Assembly: GCA_039683575.1 (NCBI GenBank)
Contig: JBDKRC010000235.1
Coordinates: 1 to 64,000, forward strand
Reading direction: 5' to 3'
DNA length: 64,000 nt
DNA from: Armatimonadia bacterium
GTDB lineage: Bacteria; Armatimonadota; Zipacnadia; Zipacnadales; UBA11051
In this document: positions 1-64,000 of the stretch, piece after piece
How positions within the stretch are numbered: position 1 is the stretch's first letter
Layout of the letters: each line of letters begins with the position of its first letter
Made by a program: the position numbers and the translations under genes
Notes under the pieces: model-generated
Database searches by the model: none
Told to the model about the DNA's origin: nothing
What the model saw: the letters and a program-made list of their open reading frames with translations, nothing else

Positions 1-1728
1 CAGGATGCTGAAGCCCTTGAAGCTGTCATCCCACTCCAGCACGTTGCTCTCCTGCTGGAGTTGCTGCATTCCCGCTCTGGTCACGGCTACGTCGAGGCCC
101 GTCAGAGCGGATAGGGCCTCTATAGCCTCCTCGGCGCTGCTGACGTTGAGGCTGAGTTTGCTCGCAAGCACTACCGCGCGCAGTAGTCGCCGCTGGTTCT
201 CTGACAGATGCGCCCCGTGACGTGCCTCCACCGAAGTGTAGGCATGGGTGATGGACCCCTGCGCCCCGCCCTCTTCCGAGGTCAGGAGATCCTCCTGCAG
301 ACCTTCCGACCACAGTTCTACCGGGGCGAGGCCGCAACGCGCCCCAGTCTCATCGATGTCATTGTCTTCGTGGCGCGCAAGCGCTTCGCCGAGCAACGTA
401 AGGGCGGAGCGCTCTTGCAGATGCTTGCCAGCGGCACTCAGGTAGAACAGCAGCCATGTGGAGTAGGGAGAGAGAGGCCAACAACCTCTGCGGATCACGG
501 TGTGGAACTGCCCGGGATCGTTCCACAGCCTGTAGTGTGCCGACTGCGGGTACCACTTGCCTATGTTCTCCTGCACTCGCCGCGACTGCGCGACGCTCTC
601 AGCCCCGTCCAGCCACTGAGCCAACTGCGTCGGTTGCCGTTTCTCCATCAGGCTGGCGATTAGCGTTTCCAAGTTGGTGGATAAGTACGACTTCTTGGCC
701 GACTGGTACCGGGTGACATAGCGGACTATCTCGTTGCGCAGTTCCGGTGCGACGCGCTGCACGTAGGCGTTCAGCTCGAACTGGATGAAGCCCACAAAGC
801 ATGCCTCGTCGGAGTGTGATTGCACACCCTCGAAGAGGTCCTGGAGCACACCGTTGCCGGCGATCTGGCTGCGTTCTGTCGCGAACTCGGTGTAGCGTCC
901 AAACTCGTCGAACAGGATCAGGAGACGTCCGAAGGGCCGACCTTCTCCACAATAGGTCCGCGTCACCACACCGATGAGATCGCTGACCGACTCGCCCCCC
1001 AGAGAGCGGATGGGCATTCCCAGCGCCTCGTAGAAATCGTGCACCTGCGCGTAGGTGTGCTCTTCTTGTGCTTGCAGCCTCTGAAGAACCGCGTCCCGGT
1101 CAGGCATATTGCAGCTCGCAAGCAGGTCGCCCACGATGCCGGCGTCAGACATACTGACGAGATTGGCCGCTTGGGCGAAGCGCGGCCTCAGTTCGTCTAG
1201 CGCTTCTGTGTTCAGCCCCTGCTCCCGTACCCGCTCCCCTATCTGCCGAGTGAGTTCAGATGTGAGATCGAAGCTGCGCATGCCGTTGAGGGCGACGACT
1301 AGCGCGGGCCGCAGCTGCTCGGTCAGCAATGCCTTGACCTCGGCGCCGATTGCAGCGTCAGCGGTCTGCAGACGGGACAGTACGGCTGCTGCGGTGGGCG
1401 AATCAGGGGCGGATAGCAGAGTGGCGAGAGCCAGGGCCAGATGGGATTTGCCCGTGCCATAGCCCGCAATGGCAAGCGCGAAGGGCTGAGGCTCAGCGTC
1501 GTAGCAGGCGTGGACGACGGACCGGGCGAAGGTTGCGGTGTCCTGCAGCAGGTGGCCATGCTCGAGCCCAACGTCTCCCTGACTGACACCGTGGTATGTG
1601 GGGCCATGGAAGATGAATGCCTCCGCAGCCGCAGTACTCAACCGTTGGTCCGTCGTGAACCAGTCTAGGCTGACCGCGCCATCGAAGAGGCGGTCGCCGC
1701 GGAACGTCACCACATCCCCCAGTCGCAT
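1..1728 (-). CDS. P-loop ATPase, SspC/BrxC-like (second copy); C-terminus runs off the left edge
   Basis: Absent from the ORF track, consistent with no stop in the window. Hand translation from ATG 1728: MRLGDVVTFRGDRLFDGAVSLDWF...FIFHGPTYHGV...; Walker A AGYGTGKS; Walker B LLILFDEFGRY in the same frame. Follows the DUF4007-like gene by 14 nt. Confidence 0.8.
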   Translation of the reverse strand, partial: MRLGDVVTFRGDRLFDGAVSLDWFTTDQRLSTAAAEAFIFHGPTYHGVSQGDVGLEHGHLLQDTATFARSVVHACYDAEPQPFALAIAGYGTGKSHLALALATLLSAPDSPTAAAVLSRLQTADAAIGAEVKALLTEQLRPALVVALNGMRSFDLTSELTRQIGERVREQGLNTEALDELRPRFAQAANLVSMSDAGIVGDLLASCNMPDRDAVLQRLQAQEEHTYAQVHDFYEALGMPIRSLGGESVSDLIGVVTRTYCGEGRPFGRLLILFDEFGRYTEFATERSQIAGNGVLQDLFEGVQSHSDEACFVGFIQFELNAYVQRVAPELRNEIVRYVTRYQSAKKSYLSTNLETLIASLMEKRQPTQLAQWLDGAESVAQSRRVQENIGKWYPQSAHYRLWNDPGQFHTVIRRGCWPLSPYSTWLLFYLSAAGKHLQERSALTLLGEALARHEDNDIDETGARCGLAPVELWSEGLQEDLLTSEEGGAQGSITHAYTSVEARHGAHLSENQRRLLRAVVLASKLSLNVSSAEEAIEALSALTGLDVAVTRAGMQQLQQESNVLEWDDSFKGFSIL

Positions 1729-1742
1729 GATCCCGCACCTCG

Positions 1743-2573
1743 CTAGATCAGATCGTCGAATACGTGTCTCCAGCCCTCATCGCACGACGCGGCACGGCGG
1801 ACTATCCAGGGCTCCATGTGGCGGTCGACTGTGATGAGCCCCTTGCGCTCGGTCAGCAGGAGTACCTTCTGTGCGTCGCGGCTCTCCCAACCCGGTACGG
1901 CGCACCAGCCGCCCACGGTATCGAGTTCAGTCACAGTGACCTCGGGCCGATTGGGAAAGTGGTCGACCATGACCTGGAGGAGCCAGGCGCCGTAGCCAGG
2001 TGCGAACTCATCTGCGACAGGGGCCGACTTGCGCAGAACCAGGCCTGCCGTCTCCCGCAGCACCCCAGCAGTCGCGAATGCCGCATCATCCTCATACATC
2101 CTTACGAGCGGCCCCACGAGGTTACCGCGGGCTCCGGTGTAGACCAGTGCCAGACGCTCTTCCAGGGCGCTCCGGGGGAACTCCATGCCCAACGCGGTGC
2201 CGCCCGCAACGAAGACCTGGTACCACACGTCGGCCCCACGGAGCGGGCCACAGAGGTGAAAATGCGCAAGCCACTGTGTCACGGCTTCTTTTAGATATGG
2301 GTCTTCAAGAAGCACCGTACGGCCAAAAGGAGTAAGCTCCGGCCGCTTCACCGCGGAGGCTGGTCCCGACAGCGATATCAGGCCCATGCCTCGAGCGTAG
2401 TCAATGATGGCTGGAACCTTGCCGCTGGACTCGCCCATGGGGATTCCGGTCTCGGCGGCGATCTGCTGATATGTACCCGCGGCTCCCGAGGCAGCATAAC
2501 GCAAGAGCGCATTCAGGAAATGCCTCTCCGGTATGAAGGTCTTGTGGAAGTTGCGTGGCAGGCGATCAGGCAT
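1743..2573 (-). CDS. DUF4007 (SspB-like) protein, second divergent copy
   Basis: N-terminal NFHKTF and LLEDPYLKEAVTQWLAHFHL parallel GHQTF and WDPFLEDDASLWLIHW in the 19.7-kb DUF4007 gene; overlaps the upstream stop by 8 nt. Confidence 0.7.
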   Translation of the reverse strand: MPDRLPRNFHKTFIPERHFLNALLRYAASGAAGTYQQIAAETGIPMGESSGKVPAIIDYARGMGLISLSGPASAVKRPELTPFGRTVLLEDPYLKEAVTQWLAHFHLCGPLRGADVWYQVFVAGGTALGMEFPRSALEERLALVYTGARGNLVGPLVRMYEDDAAFATAGVLRETAGLVLRKSAPVADEFAPGYGAWLLQVMVDHFPNRPEVTVTELDTVGGWCAVPGWESRDAQKVLLLTERKGLITVDRHMEPWIVRRAASCDEGWRHVFDDLI

Positions 2574-5500
2574 CTGCGATCCGCTCCCCCAGTGGGGTAA
2601 CCCGCGTGTGGAATGCCTTGGTCTCCAGAGCGCCGGTAAGGGTGTTGAGGCTGGGACCTACGGAGTAGCATTCACCCTTCTGTAGGCGGGCCAGTTTCGC
2701 CGCCCAGTCTTCGGCCTTACCTCCGATGGACCCGGCGATGATTCCGGCGTAGGTGCCAATCTCTGTGTCCACGGGGCGGAAGAAGAGTTTGTGTTCGGCA
2801 TTGAAGAGGCGGTCCCTCTCGTCCTTGCTCAGGTTGCTCAGGTTCTGGGTGGCCAGAATCAGCGAGAAGCCAAACTTCCGACCTTCACGCAGTAGTTGTG
2901 CGAGCGGACTGTCCTCGCGATGGTCGAGGTTCTGCACCTCGTCAAGCACCAAGACACGCGGCACATCCTTCGTGCCACGGCCCCGATAGAACCAGTAGAG
3001 GTCAATGAGTGCAAACTCGGTGATGAGCCGCGAGGTATCGCGCAGGAAGCCCGCCAACTGCAGCACATGACACCTGTGCTCCGGGTCAGTGAACAGGCGC
3101 TCCCAGCTCTCGGGCTGCTCCTGGCCGAACGGGTTCTGGTCGAGGAACGGCCGGATCTTGCTGAGCACACTGCCAGCCGCCTGCCCGGCGGTGCCTCCCT
3201 GTTCAGCGAGTGCCTCCAGCAGGCCAGCAAGATCGCTGAGCGTCATCCCGGTGGGTCCTGCCGATTGTATGCCGGTTAGCACAGCCTGGTACAGTGCCGC
3301 AGTTTGCTGCTCGCCCATCTGGTACACGCCGGCGAACACTCCAGCCACACGCGACGCCGTGTTAATGGGCGATTCCGGAAGCTCCATCTGGCCGATCAGG
3401 TTGGCCTGCTGACGGAAGGGGTTCAGGGGCAGGGGGCTCAGCCGAACGATATGCTGCGTTGGGTGCATCCTGCTCACGAAGTGAGGGTCGAGTTGGTGGT
3501 CAAAGAAGCCGTCGGTGTAGTCCACGATCAGCGAGCTCTGGCCGCTCTGGCCGAGCCCCTGCAGCAGGCACTGGATCGCGTAGGTCTTGCCCATACCAGA
3601 CGCGCCAAAGACGAGGAGATGACGGTTGGCGAGTTCCTCATGACCGAACTCCCAGTAGACTTCGCGTGCTCCATTGACCGACGTGCCGATAAGGATCCGC
3701 TCAGGGACCGATATGGCGACAGGCGCAGCCTCCGGCTGATCTGGCACCGTGGGAACCGCAGCTACAGGTGTTTCCTGGGGCGACGGGGCCTCTATGGGCT
3801 CGGCCTGCCACGTCGATGGTGGTATGACCGGGGCCGCTGCTGTCTGCTCGTCCAGCTCGTCCGCGGTCTCGTCTTCGTCCATCTCGGAGTCCTCGTGGCG
3901 CGCGGCGCGGAAACATAGAGAGCCTCCAAACTCCGCCGCAAGACCGTGCCCCGGCTGACAGATCTTGGGCACAGCGGCGTTGCTGACCGACACCACTCCG
4001 AGCGGCATCTGCTGGCCGAGAATCGAATGGTTCCACTCATCTCCCCAGTCGATGTCCTCCCCTGGCCGGTCAGTCCAGAAGCACACCACGGCTCCTCCCC
4101 AGCAGATATCGTAGTCTCCATCTGTCAGCCGCTCAAGTGCGGCCAGAACGCTCTCACGATTCTCCTGTTGCACGAGGCCCTTGCTGGCGACTAGGCGCTG
4201 CAGTTGCAGCCACCAGTAACGCTGGTCCGGACGTGCATCATCGCCTCCGGCCGCGTCTTCACAACAGGGCAGGAACACCTCGACGAGATGGTCTAGGCCA
4301 TTCTCGAGTTGTAGCCGCGCCTCGTCCAGATAGTAGTCCGGCTGGCGGGCGAGCTTGCACTCAAAGAGCCGCGCGTTGAGCTGCAGCCGTCCGTCCTCAC
4401 TCCGGAGAACCACTAACCAGAGAAGGTCGGGGCGCGTAGAGGTAAGTGAAGTGTCGAACCAATGTTGGTATGCGTCAAGGGAGATCAGCTGGTCGCAGAT
4501 GGCGTCCGCTGGCGCATGTAGGAGCTTCCTAGTCAGGGCGTATGCCATAAAGTCGTGAATGTGCTGTCCGAGCCCCGTAGCTCGTACCAGCGACAGGCCG
4601 GACAACTGCTGGGCTTCTCGCAGCACGCTCTCGGCCACCGTGTCGTAGGTGGCTGCGTCCCAGCCGCCGTAGAGATCCCTGATGGCCGGCTTGAGTCGGC
4701 GCAGAATGTCACTCAGCCGGAACTGCTCGGTTGAGACAGTGTAGTTTGCTTCTCCGTGGGAGCCGACCCCGGATCCGAACCCGATGATCTCGCGCACGGC
4801 GGCGCCGGAGGCGGCGTCCCCATCTCCCGCCCTACAGGACAGCAAGCGCTCGTCCACGCATGGGTCAATGCAGACGACCCAGTCGGCTCTCTGATGTAGC
4901 CCGTCAACCACTGTCTGCCACGGCGCATAGTCTCCGCTACCCATCACCAGGTGATGGGCCTCGGGTACCGCATCGGGATGGCGCAACCGCGCCATGATCT
5001 CCGTGTACTCGCTACCTAGCAGGAACTGGCGGTTACTGAGCACCCGCTCGCGACGCAGCATCTGTCCCGGGTCACGACTGGCACAGAAGGGCTTCTCTAG
5101 CACGGGGAACTTGAGCGTCCTCTTGAGCGCGTAGTACTCGGGGACCGTCTCGAACCTGCCGCCCTCGTCACCAGCGGCCATGAAGCCGTTCAGGATAACG
5201 ACGTCGACATCCAGGCTGGCAAGCAGCGGCAGGAACTGTTGCTCCCGCTCTCGTCTCTTCTGCCCATCGCTTCGCGCCGTCGCCAGCAGGCGGTGTGCCG
5301 CGGAAAGCTCGACACTCCGGTAGTGTTTCAGCGAGGCCTGGCTTTCGGCCGCTTCCCAACGGGCCCGCCACTCGCTGAGCCACGTTTTCACTTCGCCTTC
5401 GTCACCGGACTCGCTGAGGATGGTCACAGACAGGGCATAGGGTGCCCTCCCCGGATCGCGCTTGTCGCACACCTCGCGCAGGTAGCCGTCGAGTGCCGCG

Positions 5501-7875
5501 ATGAGTGGCTGCACGTCGCGGTTCTGGTACACCGCAAGGCTCAGGCCGTCATCGGCTTGTGGGTGCAGCTCCCGGTAGTCGCTCAGGATTCGCCTGATGA
5601 GAGTTGCCTCCCGGCTCTCACGAAACAGCTCGGCATCAGGGATGTCCTCCTCCTCGAAGGCGTCATAGCGCAGCAGCAAGCGGGTCGTCAGGCTGGCCTC
5701 ACCAGGCTCTACGCACCCCAGCCGGTGCACAAACCCTTCGCCGCTCACGCTCGTGTCAAGCTTGCAGTCCTGGTTCACCAGCAGGCCGCAGAGCGGCGTG
5801 TACAGGGAAGCCAGATCGAGGTAGTTGCCCCAGACGATGTTGCGGAAGGATCGTGTGCCTGGAGCCCGCAACTCCCGGGCCGCCAGCCGGGGGAAATACA
5901 CTCGCAGGTACTGGGCCTGCGCCTGGATCATCTCCAACAGCGCTGGATGAAGCAGCGTGACAATCGCGGAGGGTTCGAAACGCTCCCAGAACCACTCGTT
6001 GTCGTCGCGTTTGCGGTCGGCGATGAGGAGGAACGCGCGGAAGAGGAGCGGCCCGAGGAAGCTATGGCGCCCGGTCTCGTCGTGCAGGTAGTAGCGGGCC
6101 GCCTCGCGGTATGCATGGCTCAGAGGCTGCCAGGCGTCCAGCAGGGCCGCGTGGAGCCCGTGGTCACGCGCGTGCATCAGGAACTGCACGTACTGGCGCC
6201 CCAGCTCCTCGATCCGCCACAGCAGAGGGTCACTGGCGGGAAGGCCCGGAGCGTCGAGGAGGTTCAGAACGCGGCTGTCAGGGCTCTCCAGGCCCTGCTG
6301 CAGCACGCGGGTCGTCTCCTCCGCGTCCTTGGCCAGCATAAGCTCTTCGTAGTATGGCACCGTGAAGACAGGCACGTGGCACACCAGCGGATCCGCCATT
6401 GCTCCCGCCGCCCATTCCAGCATCTCGTCTGCGATGCGGTAGGGATGGATCGCCGGGAGGCGCCAGGCGAACTGCCGCTCCACCGGCTTGCCCAGTCCAT
6501 CCCCATCGATGCTGACAGAGAAAACGAGCGAAGGCTCGGCGCTTCCCGCTGGCACACACCTGACCCAATCGCCGGTCAGCGCCACCTCCAGAGCCACCCC
6601 CCGGTCATCTCCCACCAGGTTGCTTAGCTCCAGACCGTCACGCAGCCATTCCTCGACACCGCCGAGGAAGCGGGCCAGCATCTGCCCTGCGTTCCACTCC
6701 TGGTCCTTCTTGGTGTCTCCCCCCAGGTCGTGCTTGAACTCGCTTGTGCGGATGCTAAGGCTCACCAGTGCTTCATGCGGCACAAGCCCTGCGCCTGCAG
6801 CCTCAGCCTTGTAGCTCTCCAGGGTCCGCCAGAGGCCCGTCAGCAGAACGTCGAGTGGGCCCCCGCTAAGCTTGCTCACCGTGTCGCGAGTCCTGGGCTT
6901 GCGGGGGCCCTTGAACCCGAGAATCTCATCGCGGATCGCCACGTAGTCGCAGCCCAGCAGGCGACCACGCAGTTCCGCACGGTTGCTCTGCGCGTACTCC
7001 TGAACTGCCTGCACGAACTGCCGGTTGTCCGCGAAGTCGCCCTTGGCGTCGGGAGAGAACCAGTCCTGTTCCGGCTGGTTCCCTTTCTCCTGGAGAAACG
7101 CGTCGATGGCTCTGAGTGCCTTGTCGCGAGGGCGTGCCTCCATGAAAGCATCGTAGGAGTAGAAACCGACTGCGTCATCGAGATATGGGCCGAAAGAGAC
7201 GTGGCTGCCGAAGCGGTAGCCTGTGAAATGTGGCAGCCTGTGCAGACCGAGCGAGCGTAGCAGTAGTCTCTCAGCGTCACGACCATCCTGGCAGGCCGCC
7301 AGGTCCATCGTCTCCAGCAGGCTGCTAACTTGCAGAATGTCTGCCAGTCCCCGATCTACCAAAGGCTTGAGTACCTCGTCGAAACGCTGGTACGTGTCCG
7401 TCTCGTAGGCGATATGCGCGCCGGTCAGAACCTCCCGCACCCAGGGCGTGAAGCTGCCCTCCATTTCCTGCCCCCACACCACCTCCGGGCCGCAGTGGTG
7501 AAAGTCTGCGAGGCCGCTGCGGTCGGTTATCAGGTCCACCCCCACCAGGACGGTCAAGGGACCTAGTCCGTTGCGGACCGCCGTCAGGCTGCCCTGGTAC
7601 TCACACCATTCATCTCGCTCCTCGATCCGCGCCGCTGCGCTTCGCTCGGCTTCTCGAACCGGCTGCCCCCACTGCTTCCGCAGCTCTCTGGCTATCTTGA
7701 ACAACGGCCGTGGGAGCCCTGGGCCTGCCAGCCACTCGTCCTCCAGCAGCCGGCCGACTTCCAGTGTGGCCTCGGCGGGCAACGCCGGAATGACCACCAG
7801 GACAGCGTCATCCGTTGCCTGTCCGGCGGCCTGATCGCGGATGTAGCGGCATACCGAACGCGCGAAGAGCTTCAT
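2566..7875 (-). CDS. 1769-aa SspH/DptH(DndH)-like protein with C-terminal HerA/VirB4-type ATPase
   Basis: NRHLLVFGASGMGKT (Walker A), VLVLDEVQNL (Walker B), LREGRKFGFSLILATQ; PD-(D/E)xK-like RPDLLW...FECK before the ATPase; ATGA overlap with the previous gene. Confidence 0.8.
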   Translation of the reverse strand: MKLFARSVCRYIRDQAAGQATDDAVLVVIPALPAEATLEVGRLLEDEWLAGPGLPRPLFKIARELRKQWGQPVREAERSAAARIEERDEWCEYQGSLTAVRNGLGPLTVLVGVDLITDRSGLADFHHCGPEVVWGQEMEGSFTPWVREVLTGAHIAYETDTYQRFDEVLKPLVDRGLADILQVSSLLETMDLAACQDGRDAERLLLRSLGLHRLPHFTGYRFGSHVSFGPYLDDAVGFYSYDAFMEARPRDKALRAIDAFLQEKGNQPEQDWFSPDAKGDFADNRQFVQAVQEYAQSNRAELRGRLLGCDYVAIRDEILGFKGPRKPRTRDTVSKLSGGPLDVLLTGLWRTLESYKAEAAGAGLVPHEALVSLSIRTSEFKHDLGGDTKKDQEWNAGQMLARFLGGVEEWLRDGLELSNLVGDDRGVALEVALTGDWVRCVPAGSAEPSLVFSVSIDGDGLGKPVERQFAWRLPAIHPYRIADEMLEWAAGAMADPLVCHVPVFTVPYYEELMLAKDAEETTRVLQQGLESPDSRVLNLLDAPGLPASDPLLWRIEELGRQYVQFLMHARDHGLHAALLDAWQPLSHAYREAARYYLHDETGRHSFLGPLLFRAFLLIADRKRDDNEWFWERFEPSAIVTLLHPALLEMIQAQAQYLRVYFPRLAARELRAPGTRSFRNIVWGNYLDLASLYTPLCGLLVNQDCKLDTSVSGEGFVHRLGCVEPGEASLTTRLLLRYDAFEEEDIPDAELFRESREATLIRRILSDYRELHPQADDGLSLAVYQNRDVQPLIAALDGYLREVCDKRDPGRAPYALSVTILSESGDEGEVKTWLSEWRARWEAAESQASLKHYRSVELSAAHRLLATARSDGQKRREREQQFLPLLASLDVDVVILNGFMAAGDEGGRFETVPEYYALKRTLKFPVLEKPFCASRDPGQMLRRERVLSNRQFLLGSEYTEIMARLRHPDAVPEAHHLVMGSGDYAPWQTVVDGLHQRADWVVCIDPCVDERLLSCRAGDGDAASGAAVREIIGFGSGVGSHGEANYTVSTEQFRLSDILRRLKPAIRDLYGGWDAATYDTVAESVLREAQQLSGLSLVRATGLGQHIHDFMAYALTRKLLHAPADAICDQLISLDAYQHWFDTSLTSTRPDLLWLVVLRSEDGRLQLNARLFECKLARQPDYYLDEARLQLENGLDHLVEVFLPCCEDAAGGDDARPDQRYWWLQLQRLVASKGLVQQENRESVLAALERLTDGDYDICWGGAVVCFWTDRPGEDIDWGDEWNHSILGQQMPLGVVSVSNAAVPKICQPGHGLAAEFGGSLCFRAARHEDSEMDEDETADELDEQTAAAPVIPPSTWQAEPIEAPSPQETPVAAVPTVPDQPEAAPVAISVPERILIGTSVNGAREVYWEFGHEELANRHLLVFGASGMGKTYAIQCLLQGLGQSGQSSLIVDYTDGFFDHQLDPHFVSRMHPTQHIVRLSPLPLNPFRQQANLIGQMELPESPINTASRVAGVFAGVYQMGEQQTAALYQAVLTGIQSAGPTGMTLSDLAGLLEALAEQGGTAGQAAGSVLSKIRPFLDQNPFGQEQPESWERLFTDPEHRCHVLQLAGFLRDTSRLITEFALIDLYWFYRGRGTKDVPRVLVLDEVQNLDHREDSPLAQLLREGRKFGFSLILATQNLSNLSKDERDRLFNAEHKLFFRPVDTEIGTYAGIIAGSIGGKAEDWAAKLARLQKGECYSVGPSLNTLTGALETKAFHTRVTPLGERIADA

Positions 7876-9557
7876 GCTTGCCTCTCAGCTTCCACAAAAG
7901 GGTTCTGGACCAAGGAGTCGGCGTCAGACAGCCGCACGAGGAAGCCTGCCGCCTCCAGCATGCTCATGAACCAGGCCTCGGCCTCCCCGCCGAGGGTCAG
8001 CAGACAGGTTCTGCCACACCAGGCACTGGACGCACCCAACCGCCGGTCATCGACCGCGAGACCGTAGTGAGCGAACATCAGGTCCTTGAAACCCTCGTAG
8101 GTCACGCGCTTCCCGGGTGGCAGCAGTGACAGGACTAGGTAGCGCAGCAGATGCTCGTTGAGAACGAACCGGGCGCCAGGGCCCTGGCGGGGCACGATCA
8201 GCCCCAATCGCTTGGCCACCGATAGGAAGAGCTTGTGCCCATAGCGCGTGTCTGCCTCCGGGTACAGATCGTTGGCCTGCTTACCGTTTGCTTCGACGGC
8301 ATACTTCCGTCTGGCCACGGCCTCCTCGATCTCGGGATGGCGCAGCGCCTCCCGGATGAGGCGCTGTAGCCGGCTGACACAGCGCTGCGAGATGCGTTTG
8401 GCGGGCGTGGAGTCGCCGCTCGCGTCGGAGAGCGCCCACACGAACCCCAGTGGTCCAGCATACTCCCGCACCTCCGCGGCCCACTCGACATAGCGGGCGC
8501 TCTGAGCGCACAGGCTGCGCAGGAGTTGGAGGGCGCAGGCTGTCTGCATCAACTCGAGCCGCTCGATAGGGTCGACGGCCGCTGCGCAGACGTGCACCAG
8601 TTCCAGTGCAAACAGCCACCCCTCGGGCCAGCCCTCGCTCGGGCACCAGCCGCAGTCGCTGAAACGGGGCTGCCCCCCGTCGTCACAATCGGTCTGCTGC
8701 GATGTCTCCGGCTCAATAACCTGATCAATGAAGCGTGCCAGTGCTCCAACACCCTCCGGACACTGACCGGTCAGTACCCGCCGCAGGCCTACCTCCAGGG
8801 CATCGCGCACTCGCTCAGGCGAGCGTTCGTCTTCGCCGAACCCGATGTCCGCTTCTTCACACCAGCCGCGGATCTGTTCAGGGCTCTGGCGCAGCGCGTT
8901 GCAGAGCTGCAGGTACAGCACCTCGCCACCGCGCGCCACGAAGCGATGCCGTCCGACTGTGAAGAACTGGGGCATCTTCTCCGCCACTTCCGCCCACGTC
9001 GTCACCCCCCTGCGCCGAGCCTCTGTCTCGTTCCATATGGTGTCACCGGCAAGTACTTCGGGGCAGATCGGCGTGAACGCCTGAGCACACCACGTCCGCC
9101 GCCCTCCTATAGCCTGGAACCCAAGGAAGAGGTTCTCCAGCGTCTGGACTACCTCGCGCGGTGAAACGCCCTCGGGCGGCCTCAGTCTCTCTGGACTCTG
9201 TAGCTCAGCCAGCAAGCTGATGTAATGCTCTCTGTGGCTGCTGTGGCGGCTCGCAAGCTTCGATGCCCCCATAAACGCGAACAGCTTCAGGTTGAGACGC
9301 GCTCGCGGGCTGTATCGCAACGGCTGGCCCTCGGGCCAATCGCATAGACTGTCCAACCCCGGTATTGTCCTGTCGACTGGCAGAGAGGTGTTTCCGATCC
9401 GCTTTGGTGAGGCGGCAACCAGCAGCAGCTCGATCAGCAGCTCCGGAACCGTCTGGTCCGCGAAAAAGCGCCGCCCGAACAACTGAACGGCGGGGTTGGC
9501 GTCCTGGCCCTCAGCCGACAGTATGTCGAGTGGGATGCTCGGGAAGGGCGTAGGCAT
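7872..9557 (-). CDS. SspG/DptG-like defence-associated protein
   Basis: Start MPTPFP at 9557 (TGATG overlap with the upstream stop); sits between the F-like and H-like genes; C-terminal LEAAGFLVRLSDADSLVQNPF resembles DptG-type tails. Call is largely positional. Confidence 0.6.
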   Translation of the reverse strand: MPTPFPSIPLDILSAEGQDANPAVQLFGRRFFADQTVPELLIELLLVAASPKRIGNTSLPVDRTIPGLDSLCDWPEGQPLRYSPRARLNLKLFAFMGASKLASRHSSHREHYISLLAELQSPERLRPPEGVSPREVVQTLENLFLGFQAIGGRRTWCAQAFTPICPEVLAGDTIWNETEARRRGVTTWAEVAEKMPQFFTVGRHRFVARGGEVLYLQLCNALRQSPEQIRGWCEEADIGFGEDERSPERVRDALEVGLRRVLTGQCPEGVGALARFIDQVIEPETSQQTDCDDGGQPRFSDCGWCPSEGWPEGWLFALELVHVCAAAVDPIERLELMQTACALQLLRSLCAQSARYVEWAAEVREYAGPLGFVWALSDASGDSTPAKRISQRCVSRLQRLIREALRHPEIEEAVARRKYAVEANGKQANDLYPEADTRYGHKLFLSVAKRLGLIVPRQGPGARFVLNEHLLRYLVLSLLPPGKRVTYEGFKDLMFAHYGLAVDDRRLGASSAWCGRTCLLTLGGEAEAWFMSMLEAAGFLVRLSDADSLVQNPFVEAERQA

Positions 9558-12500
9558 CAGTCGACCTCCAGACGATGCTCGCTGACTGTGAACCGTTGCT
9601 GGTGGAACATACGGTTGGTCCGCAGCCGCACCAGGATCAGGTCTGGGCCGGTCTCGGGTGGGTAGGCATGCAAGAGCTGACCCTTGAAGCGCTCCAGACG
9701 GTCGGCGTAGCACGCCTGTAGCTGCCGACTGATCTCACCTCGCTGGCGTGCCATAACGTAGTCGAGGAAAGACAGGTTCAACACCAAACACACCGGCTCA
9801 AGCCCGTGCTCACTAGTGAGTTCCAGCTCTCGCCTCTTGGCGCCACTCCCTCCGTCCACCGTCTGCAACGACAGGTCGAAGTCACTCGTGGGCACCGAGG
9901 TCAGGACAATCTGGGCGCTTTGGCGCACCTGAGACGAGCGACGGCTCAAGGTCATATGCAGTCTCTCATCAGGCAGAGGCCCCTCGGGCAGGCGTACACC
10001 GGTAAGGTGCTCTTGCAGCACCTGGAATAGCCGTGTCTGCAGGAGCTTGCGCTCACGGTAGTCCAGTTGGGTCGCCTGCTGCCATGCGGCATGCCGGATG
10101 ATCATGGGCGAATCGAGGTATGCCGTGAGGTAGCGCTCGCTTTCATCTTCGTCAAAGGCGTAGAGGAAGAACAGGACCCGGCGAGCCTGCTCGCGAGCAA
10201 CCGCCTGCGCCTCCTCCTCCGTGATCCCCCTACCGGCGCCCGCGTCGCATAGCTGTTGGAAGACATCCTGCAGTCCCTCGATCACCAAGGGGGTATTGCG
10301 TGTCTCTATCGACTGCCACAGGCGGCGTTCCCACGCCGCACAGAGCCGACGGCCGAACCCTTGAGCCCGCGCCAGGCGCACGGCCTGCAGCTGCAGGGCC
10401 GGGAGATCGATGTTCCTTCCGTCGTCGCCGAAAAACCTGTTGAAGAACATATATTCCGGTCCCGGCGAGGAGGCCGATCTGGCGACCATCGAGGCCGCCT
10501 GCGCACAACTGAGCCCGGAGGTCAGCATATATGCCAGGTGAGCCGACGCCTGCCGGAGGGTGAGACGCGCGCCGTACTCATACATACGGCGGTATGCCAG
10601 CAGAAGACGCTGGGTTACGAGACCGGGATGCTGCTGCAACAGTGCGGCATTCTGACGGATGGGGCATCCGCTTCGGCATGCCTTCCCCTCGCAGTCATCC
10701 CAGTTCGCGGGCTCCAGGAGACGGCGGAACAGCCTCTCCACCAGCGGGAGGTTGTCCATCTTGGAAAGGTTGATGATCTGTAGCGGGACCCCGTGGAAGT
10801 GCAGTGGCCTTGGTCCCGCCTGCTCCAGCGCGGTCAGAAGTGCGCTCTCGGTCTCCCGCCAGTCCGCCTTCAGCGCCTGCTCGTGCTGCCGGAAGGTCTC
10901 CAGCAAGGTACCGCTGTTCGAGACCAGCAGGAAGCGAGGCCCCCCCGCGGCCAGCATCTCCGCCAGCAACTCCGCACGCTCTTCCCCGTCCCACTCGCTT
11001 AGGTCCTTTACGAGCGACGTGTCCAATGCTTCGACTTGGCTGTCTTCCCTGCGTTCTAGGGGCGCCTGCAGCGGGCGATGGAGGTGCTGGTTGCGGAACC
11101 GCTTCAGGCATTGCAGCAGGATGATGGACTTGCCGTCTCCAGCGTGGCCCGTTAGGACCACATGTGTCCGTGTTTCTCCTAGCAGAAGCTCGTTGATGAC
11201 ATCCGCCAGAGGGTGGGCAACCTGTACCGATCCGAACAACGGGTTGGTCGCCTGCGACTCGGCCAGAGAGTTCTTGCTGCCACCCCGGCGACAGTGCAGG
11301 CTGTTGAGGTAGGCAACGAAGGCGTTGCCCTCAGGCTGCTCCTGTTCGAGCTGCGGGCCGGAGAACGGTGCAATCTGCTCGGGTTGATCACCGCGGGCTA
11401 TTTCAGTCGGGGCTTCCCGGTCTGTGCGGGTTGGTTGCACGTCTCGTATGGGGGTGAGAGCCGCTTCCTCGCGTTCGGGCACTCCAAGGGGCGCCAGATC
11501 GGCCGCGGGTGTCTCAGCGCTCGCTTCGACCTGCTCTGCTTCGACCTGCGGAAGCGCTCGTTGCAGCGCCCGCAGCATCTCGGCGGCAGTGCCGAAACGC
11601 TTGTTGGCTTCTGTGGCTACAGCCTGGGCGAACCATAGCTCAAGCTCCGGGCCGAGGGCGCGTCGCTCCGGCGGCAGCGGCGCCGGCTGCACGCCAACCT
11701 GCAGCTGCGTGTACGGCGTCCGCCCACAGTACCACTCGAAAAGGGTCACTCCGAGAGCAAACAGATCTCCCTGTTCGCAGTAGTCGCGATCTTGCCCCGA
11801 CCGCAAGTCCGGCGGCACGTAGCCCTCAGTGCCCTGGTATGGCGCAATCTTCGGGAAGCTGGCGCATCCAAAGTCCACGATGACTGGCAGCCGGCTGTCG
11901 GTAAGCAGGATGTTCTCAGGCTTGATGTCGTTGTGCAGGATGGGCTCAGCACCGTCGTCGCCCCGGTGGCCATGCAGGGCCGCCAGCGCTTCCAGGAGCT
12001 GTGTTGCCCAGGCTGCGAACTGATCAAGGTCAGGCAGTAACCCGGCGCTGATCTCGTTCCGCAGACTCCGCTCGGAAAGCCGCTGGAAGGCGATGTAGAA
12101 GCGTCCGTCCCCTTCCCAGGTGCTGTGATTCTCCACCCGGACGATCCCGGGGTGGTGCACGGCTCCGGCAAACTGCTGCTCCTCGAGCCCGTGCCACTGC
12201 GGCACATCTCGGCCAAACAGCTTCACGACCACCAGTCGGCCTCTTGGGCCGACAGCCCGGTACAGTTGCGCCTCTACCCCCTGCTTGATGAGACACTCGA
12301 TCTCGTAGAGGTCATTGCGGGTGCCTGGCTCCAGGACCGGGTTCAGCACGGGAAGCCGCGGTGGGGTATCGTCGCCAGCCAGGCGCGCAAGCACTGCCGC
12401 TGCCGTAGCAAGACGCTGGGAGGGTTCTTGACGGACCAAGTCCGAGACCAACGCGCGCGCCCGTGCGGACACTCCCACCAGGGCCTCCGCTTCAACCTCG

Positions 12501-14218
12501 GCCAAGCCCCCGCCGGTCTTCTCCAGGTCCGTCGAGCAGGCAAACGGCGGCCTGCCCGTAAGCAGCTCGAAGAGAACCACCCCGAGACTGAACAGGTCGG
12601 CCGCCTCAGTGAGGTCCCCTCCGTAGTAGACCTCGGGGGCGATGTAGGGTGATCTGGGCAGTCTCTCGGCGTCCAGAATCACCGTCTGATGCTCCTCCTC
12701 CAGACGATAGGAAAGGTCGAAGTTGGTCAGCTTCGGCACCCCGCCAGCCATCACGACGTTCTCGGGGGAGAGAGCACGATGGATCACGTCTCGCTCGTGA
12801 CTTGCCTGCAGACCCTGAAGCACTCCCTCTGCCACTGTGAGAGCGTCTTGTTCCTGCAGCGGTTCGCGATCCTGAAGCCGGTCTCTAAGCGTTCCACTCT
12901 CCGACCAGTCACTGCCCTCAACCAGGTAGCCCATCTCGCTGGGAATGCGCCAGACCTTGAGAATGTTCGGATGATCCCCGATGGCCAGCACAGATTCGAG
13001 CGCCCCTTGGGCTCGTCTCCAGAGCTCCTCTCTCTCCTCCCCCGAGCCGGGCGGAGGCGGGAAGAACACGCGAAGGCGGCTCAGTCTGCGGCGCCCAGCG
13101 CCGGTTGGCCGGGCAATCACCTCGGCGCGGTCCTCACTCTGGTACAGCCGCTCCACCACCTCATACCCGGGGAACGCGTAGTCGCGGGGCGGGTTGGGGG
13201 TGGTGAGTTCCTCCAGGTAGTCACAGAAGGCCTTGACCTGCGCTTCCTGCAGAATGGTTCCCTTGCGTTCGCGTTGCCGCTTGAGGTAGGCGATCAGTGA
13301 CTTAGTGCCATCGAAGGTAGGATTGCTGGTAGTCGTGTCCGGGTCTGCAGCCCCGTTCACGGTGGCTTCAGGGTTCGTCAGCACTACGACCGACTCCACG
13401 AATACTTCGGGGAATATGGCGAAACCACGGTCGTACATCCCACGAAGCAGCTTGGCCTTGTGCGAGTTGCCAAGGTGCGGATCGGGACGACACGAGGAAC
13501 GGTTCAGCAGCCAGGAGTAGGGACGAATGTCGATCTGCCCGCTCCAATGCTTCAGTTCCACCACGTAGATACCGAACGGGCACACCAGGATCAGATCAGT
13601 CTCAAAATAGCGATTGGACTGGCGGTCGTGGATCTGACGGTTTGCCAGGGCATAGCCAAGTTCCTGGGTAGTCAGGCGCTTGCAGATGTCCTCGATCGCC
13701 GCGGCCTCGTGGGGGAATGCCCCGGGTGATGTCCCAGTCACTATGGTGCCCGCGGGGCCGCCAGCCGCATTGCTCCCCTCCCTGACAGTCGTCAGGCGGC
13801 TGATGATCTCATAATCGACCCGTTGGCGGGTTGCCTCCACTTGAAGAAAATCGAATACTTCGCCGTCCAGTTGAGCGTGGCTTACGAGCTCGCTGAGAGC
13901 TGCCGGCGAGCCAACGGAGGTGGTGCGAGCCAACTCAGCTTCCTTGCCATCACACGGCACAAGTTCCCAAAAGCTGGAGCTGCGGAGGTGGAAGAACGGT
14001 GCCAGCGGCCGGTCTCGATCATTGGGCCCGGCATACGTGGCGAATACCTCGGTGAAGCACTCCCGGAACTCTGCGTTGAAGAACACGCATCCGTCCCGGA
14101 CGCGCCCCCTCCGGATGAGCTCAATCACGGCCAGCATAGCTAAGTACTTGTGCGGCTTGAACATAGGGCCAGGCTGCCCCAGATCCCTGAGCTCGCTGAT
14201 GAAGTCGTCGATGGACAT
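9557..14218 (-). CDS. 1553-aa fusion: PT sulfur-binding-domain-like, NERD nuclease, pseudokinase, Ser/Thr kinase, SspF/DptF-like P-loop region
   Basis: PHKYLAML...PFFHLRSSSFWEL (SBD-like); ETDLILV...VVELKHW (NERD); HRALSPEN/NFD (kinase 1, degenerate); HNDIKPEN/DFG (kinase 2); VVLTGHAGDGKS. Confidence 0.8.
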   Translation of the reverse strand: MSIDDFISELRDLGQPGPMFKPHKYLAMLAVIELIRRGRVRDGCVFFNAEFRECFTEVFATYAGPNDRDRPLAPFFHLRSSSFWELVPCDGKEAELARTTSVGSPAALSELVSHAQLDGEVFDFLQVEATRQRVDYEIISRLTTVREGSNAAGGPAGTIVTGTSPGAFPHEAAAIEDICKRLTTQELGYALANRQIHDRQSNRYFETDLILVCPFGIYVVELKHWSGQIDIRPYSWLLNRSSCRPDPHLGNSHKAKLLRGMYDRGFAIFPEVFVESVVVLTNPEATVNGAADPDTTTSNPTFDGTKSLIAYLKRQRERKGTILQEAQVKAFCDYLEELTTPNPPRDYAFPGYEVVERLYQSEDRAEVIARPTGAGRRRLSRLRVFFPPPPGSGEEREELWRRAQGALESVLAIGDHPNILKVWRIPSEMGYLVEGSDWSESGTLRDRLQDREPLQEQDALTVAEGVLQGLQASHERDVIHRALSPENVVMAGGVPKLTNFDLSYRLEEEHQTVILDAERLPRSPYIAPEVYYGGDLTEAADLFSLGVVLFELLTGRPPFACSTDLEKTGGGLAEVEAEALVGVSARARALVSDLVRQEPSQRLATAAAVLARLAGDDTPPRLPVLNPVLEPGTRNDLYEIECLIKQGVEAQLYRAVGPRGRLVVVKLFGRDVPQWHGLEEQQFAGAVHHPGIVRVENHSTWEGDGRFYIAFQRLSERSLRNEISAGLLPDLDQFAAWATQLLEALAALHGHRGDDGAEPILHNDIKPENILLTDSRLPVIVDFGCASFPKIAPYQGTEGYVPPDLRSGQDRDYCEQGDLFALGVTLFEWYCGRTPYTQLQVGVQPAPLPPERRALGPELELWFAQAVATEANKRFGTAAEMLRALQRALPQVEAEQVEASAETPAADLAPLGVPEREEAALTPIRDVQPTRTDREAPTEIARGDQPEQIAPFSGPQLEQEQPEGNAFVAYLNSLHCRRGGSKNSLAESQATNPLFGSVQVAHPLADVINELLLGETRTHVVLTGHAGDGKSIILLQCLKRFRNQHLHRPLQAPLERREDSQVEALDTSLVKDLSEWDGEERAELLAEMLAAGGPRFLLVSNSGTLLETFRQHEQALKADWRETESALLTALEQAGPRPLHFHGVPLQIINLSKMDNLPLVERLFRRLLEPANWDDCEGKACRSGCPIRQNAALLQQHPGLVTQRLLLAYRRMYEYGARLTLRQASAHLAYMLTSGLSCAQAASMVARSASSPGPEYMFFNRFFGDDGRNIDLPALQLQAVRLARAQGFGRRLCAAWERRLWQSIETRNTPLVIEGLQDVFQQLCDAGAGRGITEEEAQAVAREQARRVLFFLYAFDEDESERYLTAYLDSPMIIRHAAWQQATQLDYRERKLLQTRLFQVLQEHLTGVRLPEGPLPDERLHMTLSRRSSQVRQSAQIVLTSVPTSDFDLSLQTVDGGSGAKRRELELTSEHGLEPVCLVLNLSFLDYVMARQRGEISRQLQACYADRLERFKGQLLHAYPPETGPDLILVRLRTNRMFHQQRFTVSEHRLEVD

Positions 14219-14231
14219 ACCGAATGGCTCC

Positions 14232-15386
14232 TCAAGGTCTGGTCGAGGTCAGCGCGACCGCCGTTGCCAATTCGCCTACCGCGACGGACACATCTTCCGC
14301 AGTGTTGTAGCGACCGAATGAGAGACGAATCGTCTGTTCCGCCTGGGCCCGCGGGAGCCCCATTGCCAGTAGCACGTGGGATGGCGCCAGAGTGCCTGTG
14401 CCGCAGGCCGAGCCCTGGCTGATGCAGATGCCGCTCGCTCGGGAGATGACCAAGTCTGAGGCGCTACCATGGATCGTGATGCTACTGGTCCCAGGCAACC
14501 GCGGAGCACCTGTCCCGTTGACGGCCATACAGTCCAGACGCCCGGCCAATTCCGCCTCAAACCGGTCGCGCAACGCAGCCGTACGATTGGGCTCAGAGGC
14601 GAGGTCGGCGCTGCAAAGGCGGCAGGCTCTCCCGAAACCGACTATGCCTGGTACGTTCAGCGTGCCAGGGCGCAGACCGTCCTCTTGGCCTCCGCCGAAC
14701 TGCAGCGGCGTTAGCAGCGAGCGCATCTCGCCGTCACGGACGTAGAGAGCGCCGACCCCTTTGGGCCCATAGAGTTTGTGCGCGCTGAAGGAGGCCAGAT
14801 GCACTGGTAGCGCATGCAGGTCCAGCGGGACCTTGCCCAGCACCTGGGCGCCATCCGTGTGCATAAAGGCACCGCACCTCCTGGCCAGCTCGCCTATCTC
14901 CGCTACCGGCTGAACCGTCCCAACCTCGTTGTTACCACCCTGCACGGAAACCAAGAGGGTCTTCTCGTCGATCAGAGACGCCGCAGCCTCAAGATCCACA
15001 CTGGCGTTTCGGTCCACGGGCAGCAGGACCACCTGAAAGCCCTGTTCGGCCAGATAGTCGCAAGGCCCAAGGATGGACTTGTGCTCCACCGCGGATACGA
15101 TGATCTTGCGCCGACCGGGGTTAGAGCGAGCCAAGCCCAGCAGGGCCAGGTTGTTGCTCTCTGTGGCCCCGGAGGTGAAGATGATCTGCCCCGGGCTACA
15201 GCCGGCCAGCGCAGCAACTGCTTCGCGGGCGGCCGCCACGGCAGTAGCGGCAGCGCGCCCCATCACGTGCGGGCTGCCGGCATTGCCGAACTCAGTGGTC
15301 AGGAAAGGCAGCATCGCCTCCACGACCTGGGGGGCGCAGCGCGTAGTGGCGTTACAGTCGAGATAGACAGGCGCCTGTCGTTGCAT
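14232..15386 (-). CDS. sspA: Cysteine desulfurase (IscS/NifS; SspA/DndA role)
   Basis: YLDCNATT, FTSGATESNN, SAHKLYGPKG (PLP lysine), SQGSAC (catalytic Cys); located inside the PT operon. ATG taken at 15386. Confidence 0.92.
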   Translation of the reverse strand: MQRQAPVYLDCNATTRCAPQVVEAMLPFLTTEFGNAGSPHVMGRAAATAVAAAREAVAALAGCSPGQIIFTSGATESNNLALLGLARSNPGRRKIIVSAVEHKSILGPCDYLAEQGFQVVLLPVDRNASVDLEAAASLIDEKTLLVSVQGGNNEVGTVQPVAEIGELARRCGAFMHTDGAQVLGKVPLDLHALPVHLASFSAHKLYGPKGVGALYVRDGEMRSLLTPLQFGGGQEDGLRPGTLNVPGIVGFGRACRLCSADLASEPNRTAALRDRFEAELAGRLDCMAVNGTGAPRLPGTSSITIHGSASDLVISRASGICISQGSACGTGTLAPSHVLLAMGLPRAQAEQTIRLSFGRYNTAEDVSVAVGELATAVALTSTRP

Positions 15387-15457
15387 ACAGCAAGTCCTCA
15401 AGGAGATCTCCGCCAGCCTGGCGGGTGCCCACCACGGTTAGCTCCCGATGGGTTCCT

Positions 15458-16288
15458 TCAGAGAGCGCAGATCAGGCAGCCCCGATCTGCGCTGTCGTCC
15501 GCATCGTCGAGTACCTCGCCAAGCGAGACACCGGCGCGGAAGCCGCCTGCACGTTCGCGACGCTGCTCGAACTCAGCCTCGATCTGTGCTACGCGTTCCG
15601 GTCGCGAGAGCTCCTCCAGGCTTTCACCCTGCACCCAGGTGTAGCGCTGTCCTGTGTCAGTGTCGGCCTTCTCATACTCCATCGCCTGCTTGAAGAGACC
15701 CGGGTGTTCTCTCATCAGCCCAACCCACTCGCGGCGTTGCTGGAAGAAGCAGAAGTAGCACCCCGAACGCGAGCGCCAGCGGTAGTAGTCTGGGAGGCCC
15801 AGGCCGCTCTCCTCCAGTATCCGCAGCACACCGGCTCTGTTAATGCCCTCCTCGATGAACGGGAAGCACGCGACTATGTTGGGCTTCGTTGACAGATAGC
15901 CCTTCCTGTGCCGCTCGTCTGCACGAATGCCCACGTAGGTGACGGCGGGGGTCTCACCGATGAACTTCTCAAATGGCTTCAGTTTGAGATACTCCGTGCA
16001 CCACCGGATCTGCGGTGATGGCAGATAGCCACGACGTATGCTGAGGAGGTCATCGAAGCCCATCCCGTCGTGCTTCAGGCGGATGATCGGTCTGCCGAGA
16101 TAGACTTCCAACCGGTCGAGGTAGTCGTACGTCTCGTCAAGCTCCTTGTCCGTATCACAGAACACGTACTCCATATCCGGCATGCGGTCACGCAGGTGGA
16201 TGGCCAGCGCTGTGCTGTCCTTGCCGCCTGAGAGCGAGAGGATATGCCGGGTGTTTCCGGCTTGCTGAGGCGTGCCGCTGTCACTCAT
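15458..16288 (-). CDS. sspD: PAPS-reductase family protein (SspD-like)
   Basis: SLSGGKDS PP-loop, RWCT, GIRADE, SRSGCYFCFFQ and terminal CLIC; ATG 16288 overlaps the upstream stop. Confidence 0.88.
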   Translation of the reverse strand: MSDSGTPQQAGNTRHILSLSGGKDSTALAIHLRDRMPDMEYVFCDTDKELDETYDYLDRLEVYLGRPIIRLKHDGMGFDDLLSIRRGYLPSPQIRWCTEYLKLKPFEKFIGETPAVTYVGIRADERHRKGYLSTKPNIVACFPFIEEGINRAGVLRILEESGLGLPDYYRWRSRSGCYFCFFQQRREWVGLMREHPGLFKQAMEYEKADTDTGQRYTWVQGESLEELSRPERVAQIEAEFEQRRERAGGFRAGVSLGEVLDDADDSADRGCLICAL

Positions 16289-19200
16289 CTTCTGTGGTGT
16301 CTCCGATCTTGCCCGCGGCAAGCTTGAGGGCCGCCTTCACGACATGTGCAGGCAGCTTCGCTATCGCGGGATTGAGCGCTTTCATGATCTTGTCCGACAG
16401 AGCCTGCGCGCGCTGCATCTCGGCGGGCAGGAGTTCCGGCAGGTCCAACGTGGTAACCGAGGCGCTCCGCATCGTAGCGGCTGCGCTTCTCAGCAGAGCC
16501 CCCACCATCTCCGCTGCTTCCGGGAAACGCTTGCGGTCGAGGTCGCTCCAGTTGCGTGGGGGGCGTTGAGCGACAAGCGCAAGCACCGTCTCGACCCCCT
16601 CAGCTGTGTCGTCGACCTCCTGCATACGCGCCAGCAGAGCCGCTAACCGAGGTTCTCTCACCCACGGCCGTAGGCGGTCGCCGAGGCCTCGCAGCTCATC
16701 CCAGCCCGCCTCCCCTGCTGGTAAGTTGCAGGCGCGTAGTAGAGTGTCACGGGCCGAGGCGATGGCTGTAGGCGCGACTGCCCCCCATTCCCGAAGGCAC
16801 CCGTTAAGGCGCTCAAAGAACTTCTGCACCTGGCCGGTTTCCGTCTCGTCAGCCCCGAACGCAGGGAAGCCCAGCGCGCCAGGGAGATCCGCGAAAAGCA
16901 GTTGCTCCGGGGATCGTGCCGCGGCAAAGGCCTCGCGCAGAGCAACTACCGGCGCGCTCAGTTCCTGAGTGTGCCAGGCCAGTTCCGGGAGGCTGCGCAC
17001 CATCCGGAACAAGGCCCGCACCACCGGCAGAGTCGCTGAGTTCACCTGCAGACTGCGAGCCAGTCGCCCTACCACCTCCGCGCGGGCGCCTGTAACCTGC
17101 CCACCCGCTATGGCGTACAGCTCCGGCCTGCGCATAAGCACTTCGAAGTCCGCGATGCCGACCTCCGGAAGGAATGTGCCTTCGCGGTACAGTGTCGTCT
17201 CATCTGGGTAAGCCAGCATAAAGGCACACAGCAGCACCGGGTGCAGGCCCTCTGGTACGCCAATGGGCGGGGCGGCCAAGCCGGCGAAGAGTCCATCGAG
17301 TTGGACCGGCTCCAGCCCATCGGCCAGAATCTGCCGGTCTAGGAACTCCCAGACCGAAGCGAGAGCAGCATCGCTCGTACGGTCGGGAGGGTGGAAGCCC
17401 CAGCGGCACGAGTCGTCCTCTCGGTGCAAGCCGGTGACCAGAAGGACGGACTCGTACATGCTGCGCTCAGGAGGGTAGCCTTCAAGCCCCAACAGGGGCT
17501 CCCCCGCTCGCGTCAGCATCCTCTCGATCAGGTTGCGGCGGGCAGCGGTTGCGGCCGCGGACAGAGTCCTCCTTGCGATGAGCTCGTTGCGGATGCGTGG
17601 TGACTTGGGGAAGAGGCTGTCACAGACGTCTGAGACCAGCTTGGACACGTCAGTGGGTGTGCGGACGGCCTTCTGCTGTCCGCCCCAGAACCAGAGACAC
17701 TGGCTGCCACGCGGCGCCGGCCGTGGATCCAGGAGGCCATCGAGGTCCCGCAGCAATACCTGCTCCGCCTCGCTGATGCGGATTGAGATCTCTCGACGGG
17801 CCACTCGGTCGTCGCGAAGCTCTGGGGTGTTGTCCCAGACCCAACGCAGCGCAGCTAGCTCCTGAACAGCCGCTCGCAGCTCACCTATCTCTTGCGGCAC
17901 CGCCACCAACAGGTCGTGCCGCGCCCCGGCACCGGCCGTGGCGACGGCGACGAACTCATCAGACCGCTTGAGCGAATAGGCCAGGCACACTGCGACGTGG
18001 GCGGGGGCCGTCTCGGAGGCTTTCCAGTCCAGAGACAGTTCAGATGGGTCGTCGAGGTAAGCCACGGCCAAGTGCCGCAAGGCGCCAGTCTCGAAGCTGT
18101 GCCGGCGTGCGACCAAAGGACGCGGGGGCAGGTAGTGCCTGATGTTCTCCGCCAGGCTGAGCCTGTCCCGCGTGTGGGTAGCGCCCTGCTCAAGACGCTC
18201 ATCGATGTCGACGTCACTGCCTTCCCAGATCTGAAAGGCGTCTGTGAATGTGCGGAACGTCAGGACAGACTTCTCACGCAACTGAGCGAGGCTGTCTTCT
18301 AGTTTTGCCGGCGGCTTGGTCTGGTCTGAGAGAACGAGTGAAAGTACCTGCTGATGGGCCTGTAGGTGGCTGAACTCGCCCAGAGCATTGAGGATCCCCG
18401 TTGACTTCACGAGCGCCTTGTGGAGATCGGTCAGGTCGCTTCTGCGGTCAAGCACGTCCACAGCCTCAAGCCAACGCTTCGCCTGCGGGTGCCGGTACAG
18501 GCCGGTCCCGAAGTTCGCGACGAAGTAGTCGAAAAGGTCAGGTAGCCGGACGAAGGCAGGCGTCCCCCCCTCCGCTGTGTGAGCCCGGAGAAAGTCCTGC
18601 AAGGCATACGGTTCCTGGCTGCTCAGATAGGCGAAGAGAGAGCGTTCGTTCTGCGCAAAGCGCCGGAACAGGTAGGGCAAGGCCACTAACGTAACGGGAT
18701 GGAGTGGATAGGCTCTGACGGCCAGGCGCTCGAAGTCGCGGGGGGGCATCCCCGGAGGAGCGACGACTGGTGCGGCGGCGCGCGCCACCGCCTGCACTCG
18801 CTTCGCCAGTGACGCCGGCAGTTCCCGCCCGGTCGGCCGGAGAGCGCTCGCGATCATCCGCACAACCTGATCAACCGGCTCGAGGAACGGAACGTCGTGG
18901 AAGCGCCCGCCTATCTTCTCCCATTCGCGACGGGTTACCGCATCCAGGTGCTGGCCGTATTCCTCGAACGCCTGATGCAGGAAGCCGAGGAAGAGAACTG
19001 GCTCGACGCCGCTGCGGCTGGCGTATTCGGCGAGTTCCTGCAGCACGAACACATCACCGCGCCGAGGGTCTCGGGCTGCGTACTCGAAGAGCTTGCCCAG
19101 CTCGTCAACAATGACTAGGAGGCCTGTGTAACCTTGTGCTCGGGCAACAGCGGCCAGCTCCTGCAGGGCACCGACGACGTCCCGGCTGTCGGCAAAGGCC

Positions 19201-19709
19201 CCCGCTTGCAGGGCCTTCAGCAGCGCGGCCAAACGCTTCCTTAGTCGCGCGGTAGCGGCGCCCTCCAGCCCTGCGATAGCAGCCAACATGCCCTGTAGCA
19301 GGCAGGCCGCAGCCGGAGCCCGCCGGGCCGTCACCAGCACTGGCAGCATAGTGCCGTTGCCATTGGCGCGAAGGCATCCTTGAGCAAGAGTCTCGGCGAG
19401 GTCGGGGGCAGCCAGCAAAAGCTTCTGCCTCGCCTGGTCCCCTGCGGCGTCTTTGAGGCAGAGCAGGCGCGTCAGGAACACGGCGAAGGCTGATTTGCCG
19501 ACGCCATAGGGGCCGGTAATCGTCCAGGCTCGCGCTACGGAGCCCTCACTTAGCCCCTCTGCGAGACGGTGCAAGGCCTGCCGTGCATTGGCCGTCAGGA
19601 CATAGTCGCCGTTAGTACCGTTGCCGCGCGCATCCTGCTCGAGGCTAACCGACCGCAGGAACCTACGCCCGACCTCCACGTACTGATCCAGCGACTTCTG
19701 CATCTCCAT
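16281..19709 (-). CDS. sspC: 1142-aa P-loop ATPase (SspC-like)
   Basis: ITGPYGVGKS Walker A, LLVIVDELGK Walker B, AYPLHP and AQNERSLF motifs; lies between the DUF4007 and PAPS-reductase genes. Confidence 0.8.
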   Translation of the reverse strand: MEMQKSLDQYVEVGRRFLRSVSLEQDARGNGTNGDYVLTANARQALHRLAEGLSEGSVARAWTITGPYGVGKSAFAVFLTRLLCLKDAAGDQARQKLLLAAPDLAETLAQGCLRANGNGTMLPVLVTARRAPAAACLLQGMLAAIAGLEGAATARLRKRLAALLKALQAGAFADSRDVVGALQELAAVARAQGYTGLLVIVDELGKLFEYAARDPRRGDVFVLQELAEYASRSGVEPVLFLGFLHQAFEEYGQHLDAVTRREWEKIGGRFHDVPFLEPVDQVVRMIASALRPTGRELPASLAKRVQAVARAAAPVVAPPGMPPRDFERLAVRAYPLHPVTLVALPYLFRRFAQNERSLFAYLSSQEPYALQDFLRAHTAEGGTPAFVRLPDLFDYFVANFGTGLYRHPQAKRWLEAVDVLDRRSDLTDLHKALVKSTGILNALGEFSHLQAHQQVLSLVLSDQTKPPAKLEDSLAQLREKSVLTFRTFTDAFQIWEGSDVDIDERLEQGATHTRDRLSLAENIRHYLPPRPLVARRHSFETGALRHLAVAYLDDPSELSLDWKASETAPAHVAVCLAYSLKRSDEFVAVATAGAGARHDLLVAVPQEIGELRAAVQELAALRWVWDNTPELRDDRVARREISIRISEAEQVLLRDLDGLLDPRPAPRGSQCLWFWGGQQKAVRTPTDVSKLVSDVCDSLFPKSPRIRNELIARRTLSAAATAARRNLIERMLTRAGEPLLGLEGYPPERSMYESVLLVTGLHREDDSCRWGFHPPDRTSDAALASVWEFLDRQILADGLEPVQLDGLFAGLAAPPIGVPEGLHPVLLCAFMLAYPDETTLYREGTFLPEVGIADFEVLMRRPELYAIAGGQVTGARAEVVGRLARSLQVNSATLPVVRALFRMVRSLPELAWHTQELSAPVVALREAFAAARSPEQLLFADLPGALGFPAFGADETETGQVQKFFERLNGCLREWGAVAPTAIASARDTLLRACNLPAGEAGWDELRGLGDRLRPWVREPRLAALLARMQEVDDTAEGVETVLALVAQRPPRNWSDLDRKRFPEAAEMVGALLRSAAATMRSASVTTLDLPELLPAEMQRAQALSDKIMKALNPAIAKLPAHVVKAALKLAAGKIGDTTEDE

Positions 19710-20833
19710 TATGAGCCATTTCCTGCGCCGAAGTAGCGATCAAGCAACGCCAAGGCGTCGAATTCGCGACGGCGGTAGATCTGCTTCAGGCCTGCCGTCT
19801 CATCAACAGAGACTGCGCCGTCGGTCAGTTCCTCGAGCTCCTCTACGTACTCGATGAGGCTGTTCTCATCCAGCTTGAAGGCCTGACCGGGACTTCCTTT
19901 TCCGTACAGGCACTGCTGGATGCCCAGTGTGCTCTGGGTCTCGCGAGTACGACTGAAGTGCTGGTCAAGGGCAAACGCAAACACGGGCGCCGGCAGCGAC
20001 GGCTTCGGGCCGATGCCAAAGGCGTACAGGTCTCCGTCAGCAGATGGCTGGATCAGCCGGAGGGATAGCAGGGGACAGTCGAAGCTCTCCTCGGGCAGCG
20101 CTTCTCCGATCTCGGCGCGCGGGGCCGCATAGGTGCGAAGAAAGCAGTCGAAGTCGCGGGACAAGGACGAGCGCGCAACCTTCAGCGCCCCCTTCTCTGC
20201 AACAGAGGCCAGATGGTCTACAGCTTCACGCCGGGTGAAATCGGGACGATGGTAGTGACAGAAGAGCAGCTGCCACGTGGTGCAGACACTTGGGTTTGAG
20301 ACCAGCATCCAGTGGATGAGCCAGAGGGAGGCGTCGTCCTCAAGGAATGGGTCCCAGCCTTCTGGCAACAGCAGAAGGCGCGCCATAGGTGTGGGCTGCA
20401 GTGGCTGCGCTTTGCCTCGCGGCGCACCCGGCACCGGTTCTATGAGCTGCGTCACTGTGCACCAATGTCTTATGCTCTGCACCATATTCTTGCCCACCCC
20501 CAGGTGAACGAGCGCATCCTCATCGGAGAAGATGGTTGCCCGCTGCTCGACGCCCCTTACCCCCTTCTCAAGCCAACCATAGCGGAAAGCAAAGGTCTGG
20601 TGGCCGGAGAAACGATAGGACACCTTGCCCTGCGTGGTCTCATTACTATCGGCAATGATCATCTCGTCAGCTCCGGGACGGGGCTTGCCTGCCGCAGCAG
20701 CTAGGGGGAGGTAGACGGTCGTGCAGAGACCGACGGGGAAGAACGGTGTATCCCCCTCGTAGACCGCAACCTCGGCTGAAGAAGGCGCAATGGCTGTTTC
20801 GACGGCTGTCGAGCCCGGACCTTCCTCTCCCAT
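19709..20833 (-). CDS. sspB: DUF4007 family protein (SspB-like); true start may be ATG 20662
   Basis: FSGHQTFAFRYGWLEKG, LGVGKNMVQSIRHW, WDPFLEDDASLWLIHW, DCPLLSLRLI. Confidence 0.88.
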   Translation of the reverse strand: MGEEGPGSTAVETAIAPSSAEVAVYEGDTPFFPVGLCTTVYLPLAAAAGKPRPGADEMIIADSNETTQGKVSYRFSGHQTFAFRYGWLEKGVRGVEQRATIFSDEDALVHLGVGKNMVQSIRHWCTVTQLIEPVPGAPRGKAQPLQPTPMARLLLLPEGWDPFLEDDASLWLIHWMLVSNPSVCTTWQLLFCHYHRPDFTRREAVDHLASVAEKGALKVARSSLSRDFDCFLRTYAAPRAEIGEALPEESFDCPLLSLRLIQPSADGDLYAFGIGPKPSLPAPVFAFALDQHFSRTRETQSTLGIQQCLYGKGSPGQAFKLDENSLIEYVEELEELTDGAVSVDETAGLKQIYRRREFDALALLDRYFGAGNGS

Positions 20834-21740
20834 GCACTCCAGGTAGCGTCACGCGCCACATACTCGCTCAGCAATCTGGGACAGCTTCCTCCGTCCGCGT
20901 CAGAGCTCGGGAACGCGCGAACTCAGCAGAGTCACAATGGATGGTGTCCGGCTCCTCATACAACTCACGCGCTACGCGTAAGCAGTGAGGCTCACAAGCC
21001 CACGCCGCCGCCGAGCCGGAACACCTCATCGTCCACCGTGGCGGTCTCACGGCACTCGCCAGATCGTGCTATCGGTGTCTCGCCCTCGGCTTGGGTGACT
21101 GGGCCGGCGGGCAGCGCAGGGCCGACCGAGCCGCAAGAGCCCAAGATGGGCACTACCGCCCCGTGACGAGGAATTCTGGCCTGTCTGGGGTCGAGGCCAT
21201 CCCGAGGATCCACGGCCACCCTCGGCTTCCCAAGTTACCCAACCCGAGGATTCTCGGCTTCCCTCGGCTTGGCCCGCACTCCCCCAGGCGCCCCACTAGA
21301 ACGCCTGGCCCAGGCCGCACACATGGGCGGAACGGGGGCCCCGGACCGGCGGCCCAGGGAGCCCGATCCCCGAGAAATCCAAGGTCAACCGATGCTCCTC
21401 CTGGGCCAGCCCGAACACACCCTCCATCAGAATCACCACTCAACGTCCCTACCGGCGTCCGGAACGGGGCCCCAAGGCCTGGTCCCCCGGGGGCCTGATC
21501 CTGCAGGGCATGCCACACACAGCAGCGGCCGGATTCCGTCAAGACATACTTCCGCCGGCCACGCAAGCGGTTGCGTCGGGTCCTCTTTGGCCTCCTATCC
21601 CCCCGGGGGTCTCGGCGGCGGGGGGAGGTGGAGTCCCGATGGGACCCACACCGTCAGAACCTCGAGACGAAGGGGTGAGCCAGCCCCATTCGTCGCAGTG
21701 TGACGACGGCGGAGAGGCCCCGAAGTGCCATCCGACCGAT

Positions 21741-21775
21741 CCCCCTTGGCCGCCGGCGTCGTGAACCCACCCGTG
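21741..21775 (+). repeat. Conserved intergenic motif, copy 1
   Basis: CCCCC TTGGCC GCCGGCGTC GTGAACCCACCCGTG; ATG follows at 21779. Confidence 0.85.
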
Positions 21776-21778
21776 GAT

Positions 21779-22252
21779 ATGACAACCACGCACCCCCCAA
21801 TCACCAAGACCGGATGCACCGCCTGTGGGCACCGCGAAAAGCCATCGGCCATCTCCGACAATATGGCCAGGTTCACGAACAGGGACGGCCGCACGGACCG
21901 CTGCCTGCGCCGGTGCGGCATCGAGGTGCCCTTGGGCACCAAGGTGCTGCTGTGCCGCCAGCATGCTGTCACGCTGGAGCAGGAGCTGACGACGGAGTAC
22001 GGCTCTGCGTGCCCTTATGTCCGCCCGCTGCCGCACAGCGAGGTTGTGGTCGGGTTGGATACCCGACCCAGCATGGCGGAACTGACCACCTGGACCGGTG
22101 ACCCGTTCCTACCGACGGCAACCCTCGGGCCGGAGTACCAGCTCTTCGGCAGACACCGTGCGCGGCGGGTGTCGGTGGAGTTCGAGGGTCGAGAGTTCAG
22201 TGGCGTGTGGCTGCCGGACTGTCAGGACCTCGTCCGGCTCCGGGCGGGGTGA
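21779..22252 (+). CDS. Hypothetical Cys-rich protein
   Basis: CTACG and CLRRCG motifs; ATG directly after motif copy 1 with no RBS (possibly leaderless). Confidence 0.55.
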   Translation: MTTTHPPITKTGCTACGHREKPSAISDNMARFTNRDGRTDRCLRRCGIEVPLGTKVLLCRQHAVTLEQELTTEYGSACPYVRPLPHSEVVVGLDTRPSMAELTTWTGDPFLPTATLGPEYQLFGRHRARRVSVEFEGREFSGVWLPDCQDLVRLRAG

Positions 22253-22260
22253 CACCGATC

Positions 22261-22292
22261 CGCCTTGCCCGACGACACCCGTGAACCCACCC
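22261..22292 (+). repeat. Conserved intergenic motif, copy 2
   Basis: CGCC TTGCCC GACGACACCC GTGAACCCACCC. Confidence 0.85.
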
Positions 22293-22312
22293 ACAGGATG
22301 GAGGTAACGACC

Positions 22313-22624
22313 GTGCATGACGATACCCAGACGCCGACCGTCTTCAGGACATACCCGGATGGTGAGGTGGCGGCCCTCTTCCCGACGATCCCGGCAGACC
22401 CGAATGGCAACTGCTCGTCATACGTCCATGTCGGGCAGCACGGGGCCGCCGACCCGCACCACCTGATCTCCCGCACCCGCCCGGCGACGCCGGACGAGTA
22501 TGCGGAACTCACTGCAGAGTTGGAGGCCATCGGGTACGCCGTCCGGCCCGTCAGGAGGATGACCCACCGAATGGTCGAGGAGCGGCGGGTGACTACCGAG
22601 CCCCCTTGCCCACGCGGGTCGTGA
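22313..22624 (+). CDS. Small phage/plasmid-type hypothetical protein
   Basis: GGAGGT RBS plus GTG 22313; VFRTYPDGEVAALFP...SYVHVGQHGAAD...RPATPDEYAEL..ELEAIGY, a pattern I recognise from mobile-element hypotheticals. Its stop codon falls inside motif copy 3. Confidence 0.65.
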   Translation: MHDDTQTPTVFRTYPDGEVAALFPTIPADPNGNCSSYVHVGQHGAADPHHLISRTRPATPDEYAELTAELEAIGYAVRPVRRMTHRMVEERRVTTEPPCPRGS

Positions 22625-22635
22625 ACCCACCCGTG
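22601..22635 (+). repeat. Conserved intergenic motif, copy 3
   Basis: CCCCC TTGCCC ACGCGGGTC GTGAACCCACCCGTG. Confidence 0.9.
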
Positions 22636-22653
22636 TTCCGGAGGTGATGACGG

Positions 22654-23049
22654 ATGAGCCGGCCACTGCTGGATGACGAGATGAAGGCCAGGCTGCCCGA
22701 GCTGTACTCGCAGGAGGACTTGACAGACCCGATCGTGCAGGTGCTGCTGCTCGGGGCCACCGGATGGGTGTGGGCCATCACCGAGTACTCCGATGTAGCA
22801 CCTGATGGGTGCGAGCATCTTGCGTTCGGGTGGGTGTGCGGCGACTACCCCGAACTGGGCTACGTCCCGATGGACGAGCTCGACGAGTTGAACGCCGACT
22901 GCCTGGAGGGGTTTGGGTACGTCTGGGTCGACACGACCTTCACCCCCCGCCCCCTCTCCCAAGTACGGGCCGAGGCAGAGGACATCCGCCGACGCCTGCG
23001 GGAGGAGTTGGAGGCCGGGGAGCATCAGGTCATCAGGGTTCGGGGCTGA
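22654..23049 (+). CDS. DUF2958-like protein
   Basis: LPELYSQE..DPIV...W.WAITE...AFGWV.GDYPELGYVPMDEL; GGAGGTG RBS. Confidence 0.7.
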   Translation: MSRPLLDDEMKARLPELYSQEDLTDPIVQVLLLGATGWVWAITEYSDVAPDGCEHLAFGWVCGDYPELGYVPMDELDELNADCLEGFGYVWVDTTFTPRPLSQVRAEAEDIRRRLREELEAGEHQVIRVRG

Positions 23050-23102
23050 CGCCGGAGGGTAGGGCCCATCGAGCCGATCAGCCCGAGAACCGAACGGAGG
23101 TG

Positions 23103-23564
23103 ATGAAGATGCTGAGCGCCGCCACTTTCGGGTCGTTGCTGGAGAGGGGCGATGTCCTCGTGAAGGACGGCGATGCCTACCGTCCCCTGGCCGCCAATGA
23201 CGCACATCGCCGGATGTACGTGCGCCTGTCGGATGGCACCCACGTGATGCTGGCGTTCACCGGCGGCGGCACCGACGGGCCCGGCGCCGCCCCGCAGCGG
23301 GTGAGGATCGACATCGGTGGCTCCGTGGCCGACGCCGTCAGGGACGCTAACGTGGCTGCGGCGCCGTACACGAGCGTGGTCGGCTCCTGTCTGAAGGCCT
23401 ACGTGCTGTTCCTGGTCGGGGTGGCGGTCGTGGGCATGGCGGCGGTGGCGCTGTTCGGTGACTACGGCCAGCCGGGGCTGCTCGCGAGGTACCCCTTCCA
23501 GTCAGCCGTGATTGCCGCCATCGTGATCTGGATCGTCATCGCCCGGAGGCGGCGACGTCGGTGA
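23103..23564 (+). CDS. Small membrane protein
   Basis: GGAGGTG RBS; two C-terminal hydrophobic helices ending in RRRRRR. Confidence 0.55.
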   Translation: MKMLSAATFGSLLERGDVLVKDGDAYRPLAANDAHRRMYVRLSDGTHVMLAFTGGGTDGPGAAPQRVRIDIGGSVADAVRDANVAAAPYTSVVGSCLKAYVLFLVGVAVVGMAAVALFGDYGQPGLLARYPFQSAVIAAIVIWIVIARRRRRR

Positions 23565-23580
23565 CGGTCCCCCGCGGTCC

Positions 23581-23611
23581 CACTTTGCCGGACGGGGGAC
23601 GTGAACCCACC
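23581..23611 (+). repeat. Conserved intergenic motif, copy 4
   Basis: CACT TTGCCG GACGGGGGAC GTGAACCCACC. Confidence 0.75.
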
Positions 23612-23642
23612 GGCTCAACACCACGCCGGAAGGCGTCGAACG

Positions 23643-23954
23643 ATGACCACCTACTGCGACGCAGAGGGCTGCGAGAACGAGGCCACCGAGGTCGTCCCGG
23701 TCTCCGTCGGCGAGAATGCCGTCGAACATCGCCGCTACTGCTACCCCTGCTCCGCGGCGTGCCACACGGGGGCACAGCACGCGCGCTTCCGGGCGATCCG
23801 GCGACTGACGGCCCATATGGATTCGCTCAAGAAGCAAGGGTTCGTCACCGAGGCGGGCGTCATCTTCATGGCGCTCCAGAAGCTCGATACTGCGACCGAC
23901 CCCGGCGAGGAGGGGGTGGGGCCGCCGCCCCTCGATGGTCCGGGAGATCAGTAG
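23643..23954 (+). CDS. Hypothetical zinc-finger-like protein
   Basis: MTTYCDAEGCENEA...YCYPC; flanked by motif copies 4 and 5. Confidence 0.55.
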   Translation: MTTYCDAEGCENEATEVVPVSVGENAVEHRRYCYPCSAACHTGAQHARFRAIRRLTAHMDSLKKQGFVTEAGVIFMALQKLDTATDPGEEGVGPPPLDGPGDQ

Positions 23955-23958
23955 CCGA

Positions 23959-23994
23959 CCCCCCTTGCCCACGGGTGGGGTGAGCCCACCCGTG
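23959..23994 (+). repeat. Conserved intergenic motif, copy 5 (perfect hairpin)
   Basis: CCCC TTGCC CACGGGTGGG GTGAG CCCACCCGTG: perfect 10-bp stem with a 5-nt loop. Confidence 0.9.
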
Positions 23995-24011
23995 AGCAGG
24001 AGGTGATCAGG

Positions 24012-24971
24012 ATGCACGAGCGTGTGACACTGACGGACCGTGACAGCCGTGCCCGGCTCATGCGGCAACACGTCGAGGCCGTGGCCCGCTCGATCGTCGA
24101 GGACCACGATGGCGACGAGGTGTTCGCCCGCTACCTCAGCCTGACGAAGCACGTCCACCACTACAGCAGCGGCAATCGGATGTTGATTGCCTGGCAGGCA
24201 CCGGACAGCCGCTTGGTCGCATCGAGGTCGGCGTTCGACGCCGTCGCCAAGGGGCAGGGGCACGAGGGCCGTCAGTTCTCGAGTCGCAGGGGCAGACGCT
24301 GGACGCAGCACGTCACCATCGCCGCCGGGTCGAGGGCCATCTGGGTGTGGGGACCGACGAGGCGGAGCCGCTCCGTCGTGACCACCGACACCGAGACGGG
24401 CGAGGAGACACGGGAGGTCATCCCATTCACCGGCTTCATCCCCGTCGATCTTTGGGCCATCGAGGATGTCCGCTATGCCGACGATGGCGAGCCAATGGAG
24501 CCGCCGGACTTCGTACAACCCATAGAGGACGAGGCGCTGTACCACTCGCTGCTCGCGTTTGCCGAGGACAAGGACATCGAAGTGTGCGAACGGGGCCTCA
24601 ACGGGGCCCGTGGCGTCTCGATGGTGGGCCGGATCGGCCTGCAGGCGGGCGACCATTGGTCCCTGCGAATCGGGCCGCTGATCCACGAATTGGGCCACGA
24701 GTTGATGCACGACGTCCACGCGCGGCTGACCGAGCCGAACTACCTGCACGAGCACGAGGCGGAGGCGGTGGCGACGGTGGTGCTGGGCTACCTCGGACAC
24801 CCCACGGCGATCTCTGCCAGTTACCTTAGGAACTGGGGTGCGTCCCCCAGGAACGTTGTCGCCTCGATGGATCGGATCGCCTCCTGTGCGGGAGAGATCG
24901 TGGAGTTCATCGAGCGACGGACCGAGGTGTCGGTCGAGGTCGCACGGGCGACCTCACTGGCGGTGGCCTGA
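24012..24971 (+). CDS. ArdC-like protein (ssDNA-binding N-domain plus zincin metallopeptidase-like domain)
   Basis: HHYSSGNRMLIAWQAP..RLVAS; HELGHELMH...EAEAVATVV...SASYLRNW; AGGAGGTG RBS. Confidence 0.75.
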   Translation: MHERVTLTDRDSRARLMRQHVEAVARSIVEDHDGDEVFARYLSLTKHVHHYSSGNRMLIAWQAPDSRLVASRSAFDAVAKGQGHEGRQFSSRRGRRWTQHVTIAAGSRAIWVWGPTRRSRSVVTTDTETGEETREVIPFTGFIPVDLWAIEDVRYADDGEPMEPPDFVQPIEDEALYHSLLAFAEDKDIEVCERGLNGARGVSMVGRIGLQAGDHWSLRIGPLIHELGHELMHDVHARLTEPNYLHEHEAEAVATVVLGYLGHPTAISASYLRNWGASPRNVVASMDRIASCAGEIVEFIERRTEVSVEVARATSLAVA

Positions 24972-24989
24972 GCGGTGGCGAGGTGGGCG

Positions 24990-25337
24990 CTACTCCCTCC
25001 CACCCGCCGCCTGCAGCATCCGCCGCAGTTCGGCTGCGATCGCCTGACGCACGTCATCGTCGGGCAGCAGGCCTCCACTGTACAGTGCCGCCGGCGGCAG
25101 CAATCCGACGGCCACGTACACTGGCAGACCGTGAGCCGTATCCCACAGTGGCCAGATCATCTCGCCCTCGACGAAGCTCGTGACTGGTTGGCCCCACAGC
25201 TTACGTGCCGCCCGTGCTACCAGTCCCTCATCCAGCCCCAGCCGCACCTGTATCCAGTGGTCCGTGGGGTTCGCCCCCCGCTCCGCCCGGACCTCATCGG
25301 GTGTCGCCGGTCTCAGTTCGATACCTCGCTCACTCAT
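24990..25337 (-). CDS. Hypothetical protein (inverted relative to the array)
   Basis: GAGGAGG RBS 7 nt before ATG; converges on the ArdC-like gene. Confidence 0.55.
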   Translation of the reverse strand: MSERGIELRPATPDEVRAERGANPTDHWIQVRLGLDEGLVARAARKLWGQPVTSFVEGEMIWPLWDTAHGLPVYVAVGLLPPAALYSGGLLPDDDVRQAIAAELRRMLQAAGGRE

Positions 25338-25412
25338 GTCATGGCCTCCTCTGGTCAGTCGTATGCACCCTTATACCGATTGCCCCACCCATCGACCTAC
25401 AACCGACCGAGT

Positions 25413-25446
25413 CCCCTTGTCCACGGGCGGCGTGAGCCCACCCCTG
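25413..25446 (+). repeat. Conserved intergenic motif, copy 6
   Basis: CCCC TTGTCC ACGGGCGGC GTGAGCCCACCCCTG. Confidence 0.85.
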
Positions 25447-25473
25447 GGCATCACCCTGACGGGGAGGACGGAC

Positions 25474-25734
25474 ATGAGACGCATCCTGATCGTCTGGCAC
25501 GATCTCGACCACAGCCGCACCGCACATGAGTTCGCCACCGCCGAGGAGGCCGAGGCCTGGCTCAGGGACGTGCTGCAGGAGTACTGCCCGCACGAGGAGC
25601 TGGAACGGGGCGGCTACACGCCCGACGGGATCGGTATGTTGGGGCTGTATCAGGGGGAGGGTCTCGACGACGTCGGCTCGCTCGATGTCTACATCGACGG
25701 CATCGGCGTCGGACCGGAGGCCCTCCGTGAGTGA
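25474..25734 (+). CDS. Hypothetical protein
   Basis: GGAGG RBS, MRRILIVWHD...; first of three overlapping ORFs. Confidence 0.55.
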   Translation: MRRILIVWHDLDHSRTAHEFATAEEAEAWLRDVLQEYCPHEELERGGYTPDGIGMLGLYQGEGLDDVGSLDVYIDGIGVGPEALRE

Positions 25735-26188
25735 GCATCGACGGCTCCTGTTGGGCCCTTGGCCGCCCGAGAACTGGCGGCGGGACGATCGCATCCCGCT
25801 CATGTCCCTCCGCAAGGATCTGCTGTACTGCTTGTTGTCGCGGTGTGGCGAGGTCCTGCCTTGGGAACTGCCGGCGATGACGCCGACAGAGGTGCTGTGC
25901 CGGCTGAACGCGGCGGGACCTCCGCTCGACGACCGGGCCATCCCCGTGATCGAGGGGGTCCTCGAGGCAATGTACCGCGACGGGATCGTGGGACGCATCC
26001 CGCCACCAAGGGTCGGCGAGGCCGCATCCTACGTGGCCCGTGACGCCGCTGAGATGGACCTGCCACGGGGCAAACCGGTGATGCTCCTGCACATGAGGGA
26101 TGGCGTGGAGCGGTCACTGGCTCTGGGGGCCGTCGGCGTCGCGGTGGACGAACTGGCCGATGAACCGACGGCACCACACGGAAGGTGA
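25727..26188 (+). CDS. Hypothetical protein
   Basis: GTG overlaps the upstream stop; GGAGG upstream. Confidence 0.5.
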   Translation: MSEHRRLLLGPWPPENWRRDDRIPLMSLRKDLLYCLLSRCGEVLPWELPAMTPTEVLCRLNAAGPPLDDRAIPVIEGVLEAMYRDGIVGRIPPPRVGEAASYVARDAAEMDLPRGKPVMLLHMRDGVERSLALGAVGVAVDELADEPTAPHGR

Positions 26189-26481
26189 GCGGGATGCCCA
26201 CGGTCATAGGGCACACGCCGGACGGACGGGAGATCATCCGCCACGACCCCTCTGAGGGCTGCCGCTACCGCTGCCTGACCTGCGGCAACTGGCTGGCGCG
26301 GCGCCGCGAGGTCAGGGGGCACTGGGCCCTGTACTCGGACGGGCACAGCGTGTACGCGGACCGCGCGGGACGGACGTACCATCAGACGGTGGAGGGGCTG
26401 CATCGGAGGGACTGGCCGACTGGCAGTGCCGACCAGGCCGACGGGACGGAGGCCGATGCTCCCGGTGCCACCGGCGGATAG
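26185..26481 (+). CDS. Hypothetical protein (CLTCG zinc-ribbon-like)
   Basis: GTGA overlap with the previous stop; ends just before motif copy 7. Confidence 0.5.
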   Translation: MSGMPTVIGHTPDGREIIRHDPSEGCRYRCLTCGNWLARRREVRGHWALYSDGHSVYADRAGRTYHQTVEGLHRRDWPTGSADQADGTEADAPGATGG

Positions 26482-26502
26482 GGGTGGGCTGGTAAGGACC
26501 GG

Positions 26503-26538
26503 CCCCCCTTGCCCACGAACGGCGTGAGCCCACCCGTG
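26503..26538 (+). repeat. Conserved intergenic motif, copy 7
   Basis: CCCCCC TTGCCC ACGAACGGC GTGAGCCCACCCGTG. Confidence 0.9.
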
Positions 26539-26563
26539 GTCATCACACCCGAGGAGGCGGGGC

Positions 26564-27046
26564 ATGTCCAGATCGTTCAAGCAGAGGTTCCGTAGGGACG
26601 TATCCGACCTGCTGGCGTCCATCTCGGTGGACCCGGAGCCGCGCCGCACCCTCGTCAGCTGGCCGCTGTTCGACGCCCTCGTCGAGATCGAGGCGGAGGT
26701 CAACAGCCCCCGCACGAACTGGCACCTGGTGGCGGCCCTGACTGGGGCGAAGAGCTACATCGTGACCGTCCCGTATGGCCGCTCCTGCGATGACCCCTTC
26801 TGGGCGGAGGAGCGGGCGGACGATGAACCCTCCATCTACGGGATTCTCGATGGCCTGCACTTCCGTGCGGCTATGCGGGTGGGCGTTCTGGCCTCCGGCC
26901 TCTCGGTGTTCGGCGGCACCGCCGACGGCGTGGAGATCCGGCACGGGGAGGTCGACACGCAGGCGTCACCCGGCAGCCCGACCCTGCGGCTGATCGCGGC
27001 GGAGCGTGCCCGGATCGAGGCGGACCCCGCGGACGACGGGGGATGA
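26564..27046 (+). CDS. Hypothetical protein
   Basis: GAGGAGG RBS after motif copy 7. Confidence 0.6.
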   Translation: MSRSFKQRFRRDVSDLLASISVDPEPRRTLVSWPLFDALVEIEAEVNSPRTNWHLVAALTGAKSYIVTVPYGRSCDDPFWAEERADDEPSIYGILDGLHFRAAMRVGVLASGLSVFGGTADGVEIRHGEVDTQASPGSPTLRLIAAERARIEADPADDGG

Positions 27047-27094
27047 ACCGGACCAGATGGACGGTGGGCGTAGCACGAACGACAGGAGACATCT

Positions 27095-27712
27095 ATGAGC
27101 GACCACGATGATGTGTATGAACCCGACGCCGACCCGAAGAACCTGTTCGAACGCCACAGGGCCTCCGGCGAACCGCTGAGCCAGGCCGATGTTGCCGCGA
27201 TCATTGCGGCGGGTCTCGCCGGGAAAGACGAGTTCGACATGACGGGCGGTGGATGCTACCTACACGCCCCGACGTTCCCGGACCCCGACGCCGACACCGG
27301 ATCACGGGACCTGCCCCGGCCGCGGGATATGGCCACGGCCGCGGCGTTCCGCGACTGGCTGAGCGGCGAGGTGGACTGGTGGTGCGGGGAAAACGGCCTC
27401 GCCCCCCACGGCGGGGGGGAGAACCTCGGCGACCTGTACCGCGAGTTCGACGTGGCGGATGTGTTCTCAAGGATCGGCGTGACGGCGATTCCCGCCTACG
27501 ACGAGCAGACGCTCTACCTCGTGGGACCGGACGCGGCCTGGATCGCCGCCACGGGGATCGAACTCGGGGGCGAATCGGAGACGCTGTGGCAGGACCCGCT
27601 GGGCAGCCTGCGACTGGACGTACCCGTGAACGAACTCCACACCTACCGCGACCGCCTGCTGCGGCTCGCCGGCGAGATCACCGCCGTCCTGGATCGGGGG
27701 GAGGGACTATGA
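27095..27712 (+). CDS. Acidic hypothetical protein
   Basis: AGGAG RBS; Asp/Glu-rich 205-aa ORF. Confidence 0.6.
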   Translation: MSDHDDVYEPDADPKNLFERHRASGEPLSQADVAAIIAAGLAGKDEFDMTGGGCYLHAPTFPDPDADTGSRDLPRPRDMATAAAFRDWLSGEVDWWCGENGLAPHGGGENLGDLYREFDVADVFSRIGVTAIPAYDEQTLYLVGPDAAWIAATGIELGGESETLWQDPLGSLRLDVPVNELHTYRDRLLRLAGEITAVLDRGEGL

Positions 27713-27912
27713 CCGGTACCGTCCTCGACCTGAACGACTTCGGGTCATTCTGGCTGCTGACAATCGCTGCCGAGCGTCGGATCGTGGAGCAGCCCATCGA
27801 GCCCCGTCATATGCGGCACCTGGTCGAGGGGGAGGGGCTGGAATCACCGTACGACCTTGAGGGACGGGAGGTCCAGGTGAGCGACGACGGCATGGCGATC
27901 CGGCTGATGTGA
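27709..27912 (+). CDS. Small hypothetical protein
   Basis: ATGA overlap, GGAGG RBS, MTGTVLDLNDFGSFWLL... Confidence 0.55.
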   Translation: MTGTVLDLNDFGSFWLLTIAAERRIVEQPIEPRHMRHLVEGEGLESPYDLEGREVQVSDDGMAIRLM

Positions 27913-27926
27913 GATGGGAGGCACAG

Positions 27927-28436
27927 GTGACCACACAGATTACCCAGGAGGAAATGATGCGGACAGCGTCACACCGGCTGGCCCTCGCCATCGGGTTCGA
28001 CCGCCCATTGAGCATCGAGGACGTGGAGGAGATCTGCGACCAGGGCATCGCCGATAGCGGAGACTTTCTCCCCGACCCCGAGGACCCGACGGCACATACC
28101 TACTGCGGCGACCGCTGGGCGGTCGAGTACAGCACCGGGCGGCCACGGCTGGTGGAGGCCATCGAGGTCGGCCCCCACCCCATCGGGCCTGCCACTGCGA
28201 GGGCCGAGCGGGCGTTCGCCCTGATCATCGACATGGTCGATTGCGTCGGCCCGCCGATGACCCAGGACTGCGTAGACCGGATCCGCAGGGAGAGCTGGGG
28301 GGATAGGTTCGGAAGGGCCGCCCAGAGCGATGCCACGGACCAGTTGTTGGACCTGATCTATCGTGACGGGGATGCCCCCGATTCCGAGCGGACCGTTCCC
28401 ACCGAGGAGGTGGATCAGAATGAGGAAGAGCGATGA
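27927..28436 (+). CDS. Acidic hypothetical protein
   Basis: GGAGG RBS plus GTG 27927; same operon as the ClpX-like gene. Confidence 0.5.
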   Translation: MTTQITQEEMMRTASHRLALAIGFDRPLSIEDVEEICDQGIADSGDFLPDPEDPTAHTYCGDRWAVEYSTGRPRLVEAIEVGPHPIGPATARAERAFALIIDMVDCVGPPMTQDCVDRIRRESWGDRFGRAAQSDATDQLLDLIYRDGDAPDSERTVPTEEVDQNEEER

Positions 28437-29667
28437 GCCGCAGGTGGCGGTAGACGCCTCGGAGGAGCGGAAGCGGAGGGCGGAGGAGCGGCTCGTCGCC
28501 GCCTCCAAGATCCGCTGGACACCGAGGGAGCTATCCGAACGTATGGCCGCACAGGTGGTGGGCCAGCAGGACGCCCTCCGCACGATCTCGGTGGCCGCCA
28601 TACAGCACGTGGCCGCACGGGTGCGGAGGATCGCCAGTACGATGCCCCCCGTGCAGCCCACGCGGATTGATCCCATCCTTTGCATCGGGGGCCCCGGAAC
28701 AGGGAAGATGCTGACATGTAAGGTGTTGGGGCTGCAGTTGGGAATCCCGTACCACATCGCCGACGCGGGCCGCATCACCGCCGAGGGGTGGCAGGGCCTC
28801 GGACTGTCGGAGGTGCTTCACCCCCTGCTGACGCAGGCGGCCGGGTACATGGACTACGCCCGCTGCGGGGCGGTCTGCCTCGATGAGATCGACAAACTCA
28901 GGAGGGCAGACATGACCTCACATGGCGGCCGTGATATCTCGGGGGGCGATGCCCAGAACGTCCTCCTGAAGCTGCTCAACGGAGACGTGGTGCAGTTCGA
29001 GGTGTTCGGCGGCCCCAACGGGACCGGCCGGACCATGATCACGTTCCCGACGGATCACCTGCTCGTGATGGCGGCGGGGGCGTTCGAGGGGCTGGAATCC
29101 GTGGTGCTGGATCGCCTCCGGGGTCGCCGGCGGATGGGCTTCGGCGGCGACGATCGCAGGCCGGACGAACTCTCACCGTCGGAGTTGCGGCGGATGGTGA
29201 CCCGCGAGGACCTGCAGACCTACGGTCTCAGGCGGGAGATCTGCTCGAGGTTCGGCCGCATCGTCGTCTTCGACGACCTCGATCGGCGAGCCCTGCGGAG
29301 GATTCTGCTGGAGACGCCGGAGGGGCCATTCTCCACCGTACAGGCACTGGCCAGGTCGCAGGGCTTCCGATTCGATGACTTCCCTCCCGCCCTGATCGAG
29401 GCCATCCTCGACCGCTGCGGCGGTGATGCACGGCGGCTCGCGGGACTCGTGTCACAGGCGACGGAGGCGGCGTTCTACTGCGTACCCGACAGGATCAGGG
29501 CGATGGGCCGCCGGGCGACCGACGGTGAGGTGGTGGTGGGCCTACGGTCGGATAGCCTCGACAACGGCTATCATACGGTCAGGGTCGAACAGCCGGTGGG
29601 CGTGGACGATGACGAGGACGTCGCCCTTCCGCAGCCCCGCCGGGCCCGAACCGCGAGGGGCGGGTGA
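28420..29667 (+). CDS. Divergent ClpX-like AAA+ ATPase without the N-terminal zinc finger
   Basis: VVGQQDA, GGPGTGKM, DAGRITAEGWQG, CLDEIDKL, GRDISGGDAQNVLLKLL, AGAFEGL, RMGF, DLQTYGL align in order with ClpX motifs. Confidence 0.85.
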   Translation: MRKSDEPQVAVDASEERKRRAEERLVAASKIRWTPRELSERMAAQVVGQQDALRTISVAAIQHVAARVRRIASTMPPVQPTRIDPILCIGGPGTGKMLTCKVLGLQLGIPYHIADAGRITAEGWQGLGLSEVLHPLLTQAAGYMDYARCGAVCLDEIDKLRRADMTSHGGRDISGGDAQNVLLKLLNGDVVQFEVFGGPNGTGRTMITFPTDHLLVMAAGAFEGLESVVLDRLRGRRRMGFGGDDRRPDELSPSELRRMVTREDLQTYGLRREICSRFGRIVVFDDLDRRALRRILLETPEGPFSTVQALARSQGFRFDDFPPALIEAILDRCGGDARRLAGLVSQATEAAFYCVPDRIRAMGRRATDGEVVVGLRSDSLDNGYHTVRVEQPVGVDDDEDVALPQPRRARTARGG

Positions 29668-29922
29668 TCCGTCCCGTCCGCGTTGGGACGTGGTCGGGTG
29701 TCGCTGATTCGGAGCTGGCCAGCAGGGCATCGCAGGTCCCGCTGAGGTAGCGTTACAGAGATGATCCGGGCACCCCGCGCCGACGTGGGTACGGACTGGG
29801 GAGGCCGTTGCATACGACGTCCAATCCCACATGAGACTTTCGCCTTGGGCCCGGGCATCGTATGATAGACCGCGGCAATGGACCCAAAGCCGATTGCCAG
29901 CAACTGGAGGAGGTACCCGCAG

Positions 29923-30717
29923 ATGCCGAACCGACCATCCGAGGGCGAGCCATCGACAGCACGAGCCGTTCCCGTGCAGGGCCTGGAGGCTTGCCCCGAC
30001 CGGAGACGTGCCGTCGCATACCACGAGGCGGGGCATGCGGTGATGGACTGCCTGAGAGGGCGCAGCTTCAGGTGGGTGAGCATCGTCCGCACGGACGCCT
30101 ACGCCGGACAGGTTCAGGGGTACGACCTCCCCAAGTGGTTCGAGCCTGACATGGCCTCCGGCCCGGAGTATGACGAGGTGATCGAGACCCTCGTGCTGGG
30201 TCTGCTGGCGGGCGGTGTCGTCGAGGAGGAATACATAGGGATACGGCCCGAGCCATGGTCAGTGCAGAGCGACCTGGAGAAGGCGGTGACGCTCGCCGAG
30301 TGCCTCAGTGGCAGCATCGAGGACACCGAGAACTATTTGGACGAGATGAGGGAACGGGCACGAACGCTCCTACGGGAACACTGGACCGCGGTTGAGACCC
30401 TGGCGACCGCACTCCTGCAGCGCCCGAAGATGAACGGCAGTGCGGCATGCCAGATCATCGAGGCGGCACTGCCAGCGGCGGCGAAGGAGGAGGCCGCACG
30501 ACGCCGTAGGGTATGGGGACGGATCGCTCAGCGAATGGGCAAGGACAGGGCGATCGAGGAGCGTTCCCAAAGGGCGCGGAGGCACTCTGCCTTGGAGAAC
30601 GAACTCCTGAAGGTGCTGAATGAGCACCTCCGCGACCACCCCATGGAGCGGGACGACGTGCTGGCCGTGCTGTGGCATATGGGAGGGCGCGTGCGGGAGG
30701 CGTACAGGTCGGCCTGA
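29923..30717 (+). CDS. Stand-alone peptidase M41 (FtsH protease domain)-like protein
   Basis: RRRAVAYHEAGHAV, LLAGGVVEE, SDLEKA, ARTLLREHW.AVE.LA.ALL. Start uncertain (29878 or 29923). Confidence 0.8.
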   Translation: MPNRPSEGEPSTARAVPVQGLEACPDRRRAVAYHEAGHAVMDCLRGRSFRWVSIVRTDAYAGQVQGYDLPKWFEPDMASGPEYDEVIETLVLGLLAGGVVEEEYIGIRPEPWSVQSDLEKAVTLAECLSGSIEDTENYLDEMRERARTLLREHWTAVETLATALLQRPKMNGSAACQIIEAALPAAAKEEAARRRRVWGRIAQRMGKDRAIEERSQRARRHSALENELLKVLNEHLRDHPMERDDVLAVLWHMGGRVREAYRSA

Positions 30718-30879
30718 CGGGCGCCTGGCGTCATAGGGTTCCGCTCGTTCACGGCGTCTCATCTCATAATCTCATCGGCGAGGCGGATGAAATGCAGGGC
30801 CGTTATCCGTCCCACGTGGTCGGACCGCGGCCTTTCCACGGGCCCATGGCCGTACGGTGGTGGGGGTGGTGAGGCAGCC

Positions 30880-31149
30880 TCACACCGAGGCCACGTCACC
30901 ATCGAGGCGCCATCCCCTCAGACCGACAGTGAGGCCCCCGTCGTCGGGATTCCCACTGTCGTAGGCGTCGAGGAACAACGTTCCGAGCGGACCATCGGTG
31001 TCGCCGAAGCGCACCGACGCCGCCTCCCCATCCGCCAGGGCCTCCACGGCCCTCACGTCGTCGGGTTCCGGTGCCAAGTTCGGGAACAACTCCAGCAGAC
31101 CGCCGCGGCGGGCCGCGGCAAGCACCTGCTGCAGGGCATTGTCTACCAT
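30880..31149 (-). CDS. Hypothetical protein
   Basis: GGAG RBS, MVDNALQQVL... Confidence 0.45.
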   Translation of the reverse strand: MVDNALQQVLAAARRGGLLELFPNLAPEPDDVRAVEALADGEAASVRFGDTDGPLGTLFLDAYDSGNPDDGGLTVGLRGWRLDGDVASV

Positions 31150-31489
31150 CGGTCGTCTCCAGTGCTCGTATCCGCGGTGGGCACGGCGGGCGGTCGTCAC
31201 CCCGGTGTGGCCGAGGGGCTGATCAGGGCGCGCCGCATACCTTTCCTGTTCGCCGCGACGTCACGTTGTCCTCCGTCCGTCCAACCCGGCCGGGCATCCG
31301 ATGAGGAGCACCCAACTCTCCCGCGATGCCGGACGATCGGCTGGACGTGATGGGCCATTCATTAAGTCGAATCGATTATGGGCACGAATCTTCGCTCTAG
31401 GCGGTTGTTCAACTGCGGTGGGGACTGGGATCATCGCCACACCAGGCGGGGCCTGGAGCGCAGCCACGCTCTTGTGACGGCACATCTGA

Positions 31490-31542
31490 GCGGGGGCTCG
31501 GGGGCTGGCAGTTGAGGGCTACCCGCCAGTCCTCCGCCCCGC
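31490..31542. terminator. GC-rich imperfect hairpin, possible terminator of the leftward operon
   Basis: GCGGGG..GGGGCTGGC / GCCAGTCCT..CCCCGC, about 55 nt after the 31596 stop; no clear U-tract. Confidence 0.3.
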
Positions 31543-31595
31543 CCGTTCGCGACGATCTGGTTCCCGTCCGGCGCGCCATCAGCGGTATTCGACAC

Positions 31596-31802
31596 TCAGT
31601 TCAGCGGCCAACCTGCCATCTTCACGTCTGAACACCCGGTCGCAAGGTGACGCCCTCCTCGTCCCAGAAAGGACCTCTCCGCATCGTGGATGTCCAGGTT
31701 CACCAACGTGCTGCCATCGTCCGACACCCTGGCAGACACCCCATCCAGTTGCACCGTATCCCCGTCCTTCAGTATGAATTCGTCCCCTTCCCTGTATGCC
31801 AT
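31596..31802 (-). CDS. Small hypothetical protein
   Basis: GGAGGAG RBS, MAYREGDEFILKDGD... Confidence 0.55.
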   Translation of the reverse strand: MAYREGDEFILKDGDTVQLDGVSARVSDDGSTLVNLDIHDAERSFLGRGGRHLATGCSDVKMAGWPLN

Positions 31803-31900
31803 GTTGAACACTCCTCCAGTTGGTCCCTGTGCCTGCAGTGGCCCCGCCGCCACCCGCGATGTCCAGGCCCGTTCGGCGGTGCTCCGCCCGGCTGGGGCCA

Positions 31901-32176
31901 TCATTCGTTCGCGGTCGGGGACTCGCGCGGGGTGCCGAGTTGAACCAGATAGCCATCCTTGGGTTCGAGGACGAACTCGGCGTACTCGGCGCCGCAGCCG
32001 TCGCACCGGACGTACAGCGTCTCCTCATCCTCATGGAACACCTCCCGCATAGACCAGTCCTGAGTCGTCTCGCTGGTGTTGCTGACCGCAAACTCCACCA
32101 TGTTGCGGCATACCGCGATCAGGTCCTGCTCGCCGCAGGCGGGGCACGTATCGATGGGCTTGCTCACGTCATTCAC
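31901..32176 (-). CDS. Small zinc-ribbon protein
   Basis: CPACG...CDGCG; GGGAGA upstream of GTG. Confidence 0.55.
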   Translation of the reverse strand: MNDVSKPIDTCPACGEQDLIAVCRNMVEFAVSNTSETTQDWSMREVFHEDEETLYVRCDGCGAEYAEFVLEPKDGYLVQLGTPRESPTANE

Positions 32177-32229
32177 TCTCCCTCGCAGGTATGTGCACAG
32201 GCGGGATGACCGGTCGGCTCCCTTGAGAT

Positions 32230-34776
32230 TCAGCCAGCCACCAGCGCATCGTCGCAGCCGAATTCGCAGGCGTACTCCGGCGGATCCAGGGCGATCGCGT
32301 CGTAGCAACTTCTGTCGCCGTCCCAGTAGCCACCGCCCTCGTCGAGAGCGTTGCCCTCAAAACAGTCCACGGGATCATTCCAGTAGTCGTTCGGATCACC
32401 AAGGTAGGCATCGACGTCATGTATCCTACGTTCGTAGCAACGGCCCCAGTCGCAGAAGGTCCGCCCCACCATGGATGCGATCGGGACCTGAAGGTCCGGG
32501 CCTACCGACCCGTGGCAGATGTCATCACGACATACCGAGTCCAGCGGGCCTATCAGGCTGATCGTCACGGGGATGCGTCCGAGGGCAGAGAGCCTGGCAG
32601 GACCGCTGCTGTCGTGACTGTATCGCAGGATCGCCGCCTGCTCAGGATCTTGGTCTCCGGGTCGCTGCCCGAAGTGCCGGACGCGCTCCTGATGGTCCCG
32701 CGTGGCCATCGCCCGCAGTTCGTCGGCGATATGGTCGAGGCGGGCGTATTCGAGGACGGTGCAGACGACGCTCACGGGATGGTAGGCGTTGGGCCAGGAG
32801 TGGGCGTCGCAGTGTCGCAGTTCCTCTTCCAGGTGCTGAACCGCGCGGCGGCACACGTCGCAGACGCCTGCCGTGTCGCGCTCGTCTCCACCCCCAGGTG
32901 CAACGCCGTGAGTACGGCAGCATCCCGGAACTCTGGCAGGCCGAGTGTTCGCGGCGTCTGGGGCAGGATCCAGCAACTCGCCCTCGATCCACCATTCCAC
33001 GCTCCCATCGGCCCACTCGACGGCCGGGCCGTCCGCACGGTGGCGCCGGCCGCGCGACCACCACATTCGTGTTCCGTCGGGTGCCTCCACCGCCGGGCCA
33101 TCGTCGCGGTGCAGCCTGCCTTGGCGACACCACATCCGGGTACCGTCGGGCAGGATCGTAGCCGCGCCATCCTCGCGGTGGGCGCGCCCGTCGCTGTACC
33201 AGCGGTCGGTGCCATCCGCCGACTCGACTCTGATGAGCATGCCATCCAGGAACCACCTGTTGTACCCGTCGCCGTGTTCGATGGCTGGCCCGTCCTCGCG
33301 GTGGCGACGTCCGCGCCGGTACCACTCTCTCGTACCGTCGGGCCGCTCGATCGCGGGCCCACCCACACGGTGCCGACAGCCCTCGAGGTACCACTCCAGG
33401 GTGCCGTCCGGGCGCTGTACCGCCGGGCCATCGTCCCGGTGAAGACGCCCGTCACGATGCCAGCACTGGCTACCGTCCGGACCGTCGACCGGGCCGACGG
33501 CGGGATCACTGCAGCGAGGGCCATCCGCACGCCCAGAGCGTGGGATCCGGGCTGGTATCCGAACGACATAGACGACGACGTCGTCCTCGATTGTCTGATC
33601 CGGGTACAGGCCCTCTATGTCAACGGGGATGACTCCCAGGTCGTGCAGCCCGGCGGGCTCCTCCAGGTTGTCGGCGCGGCGGAGTCTCACCGGCGAGACC
33701 CATACGTCCGCGTCCGGGTCCGCCCAGTCGTCGCTGCATCGCCACGTCATCATGGCCAGCGTGGCCCGCGCGGCCTCGTCCTCCAGCCCCCTCGCGATCA
33801 GTACGTCGCAGACCTCGTCCAGCCTGTGGTACCCCTGCGGGCGGCCGTGGCCCTGCCAGAGGTCCGTTTCGTATACCAGGGACACGGCCGCACGTCGGCA
33901 GGCCGGGCACATCGGGTGAGCCAACTCGGCCGCTTCGCCACCGTCTGCCAAGTGCGGCGACGCTCCATGCTCCAGGTGAGGGCAGTGCGTCCTGATCCCC
34001 CCGTCAGCGGTCGGTATGCCGCGGGCGTCCGGCCCCGGTGCTGGACGTCCGTCGATCCACCGTTCGGCGTCCCCGCCCACCCGTTCCACGGCGGGGCCGT
34101 CGACGCGGTGGCGCCGACCGTGCGAGAGCCAGATCCTGGTACCGTCGGCCATCTCAATGGCCGGGCCATCATCCCGGTGAAGCACACCATCCCGGCACCA
34201 CATCCGTGTCCCATCTGCGAGTTCCACGGCGGGGCCATCCTCGCGGCCGATGATCCCATCCGGACACCAACATCGGCTGCCATCAGGCTCCAACACGGAT
34301 TGCAGGCGTCCCGCCAGAACCCACTTCCGCCCCCCATCCGGGTACTCGATGGCGGGGCCGTCGTCCCGGTGCGGCTCGCCCCCCTGGTACCAAGCGTAGT
34401 ACCCCCAGAGCGTCTCAACGGCCGGGCCATCGTCCCGATGCAGTTCCCCGTCGTGATACCATTCGCGCCCCCCGCGGGCATACTGCACTGCCGGGCCATC
34501 ATCCCGGTGGCAGACGCCATACCGGTACCACCAGGTGCTGCCGTCGGACCACTCGATGGCAGGGTGGCCTTCACGATGTGGCACCCCGCGCCAGCACCAG
34601 TAGGTCGACCCATCCCGATCGATGATGGCGGGCCCCTCCTCGCGATGGGGAAGCCCCGCCCTCAGGTGCAGTATGGAGACCGCTCCGGTCATATGATCCC
34701 CGATGTGTACCTGCTCACTTGGTGCCTCGATCACCTCGACCAAGGCGATGTTGCTGATCCGCGCGTTGCCGATCAT
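32230..34776 (-). CDS. HRxDGPA(V/I)E-repeat protein with internal duplication
   Basis: AAGGAGG RBS plus ATG 34776; two runs of W..G..HRDDGPAVE..DG repeats, each followed by a Cys/His-containing domain. Confidence 0.8.
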   Translation of the reverse strand: MIGNARISNIALVEVIEAPSEQVHIGDHMTGAVSILHLRAGLPHREEGPAIIDRDGSTYWCWRGVPHREGHPAIEWSDGSTWWYRYGVCHRDDGPAVQYARGGREWYHDGELHRDDGPAVETLWGYYAWYQGGEPHRDDGPAIEYPDGGRKWVLAGRLQSVLEPDGSRCWCPDGIIGREDGPAVELADGTRMWCRDGVLHRDDGPAIEMADGTRIWLSHGRRHRVDGPAVERVGGDAERWIDGRPAPGPDARGIPTADGGIRTHCPHLEHGASPHLADGGEAAELAHPMCPACRRAAVSLVYETDLWQGHGRPQGYHRLDEVCDVLIARGLEDEAARATLAMMTWRCSDDWADPDADVWVSPVRLRRADNLEEPAGLHDLGVIPVDIEGLYPDQTIEDDVVVYVVRIPARIPRSGRADGPRCSDPAVGPVDGPDGSQCWHRDGRLHRDDGPAVQRPDGTLEWYLEGCRHRVGGPAIERPDGTREWYRRGRRHREDGPAIEHGDGYNRWFLDGMLIRVESADGTDRWYSDGRAHREDGAATILPDGTRMWCRQGRLHRDDGPAVEAPDGTRMWWSRGRRHRADGPAVEWADGSVEWWIEGELLDPAPDAANTRPARVPGCCRTHGVAPGGGDERDTAGVCDVCRRAVQHLEEELRHCDAHSWPNAYHPVSVVCTVLEYARLDHIADELRAMATRDHQERVRHFGQRPGDQDPEQAAILRYSHDSSGPARLSALGRIPVTISLIGPLDSVCRDDICHGSVGPDLQVPIASMVGRTFCDWGRCYERRIHDVDAYLGDPNDYWNDPVDCFEGNALDEGGGYWDGDRSCYDAIALDPPEYACEFGCDDALVAG

Positions 34777-34846
34777 CCGCTCAGCCTCCTTCGCCGCCCA
34801 CCCGTGCGGCACGCCGCCGCACCTCGTATTGCCCCCACACCGAGTC

Positions 34847-36124
34847 TTATACGCATGTGCCACCGGGACATATCTTCTCATGTCCGTCGGGGGGCGGCGA
34901 CGGAATCCCATACCTGCTGCGGGCCCCATCCGACCACGGGATGTCCGCCAGCCGCTCCCGCCAGTCCCGCAGCAGGAAGTGTGCCGGGTACTCCAGGCCG
35001 AACGCATGGCTGCGCCAGGCGATCGCCTCCAGCAGGTGCCGGTGCCTGTCTGAACCTGCCGCGAGCAGCAGCAGGCTCCTCAGGCCCTCCTCGGTCTCAT
35101 CGGCGTCGCCCGTCCTGGGGCGGTAGGTGACCACGGCGGGGATACCGTGGTCGGCCAGCAACCGGACCTTCTCGGTGTCGTTGGGGACCGGCCGCGCCCG
35201 GATCCCCGCCGCGACGTTCTCCCACTCCTCCGGCGTCCGCGGCCACGGGATGCACCCCAGCAACGCCTCGATCCGGGCCGGATCAGGCTCGATCGGCCCC
35301 TCCCCATCGGGCTCGCCCACCGAGGTGGCCGCGACCGCCCTCATGTCACCGCGGTTCGTCCGCCAGACCTGACAGTTCGCCATGAAGCGTGAGCGGGCGC
35401 GTTCGTCATAGAAGATGCCGTCGAGGTCGGTCACGTTGGTGGTGATGATCGTGGCGAGCCGCCCCTGGTAGCGCTCGTCGATTAGCCTCCCCCAGTTGCG
35501 GACGGCCTCGGATGTCGGAGACTCCGTTCCGAGGTCGTCCACGACCAGCAACGGCGTCTCCAGGAGGCCGTCCCACTCCCTGCTCCTCATCCAAGCCGGC
35601 TCGAAGGTGACGGCACCGAGGCATCGAAACAAGCTGTCAGCGGCGATGAACCGGGCGTCCTCGTTGCCACTGACTCGGGCGTAGGTAACCAGGACGAGCC
35701 CGGCGATGCAGGTCTTCCCGGCCCCGACCGGGCCCACGATGACCACGTTGCGGCCGCCCCGGACGTTGCTCTCCAGCCCGGCGAGGTACGACAGGACGTC
35801 GTCCGCGATGTCGCCCGGCAGGTCTTCCAGCGTCGGGTTTCGCGAACGGACTGGTATCTGGAACCTCCCACCGTACCGTTCCATCCGGGCGCCCCAGTGT
35901 GGGCACCAGCGCGGGTTATCCAGCGGGCAGGGACGCTCGGTCGCCTCAGTTGCGGGATCCGGCGGGTCGTGTGGTCTGCTCGAGTTGGGCGGCAGACGGT
36001 ACTCACCGCGGCAGTACGCGGGATCGAAGGGTTGCTTCAGTTCGACGAACCCATCTTCCCGGGTGTAAGTGGGCCAATCGTTGAGGATCAGGGGACACAT
36101 CTGATCTGGTGCCCATGTGCTCAT
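34847..36124 (-). CDS. DnaC/IstB-like ATPase (helicase loader)
   Basis: VIVGPVGAGKT, LLVVDDLGTE, LIDERY...TIITTN, R..SRF; directly downstream of the initiator. Confidence 0.85.
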   Translation of the reverse strand: MSTWAPDQMCPLILNDWPTYTREDGFVELKQPFDPAYCRGEYRLPPNSSRPHDPPDPATEATERPCPLDNPRWCPHWGARMERYGGRFQIPVRSRNPTLEDLPGDIADDVLSYLAGLESNVRGGRNVVIVGPVGAGKTCIAGLVLVTYARVSGNEDARFIAADSLFRCLGAVTFEPAWMRSREWDGLLETPLLVVDDLGTESPTSEAVRNWGRLIDERYQGRLATIITTNVTDLDGIFYDERARSRFMANCQVWRTNRGDMRAVAATSVGEPDGEGPIEPDPARIEALLGCIPWPRTPEEWENVAAGIRARPVPNDTEKVRLLADHGIPAVVTYRPRTGDADETEEGLRSLLLLAAGSDRHRHLLEAIAWRSHAFGLEYPAHFLLRDWRERLADIPWSDGARSRYGIPSPPPDGHEKICPGGTCV

Positions 36125-36138
36125 CGGTCTTCACACTC

Positions 36139-37359
36139 CTACAGCCGATTCGCCAGTTCCCCCAGCAACTGGCGTCTCCGTCGGTTATCTTCCCTCACCT
36201 GCCGCAGGTCCTCGGCGGTCTCAGACCGCCTCGGCTCCCCGGAGGTGGTGCCGGTTCCCGGTTCGATCCGGCGATGGCCGAATCGCGTCCGGGAGTTGCG
36301 AATCACGTCCAGCACGTGTTCCCGCCCCTCGCGGAGGGCCGCGACCAGGCACGGGACGATCTTCTCCCGTAGCCCCTTATCCGTGTAATAGTCAGTGAAG
36401 ATGGTGATCATGTCCGAGGCCTCGCGGGGGGTAACGACGGAGCGGTACTTCCGGGCCAGGGAGGCGGTGAGCCCGGCCCGACGCAGCAGGTCCTCGACCT
36501 GCTGCTCATCAGCCGGGGCATCGGTGGGGGCGGGAGACGCGGAGTGGTCCCCCCGCCTGGGACCCTCGCTGCGCTCGGGCCCGCTCACGACGGCAGACGG
36601 GGATGAGGTCCTGAGGTCGTTGCTCTCAGACTCGCCGTTGTCGTTGTCGTTTCCGTCGTAGTTCGAGTCCGAACGACAGGTCAGGTCGTCATCACCGGCC
36701 GTGGACGTGACGGGGGCGGCGAAGGCCGCCGCCGGAACGTCTGATGATGATTCCTCTGATAGATTCTCTGACCTAACGTCTGAACAACGTCTGACGGAGG
36801 GCACGAAGCCCTGAGCCTGTTGGGCTGAGGGCACTTCCGTCACCCCGTTTTGGGAATCTTCCACCCCATTTCGGGAATCCGTCGCCCCGTTTTGGGAATC
36901 GATCACCCCATTTTGGGGAGCGGGATTCCCATTTTGGGAACCGAATTCCCCGTTTTGGGAAACCGGATCTCGTTGTCGGGAACCGACGGTCCGCTCGGCC
37001 GACGCCGCTGATTGGCCGTGCCAACCCTCGAAGTCGGCCACCAGCACCGACCCTCCATCGAGGGTGACCAGCCCACGGGCGGTCAGCCTGGTGAGGTCTG
37101 CGCGGACGTGATCGACGCGGATGCCGAGGTCCGCGGCGAGATCGGGCAGCGGCCGGATCACCTGCCCTGGCACCAGCCGACCGTTGCGGTCCGCCCCTCG
37201 CCAGGCATTGGCCAGCAGCGTGATGAACAGGTACCGCTGACGCCAGGTCAGCCCCGACATGCGGGCGTCATGTAGCAGGCCGGGGGTCAGCGGAAAGAAG
37301 CCGCCCCTCCTGGCGGTCTTGCGGTCATCACCGTGACTGGGGGAATCGTACGTGGGCAT
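36139..37359 (-). CDS. Replication initiator-like protein (winged-HTH N-terminus, iteron-encoded linker)
   Basis: GAGGAG RBS plus ATG 37359; GGFFPL...LFITLLANA...LAADLGI..DHVRADL..L..RGLV; SQNG heptad repeats; paired with the DnaC-like gene. Confidence 0.7.
   Translation of the reverse strand: MPTYDSPSHGDDRKTARRGGFFPLTPGLLHDARMSGLTWRQRYLFITLLANAWRGADRNGRLVPGQVIRPLPDLAADLGIRVDHVRADLTRLTARGLVTLDGGSVLVADFEGWHGQSAASAERTVGSRQRDPVSQNGEFGSQNGNPAPQNGVIDSQNGATDSRNGVEDSQNGVTEVPSAQQAQGFVPSVRRCSDVRSENLSEESSSDVPAAAFAAPVTSTAGDDDLTCRSDSNYDGNDNDNGESESNDLRTSSPSAVVSGPERSEGPRRGDHSASPAPTDAPADEQQVEDLLRRAGLTASLARKYRSVVTPREASDMITIFTDYYTDKGLREKIVPCLVAALREGREHVLDVIRNSRTRFGHRRIEPGTGTTSGEPRRSETAEDLRQVREDNRRRRQLLGELANRL
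36843..36962. repeat. Six iteron-like direct repeats, 21-bp period (candidate origin)
   Basis: Consensus CCCCRTTTTGGGAA (single-base deviations) at 36843, 36864, 36885, 36906, 36927 and 36948. Confidence 0.88.
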
Positions 37360-37676
37360 CTGGGTCTCCTCTCGTCCCCGGGGTGGCATCGCTCCTCTGG
37401 CTGTGCGGCTGGGAGAGGGGTGGAGGAGACCCGGGGGGTCGACACCCCTCTCCCGGCTGTCGCCCGCCCCCGGGGGCCTATTCCCGAGGCGTGGTGGCGA
37501 CATCCAACCATCAGTAATGGGGATCTGACCCTTCGACCTGCATCCGGCGGTCGACCAGGACGGAATCGGTCAGCTTAGCATTGGATCCGGGCACGGGAAT
37601 GGTTGCAGAAAGGTCAGTGTTGGGATGCGCTGCGTTGGAGATCGGGGGGATGGAGGGCGACTCGGAGGCGGAAGGC

Positions 37677-38693
37677 TCAGGCCCGATGCTCTCGCTTGCG
37701 GCGATTGGCCTGGAGCAGTTGGACCTGCCGCTCCAACGGCAGAGCGAAGAAGAGGTGGATGGCCAGGTCCACGACGTCCGAGAGCCGGATGTGTCGACCG
37801 AGGGCGCGGGAGCCCAGCAAGGAGAGCTGGGTGATGTGGGTGATGCTCGATCTGCGGAGGGCGAAGGTTCGGGCCTGGGACGCGCCGCGGCGGCCCAGCA
37901 GTTCGGCGTGGTCGAGGACTGGGCTGGTCCGTATGGCGACCGCGACGATCTCCGACAACCTGATGTGACGGCCGGTGCGCTCCGACAGCGTCCTGGAGAA
38001 CACCCGCAGCGATCCGATCGCCTCGGAGGACAGGTAGTACAGTCGGGGTACGACATCCTGAGGGTCTTGGATGGCCGAGGCGCGACCGACCTCATCGCCA
38101 GGCCCCGCCGACTGCGGCGTCACCTCTTCGGGCATGTGCCGACGGACGAGGTCCGGCACTAGCGTCACCACGAGCAGGTCCGGGGCACCGGCAACACCGC
38201 GGTCGGGCGGGAGGCCGACGGCCTTCAGCGGCTTGATGATGTCACCGATGACGTCACAACGTCCTGCCCTCGAAGGCACGACGAGGATTCTCGTTGCCTG
38301 GAGACCAGCAAGTCGTGGGGGGCTGGCCACCACGACACGATCATGATCTGCCAGAAGCCGCTCGATCAGTCGTGTGAGAAGTTCCGCGACCACATCGGTG
38401 CCATCGGCATCATCTGTCGGGCTCGGTCTCACGGTCAGCGCGCTGAGCCCCGGCACGGCGGAGGACGCCGTCATCTGACTCACATCAGCAACTCCATCGG
38501 CCAAGGCCGTCAGCAGTGATGGCAGGTCGCACGTCCCCGCACGGCCCCGCTGCCGGGACCGCGGCGGTCGTGGAGTCAGGTCGAGCAGGATGGTCCTGAG
38601 GCCGGCCCACGCGCAGGCCTCGGCGAGGTCGTGCGCCGTCGCACACTGGCCCTTCCGCGAGCGGCAGGAGGTGAGGATGAGGAGTTGGCCCAT
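37677..38693 (-). CDS. Degenerate ParA/Soj-like protein with duplicated C-terminal RHH-like motif
   Basis: ATAHDLA.A.A.AGLRTILLDL.P and HDRVVVASPP follow the ParA pattern, but Walker A reads CRSRKGQCAT; GRHIRLS(E/D)(I/V)V..AI occurs twice. Confidence 0.6.
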   Translation of the reverse strand: MGQLLILTSCRSRKGQCATAHDLAEACAWAGLRTILLDLTPRPPRSRQRGRAGTCDLPSLLTALADGVADVSQMTASSAVPGLSALTVRPSPTDDADGTDVVAELLTRLIERLLADHDRVVVASPPRLAGLQATRILVVPSRAGRCDVIGDIIKPLKAVGLPPDRGVAGAPDLLVVTLVPDLVRRHMPEEVTPQSAGPGDEVGRASAIQDPQDVVPRLYYLSSEAIGSLRVFSRTLSERTGRHIRLSEIVAVAIRTSPVLDHAELLGRRGASQARTFALRRSSITHITQLSLLGSRALGRHIRLSDVVDLAIHLFFALPLERQVQLLQANRRKREHRA

Positions 38694-38756
38694 GGGGTGG
38701 TTACAGGTGCCCGCAATGATATGATGATATGGTTACGACGTCGCCCTTTTCGCCGC

Positions 38757-39863
38757 CTACGAGCCCCGCTCCTCCCGCCTCGAGGCGGCGATCGGGGGCG
38801 GTCCCGGTTGCCCCGGGCTGACACCAGAGATCGCCTCCAACGAGGGGCGCAGGGCGAGCCCGATCGCCTTCGCCAACAACGGTGGGACGGCGTTCCCGAC
38901 CTGAACCATGGCCGAGGCCATCTCACCGGAGAAGCGGAAGCTGTCGGGAAAGGACTGCAGCCTGGCCATCTCCCGTGCCGAGATCGTCCGCGGCAGTTCA
39001 TAATGGATGTGCGGCGCGCCGTTGTTGTGCTTGATCGTCGGGGACGGCAGGCCGATGCGGAGCCGGCGCCAACTGCCGGAGTAGCCATCGTACAGCGTCT
39101 CCCCGGGGGCGACCCGCGCCAGACGCATCTCCATCTCGGATGTGTGGCGGGTCCATTCGTGGTTGGTGGCGGGATCCCTGGGGCGGCCCTTGAGATCGTT
39201 GATGGCGCACTCCACGGGAATGAAACGGCGGCGGGACAGCAGCGGCAGTGGCCGGGGGTTGGGCCGGCCATATCGATTGGCAACGATGAACAGCCTTCTT
39301 CTCATCTGGGGGACGCCGAACTCGGCGGATTCGAGCATCATCACGGATCCATCCGGGTAGCCGATGCCAGCTAGGCCGTCGAGGATCCGCTGGATGCGCC
39401 CCCCCTGCTCGATGCTCAGTAGTCCTGGAACGTTCTCCATCACCAGGAAGTGCGGGCGCAGGATGCCCGCGACGCGGAGGAACTCCTGGTACAGGTGCCC
39501 GCGGGGGTCGGCCGGGTCACGTTTCCCCGCCGTCGAGTGGCTCTGGCACGGCGGCCCGCCGCAGATGACGTCAGGCGGGGCACCTGGGAAAAGCGCCAGA
39601 AGGTCATACTCGCTCAGATCCTCGATGAGCCCGGTGTGCAGCCGGGTGCCGGGAAAGTTGTTGGCGTAGGTGGCGTAGGCATCGGCGTCGGCCTCGACCG
39701 CCAGCACGGGTTCGTAACCCGCCATACCGAACCCCAGGCTCAGCCCACCGGCGCCGGCGAACAGGTCGACGACGCGGTAGGTCGAGCCCGTGTCCACCTG
39801 AGAGGTGTCCACCCACTCGATGTCGCTGCCCTCATAGCTCCTAAACTTTGGCGTTTTCTGCAT
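38757..39863 (-). CDS. DNA (cytosine-5) methyltransferase
   Basis: DLFAGAGG, GGPPCQ, MENVPG, PQ.R.R, ARLQSFPD, VGNAVPP. Confidence 0.95.
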   Translation of the reverse strand: MQKTPKFRSYEGSDIEWVDTSQVDTGSTYRVVDLFAGAGGLSLGFGMAGYEPVLAVEADADAYATYANNFPGTRLHTGLIEDLSEYDLLALFPGAPPDVICGGPPCQSHSTAGKRDPADPRGHLYQEFLRVAGILRPHFLVMENVPGLLSIEQGGRIQRILDGLAGIGYPDGSVMMLESAEFGVPQMRRRLFIVANRYGRPNPRPLPLLSRRRFIPVECAINDLKGRPRDPATNHEWTRHTSEMEMRLARVAPGETLYDGYSGSWRRLRIGLPSPTIKHNNGAPHIHYELPRTISAREMARLQSFPDSFRFSGEMASAMVQVGNAVPPLLAKAIGLALRPSLEAISGVSPGQPGPPPIAASRREERGS

Positions 39864-39921
39864 CGGCCTCGTGGCGCATATATGTAAGGTAGAGGTGGAA
39901 CCTCGGCTGACTCTTGCTGCC

Positions 39922-40341
39922 TCACGGTGAGGCGTCCTCGGGGAAGAGCCGCCGCAACCGCCGCCCCAGCTTCACGGAGTTCCTCGTCTCGCACTCCCAC
40001 ACTATCACCACACGCCAGCCCAGCCGCCGTAGTTCGCGCTGGTTCTCACGATCAAGCTCGATGTTCCGCTCGAACTTCGCCAACCAGAACTCGCTGTTCC
40101 GCATCGGTCGTTGGGTATGGCAGCAACCGCCGTGACGGTGCCAGTAACAGCCGTGCACAACGACCACCGTCCCCCATCTCGGCAGGACGATGTCCGGACG
40201 GCCGGGCAGGTCCCGCCGATGGAGCCGGAACCGCAGGCCCATCTCGTGGAGCATCCGCCGAACGATCAGCTCCGGCCTCGTGTTCCTGGAGCCGACGGCG
40301 GCGAGTCTCCTGCTGGATATCTCTGGCGACTCGTGACGCAT
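39922..40341 (-). CDS. vsr: Very short patch repair endonuclease
   Basis: SRNTRPE, LPGRPDIV, VHGCYWHRH, LGWRVVIVWECE; adjacent to the 5mC methyltransferase. Confidence 0.93.
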   Translation of the reverse strand: MRHESPEISSRRLAAVGSRNTRPELIVRRMLHEMGLRFRLHRRDLPGRPDIVLPRWGTVVVVHGCYWHRHGGCCHTQRPMRNSEFWLAKFERNIELDRENQRELRRLGWRVVIVWECETRNSVKLGRRLRRLFPEDASP

Positions 40342-40542
40342 GGTGGAGTGGATACCTTGCCTTGGGCAGCCTCCCCCGTGTCATCTTAGCCGTGGTGCCG
40401 CCGACCCGCAAGTGCATCGGTGTCCGTGCGGAGGCACATCAGTCTCCACAAGGGGCAAGTTGGCGAGCCTGGTGCTATTGCTTTCGCCCGGTGAAGCCTC
40501 TACAATCGCTTATGTCCGAAGTACAGGGAGGATTCGCCTGCT

Positions 40543-40740
40543 ATGAGCGATCACAAGGACGAGAGGGTCGAGGCCGAGAGATTGTGGCGCACCCATATCG
40601 AGACGGCCGAGCCGCTCGATCAGGACGAGGTGCGTTTGGTCGTGTTTCACGGCTTTGCCAAGGAGGAGGACTGGGATGATCGCGGCGGAAACCTCTTCTG
40701 GCACACTGCCACCTGGCCTGATCCCGACGCCATCGAATGA
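40543..40740 (+). CDS. Small hypothetical protein
   Basis: GGGAGG upstream; 65 aa, acidic. Confidence 0.4.
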   Translation: MSDHKDERVEAERLWRTHIETAEPLDQDEVRLVVFHGFAKEEDWDDRGGNLFWHTATWPDPDAIE

Positions 40741-40762
40741 GATCGCATCCCCGTCGTCCTCC

Positions 40763-41731
40763 TCAGTCATCACGGTGCCGCACCGACCTGTACGGCAGGT
40801 GCAACATCGCCGCGGCCGCCTTCTTCGTCTCCTCGCCCCGCCGGTCATAGCGCACCGTGGAAGTGATCTGCCGGTGGCCGGCGTGATTCATACAGGTAGA
40901 CATATCCGTCAAAGACAACAAAGTTGACAAACATGTGCGGCGCAGATCGTGAGGGGTCAGGTCACGCACTCCAGCCTGGCGGACCCTCCGCTTGAGCATC
41001 CGGTAGATGGCCCGGTCCGACAATCGCACCCCCACCTGCATCCTGCCAGCCTTGTCGACTGGGCAGAAGAGCCGGCCCGGCTCATCCCCGCGGACCGCGA
41101 TGTAGTCTTCGATGGCGTCCCGAGCCCCATTGTCGAGGTAAATCGCGCGCTCAGCAAAACCCTTCCCAGTAACCACGAGTTCAGAAGTCTCCGGCCGGTA
41201 GCTATCCAGTTTCAGTGACGAAACCTCGGCCCGCCTCAAGGCCCCGGCGAACATGAGACCGATCAGGGCCACGTCCCTGATGCCGGCGGGGCCCTCGTCC
41301 CTCAGGCAGGCTTCCACCAGTGCGCCGATCTCCCCTGACGTGACAGCCCGCCCCGCCAGCAGTCGTGATCCCCGCACCGGTCGTACGTCACGGATTCGCT
41401 GGTAGTCATCGCTGGAGATGAGCTCCAGCCCCCACGCCGCCCTTGCCACGCCACGGATCGCATGAAGTGTGGCGTTGATGGTCGCAGGCGCGTAGCCCAG
41501 CTCCACGAGCTTCGTCCGCACGGCCGCCACGTGTTGGTAACGAAGTCGTGCCCAGTCCAGCCCCAGGAAGTCCCGGGTCCCCGCCGTCAGTTCCGCCACC
41601 TTACTCAGTTTGCCCGCCATTGCCCGTCTCCCCGTCGGCGCCAACGACGCCAAGTACACCAGCGCGGGATGCTGATCCGGCGGCAGTTCCCCCCTCTGCA
41701 TCTCCCCACGAACGCTAATGATTTCGTTCAT
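40763..41731 (-). CDS. Tyrosine recombinase/integrase
   Basis: RD.ALI...ALRRAE (R), GKG (K), PHDLRRT (HxxR), AGH, RYDRR (Y); GAGGAGG RBS, ATG 41731. Confidence 0.92.
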   Translation of the reverse strand: MNEIISVRGEMQRGELPPDQHPALVYLASLAPTGRRAMAGKLSKVAELTAGTRDFLGLDWARLRYQHVAAVRTKLVELGYAPATINATLHAIRGVARAAWGLELISSDDYQRIRDVRPVRGSRLLAGRAVTSGEIGALVEACLRDEGPAGIRDVALIGLMFAGALRRAEVSSLKLDSYRPETSELVVTGKGFAERAIYLDNGARDAIEDYIAVRGDEPGRLFCPVDKAGRMQVGVRLSDRAIYRMLKRRVRQAGVRDLTPHDLRRTCLSTLLSLTDMSTCMNHAGHRQITSTVRYDRRGEETKKAAAAMLHLPYRSVRHRDD

Positions 41732-41802
41732 CGGTCCGATTCGCCTCCTCAAAGCCGCTGAAGATTGGGGGCTGAGAATGGTGATTCTCGACCCCAATGA
41801 CT

Positions 41803-41835
41803 GGGTGGGTTCGCAGACCCTGCGGGCAAGGGGGG
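41803..41835 (-). repeat. Conserved intergenic motif, copy 8, upstream of the tyrosine recombinase
   Basis: Minus strand reads CCCCCC TTGCCC GCAGGGTCT GCGAACCCACCC. Confidence 0.8.
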
Positions 41836-42057
41836 TCGGTGGATACGCATAGCCATGACCGCCAGTATTGCCGCGTCTTACAAGCTGACTGCTCACGTCT
41901 CCCGTCTCATGTCATGTCGCCGGGCGTCCAGGCCAAACCCATATAAGGCTCCCTGCAACGGGGCTGTTGATCCTGATGTGGCGAGGCCGGGCAGCCGGAT
42001 GGCGACGACCAGCCAGGGATCTCTTCCGTGGCCTCCCGTTGCAGAGGGAGCTGCGCT

Positions 42058-43227
42058 ATGCGTTCAGCGAAGCGAAGTTCGTCGGTTGCTACGCCCGTGA
42101 AGGAGAGCGAGATGGTCGTCGGCTTCCCCGCCGCCGCTGTGGCAGGCAAGCGCGGGAGCTACCAGATCATCTGCGGCGACGCCGGGGAGGTGGTCCCGAT
42201 GCTGCCGCAGGTGCACGCCGTGGTGACATCGCCACCCTACTGGGGCAAGCGGATCTATGGGGACTCGGGAGTCGAAGTCGGCCGCGAGGGGAACGTCGAG
42301 CAGTACATCGAGACCTTGGTCAGCATCTTCACGTCGATCCCGCTCCACCCGCGTGGTTCGATCTGGGTCAACATCGGCGACAAGCGCGACCCACGGAACG
42401 GTGGCCTGCTGGGCATCCCGCACCGCCTCGTCACTGCTATGATGCAGGCGGGGTTCATCCTGGTGGACGACAGTGTCTGGGCCAAGGGGATCGTTGGGGT
42501 GGACGGACGGACCCAAGGCGGATTCCTGACCGAGCCGGCGCGACACAGACTGAACGGCAATGCCTTCGAGCCGATGTACAGGTTCGTTCGCACGCGCAGG
42601 GCCAGCGATGCCTGGACTGACGTATATGCGGTGGCTATCCCCCGTCAGAACGTCCCCGACGTCCGCTACCTCCCCGAAGACCTGATGACCTGTCACACCT
42701 CCGTCGAGGGCCGCTGCCTCCCCAATGTGTGGCTGATCCCGATGGGCCAGACTAGCGAGAAGCACTTCGGTGTGTTTCCGGTGAGCCTCGTGGAGCGGTG
42801 CATCGCCATGGCCTGCCCCATCTGGGTCAATGGAGATAACTCCCTGGTTGAGAGGCGAATCGAGATGGTGCCCTACATCGAGGGTCGCGGCTCGGACCGC
42901 TATATGGGCAAGCGCTCTTTGGTGGCCGCGGATGATGGCGGGGAGATGCGTGCGATGTGCGGGCGCAATGACACCGGCCACGATTACGTTCCTCGCAAGC
43001 CGGTCACGCTCGGTTGGACCGAGTGCGACCCGGAGGGGCAGGCCGGAATCGTCCTGGACCCCTTCTGTGGCACGGGCACGACCGGCGTGGCGGCGCTGAA
43101 GCTGGGGCGCTCCTTCATCGGCATCGATCTCTACGACGCGTACTGCGAGATCGCCCGTGGCCGCTGTGAGGAGACGCTGCACTTCCTTAACGAGCACGGG
43201 CTGGATCCGCTGGCACTGATGCGGTGA
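42058..43227 (+). CDS. Orphan N4-C/N6-A DNA methyltransferase (beta class)
   Basis: VTSPPYW near the N-terminus; H.GVFP..L; VLDPFCGTGTTG and FIGIDL near the C-terminus. Start 42058 or 42112. Confidence 0.92.
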   Translation: MRSAKRSSSVATPVKESEMVVGFPAAAVAGKRGSYQIICGDAGEVVPMLPQVHAVVTSPPYWGKRIYGDSGVEVGREGNVEQYIETLVSIFTSIPLHPRGSIWVNIGDKRDPRNGGLLGIPHRLVTAMMQAGFILVDDSVWAKGIVGVDGRTQGGFLTEPARHRLNGNAFEPMYRFVRTRRASDAWTDVYAVAIPRQNVPDVRYLPEDLMTCHTSVEGRCLPNVWLIPMGQTSEKHFGVFPVSLVERCIAMACPIWVNGDNSLVERRIEMVPYIEGRGSDRYMGKRSLVAADDGGEMRAMCGRNDTGHDYVPRKPVTLGWTECDPEGQAGIVLDPFCGTGTTGVAALKLGRSFIGIDLYDAYCEIARGRCEETLHFLNEHGLDPLALMR

Positions 43228-43391
43228 GTGGGTCCGTCGTGAGCACCACGCCCGACATGTGGAGCGGACCGAGTAGACCTGTATAAGGGAATCGTGTTGG
43301 GCAGAGGCGTGGACACCGACTTGGCGCACTGGGACGACGCAGCATGGCGTCTCCTCTCACGCAATCAGCATAACCTAAGGAGCAATGAGCT

Positions 43392-43742
43392 ATGGAGCAC
43401 AAAGCCACGTTGTACGTCCCGGCGCCGGAGTTCGACGCCGTGTGCCGGGAGTGTAACCGCGAGCAGAACAGCGACGACGGAACTCTCTTCGATGAGGAGG
43501 TCCATTTCGCCAGTGGCACGATGATGGCGGTACAGGTGTGCCCCTCGAAGGGTTCGACTGTCTGGACCCAGGGTGTGCTCTTTGAGCGCGCCAACGACGG
43601 GGGCTTCTATGAAGTCGGGTGTACCGGCGTGAGAGACGACATAGGCGGAGAGTACATCGTGTACGAGGGCGACGATGAGTACGTCGTCACGGTGGTGCGT
43701 GCCAAACAGGACCGGGAGCGCCGCGTCGGGCTTGCGGTGTAG
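43392..43742 (+). CDS. Hypothetical protein
   Basis: AAGGAG upstream; 116 aa with protein-like composition. Confidence 0.55.
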   Translation: MEHKATLYVPAPEFDAVCRECNREQNSDDGTLFDEEVHFASGTMMAVQVCPSKGSTVWTQGVLFERANDGGFYEVGCTGVRDDIGGEYIVYEGDDEYVVTVVRAKQDRERRVGLAV

Positions 43743-44374
43743 TCGTCTCAGGCCAACTAGGGAGCGGTCGCTGTGGACTCGGACTAGATCTGCGTCGAAG
43801 ACAGCATCTTCAGGAACAGATGCCCCCACTGTTACGAGTGCCGGAGCCACCATCGGACATGTAGCGCCCTGACGGCGATTGACGTAGTATCCAAAAAGAG
43901 ATGAGCGGCTCGCTGACATGGGGCCAGATGGGTGAACCGGGGTGTCCCGGCTGGATACGGACGGAAGAGCCCGACACGCCTTCCGAGACGCGGCATCGGA
44001 ACGCCACGGTGGAGCGACGCCTGGCATCGCCGCTTGTGATTCAAGAATGACCCAATGTGACGGCGGAATCCTGTTTTCAGCGCACGCTGGCAACAGGGCT
44101 TGCCAACGACGGGGCCGCTCACATTCAACATGAGACGCTGCGGCGTACAATGGCTCCAGATCGAAGGCCTCGGCCGAGCATGAAGCGCGACACGGTTGTG
44201 GGGGGATGTGTCCACCGAGGGTGATGGCGTGCGGGGCTCGTGCTGCGGGATGACGCCACCGCCACCCCCGATTGCATATGAGGAATCGTCCTTTCGTGGT
44301 ACGGGCCCACGACGTAACATCCCTCCAGACATCGAGGCCGTCGGGGCCCCAGAGACATAAGGAGAAAAACCAGA

Positions 44375-44929
44375 ATGGCTAACCCAACCAGTCGCAGTCA
44401 GAAGCCCACATCGCGATCGACCGAACCGTGGCGGGTGGACACGGAGGCGGCCTTCGTCAACTCGGTGTCACCTACGCCCGACGGCTCGGCCCTGTCGGTG
44501 CGTTTCGGGCTCGTGAGGTTCTACTTGGTTCCGCAGGGGGCAGAGGCTGCCGACGTGGCGACGCTCGGAGAACTGGTGCGCGAACTCTGCGGCGTCAGCC
44601 GGACCCGCGGCGCGCCCATCTACGTGAAGCTCTGGGATCCCCGTGGCCGCCCTCCCCGCAAGTTCACTGAACTGTCCAAACCACCTCAGACGGAGAGGTG
44701 GGCCCGGCTGGGTCTCATCGCTGCCAGCCTTGAGCACCAGCCCTTGGGGCATTGGTACGAGTTGGTCCTGACGACGTTAATGGTCGAGCACGGGGGCACA
44801 CTTGGGGCCCGTGTCAGGGCCGGCGACGCGGTACATCTCGTGATTCGAGTTCCTGAGGATGAGGGCTGCCGTCGATTGGCAGAGGTCGTTGTTGCCAACG
44901 TTCAGGCAATATGCCGGACGATCGCGTAA
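44375..44929 (+). CDS. Hypothetical protein
   Basis: TAAGGAG RBS; 184 aa. Confidence 0.55.
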   Translation: MANPTSRSQKPTSRSTEPWRVDTEAAFVNSVSPTPDGSALSVRFGLVRFYLVPQGAEAADVATLGELVRELCGVSRTRGAPIYVKLWDPRGRPPRKFTELSKPPQTERWARLGLIAASLEHQPLGHWYELVLTTLMVEHGGTLGARVRAGDAVHLVIRVPEDEGCRRLAEVVVANVQAICRTIA

Positions 44930-45460
44930 CGCCGACCGCCGGCGTGCCACGAGCCGTCCCAAGCACAGGCCGCACCGGCACCGCATATGCGGGCCGGATC
45001 ACGACGGAGATGGTGAGCATTATGAGCACGCTCTTTGCGGGGACGTACGAGGATACTGTCCAGGGCCGGGCGACCCGGCTGCTGGCGGGCGTGGCCCAGG
45101 TCGTGGAGTTGCACTTGGGTTCGAGGAGGACGACGAGAACAAGGTCGGCTGTATGATCGACCTGCACCGGATCGAACGGGACGATCTGCCCGAGGACCAG
45201 CGGTCGCTGTGCGACGAGCTGCGGGCGTACTTCGGGATCGAGTAGGAGCGCAGGGGGGAAGAGCCGGGCACACCACAGGACGCACGCCACGGCGTCGCTT
45301 GGGCGGGCCGACATCACGATGAGAAGGTGAAAAATGATGCCCAATGCATATGAGTTGCAGTTGAGGTCGCCCCCTACGGGGCGCAAGAACGGCGACGGGT
45401 CCGCGAGTCAGATTCGCGAACCCGTCAACAGGGGGGATGGTTGAGATCCGTCCCGTGGAT

Positions 45461-45489
45461 CGTATACACCGGAGTCAGGGCTATGTCAA
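45461..45489 (-). promoter_or_regulatory. Possible sigma70-type promoter
   Basis: Minus strand TTGACA-N17-TATACG; the -10 lacks the conserved final T. Confidence 0.3.
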
Positions 45490-45541
45490 GGCCGCCGGGC
45501 AGAGGCCGCCACGGGATGCGGGCAAAAGGCCTTCGCACACT

Positions 45542-46195
45542 ATGAATATGAAGGGGATCACCCCGATGCTCAACGAGAACCTTGCCGCAGGAGTCAGGGC
45601 GGTGCCGACGCCGCACACGCAGCGGCCGCCGGGGATGACGGAGATGACGGAGATGACGGAGACCGTCATCAGGACGCCCGAAGGGGCCTACAGCACCAGG
45701 GATGAGGTCCAGGTGGCAGGCTGGTACGTGGATGATGTTCGCGTACCGGTCGCACACGAAGACGAGTTGCGTACCGAGCAGTGGTATGTTGACGATGATG
45801 GTGCCCCGATCGCCCTGGACGGGGAATTGCGGGTTGAAGAGTGGGCCGTTGACGACTACGGGGACCCCATCGCAAGGGAACTGGACCTCGAGTGGGTCGA
45901 GCTCTACATCGATTCCAGCGGGAAGCCGATCGGCGAGGTCGATGAGTGCGTCGAAGTGCCCGCCCACCGCGGCGACAACTGCCAGGTATGCGTCCGGCGG
46001 GGTCGGTCGACCCAAACCGTCCCAGCCACGTCGCTGGCCTCCGGCGCGCAGATCGTCGGTGTGATCTGCCCCGACTGCGGCTCCACTGTAGCCTGGCGTG
46101 ATGGCGCTGGCATTGTGGCGGAGTGCGAGTGTGGTGGCCTGATCTCCATGGCCTCTATCATTGCGAGGCCTTCGGCCAACGCGAAGGCTGGATAG
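45542..46195 (+). CDS. Acidic repeat protein with C-terminal zinc ribbon
   Basis: Four 20-aa repeats W.VDD.G.PIA...EL..E; CPDCG...CECGG. Start uncertain. Confidence 0.6.
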   Translation: MNMKGITPMLNENLAAGVRAVPTPHTQRPPGMTEMTEMTETVIRTPEGAYSTRDEVQVAGWYVDDVRVPVAHEDELRTEQWYVDDDGAPIALDGELRVEEWAVDDYGDPIARELDLEWVELYIDSSGKPIGEVDECVEVPAHRGDNCQVCVRRGRSTQTVPATSLASGAQIVGVICPDCGSTVAWRDGAGIVAECECGGLISMASIIARPSANAKAG

Positions 46196-46568
46196 CGGCT
46201 TGCTGCGGGAGGCCCGGGCGGATGCCCGGTGATCCGCCCGGACCTCCGTTCAACGAGCCGAGCAGCGCGCCGTGCGCGAGTATCCCGAATGCGTACCGCC
46301 GGAGCGTATCGCGTCGGTTTCGCCGACAGGGATGGCATTGCATCCCGTGCACACATGGTTACTGAACATACCTACTGCCATCCAGACTGCGGCACGACAG
46401 ACCAAGGGGAGTAACCGGGCAAGGCCCAAGTGGAACGGAGACGCATACCGTCCGTTCCATCGGCGGCCAAGCACCAGATGATGCACGGCGCAACGCAACG
46501 GGTCGATCTGGCACACGATGATCCGGCGCATACCACGGTGCGGTTCGGGCACGAAGGAATGATCACCA

Positions 46569-47117
46569 ATGGACAAGACAGCGTGCAACACGCGGGGAGA
46601 TGATGTCCGCAGGCCGACACTTGACAAGCCGATCGTTACGATCGAAGTCGCCCACCCCGCGAGGGAGGTGCCCGATGATGACGCTCCGTTCGAGCACGCC
46701 CTACGCATACGGATTCGCGGATATGATCTACTACTGCTGGCTCTGTGACCGCATCCCCCTGACCATGGAAGAGCGGCACCCGAGCTTCCTGTTCAAGGCG
46801 CAACTCGTCGCCCCTGACTGCGCGATGTACGGCATCCCCGACTACTGGATGTCACCGGGATCGACTTCCCGGACGGGTGCGATCACACCAATGGGGCGGA
46901 CGAGCTCTGCTTTGGCCCCCACGGCTTCAGCGACGTTGTGCTTCGCCTCGTCTCCGAGTTGCGGGCCGAACCGTGGGATGCCAACCTCACAGACGAACAC
47001 CGAAGGATGCCCTGGGAGGACACGCCTGGGATGCGAGAGCTGATTGACAAGTTGGCAGGGCTACGCTACCCGGCAATGGCCACCGAAGAGCACCGGCATC
47101 GCACTGGCGGGCTCTGA
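46569..47117 (+). pseudogene. Possible frameshifted gene remnant
   Basis: Protein-like reading (MDKTAC..IRIRGYDL / YYCWLCDRIP..GIPDYW / DVTGIDFPDG..LRYP) needs two compensating frame changes. Confidence 0.3.
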
Positions 47118-47752
47118 TTGCCCGTCGCTCTGCGAAGTGCTTCTGCCTGCTGGGCCAACTGGGACTGGTGAACGTGACAATCTCCGAGATGCAGCATCTA
47201 TATCAGACCGCGATGGCGCCGATTGTCGGCGCAGCACTGGCTGAGTTCCTGAGCGGGCAGAGCCGCCGAGCGGTGCCATCCTCCAGCTACGCTGCATCGG
47301 AGACCAGTCGTTCCGCCTATGCCGATAGCCAGAAGACAACAGCCTTTGCCGTATGCGTGCTCGCTCTCCGCTTGTGTCTCGCCTCCCTCTACTATGACCA
47401 GCATGATCAGCATGATCAGGGTCGCTGCTTCAAGCGACTCGATCTCTTGCCCGCCATCTCGCAGGAATGGTGGCACTGTGCGTAGGCACTCCATCGCGGC
47501 CACATCCGGACCGCTGAGCGTCCTGCGATGGCCCGCCTGATCTCTGCCTGTTGGCGCCATCCATCGCAGTGTCATCGCCGCATTTGCGTTGCTAATATGC
47601 GCTGAGAAACTGGCTCACGTGTTCAGGCGCGACCACTCTCCCTGCGCGGCTATGCCCGAATGGATTCCGCCACAAAGAAGACGCGAAGGCCTCCTGCGCG
47701 GTAAACTGGAGACGGCGGATGCCGCCTAGCCATACACCGGTCAAGGACAGCA

Positions 47753-49216
47753 ATGCGTTGCGCCATCTACATCAGGGTTTCCACTGAAGAGCAGGCCCGT
47801 GACGGCCTCTCTCTCGATATGCAGAGACACCGCTGTGAACAGGCCGCGTTCGCAGCAGGGGCGGCGAGTATCGAGCACTTCTGCGATGACGGCTACTCCG
47901 GCACTAGGTCAGACAATCGTCCGGCGCTGCAGGGCTTCCTCAGCCGCCTCTCTGAGTTCGACGTGCTCTACGTCTGGAAGTTGGATCGGCTGGCGCGATC
48001 GGCGAGGGATTGGCATAACATCATGCACGTCCTCGCGGCGGCTGACGTAGGGTTTGTGAGCATATCGGAAGCGATCGACGCCCACGGGATTGTCGGCAAG
48101 GCCACCCTTGGCATCCTGGCGAACGTTGCCGAGCTTTTCGTCGACATACTGCGAGAGAATGTGAAGGCCGCGCTGGCGGAGCGCACACAGCGGGGGCTCA
48201 CGCTGGGCCCCGTACCCTTTGGCTATCAGCGCGGTGCCAAGGGTGACCCAATCCTGCCGGATCCGCACACCGCACCAATCCTGCTAGAACTCTACCAGCG
48301 TTACGCCGAAGGGGAGACCATCGCCGGCCTTGCCAAGTGGTTGACGATCGCCACGAAGCGATCTACCCCTTGGGCGCCGACGGTGGTTCGGAAGATGCTG
48401 ACCAATCCCGTGTACGCCGGACGCATCGTTCACAATGGGGAGGTGTTGGAGGGACTACATGTTGCCATCGTGCCCGATGACGTCTGGCGGGCGGCACAGG
48501 CACGCTGCCGTGAGAGCCAGCGGGTACATCCACCCGCCCGTCAACGGTCGCTGGCTCCGGTGTACCGCTGTGGCTTCTGCGGTGCAGCGGTTATGCGGCA
48601 TACTGGCAACCAAGCCTGCTATGGGTGCAGTGTACGCCAGTACGCGCCGCCGGCAGACCGTCACGCTCCTCTGTGGGTACCCATTGTGAAGGTTGAGCAC
48701 TACACCTGGGAAGTTGTCAGGTGGCTGACTTCAGATGAGGCCGCAGACATTGCACACCGTCGTCAGCAAGTACAGGCCACCGGCAAGCACAAAGGAGGCC
48801 GGACGGTGCTATTGACGGCAGAGCGAGACGAGATGATCTCTGCCATAGCGTACAATCTGGAGGCAGCACGGCTGGGCGCCGTTCCGGTGACGATCTTGAT
48901 AGATCAGAACCGACCTCTGCAGGCTAGGCTGGGGCAGATCGACACGGAACTCGCCCGTCTCGTCTATGATGAGCCAGACCCAGTCCCCCATCTATCGCAG
49001 GGCGAGCTTCTGGCCTTAGTGCAGTCTGCGTCCGCGGAAGAGCAGCGTTTGTTCCTGCGCAGTGTCTTTGACCGAGTGGAGCTATTCCCTGACCGTATGC
49101 GGTTCATCCTACGGTCGGCGGGGCTACCCCCTCTTGTGGCAGAACTGCCAAGATACTACGCCCCCGGACGTGGCGTATCCCCGCCCCTCGCGCTCCACGC
49201 AGACCCCCCTACCTGA
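47753..49216 (+). CDS. Large serine recombinase (integrase)
   Basis: AIYIRVSTEEQ (catalytic Ser), DDGYSG, RPAL, KLDRLAR, PFGY, LTNPVYAG, CGFCG zinc ribbon, coiled coil. Confidence 0.95.
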   Translation: MRCAIYIRVSTEEQARDGLSLDMQRHRCEQAAFAAGAASIEHFCDDGYSGTRSDNRPALQGFLSRLSEFDVLYVWKLDRLARSARDWHNIMHVLAAADVGFVSISEAIDAHGIVGKATLGILANVAELFVDILRENVKAALAERTQRGLTLGPVPFGYQRGAKGDPILPDPHTAPILLELYQRYAEGETIAGLAKWLTIATKRSTPWAPTVVRKMLTNPVYAGRIVHNGEVLEGLHVAIVPDDVWRAAQARCRESQRVHPPARQRSLAPVYRCGFCGAAVMRHTGNQACYGCSVRQYAPPADRHAPLWVPIVKVEHYTWEVVRWLTSDEAADIAHRRQQVQATGKHKGGRTVLLTAERDEMISAIAYNLEAARLGAVPVTILIDQNRPLQARLGQIDTELARLVYDEPDPVPHLSQGELLALVQSASAEEQRLFLRSVFDRVELFPDRMRFILRSAGLPPLVAELPRYYAPGRGVSPPLALHADPPT

Positions 49217-49218
49217 AG

Positions 49219-49245
49219 TGACGCGCCTAGCAGGATTCGGGCCTG
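49219..49245 (-). other. Degenerate tRNA 3' fragment (Arg-like), candidate att site
   Basis: Minus strand CAGGcccGAATCCTGCTAGGCGCGtCA resembles a T-arm plus acceptor 3' strand (CAGGTTCGAATCCTG...GGCGCGCCA); no 5' half; begins 2 nt after the integrase stop. Confidence 0.5.
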
Positions 49246-49363
49246 TTCCTGCAGAAGATCAGACCTCGGCACAGGGTCGTGGCGGGCGGCGTCAGCCGGT
49301 TGCCTACGCGCCGTGTCGCCAAGGTATGCCTCAGCAACCTAGACCCCAAGGGAGACCTCTGAT

Positions 49364-50398
49364 ATGGCCAAACGCAATTTATCAATGATTGAATACTTCA
49401 ACAAGATGGCAAAGAACTGGGTCCCGCTGCTGACCTTCCAGGGCAACTCGCTCGCTGAATTCGAGGACTGGCAGGCCAAGGCCAGCGAGAAGTTTTTCGA
49501 GCTTCTCGGCGACTTTCCCCAGTCGGTGGATTCGGAGCCGGAGATCATCTACTCCATCGAAGAAGATGGGATCATCCGCGAAAAGGTAATCTTCGACTCC
49601 GAGGAGGAGATGTCCGTCCCGTGCGTAGTCCTGCGGCCGACCGATATGGAGGCCGACGGCACCAACGCCGCAATCCTGTGCAGCCACGGCCACGGGCCGT
49701 ACGGCAAAGAGCCTGTGGCCGGCAACAAGTCCAGCGCCGGGCTGCGCGAGCAGATCGCCGCCCACCAGTACAACTATGGCGAGATCATGGCCCGTGCGGG
49801 GTATATGACACTCTCGCCCGACCTGCGTGTGTTCGGCGAACGTTCCGACGGCGGCAACCCCTACCCCGGCCGCGACCGTTGCAACGTGCAGTTCCTGCGC
49901 GGGGCGATGTGGGGCGTGTACACGCTGATGCTCAACATCTGGGACATGAAGTGCTGCGTAGACTACCTGCAGTCGCGCGCTGAGATGAACCCCGACCGCA
50001 TAGGCATGATGGGCCTGAGCCAGGGAGGCACGATGACGACCTTCGCCACGGCCGCCGAGCCGCGGATCAAGTGCGCCGACATCATCGGCTACCTGATCCC
50101 GTGGGAGCACCTTGCCATCAACCGGGCCAACTGGTGCGGAAGCCAGATGATTCCCGGCGTGTATCGCTTCTTTGACGTGCCGGATATCGCCGGCCTGATC
50201 GCCCCGCGCCCACTCCTCATCGAGATGGGCGTACAGGACAGCGGCTTCTTCATCGAGGAGCAGTTGAAGGCGTTCGACCACCTCAAGCGGATCTACGACG
50301 CGGCGGGCGCAGGCGAGGACCTGTGGCAGGACATGCATCCGGGAGAGCATGCGTTTGCCAACAACAAGGCGCACGAGTTCTTTGGGAAGTATCTGTGA
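49364..50398 (+). CDS. Alpha/beta hydrolase (dienelactone hydrolase / acetylxylan esterase-like)
   Basis: CSHGHG, GLSQGG nucleophile elbow, LIAPRPLL, D (VQDSGF), H (GEHAF). Confidence 0.9.
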   Translation: MAKRNLSMIEYFNKMAKNWVPLLTFQGNSLAEFEDWQAKASEKFFELLGDFPQSVDSEPEIIYSIEEDGIIREKVIFDSEEEMSVPCVVLRPTDMEADGTNAAILCSHGHGPYGKEPVAGNKSSAGLREQIAAHQYNYGEIMARAGYMTLSPDLRVFGERSDGGNPYPGRDRCNVQFLRGAMWGVYTLMLNIWDMKCCVDYLQSRAEMNPDRIGMMGLSQGGTMTTFATAAEPRIKCADIIGYLIPWEHLAINRANWCGSQMIPGVYRFFDVPDIAGLIAPRPLLIEMGVQDSGFFIEEQLKAFDHLKRIYDAAGAGEDLWQDMHPGEHAFANNKAHEFFGKYL

Positions 50399-50437
50399 GC
50401 GAAGGAGATCAGCACGCACTGCCCATGGAGGAAGACT

Positions 50438-51661
50438 ATGCCAAACGAGCACGCCACCGGCACCAGACGGCTCAGGGGAGAGGCAGTCATCGCCTGCGCA
50501 TTGGCGTCCGCGTTCCTTCTGCTCTCCACCGCTCGGACGCAGGCCCAGCAGGCCGATGTCTCCAGTCTCTGGGTTAACGACAATAAGGGCGACGACAATG
50601 CGACTGGTGACCGTGCGCATCCTCTGAAGTCGATCTCGGTTGCCTTGTCCAAGCTATCGGAACCCCTGCTGCACGGGGTGACCATCCACTGGGCCGGCGG
50701 CACGATCCTGTCCAGCGGCGGCAGGTGGATGCTTCCGGATCGCCTGCAACTTATGCTCCGCATGCTCCCCAGTGCGGGCGTGCGAATCGTCGGCGAACCC
50801 AACGAAGCGGGAGCGCTTCCGGTGCTGGCGTTCCGGGGTGATCCACTGGTTGATGTTGTCGAGGGCAACTGGTGGCTGGAAAACTTGCAGATCGGCAACG
50901 GCAATTACGCTTGCGGTTTGAGGGCAACGGGGCCCGGGGTGGTGCGCCTCAGCAACGTGACGTTCCGCATCTATACCAACAGCGGCTGTGCCATACAGGC
51001 CCGTCGAGGCGGTCTGGTCGAACTCAGCGGCGCGATCAAGATCAATGAACACCTCCACGACCAAGCACCCCCTGACAGCTTTGCCAGTATCGTGGCGGAG
51101 TACTCCGGCATCGTCCGCTACGTCGACAGCGACCATAGTTCGCTCGATATGGGCAACGGTCAGTTGTCGACCAGCTACTATGGCGTGATCGAGCTCGGGG
51201 CCAAGGACGTGCGCGTCACAAGCTGGGGCGGGCAGAGCAACTGCGTCGCCATCAATGACAGTGGCCGCATCGACTTCCATGGCTCAACGATCCGACTGTG
51301 TGCCCGCCTCAAAGGCAACACACCTGTCGGCCTTGAGGACGATGGGCATGTGCTGGGCGAGGGAGCTCACTTGATCATCGAGGGTGACAACAACAACGCC
51401 ATCGTTCTCCAGAAGAACAGCGCCTTCGGATGCACTACGGTCGAACTAAGAGGGCCTATCCGGACGGCGGTCAGTGCGATGAGCGGATCCACCTTTCACG
51501 GCGGCTTTCTTGGCGACATCGGAAGTGTGGACGTCGACACGGGTGCCTGCGTTGCAATCGGCGAGGTCCAGGGGCGCATCACCGGGCAAGTGACTGCCAT
51601 CCGTGGCGGCACAGTCGTCCTTCCAGGAGGCAAGGTCATATTTGGTCAGGGCGGCCTCTAG
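50438..51661 (+). CDS. Secreted pectin-lyase-fold / DUF1565-like beta-helix protein
   Basis: Signal-like hydrophobic stretch; LWVNDNKGDDNATGDRAHPLKSISVAL; Gly/Asn-rich beta repeats. Confidence 0.65.
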   Translation: MPNEHATGTRRLRGEAVIACALASAFLLLSTARTQAQQADVSSLWVNDNKGDDNATGDRAHPLKSISVALSKLSEPLLHGVTIHWAGGTILSSGGRWMLPDRLQLMLRMLPSAGVRIVGEPNEAGALPVLAFRGDPLVDVVEGNWWLENLQIGNGNYACGLRATGPGVVRLSNVTFRIYTNSGCAIQARRGGLVELSGAIKINEHLHDQAPPDSFASIVAEYSGIVRYVDSDHSSLDMGNGQLSTSYYGVIELGAKDVRVTSWGGQSNCVAINDSGRIDFHGSTIRLCARLKGNTPVGLEDDGHVLGEGAHLIIEGDNNNAIVLQKNSAFGCTTVELRGPIRTAVSAMSGSTFHGGFLGDIGSVDVDTGACVAIGEVQGRITGQVTAIRGGTVVLPGGKVIFGQGGL

Positions 51662-51671
51662 GCGCCCGACC

Positions 51672-51913
51672 GGGCCTCATCGCTCCCCGCCGCTGCTGAT
51701 CGAGATGGGCGTACAGGACAGCGGTTTCTTCATTCAGCGCTTGCTCAAGCAACTGGCGGCGTATGACTACCTGAGGTGCATCGCAGATGCACCTCATAGC
51801 GCATCTATGACGCGGCGGGAGCCGGCGAGGACCTGCGCCAGGACATGCCCCCAGTGAGCACGCGTTTCTTAACAACAAGGTGCACCAGTTCTTCGGAGAG
51901 CACTTGTCGAGCG
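51672..51913 (+). pseudogene. Degenerate copy 2 of the hydrolase 3' end
   Basis: GGCCTCATCGCTCCCCGCC..ATCGAGATGGGCGTACAGGACAGCGG..AACAACAAGG matches 50190-50398, with indels. Confidence 0.88.
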
Positions 51914-52212
51914 TCTGACCACTGAGCAGTCTCCCACGTCGGGGCTTGGCCGCCGGCCACGGTTCAGCACCACTACTGAGGAGCTACTTATGTCGCGGTC
52001 CGCACCCGCTGGGATGAGAATGCGCAAGATGGTGGCTGATGTCGGCGGCCGGAGCGGAGTCCGGGCGAACTAGACTCCGCCGCCTGTCAGGCGAACCTGA
52101 CACCCGCCGACTCGATGGTTTGGTGCCCGCCAAGGCGGCCCTGCCCATCTTTCCATTTCTTTGCCGTTGCCGTTACCATCCTCGCCGTTATTCTCAGAGG
52201 AGGTTCGTCACC

Positions 52213-53709
52213 ATGGATCGACTGACCGTTTCGCGCCTTCTGACCACGCTGTTGTCGATGGCGCTGCTCTCAACCGGATGGGCCCTGCCGTGTAGACAGT
52301 GCGGCGCTGGACCTGCAACCGTGGCCCAACGTCGGGCAGACTGCGGTGCGGTGGCACCGACCAAGGCCGTTGCGTACGCTGAGCCCGAGGTGGCCTGGGC
52401 TGGGCGGCCGCCGGCCGTCGGAATACGAGTGGCGCAGGCGGTTCCTGTCCCCGTCCCTCCGGTCGCACCGGTCACGCCGGCGGCCGGCCAGAAGGGTATG
52501 CCATGGGAGCGGGCGGGCACCGCTGTGGGGCAGGAGATTGTGGGGCCCGACGGGGGCAAGATGGTGTGGGTGCCCGCCGGCAGCCTCCTGATGGGGTCAG
52601 ACGAGAAGGACGCGCCTACCGATGAGAAGCCTGCACACCTGATGAAGCTCACCGGGGGCTTCTGGCTGGGGAAGTACGAAGTCACGATCGGACAGTACCG
52701 GGCCTTCTGCCAGGCGACGGAGAGGCGGTTCGGTTCCGACACCAGCGCCCCACCGGATCACCCCATGGAGGGACCGAGTTGGGATGAGGCAGCCGCTTAC
52801 TGCCAGCATTTCGGTCTTGTGCTACCCACGGAGGCGCAGTGGGAGTACGCGGCGCGAGGCGCTGACGGAAGGCGGTATCCATGGGGCAACGAGTGGGACG
52901 CGAAGAAGTGCTGTAATGGTGCGAACAGGGGTACGGGAAGGGTTTTGACTCTGGCCGTGGGCAGCGTTGAGGCGGACCGTAGCTGGTGCGGTGCGGCAGA
53001 CATGGCTGGGAATGTCCGTGAATGGTGCGCGGACTGGTATGGCGATGCCTACTACGCGCAATCGCCTCCAGAAGACCCCAAAGGGGCCGGCAACGGCGAG
53101 TTCCGAGTCCTCCGGGGTGGTTCTGTTGAAGCCAACGGCGAGAGCTATTTCAGCGCATGGCGCCGCGGGCGGTGTCGTCCGGATATGCAGTACTTCTCCA
53201 TCGGGTTCCGTTGTGTGGCTTTGCCGTCCCAACCGATGCTCGATGGCAGTGACGTTGTGGTCGAGGGCGAGAGCTACACCAGTATTGCCCAATCCATGGC
53301 GCGGGGCAGCGATGCGGCCGCCTCCGGAGGGGCCTATGTCGGCATTCCGCTGGCTGAACCGCACGCGGCAAGAGAAGCTGCAACCCAGGACACGGGCAAC
53401 TGCGCGTATACGGTCGTGATCTCCACTGCCGGGGAGTACCGTCTGTGGGCGCGGGTATGGTGGACAGATTCCTTCGGCAACTCATTCTACCTGAGGCCGC
53501 CGGACAAGAAGATCATCGTGCTCGGCCAGGATTCGACCTTCCAGAGCTGGCACTGGGTCCGCGGCCCGTCATTGCACCTTGACGCGGGTCCAGTGACCAT
53601 CGTCGTTCAGAATCGCGAGGGTGGTACCCGGCTTGATGAGTTCCTGCTGACGACGAAGACAGACTACGTGCCGATCGGCCCCCTGTCAGAGACCGCGCAG
53701 AACAACTGA
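52213..53709 (+). CDS. Secreted FGE-sulfatase (SUMF1) domain protein with C-terminal CBM-like domain
   Basis: GAGGAGG RBS; MVWVPAG.LLMG, KYEVT, LPTEAQWEYAARG, DMAGNVREWC, IGFRC. Confidence 0.88.
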   Translation: MDRLTVSRLLTTLLSMALLSTGWALPCRQCGAGPATVAQRRADCGAVAPTKAVAYAEPEVAWAGRPPAVGIRVAQAVPVPVPPVAPVTPAAGQKGMPWERAGTAVGQEIVGPDGGKMVWVPAGSLLMGSDEKDAPTDEKPAHLMKLTGGFWLGKYEVTIGQYRAFCQATERRFGSDTSAPPDHPMEGPSWDEAAAYCQHFGLVLPTEAQWEYAARGADGRRYPWGNEWDAKKCCNGANRGTGRVLTLAVGSVEADRSWCGAADMAGNVREWCADWYGDAYYAQSPPEDPKGAGNGEFRVLRGGSVEANGESYFSAWRRGRCRPDMQYFSIGFRCVALPSQPMLDGSDVVVEGESYTSIAQSMARGSDAAASGGAYVGIPLAEPHAAREAATQDTGNCAYTVVISTAGEYRLWARVWWTDSFGNSFYLRPPDKKIIVLGQDSTFQSWHWVRGPSLHLDAGPVTIVVQNREGGTRLDEFLLTTKTDYVPIGPLSETAQNN

Positions 53710-53907
53710 GTCACCGCGAGAGCAGGGCGCCTACACTATCGCGGTGCTGCAGTTGCGCCCATGTCACCGGCACAGATCGTCACCGCTGCCTCTCCGGGCG
53801 GAGTGAGCGTTGCGGGGCACAAAGACCACGCAAGCAGGCAACACGCGGCTGGCCGACTGCAGAACCGCGGAGGCCCCCAGGCTGTATTGGACCAGTTCTG
53901 AGGTCAG

Positions 53908-54100
53908 CGCCTGATCGCTCCCCGCCCGCTCCTGATGGAAATGAACGCGCAGGACAACCGTGTCTTCATCGAGAAATGGTTGTATAGCGTTCAATTATCT
54001 GAAGTGCCACCCGTGGAGCGCCTTGATGAGGCTATCGGCGCTGGCGGAGGTCTCTCGCAGCACCTGCACCCGGACGACCGTGTTAGCCTGACAGTAGGCG
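53908..54100 (+). pseudogene. Highly degenerate copy 3 of the hydrolase 3' end
   Basis: GCCTGATCGCTCCCCGCCCGCTCCTGATGGAAATG..CAGGACAAC..TTCATCGAG..TGCACCCGG. Confidence 0.75.
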
Positions 54101-54144
54101 GAGTGGCCTTGTCTGCGGCACATCCAGGTCTAGGAGGAAACCAA

Positions 54145-56532
54145 GTGAAGAACGTAATTCTGGTTCTGGTCCTGACGCTGTGCTCCCTGTGTCTCGTCGC
54201 GCACGCACAGACGGTCACCCTCGATTCTCCACGAGAAGTCCGTATGTCCGAGGGCACAAAGGTGTGCGAACAGGCGGACAAACTCTTGGATGAAGGCAAG
54301 CCCTCGGAGGCGCTAAAGCTATACCAGCAGGTGCTGACCTTCCTGCCAACCTCCCCCCGGGCAAAGGCCGGGGTCGCGGAGTGCAAGGTGCTGTTGGCGG
54401 CCACGACACCCGTGGCGGGGGGCCAAGTTTCGACTGGGGCCAGCCACTATCCCACCAAATACATCCGGTTTCCTCTGCCCCCACAGGGAACTAGAACGTT
54501 GCTGTTGAGCTTCGCGGCGAATGCGGCGGGGCAGTATACGATCATGGAAGTGGATGTTGACGGGAATGGCAAGATCGAGACCGCGGAGCGGCGGCAGGGG
54601 ACTGCGCGAACGTACCAGAACTGTGAGTTCAGCGGGGCCGACCTGGGAGAGTTCGCGTTGCCACCAGGACCGGCTGGAAAGGTTTCGATCACGACCAGTT
54701 GGTCTCACGCGGCGCAGCCCGGCAAGCCCGTGGTTGACCAGTTCAGCGGGAAGTGGCAGTGGCTGTCGCCTGCGGGGCAGGATACGTGGAGCTATGCCGG
54801 GACGTGGCTGGGGCGTTTCAGTCTGGACAACCTCAATCAGGGCAGCATCTATGGGGAGAAGGCTGCACTGAGGCCGTACCCGCAGTTGGAGGGGGTGGCG
54901 GCAGGACAAGCGATAGTGCGGGTGCAAGGCGTGAGTGTTCCGTGGGGAACCGCGACGAACTGGCTTAAGAACGGCGCGCAGTGCGAAATGAAGCTGAGAG
55001 TGACGGATGAGAAGGGGACTGCAGTCCATCAGGGGGCTCTGCAGGCTGGGTCAAACGGGCTTTTTGAGACGACGGTGACGCTGCCCGGAGGAAAGTATGT
55101 GGCAGAGGTTCGCACCGATACGGGGCCGATAGCGGGCGAGGTCGCCGGGACGGTTCCGTTTGAGGTGAAGGCTTCGCTGGCGGCGACACAGAGGACGGGG
55201 CTCAAGGGACCTGTCATGAAGGTTGGCCGGCGGATCTTCAAGGACGACGCCGAGGGCACTGACAACTACAGCCTCATGTCGTGGGTTCAGGATTTCAGGG
55301 AATGCTGCGCCAGCGACTATGTGTTGCCCGAAAAGAGCATGCTGGTGGTGCGGCCACTGGATAATGTACAACTGACGGATGTGCAGTGCATCGCTCTGGC
55401 GGAGGAGCTGGCAACCGTGCAGGCGCCGGTGGGGGTGCAGATGTATGGACAGAAGGAGTTGACCATCAAGGGAATAACGGCACTGGCGAAGGTGCCGAAC
55501 CTGCGTTCGCTGGCCTTGATGCGATTTGACAACCTGGACGACAAGGCCTGCGAGACGATTGCCACGGCAAAAGAGCTGCGGTTCCTGTGGCTGAACCAGA
55601 ATGCGAAGATCACGGACCAGGGAATCCAGTACCTGGGCGCTCTGCCTGAGCTGGGCTATCTCAATATTGGGGATACGCCCGTTGTTGGGTCGGGTCTGAA
55701 GGCGCTGTCAGGCTGCAATAAGCTCGACCGGATCTATGTCGGGTCGGCGGCTTTCAAGGACGCCGCGCCTTTGGGGGCCTTTACGTCGGTGCGGGAGTTA
55801 GCCCTGTGGGGGGCGAAGGACACGACGGGCCTGGAGGAACTGCGTAACCTGCAGCGGCTGAAGTGGCTCAGCGTTCATGGCATTGACTGCCCTCCGGACA
55901 AGCTCAAGTTCCTCTCCGAGCTTCCTGAGTTGATGAACCTCTCGATCCAGGGCAACCAGTTGCTGACGGATATTAGTACCACGCCTATCCCCCAGATTAC
56001 ACGTCTGAAATACCTCAGTCTGCGAGACTGCCGTAACCTGGCTGCGGGGCTAAACTCTCTGGGAGGGCTGCGAGCCCTCGACAGCCTGGATCTGCAGGGT
56101 TGCCGTTCGCTTGACGGGACGGGCCTGAAAGTGCTCACCGGTGCGCCGATATTCTGGCTGGACCTCAGCGGGTGCGAAAGCATGAAGGACGCCGGACTGA
56201 GCGAGGTGGGCAGCCTGACGCAGGTTAACCAACTCGAGGCCGACGGGACAGGGCTGGGCGACGGGGCGGTGGCGCAGTGGCAGGGCTTGGCGAGTATGAC
56301 GCGGCTTGACGCCTATAACACACCGCTTACGGATGCAGGAATGGAGGCCTTGGCGCGGCTCCCCGTACGCTACCTGGGCCTGAACGGGTGCAAGGCCATT
56401 ACCGACAAGGGATTAATGGCCCTGACGCGCTCGGACAAGCTGCAGTCGGTGGGGGTAGGCGGTACGGCAGTGACAGACGCAGGGATAGCAGCGGCGCGGC
56501 AGGCCAAGCCGCAACTGCAGATCAGCAAATAA
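54145..56532 (+). CDS. Secreted protein: constant SPREVR/TPR-like leader, beta domains, leucine-rich repeats
   Basis: AGGAGG RBS plus GTG 54145; signal peptide; LxxLxL repeats with ITD.GL motifs. Confidence 0.85.
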   Translation: MKNVILVLVLTLCSLCLVAHAQTVTLDSPREVRMSEGTKVCEQADKLLDEGKPSEALKLYQQVLTFLPTSPRAKAGVAECKVLLAATTPVAGGQVSTGASHYPTKYIRFPLPPQGTRTLLLSFAANAAGQYTIMEVDVDGNGKIETAERRQGTARTYQNCEFSGADLGEFALPPGPAGKVSITTSWSHAAQPGKPVVDQFSGKWQWLSPAGQDTWSYAGTWLGRFSLDNLNQGSIYGEKAALRPYPQLEGVAAGQAIVRVQGVSVPWGTATNWLKNGAQCEMKLRVTDEKGTAVHQGALQAGSNGLFETTVTLPGGKYVAEVRTDTGPIAGEVAGTVPFEVKASLAATQRTGLKGPVMKVGRRIFKDDAEGTDNYSLMSWVQDFRECCASDYVLPEKSMLVVRPLDNVQLTDVQCIALAEELATVQAPVGVQMYGQKELTIKGITALAKVPNLRSLALMRFDNLDDKACETIATAKELRFLWLNQNAKITDQGIQYLGALPELGYLNIGDTPVVGSGLKALSGCNKLDRIYVGSAAFKDAAPLGAFTSVRELALWGAKDTTGLEELRNLQRLKWLSVHGIDCPPDKLKFLSELPELMNLSIQGNQLLTDISTTPIPQITRLKYLSLRDCRNLAAGLNSLGGLRALDSLDLQGCRSLDGTGLKVLTGAPIFWLDLSGCESMKDAGLSEVGSLTQVNQLEADGTGLGDGAVAQWQGLASMTRLDAYNTPLTDAGMEALARLPVRYLGLNGCKAITDKGLMALTRSDKLQSVGVGGTAVTDAGIAAARQAKPQLQISK

Positions 56533-56551
56533 CTGTGGGGAGAAGCCTGAG

Positions 56552-58174
56552 ATGAAGAAGATCGTGCTTCTGCTGCTCGTGGGGATACTTGGTGTCATTG
56601 TGACTGCCCAAGCACAGACGGCGACTGTTGATTCCCCGCGTGAAGTGCGCATCGCGGAAGGCACCAAGCTTTGCGACCAGGCGGACAAGCTACTGGCGGA
56701 GGGGAAGGTGCAGGACGCTTTGAAGCTGTACCAGGCGGCGCTGAAGATCCTGCCGACTTCGCCGCGGGCGAAGGCCGGAGTGGAGAAGGCGAAGGGGGCG
56801 GCGGCAGCCCCGCAAGCCACGGCACAGCCGACGCCACCAGCCGCGCCCCCCCTCCCGCCACTGCCTCAGGAAGATGTGCCCGTGCCGCCGCAGACACAGG
56901 GTGCCTGCCCTCCGGAGGCGCTGGCGTGGCCAACGGTGATGGCGACCAAGCTGCAGGACCAGATTCCGTGGAAGGCATTCTACTGCAGTGTGGGACAGTA
57001 TGGCGGCGGGCTGGAGCGGGCCGCCCAGGCCGGACTGCGCGTGTGGGGTAGCTGGACCAATACAGCGATGTGGCTGCAACAGCCGCTTTCGGACCAATGG
57101 CTGCTGACGGTGGAAGTGGGATACCCTAAGGAAGACAAGAGCGGTCAGGCGGCCATCTGGCTCAATGGGCCAGGCCACGGGACCTCGGTCAAGGCGGGTT
57201 ACTGCATCCAGGTGGGCCGCACCGAGGGAGCCATGTACGGACCAGGGACGACGGGACGCTTCACTGTCGCCCCGCCGTTCGCTGCCGAGAGCTATCACAT
57301 TGTCAACGTGCTCCGCAAGGGGCCGCAGTTCAGCTTATGGCTGGATGGACAGGAGATCGGCAGCTTTGAGGATACCGCGTCACTGTCCGGGCCGCTGTAC
57401 TCCCGTATTGGCATCGGGGCACTCGGCGGAAGCGAGGTATACTACCGGAACCTGCGGATCCAGGCAGTGCCACCGACTCCGGCTGCCCTCACTGAGATGA
57501 GCAAGATGCCAGCCGCACCCGCGCCGACCACGCCGCCCGCTCCGAACGGTGAGTTGCTGGCCGAAGTGAAGATGGATGGCCAGAATCCGGACTGGCACAT
57601 CTCGATGCCGCAGTCCACGTTCTGGAGGGGAGACCGGGTCATTCTCTGTGGCACATCGCCACGACTGCTCTGGCAGAAGGGGACAACCCAGGACTTCGCT
57701 TTCGAAGCAGACGTCCAGTACGTGCCCAGAAAGTACCCGGACCCACTGATGGTGCCGGAGGCGCAGCCAGACCGTTACTTGGCGACAGGCGCGGCGGAAG
57801 CGGAGTTGTTCATGTTCGTAAGGTTCGCTTCCGTGGTACCGATTGACCCTAAGGACGAATACCAGCCGCCGCCCGGCGCAGGCTGGCACTTCAGTTTCAA
57901 CCAGCAGGACCACCGTCTGGTGTGGAGAGATGCGGAGGGACGCCAGGGCGAGGCAACCAGCGTCCCCGCCTTCTGCCCCTTCGGCGGCAACAGATACACG
58001 GTTCGAGTGGAGGTGCGACACGATCTCATTAGAGCCTATGTGAATGGGGCGCTGGTGACGGAGACGCCGCTGGGGGATCACTCGTGGCCGGCTAACCAGA
58101 AGGCTTTCGCGGCTGTCGGTAATTTGTTTGAAGGTGTCACCGTCTACGGCGCCCGCATCTATGCTCTGCAGTGA
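56552..58174 (+). CDS. Secreted protein: constant leader, Pro-rich linker, two LamG/concanavalin-like domains
   Basis: Signal peptide; SPREVRIAEGTKLCDQAD; LWLDGQEIG.F.D...IGIG..YRNLRI; IRAYVNG. Confidence 0.75.
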   Translation: MKKIVLLLLVGILGVIVTAQAQTATVDSPREVRIAEGTKLCDQADKLLAEGKVQDALKLYQAALKILPTSPRAKAGVEKAKGAAAAPQATAQPTPPAAPPLPPLPQEDVPVPPQTQGACPPEALAWPTVMATKLQDQIPWKAFYCSVGQYGGGLERAAQAGLRVWGSWTNTAMWLQQPLSDQWLLTVEVGYPKEDKSGQAAIWLNGPGHGTSVKAGYCIQVGRTEGAMYGPGTTGRFTVAPPFAAESYHIVNVLRKGPQFSLWLDGQEIGSFEDTASLSGPLYSRIGIGALGGSEVYYRNLRIQAVPPTPAALTEMSKMPAAPAPTTPPAPNGELLAEVKMDGQNPDWHISMPQSTFWRGDRVILCGTSPRLLWQKGTTQDFAFEADVQYVPRKYPDPLMVPEAQPDRYLATGAAEAELFMFVRFASVVPIDPKDEYQPPPGAGWHFSFNQQDHRLVWRDAEGRQGEATSVPAFCPFGGNRYTVRVEVRHDLIRAYVNGALVTETPLGDHSWPANQKAFAAVGNLFEGVTVYGARIYALQ

Positions 58175-58233
58175 CAATCGCAGGCGCACGCAGCAGCTGG
58201 TAGTGCAGAATGCTAGACTTGGGAGGCAGCCAG

Positions 58234-59949
58234 ATGAGGAAACCAGTTCCGTTTCTGATGTTGGCGATCTGGTTGGGATGTCTCGTCGCATACGCGCAGA
58301 CAGTGACCATTGATTCGCCACGCGAGGTGCGCATTGCCGAGGGTACTAAGCTTTGCGATCAGGCTGATGGGCTGGTCGCGGAGCGGAAGTATGCGGAGGC
58401 TCTGTCACTATATCGTGACGTACTGAAGATTCTGCCTACTTCGCCGCGGGCGAAGGGCGGGGTGGCGGCTTGTGAGGGGAAGTTGAAGGAGGCGGCGGCC
58501 GCGCCGAAGGCGGTCGTGGAGACGCCAAAGCCAGCGCCGGTGGCACAGGCGGCACCGCCAGCGGCGCCGCTGGCAGTGCCGGTGGCAATGGCGTCGCCGA
58601 CGGTGCAGTTAGGGCGACGGTTATTGCCTCCCAATCCCGATGACTATGAAGCATACAGCATGTTCGGCGAGATGCTTGACTGGACTAAGTCCACCGTCAG
58701 CCAGTATAAGAAACTTCCCGAGGGCAACATGCTGATAGTCACGGCCCATGGCTGGGACCCGGGAGGCCAGTTGGAGGACGGACAACTGGTGACGCTGGTG
58801 CAGGAGTTGCGCGAAATCAGGTGCCCGGTGGTGCTGACGCTGCTGAAGCAGACGAAACTGACTACGGCGGGATATGCGCAGTTGGCGGGATTGCCGAACG
58901 TCGTGGCCCTGGCGGTGCAACAGTGCGCGACGGTGGATGATGAGGTTCTGGCGAGTTTCGCCAAAATACCGGCGCTGCGTTCGCTGATGCTCAATGAGTG
59001 CCACAAGGTGACTGATGTGGGGGTCAAGCGGCTGGCGGCGCTGCAGGATCTGCAGTATCTGAATGTGGCCAAGTGTGAGTTGGTTACGAGTGAGGGCGTG
59101 AAGGCGCTCAGCGCGTGTCCGAAGCTGGCGTCGCTGAACTTGTGGGGGACGCAGGGGTTTGCTGACGTTACGGCACTGACTGGGCTGACGTCACTGCGGG
59201 CGCTGGTGATGTTTTCAAAGCTGGACTCCAAGACACTGCCCGAGCTTGGGAAGCTGAAGAAGCTGCAGACACTAAACATGTCGGGGAACAATTTCGAGCG
59301 AGATTACAGCTTCCTCGCAGCTTTGCCGGAGTTGGAGACGCTGACGATAGCTGACGATCATATGCTCAGCGATATCGGCAAGAGCGATCTTGCGGGATGC
59401 AGGAACCTTAAGAGCCTGTCGCTGCCGAACTGCGGAGGGTTGACAGGCAGCGTGGCGCCCCTGGCGGCTCTTACCCAACTGGAGTCACTTAGTCTGAGCT
59501 ACTGTCAGGAATTCACTGGAGAGGGGCTGCGGGAGTTAGCGGTGCTGCCGAAGCTGGAGGCACTTAGCATAACTGAGGCGTCGAAAGTCGGCAGTCCAGC
59601 GCTGGGCGAGATTGCCGCGCTGACGCAGTTGAAGTCGCTCAACCTGTGGAACTGCGACCTCTCTGACGCCGGGTTGGCGCAGTTGGCATCCCTGAAGGGA
59701 CTGCAGAAGGTCGGTTTGGCGGGCAAAGCAATAACGGACGTCACTTTGCAGTTGCTGGGAGGATTACCTGCTCTAGAGGAGGTAAGCCTGCGCGATACCA
59801 TAGAAGTCACTGACGCGGGGCTACTGGCACTAGCGCAGGCACCCGCAATGAAAAGGGTAGCCATACGGTACAGCAAAGTGACGCCAGCAGGCATCGGAGC
59901 GGCTAAGGCGGCCAAGCCCGGCCTTGTAACCGAAGTGATAGCGCCGTAG
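58234..59949 (+). CDS. Secreted protein: constant leader plus leucine-rich repeats
   Basis: GGGAGG RBS, ATG 58234; LRRs such as LRSLMLNECHKVTDVGV and LKSLNLWNCDLSDAGL; paralogous to the C-terminal half of the 54145 gene. Confidence 0.87.
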   Translation: MRKPVPFLMLAIWLGCLVAYAQTVTIDSPREVRIAEGTKLCDQADGLVAERKYAEALSLYRDVLKILPTSPRAKGGVAACEGKLKEAAAAPKAVVETPKPAPVAQAAPPAAPLAVPVAMASPTVQLGRRLLPPNPDDYEAYSMFGEMLDWTKSTVSQYKKLPEGNMLIVTAHGWDPGGQLEDGQLVTLVQELREIRCPVVLTLLKQTKLTTAGYAQLAGLPNVVALAVQQCATVDDEVLASFAKIPALRSLMLNECHKVTDVGVKRLAALQDLQYLNVAKCELVTSEGVKALSACPKLASLNLWGTQGFADVTALTGLTSLRALVMFSKLDSKTLPELGKLKKLQTLNMSGNNFERDYSFLAALPELETLTIADDHMLSDIGKSDLAGCRNLKSLSLPNCGGLTGSVAPLAALTQLESLSLSYCQEFTGEGLRELAVLPKLEALSITEASKVGSPALGEIAALTQLKSLNLWNCDLSDAGLAQLASLKGLQKVGLAGKAITDVTLQLLGGLPALEEVSLRDTIEVTDAGLLALAQAPAMKRVAIRYSKVTPAGIGAAKAAKPGLVTEVIAP

Positions 59950-59976
59950 TAGGTGAACTAACAGCAGGGCCTGGGG

Positions 59977-60368
59977 ATGCCGGCGGGCAGCGGTAACTCT
60001 AAAAGTGACCATGGCTGGTACGCCTTCAGCCCTGACAGCAAGAGGCTGATCGGGGGACAGCGGTGCGGACAGAAGTGGCGGGTAGTGGTAGAGATCCAGC
60101 CGGGGCCGGAGTACGACGCCATCGGCGTCCTGGGCGTCCTGGGCGGCAGCAACCCCTCCAAATCGCCAGCGTGTTTCAGCCCCGACAGCCGCCGCGTGGC
60201 GTATGCCGAGCAGCACGGGGCAAGTGGTTCGTCGTGCTCGACGGCGCTCCCGGCCCCGCGTACGATGACTGCTTCGGCCCGGTGTTTCCGCCGAACGGCA
60301 AGCTGGATTACTTGGCTGTAGAGGACGGCGTGCTGTATCGTGTCTCAGCGCTACCCCACGGCGCCTAG
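59977..60368 (+). pseudogene. Frameshifted C-terminal remnant of a TolB/PD40-like beta-propeller gene
   Basis: FSPDSKRL, GPEYD and FSPDSRRVAY in one frame; GKWFVVLDG.PGPAYD..GVLYRV in another. Confidence 0.7.
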
Positions 60369-60403
60369 CGCGCCGGGAGATCACATCGAAGGAGCGAACT
60401 GCA

Positions 60404-62041
60404 ATGAGCAGGGCTACCATCTACCTGGTCATGGCCGTATGGTTAGCGGTTATGGTCGGTGTTCACGCGCAGACAGTGACGCCGACTTCCCCCCGTGAAG
60501 TCAGAATCGCCGAGGGGATCAAACTGTGCGATCAGGCGGACAAGCTACTGGCGGAGGGGAAGGCTCAGGACGCTTTGAAGCTGTACCAGTCGGCGCTAAA
60601 GATCCTGCCGACGTCACCGCGCGCGAAGGCCGGGGTAGAGAAGGCGAAGGCCCCCCCGGCGGCGCCCGTAGCCGTTCCAGCGCCACCGGCCGCCGAAACC
60701 GTGCCAGTGCTGGAGCCGCCCAAGCCACCGACCCTCCCGCTGCCGCAGGATGAGTTTGCTGTTCCACCGGAGACACAGCAAGCCTGCCCCGCCGAGGCCT
60801 TGGCGTGGCCGACTGTAATGGCGACGACGTTGCAGGGGAGGATTCCCTGGCACGCCTTCTACATCTACGCCGGGCAATATGGCGGCAGCGTCAAGCCAGA
60901 GGGGCAGGCGGGACTGAGGGTCTGGGGCTCTTGGACCGACACCGCGCTGTGGCTGCGCCAGCCGCTTTCGGAATACTGGCTGCTCACAACTGAGGTGTGC
61001 GTCAAGAAAGACGACGGCATCTGTTTCCCGTGCTTTTGGCTGAGTGGCCCGGGATACGGCAATGCCCTCGGAATGCCCTACTCAGTGTCAATGACCTGCT
61101 CCGAAGGGTCTGTCACCGGCGGCGGGCGCACGGGCAAGTTCCGCATGCCCGAGGGCGTGAAAGAGGGAAGCTACTACACTCTCAACCTGCTGCGACAAGG
61201 GTCGCACTTTTCGATGTGGGTGAATGGTCAGCAGATTGGTGAGTTCGATGATGCGACTCTGACTGGCCCCCAATACAGCCATATAGCGATCGGCGCTCAG
61301 GGTGCCCCGGAAAAGGGCGTCTTCTTCCGGAATCTCCGCATCCAGGCGCTACCCCTGACGGCCGAACAGGCTGTGTCACTGGCGACGCCGCCGCTGTTGC
61401 CGGAAGCGACGACACCGCCCGCCCCCAACAAAAAGCTCCTGCAGGAACTTAGCCTCGACGGGCGCAGTGAAGGCTGGACATTTCCGCAGCCTCAGAACAT
61501 CTATTGGAAGCATGACAAGGCTGTGCTTGTGGATTCAGCTGCACGCCTGCTGTGGCAGACGGGGCTGACAGAGGATTTTGCTCTCGAAGTGGATGCCCAA
61601 TACCTCCCGAAGGTCTTCCCTACTCCGCTGATGCTCCCGGACAACCTGCCTGACGCCTACCTGCTTACCGGTGCCGCCGAAGGTGAACTGCAGTTGCACG
61701 TGGGCTTGGGTGATGTAGCACCCACCGGTATGGACGGAGCAGACTTGCCCTCGCGGTGGCTCTTTATCTTCAACTCGTCCGGCAACCGGCTGGTGTGGAC
61801 GGGTGCCAATAAACAGGAGCAGAAAGCTTCCTCCCCGTACTTTGGCCCCACCAATGGCAACAGATACACGCTACGAATGGAGTTCCGGCGTAACGCCATA
61901 CGCGCCTTCATCAACGGCCGACTAATGTTCGAGTCCGCAACCACCGATCACCCGTGGCTCCCGGGAACCAAGGCTTTCACGGGCCTGGATCAGGTCTACG
62001 ATGGCATCGTCATCCACGGCATGCGGATCTACAGTCTGTAG
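60404..62041 (+). CDS. Secreted protein: constant leader plus two LamG-like domains (paralog of 56552-58174)
   Basis: AAGGAG RBS; shares ACP.EALAWPTVMAT.LQ and GLRVWGSWT.TA.WL.QPLS with the 56552 gene. Confidence 0.8.
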   Translation: MSRATIYLVMAVWLAVMVGVHAQTVTPTSPREVRIAEGIKLCDQADKLLAEGKAQDALKLYQSALKILPTSPRAKAGVEKAKAPPAAPVAVPAPPAAETVPVLEPPKPPTLPLPQDEFAVPPETQQACPAEALAWPTVMATTLQGRIPWHAFYIYAGQYGGSVKPEGQAGLRVWGSWTDTALWLRQPLSEYWLLTTEVCVKKDDGICFPCFWLSGPGYGNALGMPYSVSMTCSEGSVTGGGRTGKFRMPEGVKEGSYYTLNLLRQGSHFSMWVNGQQIGEFDDATLTGPQYSHIAIGAQGAPEKGVFFRNLRIQALPLTAEQAVSLATPPLLPEATTPPAPNKKLLQELSLDGRSEGWTFPQPQNIYWKHDKAVLVDSAARLLWQTGLTEDFALEVDAQYLPKVFPTPLMLPDNLPDAYLLTGAAEGELQLHVGLGDVAPTGMDGADLPSRWLFIFNSSGNRLVWTGANKQEQKASSPYFGPTNGNRYTLRMEFRRNAIRAFINGRLMFESATTDHPWLPGTKAFTGLDQVYDGIVIHGMRIYSL

Positions 62042-62095
62042 ATCAGGCAGAAAGCCATTGCCGTCGCTGCCACAACGTACAGAGGGAGAACACCG

Positions 62096-62683
62096 ATGAC
62101 GAAGGCGACGCTCTTCTTAAGTGTCATACTCTTGCTCGGTGCGACTGTCGTTAGTTCCGCTGAGACCGTCACCGCGACATCGCCGCGCGAAGTGCGCATC
62201 GCGGAGGGAACGAAGCTGTGCGACCAGGCCGACAAGCTGCTGGCGGAGGCGCAGGCGCAAGAAGCTATGAAACTGTACCAGCAGGTCCTGACCTTCCTGC
62301 CAACGTCCCCGCGGGCGAAGGCGGGTCGGTCAACCTGCTAGGAGAAACTGAAGCAACAGCCGACGGCGTGTACCGCCGCAGCCAGGCCGGCCTTTGTGCT
62401 GCCGCCTTCAACCAGCATTTTCGAGGCTGCCATAGAAGGCAACTTGACGTCCTTGCGCGACTTCCTGGACATAGCGGGTCTCATCGCCCCGCGCCCACTC
62501 CTCATCGAGATGGGCGTGCAGGACAGCGGGTTCTTCATCGAAGAGCAACTGACAGCCTTCTCGCACCTCAAGCGCATCTACGACGCCGCCGGCGCGGGCG
62601 AGGACCTCTGGAAGGACATGCACCCGGGGGAGCATGCGTTTGCCAACAACAAGGCGCATGAGTTCTTTGGGAAGTACCTGTAG
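62096..62683 (+). pseudogene. Fifth leader-family gene: in-frame TAG, ankyrin-like start, fused in frame to hydrolase 3' end copy 4
   Basis: ORFs 62096-62341 and 62396-62683 share a frame and read ..RAKAGRSTC*EKLK..SIFEAAIEGNLTSLRDFL|DIAGLIAPRPLL..FFGKYL. Confidence 0.8.
62467..62683 (+). repeat. Well-conserved copy 4 of the hydrolase 3' end
   Basis: Encodes the same ~71 C-terminal residues as 50183-50398 with three substitutions visible (K>T, D>S, Q>K) and many synonymous changes. Confidence 0.95.
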
Positions 62684-62971
62684 AGCATCTCATGCGATGA
62701 CGGCTGTCTCATAGGCGCTGACAACGAACATGCTCTCGAGTAGAGAGGCCCATGCGCTTTCTCGGCCCACGCCTCCGTTGCTTCCTGGTGCCGAAGCCTC
62801 ACCTCACAGGGCTGTGGCCACCCCGGCGGAGAGGGGGGAGTGCTGGTCGTGCCTGTCCACGCATCCCTCGATCCGTTCGATGGCCGCCTTCGTGGCGGGG
62901 AGACCCGCGCCTGACGTCCTATTGCGTGATGTCGTACGGGCGAAGCCATGCTTCATAATGGAGGATTTGCG

Positions 62972-64000
62972 ATGAAACCTGCCCTGCTCCACTATCTCCG
63001 CGTCGCCATGATCCTACTCTGCGCCGGCTGTCGGACGGGGCCGCTTGGCGCACAGTCCTCGCCCAGACTGGTTGAGGTGTATCTTTCGGACATCGGGGCC
63101 GCATCGCTGCCGGCCGAACCATCACGGTATCACGAGAATAGCAGTTTCTACGGGCGTCAGATGACTATCAACGGCAAAGAGTACGCCCGGGGAATCGGGA
63201 CTCATGCGCCGTCGAAGATCACGTATGACCTCGAAGGTCTGGGTTTCACCCGGTTCCGGGGGGTGGTGGGAGTTGACCAGGAGACGGCTGAGGAGCCCGG
63301 GGGCAGTTGTGAGTTCGTCCTGATCGGAGATGGTAACGAGATATTCAATAGTGGCGTGGTCAGGAAGGTCGACGTGGGCGTAACCGTGGACGTTGACGTG
63401 CGTGGTATCACGGAACTGCAGTTGGTCGTGACGGACGCGGACGATGGCGATACGTGTGATCACGCAGACTGGGCTGATGCGCGTCTTCTGAGGCCCGCCA
63501 CCGCCACTCCGCCTCTGCCGCCAAAGGGCCATCAGCCTCCGGTCAGCAACCCACCGAGTTCTCCCCGCCTGCTCACCGATACGCTGCGGGAACTCAAGGT
63601 CCTGGTCGTGTGCATCGATCCCCCCGTCAATTCTGCCGACGGGAAGCGGCTGCACGAGGTGGCCCGCTGGAATGATCCCCGGCAGCTTGCGGACCAGTAC
63701 ATCGCCGCTCTTCGTGGGTGCAGCAAGGGCTATCTTCGCTACCGTATCGTTGACTGGGTAGACTGCGACTACTTCCTCCTACAGGCAGATGGTTTTCGCT
63801 ACCCAACCGCCGAAGCCTACCTTACCGCCCTCCGCGGCCAAGCCATTCACCGGCCTGATGTTGCCGGTCTTCGTAGGTTCATCACAGACGGCGTCACCTA
63901 CCATTTCAACAATCCCCGAAGCATCGCGCAGCGCGTGGCGGACGGCGAGATAGATGAGGTCTTCGTGTTCAACCCATGGGGTGCCGGCGGGTTCGGCGAG
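62972..64000 (+). CDS. Secreted NPCBM/NEW2-domain protein; runs off the right edge
   Basis: GGAGG RBS; hand translation MKPALLHYLRVAMILLCAGC...VYLSD...INGKEYARGIGTHAPSKITYDL...FRGVVGVD...DHADWADARL. Confidence 0.85.
   Translation, partial: MKPALLHYLRVAMILLCAGCRTGPLGAQSSPRLVEVYLSDIGAASLPAEPSRYHENSSFYGRQMTINGKEYARGIGTHAPSKITYDLEGLGFTRFRGVVGVDQETAEEPGGSCEFVLIGDGNEIFNSGVVRKVDVGVTVDVDVRGITELQLVVTDADDGDTCDHADWADARLLRPATATPPLPPKGHQPPVSNPPSSPRLLTDTLRELKVLVVCIDPPVNSADGKRLHEVARWNDPRQLADQYIAALRGCSKGYLRYRIVDWVDCDYFLLQADGFRYPTAEAYLTALRGQAIHRPDVAGLRRFITDGVTYHFNNPRSIAQRVADGEIDEVFVFNPWGAGGFGE

Follow-up and report, generated by a model that had tools for sequence, protein, structure and literature searches.

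In the SspABCD-SspFGH system of Vibrio anguillarum FF-93 (Wang et al. 2021, PMC8092258), an Ssp-type phosphorothioate (PT) writer lies directly before the genes for F, G and H; SspF is described as a Walker A protein, SspH as a protein of ~1800 aa with an FtsK/HerA-like C-terminus, and the three genes are reported to suffice. A related architecture is the DndFGH system with an N-terminally extended DndF (Rakesh, Aravind and Krishnan 2024, PMC10853773), in which wHTH, NERD, inactive kinase and active kinase domains are joined to the F P-loop core and H is described as a REase plus HerA/FtsK protein. A trio of kinase, middle protein and HerA-like ATPase also makes up the MAD6-MAD7-MAD8 core of MADS (Maestri et al. 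10.1101/2023.03.30.534895; PMC13662399), and PglW of the BREX type 2/Pgl systems likewise combines NERD, pseudokinase and kinase domains. PT-DNA is recognized by the sulfur-binding domain (SBD) of the PT-dependent restriction enzymes Hga, SprMcrA and ScoMcrA, which carry it fused to an HNH or PD-ExK nuclease and occur in hosts free of PT; SBDHga is reported to bind the Ssp-type CpsCA mark, and the same account remarks in passing that kinase domains have been acquired by some homologues of the SBD (PMC10602919). The SBD of Dnd-linked HNH nucleases is a wHTH, and the N-terminal wHTH of DndF is not called an SBD in the account of that family (PMC10853773).

The window analysed here, a stretch of 64,000 nucleotides, begins at a contig end, and its positions 1-20833 are tiled by nine co-directional minus-strand ORFs. 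We consider it probable (about 0.6) that the locus holds a complete anti-phage system, a PT restriction-modification defence of the Ssp type that belongs to a widespread, unnamed subtype, in which the writer marks host DNA, an additional gene pair (B2-C2) serves restriction and PT spares DNA. The run of at least nine mostly overlapping genes reported in the preliminary description is borne out: five of the eight junctions overlap and the remaining three are gaps of 13, 14 and 56 nt, counts that rest on longest-ORF calls in which the starts of genes 1 and 6 are probably placed too far upstream. Judged by profile matches and motifs, genes 1-4 are a clear SspB-C-D-A PT writer with its own desulfurase, as had also been claimed. 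Gene 1 (sspB; 19709..20833, minus strand, as are all features below) matches Pfam DUF4007 with 281 bits and PADLOC SspB with an E-value of 1.5e-88; its longest ORF has 374 aa, but alignments to homologues begin only at about residue 70 and M58 at 20662 is preceded by a GGAG, which makes M58 the likely start of a protein of 317 aa. Gene 2 (sspC; 16281..19709) encodes a BrxC/DUF6079-type P-loop ATPase of 1142 aa that covers the full PADLOC SspC model (1057 bits), with Walker A GPYGVGKS at residue 66 and Walker B LVIVDE at 198. Gene 3 (sspD; 15458..16321) codes for a PAPS-reductase/PP-loop protein of 287 aa with an SGGKDS motif at 31-36 (PADLOC SspD 363 bits; Pfam PAPS_reduct), and gene 4 (sspA; 14232..15401) for a cysteine desulfurase of 389 aa with SAHK at 206 and GSAC at 330 (Aminotran_5 263 bits; PADLOC SspA 450 bits).

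Gene 5 (9557..14218) encodes a long SspF-like protein of 1553 aa, which profiles, motifs and a structure model divide into an SBD, a NERD domain, a pseudokinase, a kinase and an F-type P-loop core. Its N-terminal residues 1-150 (13769..14218) form a predicted PT-DNA reader: a family profile matches the SBD of Hga (PDB 8h0l) strongly, with an E-value of 6.3e-37, the AF2 model (pLDDT 88) superposes on 8h0l with a TM of 0.82-0.83 and an rmsd of 2.2-2.4, and the pocket residues H25, K26, P76 and H79 of SBDHga are retained as H23, K24, P74 and H77. Gene 5 thus shares the fold and the sulfur-pocket residues of SBDHga (PMC10602919), but here they belong to a P-loop subunit of a larger machine, and the host is itself a PT writer. 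The SBD is followed by a NERD nuclease domain (residues 179-281; 13376..13684; Pfam NERD 48.6 bits; D208, E221, K223), by a kinase-like domain without the catalytic Asp (residues ~350-615; 12374..13171; Pfam Pkinase stretch 412-607; HRA at 479-481, NFD at 499-501) and by an active-looking non-RD Ser/Thr kinase (residues 635-905; 11504..12316; K666, HNDIKPEN at 762, DFG at 782) with matches to PADLOC PD-T4-6, mad6 and PglW (E 2e-52 for PglW). Pfam Pkinase scores 176 bits, and the multidomain kinase protein suggested earlier is supported, as profiles reproduced all domain claims of the preliminary description; NCBIfam MAD6 reaches 349 bits, under its cut-off of 460, with nearly the whole model aligned over residues 191-751. 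The C-terminal SspF-type core (residues 960-1553; 9560..11341) has a Walker A GHAGDGKS at 1024 and a PADLOC SspF match (E 9e-27) confined to model positions 1-291; its ATPase may be inactive, with LLVSN as the putative Walker B-like segment. The fusion of NERD, pseudokinase and kinase to an F core has already been described in silico, in exactly this arrangement, for the extended DndF (Rakesh et al. 2024, PMC10853773), but the writer here is Ssp rather than Dnd, and PADLOC DndF matches gene 5 with 13.8 bits only. The NERD-kinase insert is also optional in the clade, where we counted 19 long and 35 short forms of F, the short ones having only the SBD and the F core in common with gene 5. Only 4 of 58 complete F genes encode fewer than 700 aa, so that by length few members would lack the SBD; at two loci (L020 and L027) only the F core was matched.

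Gene 6 (7872..9557) encodes an SspG/MAD7-like protein of 561 aa, matched by PADLOC SspG in its C-terminal part only (E 4.5e-14); its longest ORF spans 7872-9713, and we place the start at the ATG at 9557, which overlaps the TGA of gene 5 by one base. Its nearest ESM Atlas clusters are partly PF26611 MAD7, with a TM of 0.60 between the predicted structure and a MAD7 cluster, and a search of PDB sequences returned no match. Gene 7 (2566..7875) encodes an SspH/DndH-like nuclease-translocase of 1769 aa, whose C-terminus matches PADLOC DndH (E 4e-60) and mad8 (E 8e-16) and whose middle matches SspH (E 6e-18); its PDB matches are DptH (7es4, E 2e-8) and HerA (4d2i). It contains a PD...ExK nuclease motif at residues 1149-1174 (4354..4431), whose P1149, D1150, E1172 and K1174 are at least 95% conserved among 41 aligned family members, and a HerA/FtsK ATPase at residues 1387-1742 (2650..3717) with Walker A GASGMGKT at 1424 and Walker B VLVLDE at 1641, the layout described for H in PMC10853773. 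The F-G-H-like effectors ending in a HerA-type ATPase that the preliminary description had recognized are present, though matched in part: gene 5, gene 6 and the middle of gene 7 have their best, or only, named PADLOC match in SspF, SspG and SspH, respectively, at 89, 50 and 62 bits, compared with full-length matches of 599, 541 and 1814 bits for the one canonical plasmid copy that was scored. On these profiles genes 5-7 are a divergent, distant branch of the SspFGH/DndFGH-type restriction machine, with the gene sizes and order of the Vibrio system but with an SBD on F, with or without NERD and kinases; as the matches are partial, the link to the tested Vibrio system is an indirect one. MADS shares the trio, but mad1-5 (methylase, specificity subunit and OLD-like pair, as described) are absent here and the mark would be PT rather than m6A.

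Behind gene 7 lie two further genes that are additional to the Vibrio set and had been noted before as a B/C-like pair, an assignment that weak matches to both families uphold. Gene 8 ("B2"; 1743..2573) encodes a second, short SspB/DUF4007-fold protein of 276 aa with a partial Pfam DUF4007 match (E 5e-6); the top three PDB matches of its AF2 model (pLDDT 72) are SspB (6juf/6lb9, E 4-6e-5), and its family comprises at least 650 clusters at ~60% identity. Gene 9 ("C2"; 1..1728) is open at the contig end and supplies the first 576 aa of a BrxC/PglY/SspC-type ATPase of 1428 aa, with Walker A AGYGTGKS at 88, LILFDE at 270 and a partial PADLOC SspC match (E 3.8e-13); hhalign aligns it to gene 2 with a probability of 69% over 171 columns around Walker B, and a full-length homologue falls in DUF6079/BrxC/PglY clusters of the ESM Atlas at 0.97-0.99. 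The remaining 852 aa are found on another contig of the same assembly (C161; L160 7449-10007, minus strand): residues 2-577 of a homologue align to the window and residues 578-1422 to C161, and the two pieces, sharing one base, give a single frame of 1428 aa with no stops. A tenth gene, for a PT-associated methyltransferase, follows gene 9 on C161; it and the SBD of gene 5 had been overlooked in the preliminary description. The pair recalls BREX, in that gene 9 resembles BrxC/PglY/DUF6079 and gene 8 is a DUF4007 protein, a family that Rakesh and Krishnan (2026, PMC12839542) equate with the triple (w)HTH of the BrxA type. However, Pfam and PADLOC profile searches of the operon gave no match to PglZ or a PglX/BrxX methyltransferase, the effector here is a REase-HerA protein, and modification falls to a separate Ssp writer, so that B/C-type genes occur twice in the operon. 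We found no description of a DUF4007 and BrxC-like pair behind F-G-H in PMC10853773 or in any other paper.

Surveying gene neighbourhoods, as had been suggested, showed that the order recurs: genes 5-9 keep it across many phyla, in more than 60 species-level genomes. When loci of species genomes were anchored on gene 8, 64 of the 65 testable ones had gene 7 upstream and 63 had gene 9 downstream; in metagenome loci anchored on gene 6, gene 8 or 9 follows gene 7 in 45/45 testable loci and writer genes lie upstream in 48/49, a set that represents the best 80 of 291 matches (39-55% identity) and therefore samples close relatives only. SspC is directly upstream in all five long-form genomes checked, and the whole B-C-D-A-long F order is found again at loci L076 and L078. 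Among 401 genomes of the phylum, genes 6 and 8 turn up in the same two. Beside canonical SspFGH on two plasmids (two loci examined) the extra pair is absent. These neighbourhoods indicate that the pair is a constant part of the subtype and support the earlier proposal of a distinct larger subtype; the kinase fusion in it has been described before and is optional.

What the pair does is suggested by its divergence. Across 20 non-redundant complete loci, which are related rather than independent and all retain the writer, the pairwise distances computed for genes 8 and 9 follow those of the F core (Spearman 0.75 and 0.83) far more closely than those of writer SspC (0.38 and 0.40; 0.37-0.40 over SspB and SspC) or SspD (0.22-0.36); bootstrapping puts the excess of the F core over SspC at 0.35 (0.16-0.55) for gene 8 and at 0.42 (0.18-0.64) for gene 9. 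As the pair tracks gene 5 and not the writer's B and C, we infer that it belongs to the restriction side, a role drawn from co-occurrence, position and distance correlations among related loci. It is improbable that B2-C2 instead recruits the single SspD/SspA to a second motif or DNA state, yielding two kinds of PT mark. The SspB fold of gene 8, the SspC/BrxC-like gene 9 with intact Walker motifs and the near-constant writer in the gene 6-anchored loci would fit such a function, but besides the distances it conflicts with the position of the pair after H, at the 3' end of the operon, and with its separation from gene 7 at only one, partial locus (L070) among the 65 gene 8-anchored ones. Further, mean p-distances of 0.47 and 0.50 for genes 8 and 9, against 0.61 and 0.66 for SspB and SspC, the most divergent genes, are unexpected for a specificity module.

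The polarity of PT sensing could also be the reverse, the same parts working as in SspE: the SBD would tether the machine to PT marks of the host itself, or activate it there, and the binding of PT would turn on a nuclease, kinase or abortive response against invaders rather than simply protect. All characterised SBD proteins are described as acting on PT-DNA by cutting it, and CpsCA-modified DNA as restricted by Hga (PMC10602919); SspE is reported to be stimulated by PT, and NERD and kinase domains typically act as back-up or suicide effectors (PMC10853773). We nevertheless hold this unlikely, as in the reported tests SspFGH caused damage to DNA lacking PT and was toxic when the writer was missing (PMC8092258), and the arrangement of H, REase plus HerA, is that of DndH. 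It is very improbable that an orphan Ssp writer has come to lie by chance, in a defence island, next to a separate HerA/FtsK "capture" system that includes an ORC/Cdc6-type ATPase. In favour of this, DndFGH frequently occurs uncoupled from PT writers and HerA systems that include ORC/Cdc6 ATPases and multi-wHTH proteins are known (PMC10853773), and the region of the locus is strain-specific, with genes 6 and 8 found in 0/3 same-genus genomes; against it, the order of overlapping or nearly abutting genes is kept across many phyla, and F carries a predicted PT-reading SBD, which links the restriction half with PT.

In the preferred reading, that of a PT-protective restriction-modification system, the SspB-C-D-A writer would put PT marks on host DNA and the SBD on F would read them directly, so that PT-marked DNA is spared; unmarked DNA would be translocated and cut by H (gene 7). 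B2-C2 would then be a DNA-loading or scanning scaffold of the restriction complex rather than a second writer, by analogy with BrxA/BrxC in BREX or with the wHTH triad of PglW plus PglY, and the NERD nuclease and kinase may be accessory back-up or regulatory effectors. The restriction half of this system would thus represent a widespread branch with a built-in, predicted PT reader and two genes that resemble the B and C genes of the writer.

The block at 1-20833 of the window is tiled by nine ORFs, all on the minus strand, which overlap at five of their eight junctions and are separated by 13, 14 and 56 nt at the remaining ones in the longest-ORF calls, in agreement with the at least nine co-directional genes of the preliminary description. 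The starts of genes 1 and 6 are probably too long in these calls. Because homologues of gene 1 align only from about residue 70, its true start is probably M58, at position 20662 with a GGAG upstream; gene 6 starts at the ATG at 9557, which has one base in common with the TGA of gene 5. A promoter and terminator scan of 1-20000 returned sites no more numerous than in shuffled sequence. The assembly (6.2 Mb in 352 contigs) breaks inside gene 9, between position 1 of the window, which is the initial 64 kb of contig C235, and position 10008 of a second contig, C161 (carried as locus L160). Searches of the assembly by tblastn with genes 1-9 alone did not find the remainder of gene 9; a full-length homologue as query did, its residues 2-577 matching window 1-1731 and its residues 578-1422 the end of C161. 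Joined at one shared terminal base, the abutting pieces give a single stop-free frame of 1428 aa, lacking no residue relative to the full-length homologues, which measure 1420-1449 aa.

The first four genes form a phosphorothioate (PT) writer in the order B-C-D-A, and profiles and motifs identify every component, including the operon's own desulfurase, as had been claimed: 1) gene 1 is SspB, matching the full Pfam DUF4007 model at 281 bits (cut-off 27) and PADLOC SspB with an E-value of 1.5e-88. 2) Gene 2 is SspC, a P-loop ATPase of the BrxC/DUF6079 type with both Walker A and Walker B motifs, which covers positions 3-1051 of the 1054-position PADLOC model at 1057 bits. 3) Gene 3 is SspD, a PAPS-reductase / PP-loop ATP pyrophosphatase (PADLOC 363 bits) with SGGKDS at residues 31-36. 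4) Gene 4 is the cysteine desulfurase SspA (Aminotran_5 263 bits, PADLOC 450 bits), with SAHK and GSAC motifs. The single-strand PT modification made by SspABCD is CpsCA in tested systems.

The next three genes, beside sspBCD, correspond to the F-G-H-like effectors proposed earlier, comprising a Walker A protein, a middle protein and a protein with a HerA-type C-terminus in the order and sizes of SspFGH. The F protein (gene 5) is a polypeptide of 1553 aa with five parts. In the first of these, residues 1-150, a profile of 28 family members matches PDB 8h0l, the sulfur-binding domain (SBD) of Hga on PT-DNA, with an E-value of 6.3e-37, and the AF2 model of the N-terminal region (pLDDT 88) superposes on this structure with a TM score of 0.82-0.83 and an rmsd of 2.2-2.4 Å, the SBDs of SprMcrA and ScoMcrA ranking next. 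The pocket residues H25, K26, L75, P76 and H79 of SBDHga, as given in the available text of PMC10602919, align with H23, K24, L72/A73, P74 and H77 of gene 5; within the family P74 never varies, and conservation of P22, H23 and K24 is 90% or higher. Judging from this profile and model, we assign residues 1-150 to the SBDs and predict that they prefer PT-DNA. They are followed by a NERD nuclease domain at residues 179-281 (D208, E221, K223), a kinase-like domain at residues ~350-615 in which HRA and NFD replace HRD and DFG, an active-looking non-RD kinase at residues 635-905 (K666, HNDIKPEN, DFG), and an SspF-type P-loop core at residues 960-1553 with its Walker A at 1024. This core matches positions 1-291 of the 560-position PADLOC SspF model with an E-value of 9e-27, and the NERD domain and kinases together match PglW with an E-value of 2e-52.

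The multidomain kinase effector attributed to this locus is present, with NERD domain, pseudokinase and kinase all in gene 5, but as an architecture it is already in print. Rakesh, Aravind and Krishnan 2024 (PMC10853773) list the same chain for some DndF proteins, in which a wHTH, NERD, inactive kinase and active kinase are fused to the F core, and the SBDHga paper (PMC10602919) mentions that kinase domains have been gained by some SBD homologues; hence we do not regard it as new. The literature searched, which lay outside subscription journals, yielded no mention of the N-terminal domain of F as an SBD. Gene 5 homologues whose 5' end is complete number 58; of these, 19 have this long form, 35 have a short form of ~760 aa with only the SBD and the F core, and four are below 700 aa. 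Two short-F loci carry a large extra gene right after C2, the homologue of gene 9: at L033:15215-18613 it encodes a protein of 1132 aa with an AAA domain and a MAD6-like kinase, and at L022:15138-19661 one of 1507 aa with a phosphoribosyltransferase domain. In view of these genes, the kinase function may be supplied in trans where F is without a kinase.

The middle protein, gene 6 (561 aa), matches PADLOC SspG in its C-terminal third (E 4.5e-14, model 345-498 of 498). In the ESM Atlas it adjoins clusters partly labelled MAD7, with a structural TM score of 0.60 to one MAD7 cluster, and its family profile found no significant match among PDB sequences. Gene 7 (1769 aa) matches the middle of PADLOC SspH (E 6e-18, model 799-1070 of 1561) and the C-terminus of DndH (E 4e-60), and recovers both the solved DptH ATPase domain 7es4 (E 2e-8) and HerA 4d2i. 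Its PD...ExK residues P1149, D1150, E1172 and K1174 and its HerA Walker motifs are at least 95% conserved among 41 aligned members. At residues ~1028-1050 and 1092-1101 (window 4690-4800 and nearby) it also contains two strongly conserved glycine-rich motifs, R..IIGF.SG.G.HG..N.T.STE and SGLSL.RATG, both of which fall in the region described for DndH in the literature as an inactive methyltransferase. The conservation of this region within the clade looks too high for a dead domain.

The last two genes constitute the second B/C-like pair that had been claimed, and the assignment holds for both. Gene 8 (B2, 276 aa) has a weak, partial Pfam match to DUF4007, and the only structures that its AF2 model (pLDDT 72) matches below an E-value of 0.001 are the SspB crystal structures 6juf and 6lb9, at a TM score of only ~0.4, a value that is usual for flexible three-module proteins. 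Gene 9 (C2) carries a Walker A motif, AGYGTGKS, and a Walker B motif, LILFDE, shows weak PADLOC SspC matches across its first 430 residues, and aligns with gene 2 around Walker B by hhalign at a probability of 69%; a full-length homologue lies among DUF6079/BrxC/PglY clusters (0.97-0.99) in the ESM Atlas. The family profiles of genes 8 and 9 had no significant match among PDB sequences. A complex predicted from gene 8 and residues 1-576 of gene 9 scored 0.00 in a run without controls, and counts neither way. The pair is conserved and is named by none of PADLOC v2, NCBIfam and Pfam, the last naming neither gene at its cut-offs and NCBIfam giving no match for either. No DUF4007 plus BrxC-like pair within an FGH module was found in the literature searched, which consisted of main texts outside subscription journals.

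The family of gene 8 comprises at least 650 clusters at ~60% identity over the full length and spans many phyla. A genome scan with the gene 8 alignment, using one genome per species, gave 88 stretches, of which 74 were confirmed, corresponding to 72 loci. Going by record titles, the carriers belong to Verrucomicrobiota, Planctomycetota, Desulfobacterota, Bacillota, Chloroflexota, Acidobacteriota, Gemmatimonadota, Cloacimonadota, Latescibacterota, Bacteroidota and Pseudomonadota, among others, and include the cultured Desulforhabdus sp. TSK, Syntrophorhabdus aromaticivorans UI and Desulfobacter latus AcRS2. In this gene 8-anchored scan gene 7 lies upstream of gene 8 in 64 of 65 testable loci (the exception being L070) and gene 9 downstream of it in 63 of 65 (exceptions L059 and L070). 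An independent metagenome scan anchored on gene 6 gave 577 stretches, 291 of them confirmed, and the best 80 of the 291 were used. Among these, gene 8 or gene 9 follows gene 7 in all 45 testable loci, and writer genes lie upstream in 48 of 49 (exception L157). As the best 80 are the closest relatives, at 39-55% identity, this result holds for this clade rather than for every SspG-like gene. The neighbourhood survey proposed in the preliminary description thus finds a gene order that recurs across phyla, and the parts of the operon and their conserved linkage are matters of direct observation.

SspC is found just upstream in all five long-form genomes checked. The order B-C-D-A-long F recurs in L076 and L078, C-D-A-long F occurs in L077 and B-C-D-long F in L075 and L079; SspA is present in 15 of the 23 loci with enough upstream sequence. 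Insertions separate genes 7 and 8 or genes 8 and 9 in L013 (10932-12008, a DDE transposase), L017, L021 and L045, and in L092 genes 8-9 are carried by an inversion; these five are decaying or rearranged copies. Of 401 genomes of the phylum, the same two carry genes 6 and 8, and none of three genomes from the same genus does, a distribution that fits a horizontally acquired island. Gene 8 had one weak DUF4007 match in the plasmid collection PLSDB and no relative among the viral contigs of IMG/VR; the F core had two weak matches in PLSDB, both of which are canonical SspFGH loci, on plasmids of Sphingomonas and Chlorohelix. The second B/C pair is absent from both. In the Chlorohelix plasmid locus (L074, 8442-13015), which encodes a canonical SspA-B-C-D-F-G-H system, a 'sensor histidine kinase' and a 714-aa hypothetical protein lie between sspC and sspD.

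Compared with known systems, the operon shares the SspFGH gene order, but genes 5-7 give partial profile matches of 50-90 bits where the Sphingomonas plasmid copy matches PADLOC SspF, SspG and SspH at full length with 599, 541 and 1814 bits, and in this clade two more genes always follow in the testable loci, while SspFGH needs just its three genes for PT-dependent restriction. Its gene 7 resembles DndH in placing a REase before a HerA/FtsK ATPase (PADLOC DndH), whereas the F core reaches just 13.8 bits (E 0.005) against DndF and gene 6 has no PADLOC match to DndG. Membership in MADS was rejected: the NERD domain and two kinases align with almost the entire MAD6 model (NF047741), but their 349 bits fall short of its cut-off of 460, and no methyltransferase, specificity subunit or MAD3/4 match occurs among the nine genes. 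BREX was rejected because neither the nine genes nor the five ORFs that come after gene 9 on C161 gave a PglZ match. The BRC system, described in the accessible part of PMC12839542 as PglZ, DUF6079, STAND, DUF4007, HerA, GNAT and TGT, is likewise ruled out by the absence here of PglZ, STAND, GNAT and TGT. The suggestion of an undescribed subtype holds, with a reservation: the pair is constant in the clade and no description of it was found in the literature covered, but the gene 5 architecture has precedent in the available text of PMC10853773.

The extra pair could either give the writer a second specificity module or work mechanically, in a conserved way, with the restriction complex, and pairwise distances bear on this choice. 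Of the 80 metagenome loci, 23 have all eight genes near full length, SspA being left out as it is not universal, and dropping three with identical gene 6 left 20. Across these 20 loci distances correlate at 0.90 between SspB and SspC in the writer block, at 0.81-0.89 among the F core, G and H in the restriction block, and at 0.84 between B2 and C2. Against the F core, B2 and C2 reach 0.75 and 0.83, against G and H 0.56-0.64, and against SspB/SspC just 0.37-0.40; the bootstrapped difference between F core and SspC is 0.35 (0.16-0.55) for B2 and 0.42 (0.18-0.64) for C2. Conservation is highest in B2, C2 and SspD, with mean p-distances of 0.47-0.50, and lowest in SspB and SspC (0.61 and 0.66). 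As related loci lack independence, these comparisons are suggestive rather than proof; they favour the second option, conserved mechanical work with the restriction complex.

Downstream of gene 9, beginning 26 nt past its stop on the same strand, C161 encodes on its minus strand (L160:5948-7423) a 491-aa TIGR04096 'DNA phosphorothioation-associated putative methyltransferase' (583 bits, cut-off 150). Among all fetched loci a homologue follows gene 9 only in L049 and L052, and lies on the opposite strand in L044; another follows the canonical SspH of the Sphingomonas plasmid (L073). This methyltransferase is accessory to the operon. Past it lie a 142-aa ORF and, on the minus strand at L160:899-4899, genes for an SbcD-like metallophosphoesterase (424 aa) and an SMC/Rad50-like ATPase (909 aa, with weak LmuB matches), which may be a separate defence pair. 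On the other side, 18-21 kb right of the operon, the minus strand of the window encodes a C-5 cytosine DNA methyltransferase (38757-39863) and a tyrosine integrase (40763-41896). Most ORFs at 21-47 kb have no Pfam match. These features fit a mobile or strain-specific island.

We give a probability of roughly 40% to the reading that the clade is a natural chimera of three defence lineages, combining an Ssp writer, a kinase-nuclease-HerA effector of the DndFGH/MADS type and a BrxA-BrxC scanning pair of the BREX/Pgl type, in which the pair and the SBD form a dedicated reader patrolling for the backbone sulfur mark. In the mechanism that we favour for the operon, SspB-C-D-A would put PT on host DNA, and B2-C2 may load onto and scan DNA, by analogy with what the available text of PMC12839542 proposes for BrxA/BrxC-type proteins. 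The SBD of F would read PT and marked DNA would be spared, while unmarked DNA would be translocated and cut by H; the NERD domain and kinase would be optional back-up or regulatory effectors, as the authors of PMC10853773 proposed. The polarity might also be the opposite, PT binding activating the machine, as in SspE, instead of inhibiting it.

If the chimeric reading is true, this would be the first FGH-type system with a self/non-self reader that can be located in the sequence, and a simple setting for learning how BrxA and BrxC function. Recognition of the PT mark by FGH-type modules is described as poorly understood in the accessible text of PMC12914056, and here the clade offers a visible candidate reader in the SBD on F. 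A 2021 survey (PMC8092258, available in part) found ~84% of sspBCD loci to be without a known restriction partner, and the clade probably accounts for part of these 'orphan' ssp loci, especially those of uncultured anaerobes. As one operon joins Ssp/Dnd, MADS and BREX/Pgl components, simple deletions in it could test what BrxA/BrxC-type proteins do.

What the first reader, a model, noticed from the sequence alone, without database searches (positions are those of the whole stretch)
13800..14218. PT-reader (SBD-like) domain fused to the effector of a PT-writer locus
Seen: PHKYLAML..PFFHLRSSSFWEL at the N-terminus of the 1553-aa protein. Known: this pattern resembles the sulfur-binding domain of ScoMcrA-type PT-dependent HNH nucleases, which normally cut PT DNA. 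Inference: here it may sense self PT marks to restrain, or to license, the NERD nuclease and kinase, giving a direct self/non-self switch.
Basis: partly seen in the sequence, partly recalled or inferred. Interest (0 to 1): 0.75.

Follow-up and report, generated by a model that had tools for sequence, protein, structure and literature searches.

The report
Swappable sulfur-mark reader matched to writer
This defence protein starts with a real sulfur-DNA-binding-type domain that comes in two versions, each exchanged between relatives together with a matching version of the neighbouring sulfur-writing enzyme and, nearly always, of a loop in a partner protein, which likely makes it the sensor by which the system recognises the host's own DNA mark.

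Summary
Confirmed: aa 1-144 are a sulfur-binding domain (SBD). It matches SBDHga by sequence (E 1.5e-17) and fold (TM 0.88), with pocket residues H23/K24/P74/H77 intact. It is fused to NERD, pseudokinase, kinase and SspF inside an sspBCDA-FGH phosphorothioate (PT) locus. That layout is already in print in outline (Rakesh 2024, Hu 2023), and this scan found it before on other DNA.

Not found in my searches: the SBD has two clades (A, B), scattered across the SspB, SspC and NERD trees. SBD type matches one SspD residue beside the loop homologous to DndC's proposed specificity loop in 67 of 67 clusters, plus 7 of 7 held-out loci. It also matches an SspG loop about 4.8 kb away (HR in 27 of 31 A, 0 of 22 B). 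Near-identical loci differ by a swapped sspD-SBD block, and in two pairs examined by a separate sspG patch.

Best reading: the SBD likely reads the host's own PT motif and holds SspFGH off marked DNA. SBD-SspF fusions without NERD or kinase exist, so control of those two domains is probably secondary. No binding, motif or direction of control is measured, and hitchhiking of the SBD with sspD is not excluded.

The parts
13787..14218 (-). SBD, type A (Hga-like), aa 1-144; pocket H23, K24, A73, P74, H77 = Hga H25, K26, L75, P76, H79
   Evidence: Hga pocket from PMC10602919
13184..13726 (-). NERD PD-(D/E)XK-type nuclease region, aa 165-345, with E206, D208, E221, K223
   Evidence: Pfam PF08378 aa 179-281, E 1.3e-12; residues kept in 119-120 of 120 homologs
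12359..13171 (-). Pseudokinase, about aa 350-620 (HRA and NFD in place of HRD and DFG)
11534..12331 (-). Ser/Thr kinase with intact catalytic motifs, about aa 630-895 (K666, D764, K766, N769, DFG 782-784)
   Evidence: K666, D764, K766, N769, D782, G784 in 120 of 120 homologs
9557..11326 (-). SspF/DndF core: Walker A GHAGDGKS, Asn in Walker B, strand-2 KD
   Evidence: PADLOC SspF E 5e-26 and 3e-25; features as in PMC10853773 section 20
7872..9713 (-). sspG (true start probably the ATG near 9554)
   Evidence: PADLOC SspG E 4.5e-14
8943..8996 (-). SspG variable loop, aa 240-257, ending in H256-R257; tracks SBD type
2566..7875 (-). sspH/dndH-like: PD-(D/E)XK motif D1150, E1172, K1174 and HerA/FtsK ATPase
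   Evidence: PADLOC DndH E 4e-60, SspH E 6e-18; motif in 56 of 56 aligned homologs
14232..15401 (-). sspA cysteine desulfurase
   Evidence: PADLOC SspA E 2e-135
15458..16321 (-). sspD, PAPS-reductase-fold writer subunit
   Evidence: PADLOC SspD E 3e-109; model and fold search
15992..16036 (-). SspD aa 96-110: loop homologous to the DndC specificity loop; R96, Y99 and E110 mark type A
   Evidence: DndC loop from PMC12193691 section 2.6; TIGR03183 match at aa 96-124
16281..19709 (-). sspC AAA+ ATPase
   Evidence: PADLOC SspC 1057 bits
19709..20833 (-). sspB (DUF4007)
   Evidence: PADLOC SspB E 1.5e-88; Pfam
1743..2573 (-). Second, divergent DUF4007/SspB-like gene
   Evidence: same position in L124-L126
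1..1728 (-). First 576 aa of a ~1430-aa SspC-like ATPase; the rest matches the end of contig C161 (join inferred from homology)

Best explanation
The domain is a structurally confirmed SBD with an intact sulfur pocket at the start of the SspF subunit, and it likely binds the host's own phosphorothioate mark in the sequence context that SspD likely sets, which would keep the SspFGH machine from damaging marked host DNA. Shown: fold, pocket, operon, and the three-way match of SBD type, SspD residue 110 and the SspG 240-257 loop. Inferred steps: (1) SspABCD writes single-strand PT at a motif chosen by the SspD 96-110 loop, and types A and B write different motifs; (2) SspG reads the same bases through its variable loop; (3) when the SBD also finds sulfur there, the complex stays inactive or lets go; (4) on unmarked incoming DNA the pocket stays empty and the SspH nuclease-translocase acts; (5) NERD and the kinase are optional back-up effectors on the same subunit. 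Strains change specificity by swapping a ~1.2-kb sspD(3')-SBD block (longer where sspA lies between) and, separately, a ~130-bp sspG patch. The SBD is an accessory sensor, not an essential one.
For: Pocket: H23 88, K24 85, P74 91, H77 91 of 91 full SBDs. Writer directly upstream in 66 of 66 intact-SBD clusters with at least 900 nt of flank, the window included and the degenerate L096 left out, against under 3.6% for SBD-HNH enzymes near dnd (PMC7461809). Two SBD clades (SH-aLRT 92) differ in loops L3 and L4 and the lid position, the parts known to touch DNA. SspD 110 is E/D in 35 of 35 type-A and R/K in 32 of 32 type-B clusters, and 7 of 7 held-out loci fit. Type changes 13 times on both the SspB and SspC trees; independent pairs agree 9 of 9 and 11 of 11. 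SspG HR: 27 of 31 A, 0 of 22 B; held out 3 of 3 A, 0 of 3 B; 14 changes on the SspG tree with the loop removed, about 10.3 of 11 pairs agree, p 0.002. No column of NERD-to-SspF, SspH, SspC or SspB exceeds 0.77 accuracy. L121/L122 are 100% identical in SspB, C, G, H and NERD but 67% in SspD and 30% in SBD. L072/L103 and L077/L080 carry an isolated sspG patch of 53-60% identity. Canonical SspFGH is toxic without its own PT motif and is not rescued by GpsAAC (PMC8092258), which favours restraint. In the three clusters where the effector has a different writer, the SBD is degenerate (L025/L096) or not seen (L003/L005, L022).
Against: Nothing was measured: no binding, no PT motif, no toxicity. The SBD sits in the same exchanged block as sspD, and monophyly of type B on SspD aa 120-287 was not rejected (p-AU 0.108; only 3 supported pairs, p 0.25), so the SBD could ride along. 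The sspG patch shows selection for a match but not whether SspG matches SspD or the SBD. Exceptions: L121 (B) keeps the same SspG as L122 (A); L069 and held-out L195 are type B with H at 256; 4 A clusters have HD. H77 is Y in 6 of 34 type-B SBDs. 22 of 120 homologs lack the SBD, as do 13 clusters with a writer upstream. The window SBD lacks Hga's basic L1 contacts and has G/P/A at the L4 contact positions, so affinity may differ. The three core DndC specificity positions map to SspD 102-104, which do not split by type; the diagnostic sites (96, 99, 110) lie in or beside the loop. A third SBD clade closer to A pairs with R/K SspD. L022 has only 246 nt of upstream flank. Every SBD enzyme described in the papers I read restricts PT DNA.
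Confidence: 0.55

Rival explanations
1. Licensing: binding of host PT by the SBD switches the complex on, as in SspE, so the system is silent in cells without PT.
For: Fits all the co-variation. SspE uses a hydrophobic PT pocket to license its nuclease (PMC13251355).
Against: Canonical SspFGH is toxic without PT, unlike SspE. SBD-less forms keep intact catalytic motifs, which is harder to explain if the SBD is the on-switch.
Confidence: 0.15
2. Type IV add-on: SBD-NERD cuts foreign DNA carrying a different PT motif, and co-varies with SspD only so as to avoid the host's own motif.
For: SBD enzymes studied so far restrict PT DNA. NERD is intact and next to the SBD, like the PD-(D/E)XK domain of Hga. 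SBD-HNH-type genes sit beside ssp genes in 4 of 33 control loci and an mcrA homolog lies in a BREX-4 PT operon (PMC12914056). Avoidance also predicts co-inheritance.
Against: SBD is fused straight to SspF without NERD in 25 of 144 representatives and to a DUF4007-like domain in 12; the rule holds in two SBD-SspF loci without NERD (L166, L174). Type A is sister to Hga, which binds all tested PT motifs, so avoiding self would be hard.
Confidence: 0.14
3. Hitchhiking: selection matches SspD to SspG only; the SBD binds PT without regard to sequence, or does little, and its type follows sspD because they lie in one recombining block.
For: One contiguous block in L121/L122 and other pairs; p-AU 0.108; the SBD is dispensable.
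Against: Type-specific residues are nearly fixed in DNA-contact loops: R70 in 39 of 39 A; T104 in 34 of 34 and R107 in 33 of 34 B. In sspA-containing loci, B-type SspD resembles A-type neighbours outside aa 85-113 (67-70% and 50%, against 54-59% and 24% to other B) but not inside (47% against 55%). No mismatch in 74 clusters and loci.
Confidence: 0.1
4. Protein-protein matching: the SBD, SspD loop and SspG loop co-evolve as contact surfaces of one writer-effector complex rather than through DNA.
For: Would give the same three-way co-variation, including the charge reversal at SspD 110.
Against: The varying parts are the DNA-facing loops of the SBD and the homolog of DndC's proposed DNA-reading loop; the sulfur pocket is conserved in both types.
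Confidence: 0.06

Closest known systems
SBDHga of the Hahella ganghwensis PD-(D/E)XK PT-dependent endonuclease (PDB 8H0L; PMC10602919)
   Same: Fold (TM 0.88), pocket H/K/P/H, short L4 loop region, a PD-(D/E)XK-type nuclease further along the chain.
   Different: Hga restricts incoming PT DNA. Here the domain is on SspF in a PT-writer operon; lid L75 is A, and L1 and L4 contacts differ.
Kinase-fused DndF, wHTH+NERD+inactive and active S/T/Y kinase+DndF core (Rakesh 2024, PMC10853773), and the SBD+kinase clade (3% of SBDs; Hu 2023)
   Same: Domain order and the derived P-loop core; Rakesh equates SBD with a wHTH and proposes self/non-self discrimination by such readers.
   Different: In the parts I read, Rakesh does not say the DndF-fused wHTH has a sulfur pocket, the term SspF does not occur, and DndFGH is argued to be decoupled from writers. 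Here coupling to sspBCD is tight and type-matched. Their supplement could not be read.
SspABCD-SspFGH of Vibrio anguillarum FF-93 (PMC8092258)
   Same: sspBCD(A) writer with F, G, H effector genes; Walker A in F; FtsK-like domain in H.
   Different: F carries SBD, NERD and two kinase domains. A second DUF4007-like gene and an SspC-like ATPase follow. SspD has E110, where the E. coli and A. baumannii ssp loci I translated have R, so the motif may not be CpsCA.
DndC specificity loop (PMC12193691)
   Same: Homologous loop just before the RWC cysteine, varying by subtype.
   Different: That work is on Dnd and largely predicted; the SspD sites that track type (96, 99, 110) are offset from its three core positions.
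Type I restriction-modification HsdS target-domain exchange (recalled, no call)
   Same: Specificity changes by recombining variable segments within a conserved frame.
   Different: Here the specificity is split over three proteins and the mark is backbone sulfur.
PglW (type 2 BREX) and MAD6
   Same: NERD-pseudokinase-kinase block.
   Different: Scores are below the curated cut-offs (178 of 990; 349 of 460); the C-terminus is SspF.

Membership tests
Sulfur-binding domain (ScoMcrA/SprMcrA/Hga) | SBD winged-helix fold | tested here: met
   TMq 0.88 and Z 21.3 (rmsd 2.0, 143 aligned) to 8H0L
Sulfur-binding domain (ScoMcrA/SprMcrA/Hga) | Pocket residues H, K/R, P, H/A | tested here: met
   H23, K24, P74, H77 align to Hga H25, K26, P76, H79; conserved in the family
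Sulfur-binding domain (ScoMcrA/SprMcrA/Hga) | Lid residue (Hga L75, Sco Y164) and backbone-contact loops | tested here: inconclusive
   A73 at the lid; R68 kept; L1 and L4 contacts not kept. The lid is variable among known SBDs.
Sulfur-binding domain (ScoMcrA/SprMcrA/Hga) | Binds Rp-PT DNA over unmodified or Sp DNA | not testable with these tools
   needs EMSA or fluorescence polarisation
Type IV PT-dependent restriction enzyme | Not encoded beside a cognate PT writer | tested here: not met
   Writer upstream in 66 of 66 clusters against under 3.6% for SBD-HNH
Type IV PT-dependent restriction enzyme | Cleaves PT DNA through the fused nuclease | not testable with these tools
   NERD motif intact, activity unknown
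SspABCD-SspFGH | sspB, sspC, sspD and a desulfurase | tested here: met
   PADLOC
SspABCD-SspFGH | Adjacent sspF (Walker A), sspG, sspH (FtsK/HerA) | tested here: met
   PADLOC SspF 5e-26, SspG 4.5e-14, SspH 6e-18 and DndH 4e-60; motifs
SspABCD-SspFGH | Single-strand CpsCA mark and phage restriction | not testable with these tools
   SspD loop differs from the enteric-type loci translated; those strains' motifs are themselves not verified here
Kinase-fused DndF (Rakesh 2024) | wHTH, NERD, inactive kinase, active kinase, P-loop core with Walker B Asn | tested here: met
PglW / MAD6 | Curated full-length model score and C-terminal half | tested here: not met
   178 of 990 and 349 of 460 bits; SspF core instead
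BREX type 4 | pglZ and brxL in the locus | tested here: inconclusive
   None among the genes scanned in the window or on C161; the whole genome was not searched for them

The most novel reading that the evidence does not exclude
A three-part, recombining specificity code for PT immunity: the SspD 96-110 loop sets the motif, an SspG loop reads its bases, and a repurposed type IV SBD reads its sulfur as self. Strains switch between at least two motifs by exchanging an sspD-SBD cassette plus a separate sspG patch, and the E110 class in this window writes a motif other than CpsCA.
Probability: 0.45. Interest if true: 0.83.

Novelty: new variant of a known kind. Interest (0 to 1): 0.7.

Why it matters
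How SspFGH and DndFGH tell self from non-self when only 10-15% of sites carry PT is described as poorly understood (PMC12914056), and which subunit sets the motif in the Ssp/Brx writers was left open there. Reviews assign DNA recognition to SspB, but here SspB does not track type and SspD does. The locus family offers named residues and near-identical natural pairs (L121/L122, L072/L103, L077/L080) that make both questions testable by small swaps. It would also show a domain known for attacking PT DNA being used to protect it, and would supply two new SBD clades and possibly a new PT motif for mapping tools.

Tried and rejected
SspD-SBD complex prediction: no answer, score 0.00 against a mark of 0.32; it is no evidence either way. 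Finding the SspD of a strain with a measured CpsCA motif: window DNA gave no E. coli match; two Vibrio plasmid hits were not ssp loci; the A. baumannii and two E. coli loci are proxies only. Source names for SBD-SspF proteins could not be looked up, so their hosts are unknown; a plasmid search found no full-length SBD-SspF. A four-base under-representation scan of the genome gave no clue to the motif. No dndC in the genome (96% complete) and only one SBD, so a second writer or silent cassette was not found. An association of SBD type with SspB, SspC, SspH or the NERD-kinase-SspF part was tested and rejected. SspA tracks type only modestly in 16 loci. One apparent SspG exception (row L045_B) was an artefact: it used L044's SspG; corrected. 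The careful effector tree did not finish; the quick tree was used, and SspB, SspC, SspD and SspG trees were FastTree or quick. Loci L042 and L043 (unrelated NERD proteins) were dropped before all counts. PglW/MAD6 membership rejected. PDB PptA (21FY) resembles SspD, but no paper on it was found.
Full report
Observation. Residues 1-144 match one solved chain by sequence, SBDHga (8H0L, E 1.5e-17). The AlphaFold2 model built on 72 family sequences has pLDDT 97. It superposes on 8H0L with TMq 0.88 and Z 21.3, and on SprMcrA and ScoMcrA SBDs with Z 12.2-12.8; unrelated winged helices reach 8.8. The Hga pocket H25/K26/L75/P76/H79 (PMC10602919) maps to H23/K24/A73/P74/H77. Of the 120 best homologs listed (580 found), 91 have a full SBD, 7 a partial one and 22 none; among the 91, H23 is kept in 88, K24 in 85, P74 and H77 in all.

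Anatomy. The rest of the protein is a NERD nuclease with intact E/D/E/K, a pseudokinase, a kinase with intact motifs and an SspF/DndF core. The minus-strand gene order is sspB, sspC, sspD, sspA, this gene, sspG, sspH, a second DUF4007-like gene and an SspC-like ATPase that runs off the contig. Its remainder matches the end of contig C161, followed by a PT-associated putative methyltransferase (TIGR04096) and Mre11/Rad50-like genes; the join is inferred from homology. SspH keeps a PD-(D/E)XK motif in 56 of 56 homologs. The host genome shows no dndC and one SBD. One genome of the same phylum carries the contig labelled Armatimonadota, so the host is likely in that phylum.

Neighbourhoods. Two unrelated loci were dropped; 121 loci plus the window form 96 clusters at 90% NERD identity. 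All 66 clusters with an intact SBD and at least 900 nt of flank have ssp writer genes directly upstream. For comparison, under 3.6% of SBD-HNH enzymes lie near dnd genes (PMC7461809), and 4 of my 33 control SBD loci had an ssp gene within about 1.5 kb (only 20 had full flanks). This alone proves little, because SspFGH needs its writer anyway. Thirteen clusters have a writer upstream and no SBD. In three clusters the effector has a different writer downstream: the SBD pocket is degenerate in L025/L096, no SBD is seen in L003/L005, and none in L022, whose flank is short.

Two SBD types. The SBDs split into clades A (39, with Hga as sister and the window inside) and B (34). They differ in loops L3 and L4 and in the lid residue. 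Type is scattered over the NERD-kinase tree and changes 13 times on both the SspB and SspC trees, but only 4 times on the tree of SspD aa 120-287. One SspD column, 110, two residues after the RWC cysteine, separates the types: E/D in 35 of 35 A clusters, R/K in 32 of 32 B clusters (two clusters that held both types were split). Columns 96 and 99 follow closely. The column was picked after the fact, so I tested it on new loci from 1,153 further genomes: 7 loci with at most 71% DNA identity to the first set all fit, two of them SBD-SspF fusions without NERD. All 13 SBD-less clusters with a readable short SspD have R/K. SspD 97-107 is homologous to the DndC loop 135-145 that PMC12193691 proposes reads the motif, although the three core positions of that paper do not split by type here.

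Recombination. L121 and L122 are 100% identical in SspB, SspC, SspG, SspH and NERD. They differ in one block of about 1.2 kb from inside sspD to the end of the SBD. Other close pairs show the same boundaries, with sspA included where it lies between. Such a block could carry a passenger, and the AU test did not reject monophyly of type B on the intervening SspD part (p 0.108). A scan of the other proteins found one more tracking site: SspG 256, about 4.8 kb from the SBD; nothing in between exceeded 0.73 accuracy. The pair HR occurs in 27 of 31 A and 0 of 22 B clusters, and in 3 of 3 and 0 of 3 held-out loci. On an SspG tree built without the loop, type changes 14 times and about 10.3 of 11 independent pairs agree (one row there was mislabelled, see Tried and rejected). 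In L072/L103 and L077/L080 the loop is a patch of 53-60% DNA identity in a gene otherwise mostly 83-100% identical. Two separate exchanges that keep a match point to selection. Exceptions: L121 has not changed SspG, and L069 and L195 keep H256.

Partners. Among 144 new representatives of the best 150 SBD hits, 25 are SBD-SspF without NERD or kinase and 12 are SBD-DUF4007-like (some are fragments). Six loci from the host's phylum have a third SBD clade right after sspD, alone or on a DUF4007-like domain; where the flank was annotated, PglZ/BrxL or HerA genes follow. So the SBD follows the writer and SspF more faithfully than it follows NERD.

Mechanism. Shown: fold, pocket, operon, co-variation, mosaic structure. 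From literature: canonical SspFGH damages unmarked DNA, is toxic without PT and needs the right motif. Inferred: SspD sets the motif, SspG reads its bases, the SBD reads its sulfur, and an occupied SBD keeps the complex off host DNA; NERD and kinase are back-ups (the back-up role is Rakesh's proposal). I put this at 0.55, licensing at 0.15, foreign-PT cutting at 0.14, hitchhiking at 0.10 and protein-protein matching at 0.06.

Prior art and what I saw. PMC10853773: abstract and outline, passages, section 20, first part of section 23; supplement unreadable, and it may list these proteins. PMC10602919: parts 1 and 3 of 7 and passages. PMC8092258: parts 1-2 of 5. PMC12914056: passages and section 7. 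PMC12193691: passages and section 2.6. PMC6224610, PMC7461809, PMC12839542, PMC13251355, PMC12707154: passages only. The architecture is in print. I found no report of the SspD-SBD-SspG match in nine searches; the library lacks most subscription journals, including Xiong 2020 and Wu 2022, which I did not see. The HsdS comparison is recalled. Two earlier notes of this scan describe the same architecture as known; a second look-up for the co-variation returned nothing.

Verdict. A real SBD on a known kind of protein, with a matched and recombining specificity pattern that I did not find described. New variant of a known kind; interest 0.70.

Noticed in passing
window 1-2573 (-) and L201 (G000:C161): A second DUF4007-like gene and a ~1430-aa SspC-like ATPase follow sspH, also in L124-L126. 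On C161 come a TIGR04096 PT-associated putative methyltransferase and an Mre11/Rad50-like pair.
   Followed up: partly
L158-L163: sspBCD followed by a third SBD clade (alone, or fused to a DUF4007-like domain), a 1300-1870-aa protein, then PglZ/BrxL (L158, L160, L162) or a HerA gene (L159, L161). No SspF seen. SspD has R/K at 110.
   Followed up: partly
P0137, P0143, P0149, P0154, P0168 and others; L195, L199: SBD fused directly to SspF (about 730-780 aa) without NERD or kinase, in both A and B types.
   Followed up: partly
L121 5420-6620 against L122: Two almost identical metagenome contigs differ by the A/B sspD-SBD block while SspG is identical: a recent swap or a tolerant SspG.
   Followed up: partly
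L156, L135, L149, L150: SBD genes, three of them about 312-315 aa (HNH-like in L135), lie beside ssp genes; in L156 between sspC and sspD.
   Followed up: no
L124 9513-16757, L125 193-7559: Effector module paired with a BrxP-like writer (long PAPS reductase with Fe-S domain, DUF4007, SspC-like ATPase, desulfurase) downstream; SBD degenerate or not seen.
   Followed up: partly
P0121, P0122, P0150, P0151, P0155, P0158: Proteins with two tandem SBD-like domains and no recognised nuclease.
   Followed up: no
window 15458-16321 (-): SspD matches PDB 21FY 'PptA' (E 3.9e-9) and has homologs in 44 phage records; no paper on PptA found.
   Followed up: no
window 28363-37503: An AAA ATPase with an M41 peptidase gene (+), and an IstB-like ATPase with a GntR-like HTH gene (-) that may be part of a transposon.
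   Followed up: no

Follow-up and report, generated by a model that had tools for sequence, protein, structure and literature searches.

A repeated motif with promoter-like geometry heads the gene units of an orphan-rich island in an Armatimonadia bacterium

The window, a 64,000-nucleotide stretch of an Armatimonadia contig, carries eight copies of an element-specific motif, each of which precedes a gene on its own strand, the minus-strand integrase included. Its anatomy is bipartite, and its geometry is common to four of the six versions compared here and nearly so to a fifth. From sequence comparison, the copies are best read as promoter cassettes that are specific to the element and may bear a stem-loop; they would be analogous to the PeSL cassettes of T4-type phages but with a non-canonical −10 box (CACCCG), a reading to which we assign roughly an even chance.

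Motif copies and the genes they precede

Seven exact matches to the core GTGARCCCACC were found in the window, all on the plus strand within 21761–26534 (starting at 21761, 22281, 22621, 23601, 23980, 25432, and 26524), with one extra match, bearing a single mismatch, at 41804–41814 on the minus strand; the chance level at up to one mismatch, taken from shuffles, is 3.9 ± 2.0. The 6.23-Mb genome contains 12 exact core matches, seven of them within the window, and a reversed-pattern control gave 4. An nhmmer profile was built from 14 copies (eight from the window, four from relative L009, and two from L011); as the window copies helped to build it, their own matches are expected, and the one informative result is that no others were found. 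Searched against the 6.2-Mb genome, it gave eight matches at E ≤ 7e-6, seven on the plus strand (21735–26545) and one on the minus strand (41840–41797), with the next-best match at E = 2.9. As all eight profile matches lie on the contig of the window, the motif is element-specific, and the genome-wide REP-like repeat that the preliminary description had named as a refutation is excluded. The seven plus-strand copies reported there are all present in their places; the eighth, before the tyrosine integrase on the minus strand, had been missed.

The 15-mer GTGARCCCACCCGTG is exact in copies 1, 3, 5, and 7 only, with one mismatch in copy 6 and three each in copies 2 and 4, a tolerance at which matches are not above chance (11 found, 7.0 expected). 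Copy 2 has a spacer longer by 1 nt and a 3′ box ending in CCCACA, and copy 4 is the most degenerate, with TTTGCC and CCCACCGGCT. Copy 5 contains a perfect 10-bp inverted repeat (CACGGGTGGG/CCCACCCGTG; 11 of 12 positions pair), whereas in the remaining window copies 2 to 9 of the 12 arm positions pair. As the preliminary description had stated, this copy alone is perfect, four copies lie within about 25 nt of the previous stop codon (copies 2, 4, 5, and 7, at 8, 16, 4, and 21 nt), and one, copy 3, contains the stop (the TGA of g2). Upstream of copy 6 is a divergent minus-strand gene, and upstream of copy 1 are ∼900 nt without a convincing ORF. The motif heads units and not every gene: the junctions g3/g4, g8/g9/g10, and g11/g12 lack it, the genes of unit 6 overlapping or lying 5 nt apart with no internal motif, and no further copies occur in unit 7 and the region downstream. 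Copy 8 is co-oriented with the integrase ORF (40763–41896) and sits inside its nominal 5′ end; translation of the integrase therefore probably begins downstream of the copy.

Table 1. Motif copies and genes of the island (positions in the window; E values from nhmmer).
Feature	Position	Strand	Remarks
Motif copy 1	21735–21782	+	E = 3.9e-10; TTG at 21746, conserved A at 21769
g1	21779–22252	+	157 aa, Cys-rich orphan, first array gene
Motif copy 2	22254–22301	+	E = 7.3e-6
g2	22313–22624	+	103 aa, orphan; homologs in L013, L016
Motif copy 3	22595–22641	+	E = 6.3e-10
Unit 3	22654–23564	+	g3 22654–23049, g4 23109–23564
Motif copy 4	23575–23616	+	E = 4.6e-6
g5	23643–23954	+	103 aa, Cys-rich orphan; homologs in L009, L017
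Motif copy 5	23955–24001	+	E = 1.7e-11
g6	24012–24971	+	319 aa, distant ArdC-like / ImmA-IrrE-like metallopeptidase
g7m	24990–25337	-	115 aa, orphan
Motif copy 6	25406–25453	+	E = 4.4e-10
Unit 6	25474–26481	+	g8 25474–25734, g9 25727–26188, g10 26194–26481
Motif copy 7	26498–26545	+	E = 4.5e-10
Unit 7 and downstream	26564–31350	+	g11, g12, g13, ClpX-like AAA ATPase, mini M41 peptidase, g16
ClpX-like AAA ATPase	28363–29667	+	
Mini M41 peptidase	29878–30717	+	preceded by its own TATGAT
Motif copy 8	41797–41840	-	E = 7.9e-7

None of the ten proteins encoded in 21779–26481, among them the orphans put forward earlier as candidate anti-defence proteins, matches Pfam or PHROG (E ≤ 0.01 in each), and these searches found no DNA-binding domain in any array protein. 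The ORF enclosing g1 has a GC3 of 0.83. Homologs of g1 and g3 are found in relatives (L014, and L012 and L013, respectively), and the synteny of g7m with the ArdC-like gene is kept in L011 and L014. The g6 protein has an HExxH motif and belongs to a family of 46 clusters; its earlier description as ArdC-like holds for a distant relationship only, as it shares 25–28% identity across ∼94% of its length with plasmid proteins that are annotated as ArdC-like or ImmA/IrrE, and has no Pfam match. The DUF2958 likeness claimed for g3 falls short of the threshold (E = 0.11; 13.3 bits, with the cut-off at 21). The tyrosine integrase is generic Xer-like and convergent with the array at a distance of ∼14 kb; its eight NCBIfam matches all score far under the curated cut-offs and include no integron-integrase-specific model. 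In relatives, one of 63 motif-preceded proteins is an integrase. Separately, the archaeal XerA model among the NCBIfam matches bears a product name that includes "integron integrase." The PHROG search matched only a DnaC-like loader, and a search of a phage collection gave no match. Searches for a relaxase, T4SS, Frpo-type long hairpin, and conjugation genes found none, which lends no support to the link to anti-defence leading regions suggested previously.

Geometry of the motif in relatives

Metagenomic relatives, fetched via the ArdC-like gene, carry their own versions of the motif before nearly every gene, at densities of 14 in 5.8 kb (L012), 23 in 8.8 kb (L013), and 15 in 6.0 kb (L026), with 101 of 106 pattern matches on the gene strand. 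The common geometry consists of a C-rich 5′ box of 12–14 nt ending in TTG or TTC, a spacer of fixed length (16–17 nt) and variable sequence, an A 23–24 nt after the first T of TTG/TTC, at the place that A(−11) would take in a promoter, and a purine 10 nt past this A. The A is at +23 or +24 in all W-type (13/13) and E-type (15/15) copies, and the invariant column A34 of type A corresponds to +24; the purine is present in 10 of 13 W, 34 of 37 A, and 15 of 15 E copies. Type D comes close, with its A at +22; type C, whose A lies at +20, does not fit; and type B, with several candidate A's, is ambiguous. In an alignment of 34 type-A copies, gapped in one row only, the bipartite signature comprises the invariant columns C1, G2, A3, C5, T6, C8, C9, T10, and C12, and A34, C36, and C38, while the 17 columns between the two boxes vary. 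The stop codon of the previous ORF ends 2–5 nt before the box in 24 of 37 type-A copies. A low-GC relative has the version TTGTRA-N16-TACTGT, i.e. TTG plus TANNNT, and of the TANNNT rule only the A is kept in the −10-like hexamers of the GC-rich versions (CACCCG, CAYCCC, CATCCG, and CACGGC). In copy 1 position A+10 falls on the first base of the ATG at 21779, which predicts a leaderless arrangement, and the g1-like gene of L014 (TTGTCA-N16-CATCCG-N5-ATG) is in the same register.

Stem-loops are enriched but facultative, and their placement shifts between versions. Hairpins occur in 44 of 91 copies; uninterrupted stems of at least 7 bp are found in 6 of 13 W and 22 of 37 A copies (shuffled fractions 0.18 and 0.26, respectively), the longest being 18 bp. 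The stem arms lie at +3..+15/+19..+32 in W and A, at +2..+13/+24..+35 in B, and at −13..−2/+4..+15 in E. Folded as RNA, copy 5 has z = −3.8 against shuffles and the other window copies −0.8 to +2.0. No T-run follows the stem-loops of the GC-rich versions, which makes any terminator role there putative.

Promoter cassettes and alternative readings

The motif would, on the promoter-cassette reading, be a repeated regulatory cassette heading each transcription unit of an integrated mobile element. The C-rich box ending in TTG would act as a −35-like element and, across the spacer of 16–17 nt with its fixed length and free sequence, the downstream box with the invariant A (CACCCG in the window) as a −10-like element. 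The purine ∼10 nt past the A would be the transcription start (predicted at 21779, 23998, 25450, and 26542, with CA at 23997–23998 in copy 5), followed by a 14–24-nt leader with a Shine-Dalgarno (SD) sequence or, in copy 1, by no leader. In about half of the copies the spacer is complementary to one box, so that transcripts or DNA from the upstream unit could form a stem-loop, which may serve as an attenuator/insulator or as an operator. The −10-like hexamer is non-canonical, yet canonical-looking −10s are seen by eye elsewhere in the island (TATAAG before g7m and TATGAT before the M41 gene), from which we infer an element- or lineage-specific factor, perhaps a sigma, an activator, or an anti-repressor. 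The shared promoter/operator proposed in the preliminary description, with TTGCCC as −35, an atypical −10, and a leaderless copy 1, is the best fit to the comparative evidence; anatomy, element specificity, and common geometry are observed, and promoter activity, start site, factor, and stem-loop role are what we infer from them.

Several observations weigh against this reading. The 5′ box exceeds the length of a −35 hexamer, type C departs from the geometry and type B is ambiguous, as described above, and the canonical-looking −10s suggest that ordinary promoters are used by the host polymerase. A consensus scan of 20800–31500 found no sigma-70-like sites, and the L026 motif likewise fails its 9-of-12 rule. 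Contigs of one RNA library cross copy 1 (21621–21791) and another has its first base at 25431, 19 nt short of the predicted copy 6 start; such contigs do not reveal RNA ends and DNA may be present in the library, but they give the promoter model no help.

The long 5′ box would also suit binding sites for an element-encoded DNA-binding regulator, an unlikely alternative in which the copies are not themselves promoters, one or a few real promoters (e.g. upstream of 21741) drive the array, and the bound protein silences or insulates each unit. Such sites would resemble repeated operators or the one-orientation "stoperator" sites of cluster A mycobacteriophages. The W-type consensus holds a 12-bp inverted repeat (CCCACGGGTGGG-N5-CCCACCCGTGGG) that pairs at 9 or more of 12 positions in 7 of 12 copies, compared with ∼4.6 in slid controls, and A·C mismatches in the arms outnumber G·T (13 and 2), showing no sign of selection for a sense-strand RNA helix. 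The motif differs between element lineages, as expected from co-evolution with a cognate protein, and the ArdC-like protein resembles, by annotation of distant relatives, the ImmA/IrrE peptidases, a class acting on repressors. However, only some copies are palindromic (copy 8 pairs at 2/12 and copy 3 at 6/12 positions), the invariant positions form two promoter-spaced boxes and not two symmetric half-sites, the array proteins have no detected DNA-binding domain, and an operator alone leaves the A+10 purine and the in-register leaderless ATG unexplained. Operator function is compatible with the promoter-cassette reading if the site is both promoter and operator. It is improbable that the motif works in RNA, where a C-rich anti-SD-like box and a hairpin in a polycistronic transcript would mask the ribosome-binding site, or fold into a stem-loop for processing, stabilisation, or termination, with translational coupling or cistron-specific control as the outcome. 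Pairing between the C-rich box (CCTCC) and a GGAGG further downstream is feasible in types A and E, the consensus structure adds this CCTCC:GGAGG helix, and the type-A helix runs from the 5′ box to the SD edge with up to 18 uninterrupted pairs; a ribosome terminating at the stop codon just before the type-A box could open it. Minimum-energy folds pair the C-box with the SD region in 5 of 7 window copies, and a T-rich tail follows the L026 hairpin, with 13 terminator-like sites against 5.4 ± 2.6 in shuffles. Against this, the helix is paired in 70.1% of cells of the 34 type-A copies compared with 68.8% when shuffled (29 of 500 shuffles reach the observed value), its inner part is just 62.5% paired, the central anti-SD pair is broken in 14 of 34 copies, copy 5 alone among the window copies folds better than shuffles, and an Rfam search gave no match. 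The hairpin also shifts relative to the conserved boxes between versions, and an invariant length combined with free spacer sequence is not typical of stems and loops in RNA.

Whole units distinguish the relatives from one another at the motif, as would be expected if the copies were site-specific recombination sites (attC-like or lox/dif-like) at which the island's tyrosine recombinase captured, excised, and reordered gene cassettes as in an integron, a possibility that we consider very remote. An X2 relative has 1091 letters in place of the intergenic 23551–23642 around copy 4, one X4 contig (depth 2) joins 23944 to 25413 and so lacks the ArdC-like/g7m unit that spans copies 5 to 6, and gene order differs in L013 and L017; the changes in content and order of homologous units considered in the preliminary description are thus seen. 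The repeats share one orientation, start at the stop codon before them, and bracket single ORFs or small units; in the W-type consensus, inverted arms flank a 5-nt centre that is asymmetric, and the recombinase gene itself carries a copy. However, several joints rest on short sides (21–45 nt) at 85% likeness, and the joints are equally expected from homologous recombination between repeats; the differences between relatives fit recombination between repeated cassettes. The integron-like site proposed earlier is further disfavoured by the recombinase, which is not adjacent and divergent to the array, by the lack of a second arm in most copies, by a hairpin that moves while the two boxes stay fixed, and by the motif itself, which is 35–48 nt long and lies upstream of starts with promoter geometry. 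Moreover, the repeat centre varies between type-A copies, so that strand exchange between them would be blocked, as differing centres violate an established requirement of the reaction.

Comparison with known systems

PeSL (promoter-early stem-loop) cassettes of T4-type phages (Arbiol et al. 2010, PMC2839356; Comeau et al. 2014, PMC4122927) run from a stop codon through −35/−10, with a stem-loop that lies between these boxes or overlaps them, to SD and start (PMC2839356). PeSL, as outlined in these accounts, and the window motif are both repeated intergenic cassettes directly upstream of ORFans that begin at the upstream stop codon, have −35/−10-spaced boxes with a stem-loop of variable position between or over them, and end with SD and start; both are concentrated in a hyperplastic, orphan-rich region where relatives differ by indels or replacements at the cassettes. 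In contrast to PeSL, the window element is not in a phage, judging by its single PHROG match and the lack of any match in the phage collection, its boxes are not sigma-70 consensus, the sequence upstream of the −35 is C-rich rather than AT-rich, and each element lineage has its own version. The likeness is here one of sequence, and promoter, terminator, or mini-circle activities of the window motif would be putative.

The SAS/ESAS (start-associated sequences) of cluster K mycobacteriophages (Pope et al. 2011, PMC3203893; PMC12699233), whose function was described as still unverified in 2025 (PMC12699233), are, according to these sources, likewise conserved one-orientation repeats placed shortly before the start codons of some non-structural genes, about half with an imperfect inverted repeat and variable spacer, and with a consensus differing between sub-lineages. 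SAS is, however, a 13-nt block that includes the ribosome-binding site and lies 3–8 nt from the start, whereas the conserved boxes of the window motif are 14–50 nt upstream with a separate SD; host and element type differ, and the SAS consensus matches once in the window at up to two mismatches, below chance. Frpo-type single-stranded promoters of plasmid leading regions (bioRxiv 10.1101/2022.09.06.506729) similarly place same-strand early genes, anti-restriction types included, after repeated hairpin-capable sequences. As described there, a long stem-loop of single-stranded DNA rebuilds canonical −35 and −10 boxes, with two copies on F, whereas the window motif has no canonical boxes, its stems reach at most 18 bp, half of its copies lack a stem of at least 7 bp, and the window yielded no conjugation genes. 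Integron attC arrays, too, consist of mostly single, unrelated, same-strand ORFs parted by a repeated imperfect-palindrome element, but the window has no IntI-type integrase beside the array and no attC core sites, and its element lies upstream of genes with promoter geometry.

The cassettes, whose 45-nt homologies recur on either side of whole genes, may also provide break-and-join points for the gain, loss, and reordering of units. If the promoter-cassette reading is true, a specific factor would switch all of the orphan genes and the integrase together.

Distribution of the motif and genes of the array

All seven plus-strand copies of the motif described in the preliminary description are present in the window where it placed them. 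The 11-nt core GTGARCCCACC matches exactly seven times on this strand, and the only match with one mismatch lies on the minus strand, in an eighth copy that the preliminary description did not include and that has the same orientation as the tyrosine integrase ORF. In copies 2, 4, and 6 the full-length consensus is degenerate. The exact core occurs 12 times in the whole assembly (6.23 Mb, 352 contigs), seven of these in the array, as compared with four matches of the reversed-pattern control. An nhmmer profile, trained on 14 copies of which eight came from the window, so that the window matches are obtained by construction, gave eight matches at E <= 7e-6, all on the contig of the window (seven on the plus and one on the minus strand), with the next-best match in the genome at E = 2.9. 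As no other sequence in the genome matches the profile, the motif is specific to the element, and the core counts and the profile search together rule out a genome-wide REP-like repeat, the case that the preliminary description had set against its own proposals; the motif is confined to this contig.

The window copies begin 4-21 nt past the previous stop codon, or include that stop, and finish 3-27 nt ahead of a start codon, each leading into open frames with high third-position GC. The units formed in this way are g1, g2, g3-g4, g5, g6 (with the opposite-strand orphan g7m), g8-g9-g10, and g11 onwards; within units the genes overlap or are closely spaced and the motif is absent between them.

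The ten array proteins gave no match in Pfam or PHROGs at E <= 0.01 and none in NCBIfam, and ESM Atlas look-ups for g7m and g1 returned low-scoring leads only. The DUF2958-like assignment of the preliminary description corresponds to a sub-threshold match of g3 (E = 0.11). Its ArdC-like assignment is borne out for g6 as a distant likeness, found by tblastn and not by Pfam, NCBIfam, or PHROG models: g6 shares 25-28% identity over ~94% of the protein with plasmid proteins annotated as ArdC-like or ImmA/IrrE, and the HExxH columns are invariant in a 23-sequence alignment of its family. By these alignments g6 would be a distant ArdC-like/ImmA-IrrE-like metallopeptidase. The family comprises 46 clusters, the majority known from short contigs alone; one of the closest relatives (P0002, 86% identity) lies on a 359-kb contig.

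The orphan g7m is found next to the ArdC-like gene in two further loci (L011 and L014) and has, on the minus strand upstream, a canonical-looking TATAAG and a GGAGG of its own. As a candidate regulator or partner of the ImmA/IrrE-like peptidase it would be expressed constitutively; Pfam and ESM Atlas gave neither a fold nor a family for it. The small M41 peptidase gene, inspected by eye, has a TATGAT 11 nt ahead of its ATG and lacks a Shine-Dalgarno sequence, which reads as an ordinary, near-leaderless promoter, in contrast to the motif-headed units of the same island. The Dcm-type C5 methylase and Vsr endonuclease adjoin the integrase and, with an N6/N4 methylase, add to the defence and modification load of the island. 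Upstream of copy 1, in a stretch of ~900 nt without a convincing ORF, lies the short, conserved, hairpin-capable sequence GGTGGAGTCCCGATGGGACCCAC; similar sequences occur upstream of the array in L014 and L019, and in sequencing run X2 ~1.7 kb of extra DNA is found inside it. Possible roles of this sequence are those of an att site, an oriT, or a regulatory site.

A phage origin of the element was considered and rejected. A tblastn search of 50,697 phage records gave no match, IMG/VR contained no match to the W-type motif of the window and ten contigs with one unrelated match each to the type-A 5' box, and, of ten further island proteins searched against PHROGs, the DnaC-like loader alone was matched. 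Neither phage structural genes nor conjugation genes were found in 2.5-50 kb of the window.

Coordinates of features in the window and in related loci
Feature	Position	Strand	Remark
Exact core matches (seven)	within 21761-26534	+	
Core match with one mismatch	41804-41814	-	
Eighth motif copy	41840-41797	-	
Start codon behind copy 1	21779	+	
Ssp-type phosphorothioation module			left of array
GGTGGAGTCCCGATGGGACCCAC	21625-21650		upstream of copy 1
SAS consensus match	21589-21601	-	
g3/g4 spacer	23040-23112		motif-less
Region upstream of g7m	25338-25412	-	
Region with TATGAT and ATG of M41 gene	29855-29880		
Small M41 peptidase gene	29878-30717		right of array
ClpX-like ATPase, DnaC/IstB-like ATPase			right of array
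Dcm-type C5 methylase and Vsr endonuclease	38757-40341		right of array
Xer-like tyrosine integrase	40763-41896	-	right of array
N6/N4 methylase	42028-43227		
Colinear with X2 contig	21084-32886		~90% alike
Extra DNA in X2 (~1.7 kb)	21638		
Place of 1091 extra letters in X2	23551-23642		copy-4 intergenic stretch
Missing in X2	27745-28209		
Join in X4	23944 to 25413		
RNA contigs of X13 over copy 1	21621-21791		
ArdC-like gene in L017	1831-2743		two pieces, different frames
ArdC-like gene in L023	846-1728		two pieces, different frames
GGTGGAGTCCCGATGGGACCCAC-like sequence in L014	1-25		upstream of array
GGTGGAGTCCCGATGGGACCCAC-like sequence in L019	~590-625		upstream of array

Motif versions in relatives and the geometry of their boxes

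A metagenome scan through the ArdC-like gene returned twenty loci, for 18 of which the upstream region was read. A related motif was recognized by eye upstream of the ArdC-like gene in 15 of the 16 loci with at least 60 nt there, a count that includes variant forms in L014 and L022; the motif of L020 is doubtful, L010 has 41 nt only upstream, and L018 has none. In the longer loci the motif stands ahead of most genes. When the ArdC-like gene is used to orient the loci, 101 of the 106 matches to the motif patterns lie on the plus strand, and the minus-strand matches other than the integrase copy of the window look like chance. In type A, 24 of the 37 copies start 2-5 nt past the stop of the preceding ORF. 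The ArdC-like genes of L017 and L023 are frameshifted, each aligning in two parts that lie in different frames, and reflect either assembly errors or decaying copies. The motif-less spacer between g3 and g4 in the window holds GGGCCCATCGAGCC, which resembles the type-A 3' box GGCCCATCCC of other elements and may have been left behind by a cassette of another version.

Versions of the motif and their two boxes
Version	Loci	5' box	3' box
W	window, L009, L011	CCGACCCCCCTTGCCC	GTGAACCCACCCGTG
A	L012, L013, L019, L023	CGACCTSCCTTCGG	CAYCCC, then directly GGAGGTGA
B	L014, L021, L028	CCCCAGCCCCCTTGTG	ACCACCATC
C	L015, L016	CTCCTCCCATCG	GTCACCG
D	L017	CCCGGCAnCCCTTTG	CACGGC
E	L026 (low GC)	CTCCTTGTRA	TTACTGTAGAGTG

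Two contig scans of species-representative genomes found no close relatives, and in 401 genomes of the phylum, searched by profile, the ArdC-like genes recovered were distant ones only (E ~1e-20), nine of whose loci contain no such arrays. Loci around distant ArdC-like genes in other genomes of the phylum (L041, L042, and L043) carry two copies of a perfect 16-18-nt palindrome, TGTTCGGACGTCCGAACA, ~2156 nt apart, which looks like an operator and is unrelated to the cassette motif.

The alignment of 34 type-A copies contains a gap in one row only and has two blocks of invariant columns (C1 G2 A3 C5 T6 C8 C9 T10 C12 and A34 C36 C38), with seventeen variable columns between them. When all versions are anchored on the first T of TTG/TTC, a conserved A is located at +23 or +24 in W and E, at +24 in type A (A34), and at +22 in D, with type C off this geometry (A at +20) and type B ambiguous in register, having several A's. 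A purine is found 10 nt past the conserved A in 10/13 copies of type W, 34/37 of type A, and 15/15 of type E, and in W and E the base before it is usually a pyrimidine (CA in 9/13 W and TG in 15/15 E copies). This layout has the geometry of a putative -35 box followed, after a spacer of 16-17 nt, by a -10 box that contains the key A, and then by a start site. All six versions have a C-rich upstream flank.

The low-GC version has the boxes TTGTRA-N16-TACTGT, of which the second has the form TANNNT. Of the sigma-70 pattern, a TTGACA-like -35 and a TANNNT -10 set 16-18 nt apart, the window boxes, TTGCCC-N16-CACCCG, retain the spacing, the TTG, and the A alone, and in the GC-rich versions the A is the only part of the -10 TANNNT present; a consensus scan of 20800-31500 found no sigma-70-like site. 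For copy 1 the start is predicted to fall on the A of the ATG, and a g1-like gene in L014, whose frame shifts just downstream, has TTGTCA-N16-CATCCG-N5-ATG in the same register. Of the earlier proposal of a promoter with TTGCCC as -35, an atypical -10, and a leaderless copy 1, the geometry fits and the hexamer remains non-canonical. Contigs of the RNA library X13, which do not favour the promoter reading, span copy 1, and one starts 19 nt upstream of the predicted start of copy 6, with the limits that these are contigs only, which cannot show RNA ends or strand, and that the library may contain DNA.

The best-supported reading of these patterns is that the motif would be a promoter cassette with a facultative stem-loop, heading each unit. 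Since canonical-looking -10s occur elsewhere in the island, preceding g7m and the M41 gene by eye, and the cassette -10 is non-canonical, the cassette promoters would need a dedicated specificity factor or activator, which would switch the array and the integrase jointly. Two other readings of the boxes were dropped on inspection by eye: sigma-54, as TTGC is not preceded by a GG at a distance of 10 nt, and the ECF type, as GAAC and CGT are wrongly spaced.

Stem-loops, possible cassette exchange, and alternative explanations

The W-type consensus contains a 12-bp inverted repeat. In the 12 copies compared, 12, 11, 11, 10, 10, 9, 9, 8, 7, 7, 6, and 2 of the 12 positions pair (2-11 in the window copies), as compared with ~4.6 in slid controls. 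Uninterrupted stems of at least 7 bp, the longest found being 18 bp, occur in 44 of 91 distinct copies, counted across all versions, with enrichment over shuffled sequences in W (6/13 versus 0.18) and A (22/37 versus 0.26) and less so in the others. The position of the arms shifts: types W and A have them between -35 and -10, type B has them further downstream, and in type E they surround the -35 box; in W, A, and B they cover the spacer and the -10-like box. Pairing of the type-A helix (70.1%) is close to that of column shuffles (68.8%), with 29 of 500 shuffles reaching it, and the inner helix (62.5% paired) is not above shuffles. Because the boxes are fixed, the stems optional and shifting, and the pairing no better than in shuffles, the stem-loop is a frequent, movable accessory and not a conserved core.

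These data bear on the explanations that place the function of the motif in its fold. An RNA switch in which a hairpin sequesters the Shine-Dalgarno sequence is not supported as a universal function by the pair counts or by the folds of the window copies: the pair of anti-SD and SD is broken in 14 of 34 type-A copies, and copy 5 alone folds better than shuffles. No known RNA family of the Rfam type reached the gathering score in the whole window, and at E <= 1 two chance-level matches only were found in 20800-27200. A bound regulator would be accommodated at least as well as a bare promoter by the long C-rich 5' box and the palindrome. An Frpo-type single-stranded DNA promoter, in which a stem-loop rebuilds canonical -35 and -10 boxes, does not fit the cassettes, about half of which lack a stem of at least 7 bp.

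Nor do the cassettes fit attC sites. In an attC array each cassette ends, on its 3' side, in a structured imperfect palindrome that is conserved in structure rather than in sequence, whereas the copies here conserve sequence boxes and have an optional palindrome: the second arm is absent in most copies, the repeat centre varies between type-A copies, and the fixed feature is the two boxes. An integron has an IntI-type integrase adjoining the array, divergent, with attI and Pc. The sole tyrosine recombinase in the 2.5-50 kb scan is ~14 kb from the array and convergent, and its NCBIfam matches are of Xer type, all far below cut-off (best 88 bits versus 335); no integron-integrase-specific model is among the eight, and the archaeal XerA model has 'integron integrase' in its product name. 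With a generic Xer-like recombinase, an optional palindrome, and fixed boxes, the integron-like recombination site of the preliminary description is not supported. As to its proposed check, whether units change order in relatives with breakpoints at the motif, the order differs between loci: g2, g3 ... g5, ArdC-like in the window, ArdC-like ... g2 ... g3 in L013, and ArdC-like, g11, g10, g12, g5 in L017, with ArdC-like, g7m, motif, g8 retained in L011. Joints that may lie at the motif occur in two sequencing runs; several other joints rest on short sides. The X2 contig (56 kb) has 1091 extra letters in the exact place of the copy-4 intergenic stretch, and in X4 one contig, of depth 2, skips the ArdC-like/g7m unit between copies 5 and 6. 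These joints fit exchange at cassettes, homologous or site-specific alike. Short-sided joints in X13 (20-21 nt) were disregarded; no run covers half of the stretch, all but the 56-kb contig being short contigs, and uncovered stretches carry no information.

Relation to phage repeats and significance

The promoter-early stem-loops (PeSLs) of T4-type phages comprise a stop codon, -35 and -10 boxes, a stem-loop between or over the boxes, an SD, and a start (PMC2839356); most of them stand ahead of ORFans, and recombination between them gives rise to indels (PMC2839356; PMC4122927). The cassettes of the window and its relatives likewise stand directly before ORFans, from the upstream stop to the SD or start, with a stem-loop, where present, at variable positions relative to the boxes. 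They differ from the PeSLs so described in lacking sigma-70-consensus boxes (the window -10-like box is CACCCG), in a C-rich rather than AT-rich upstream flank, and in their location in an integrated island with its own version in each lineage rather than in phages. PeSLs would be the closest analogue in mechanism, but the sigma-70 consensus, the AT-rich flank, and the phage context set the cassettes outside that class. The SAS/ESAS elements of cluster K mycobacteriophages, whose function is described as unverified (PMC12699233), share the one-orientation placement near starts and an inverted repeat in about half, but differ in position and sequence, being a GGGATAGGAGCCC-type block of 13 nt that lies no more than a few nt from the start codon; the SAS consensus at up to two mismatches matches once in the window, with 2.6 matches expected by chance. 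A literature search limited to PeSLs and start-associated sequences returned phage-related and unrelated work only and none on chromosomal islands.

A broader proposal, tentative and on balance unlikely, is that in a family of integrative elements of uncultured bacteria, with an Armatimonadota host in this case and a low-GC host in one or more others, the accessory orphan genes and the integrase are under a private promoter code. This code would combine an extended, C-rich -35 box with a CAYCC-type -10 and be read by an element-encoded or lineage-specific factor. The version would have diverged in each lineage, and the cassettes would insulate genes and act as shuffling junctions, making this a non-phage counterpart of the PeSLs that has a transcription specificity of its own.

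If the cassettes are not promoters, the family would still be a clean test bed for one-orientation, start-linked repeats such as SAS/ESAS and stoperators. If they are, the motif would be a ready marker, in the mobile elements of little-studied phyla, for accessory genes that are regulated together and turn over fast, and an ORF behind it would be an expressed cargo gene. At least 60 of the 63 motif-preceded proteins in relatives and all ten in the window array are without a Pfam match (at most three matches, possibly two: DUF6876 in one protein, and two integrase families with one member each, probably the same protein), and the cargo behind an ArdC-like neighbour would be a sensible place to seek counter-defence functions. 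The retention of a non-canonical -10 across diverged versions points to a specificity factor, and the modular shuffling mediated by promoters and stem-loops, known from T4-type phages, would extend to chromosomal islands.
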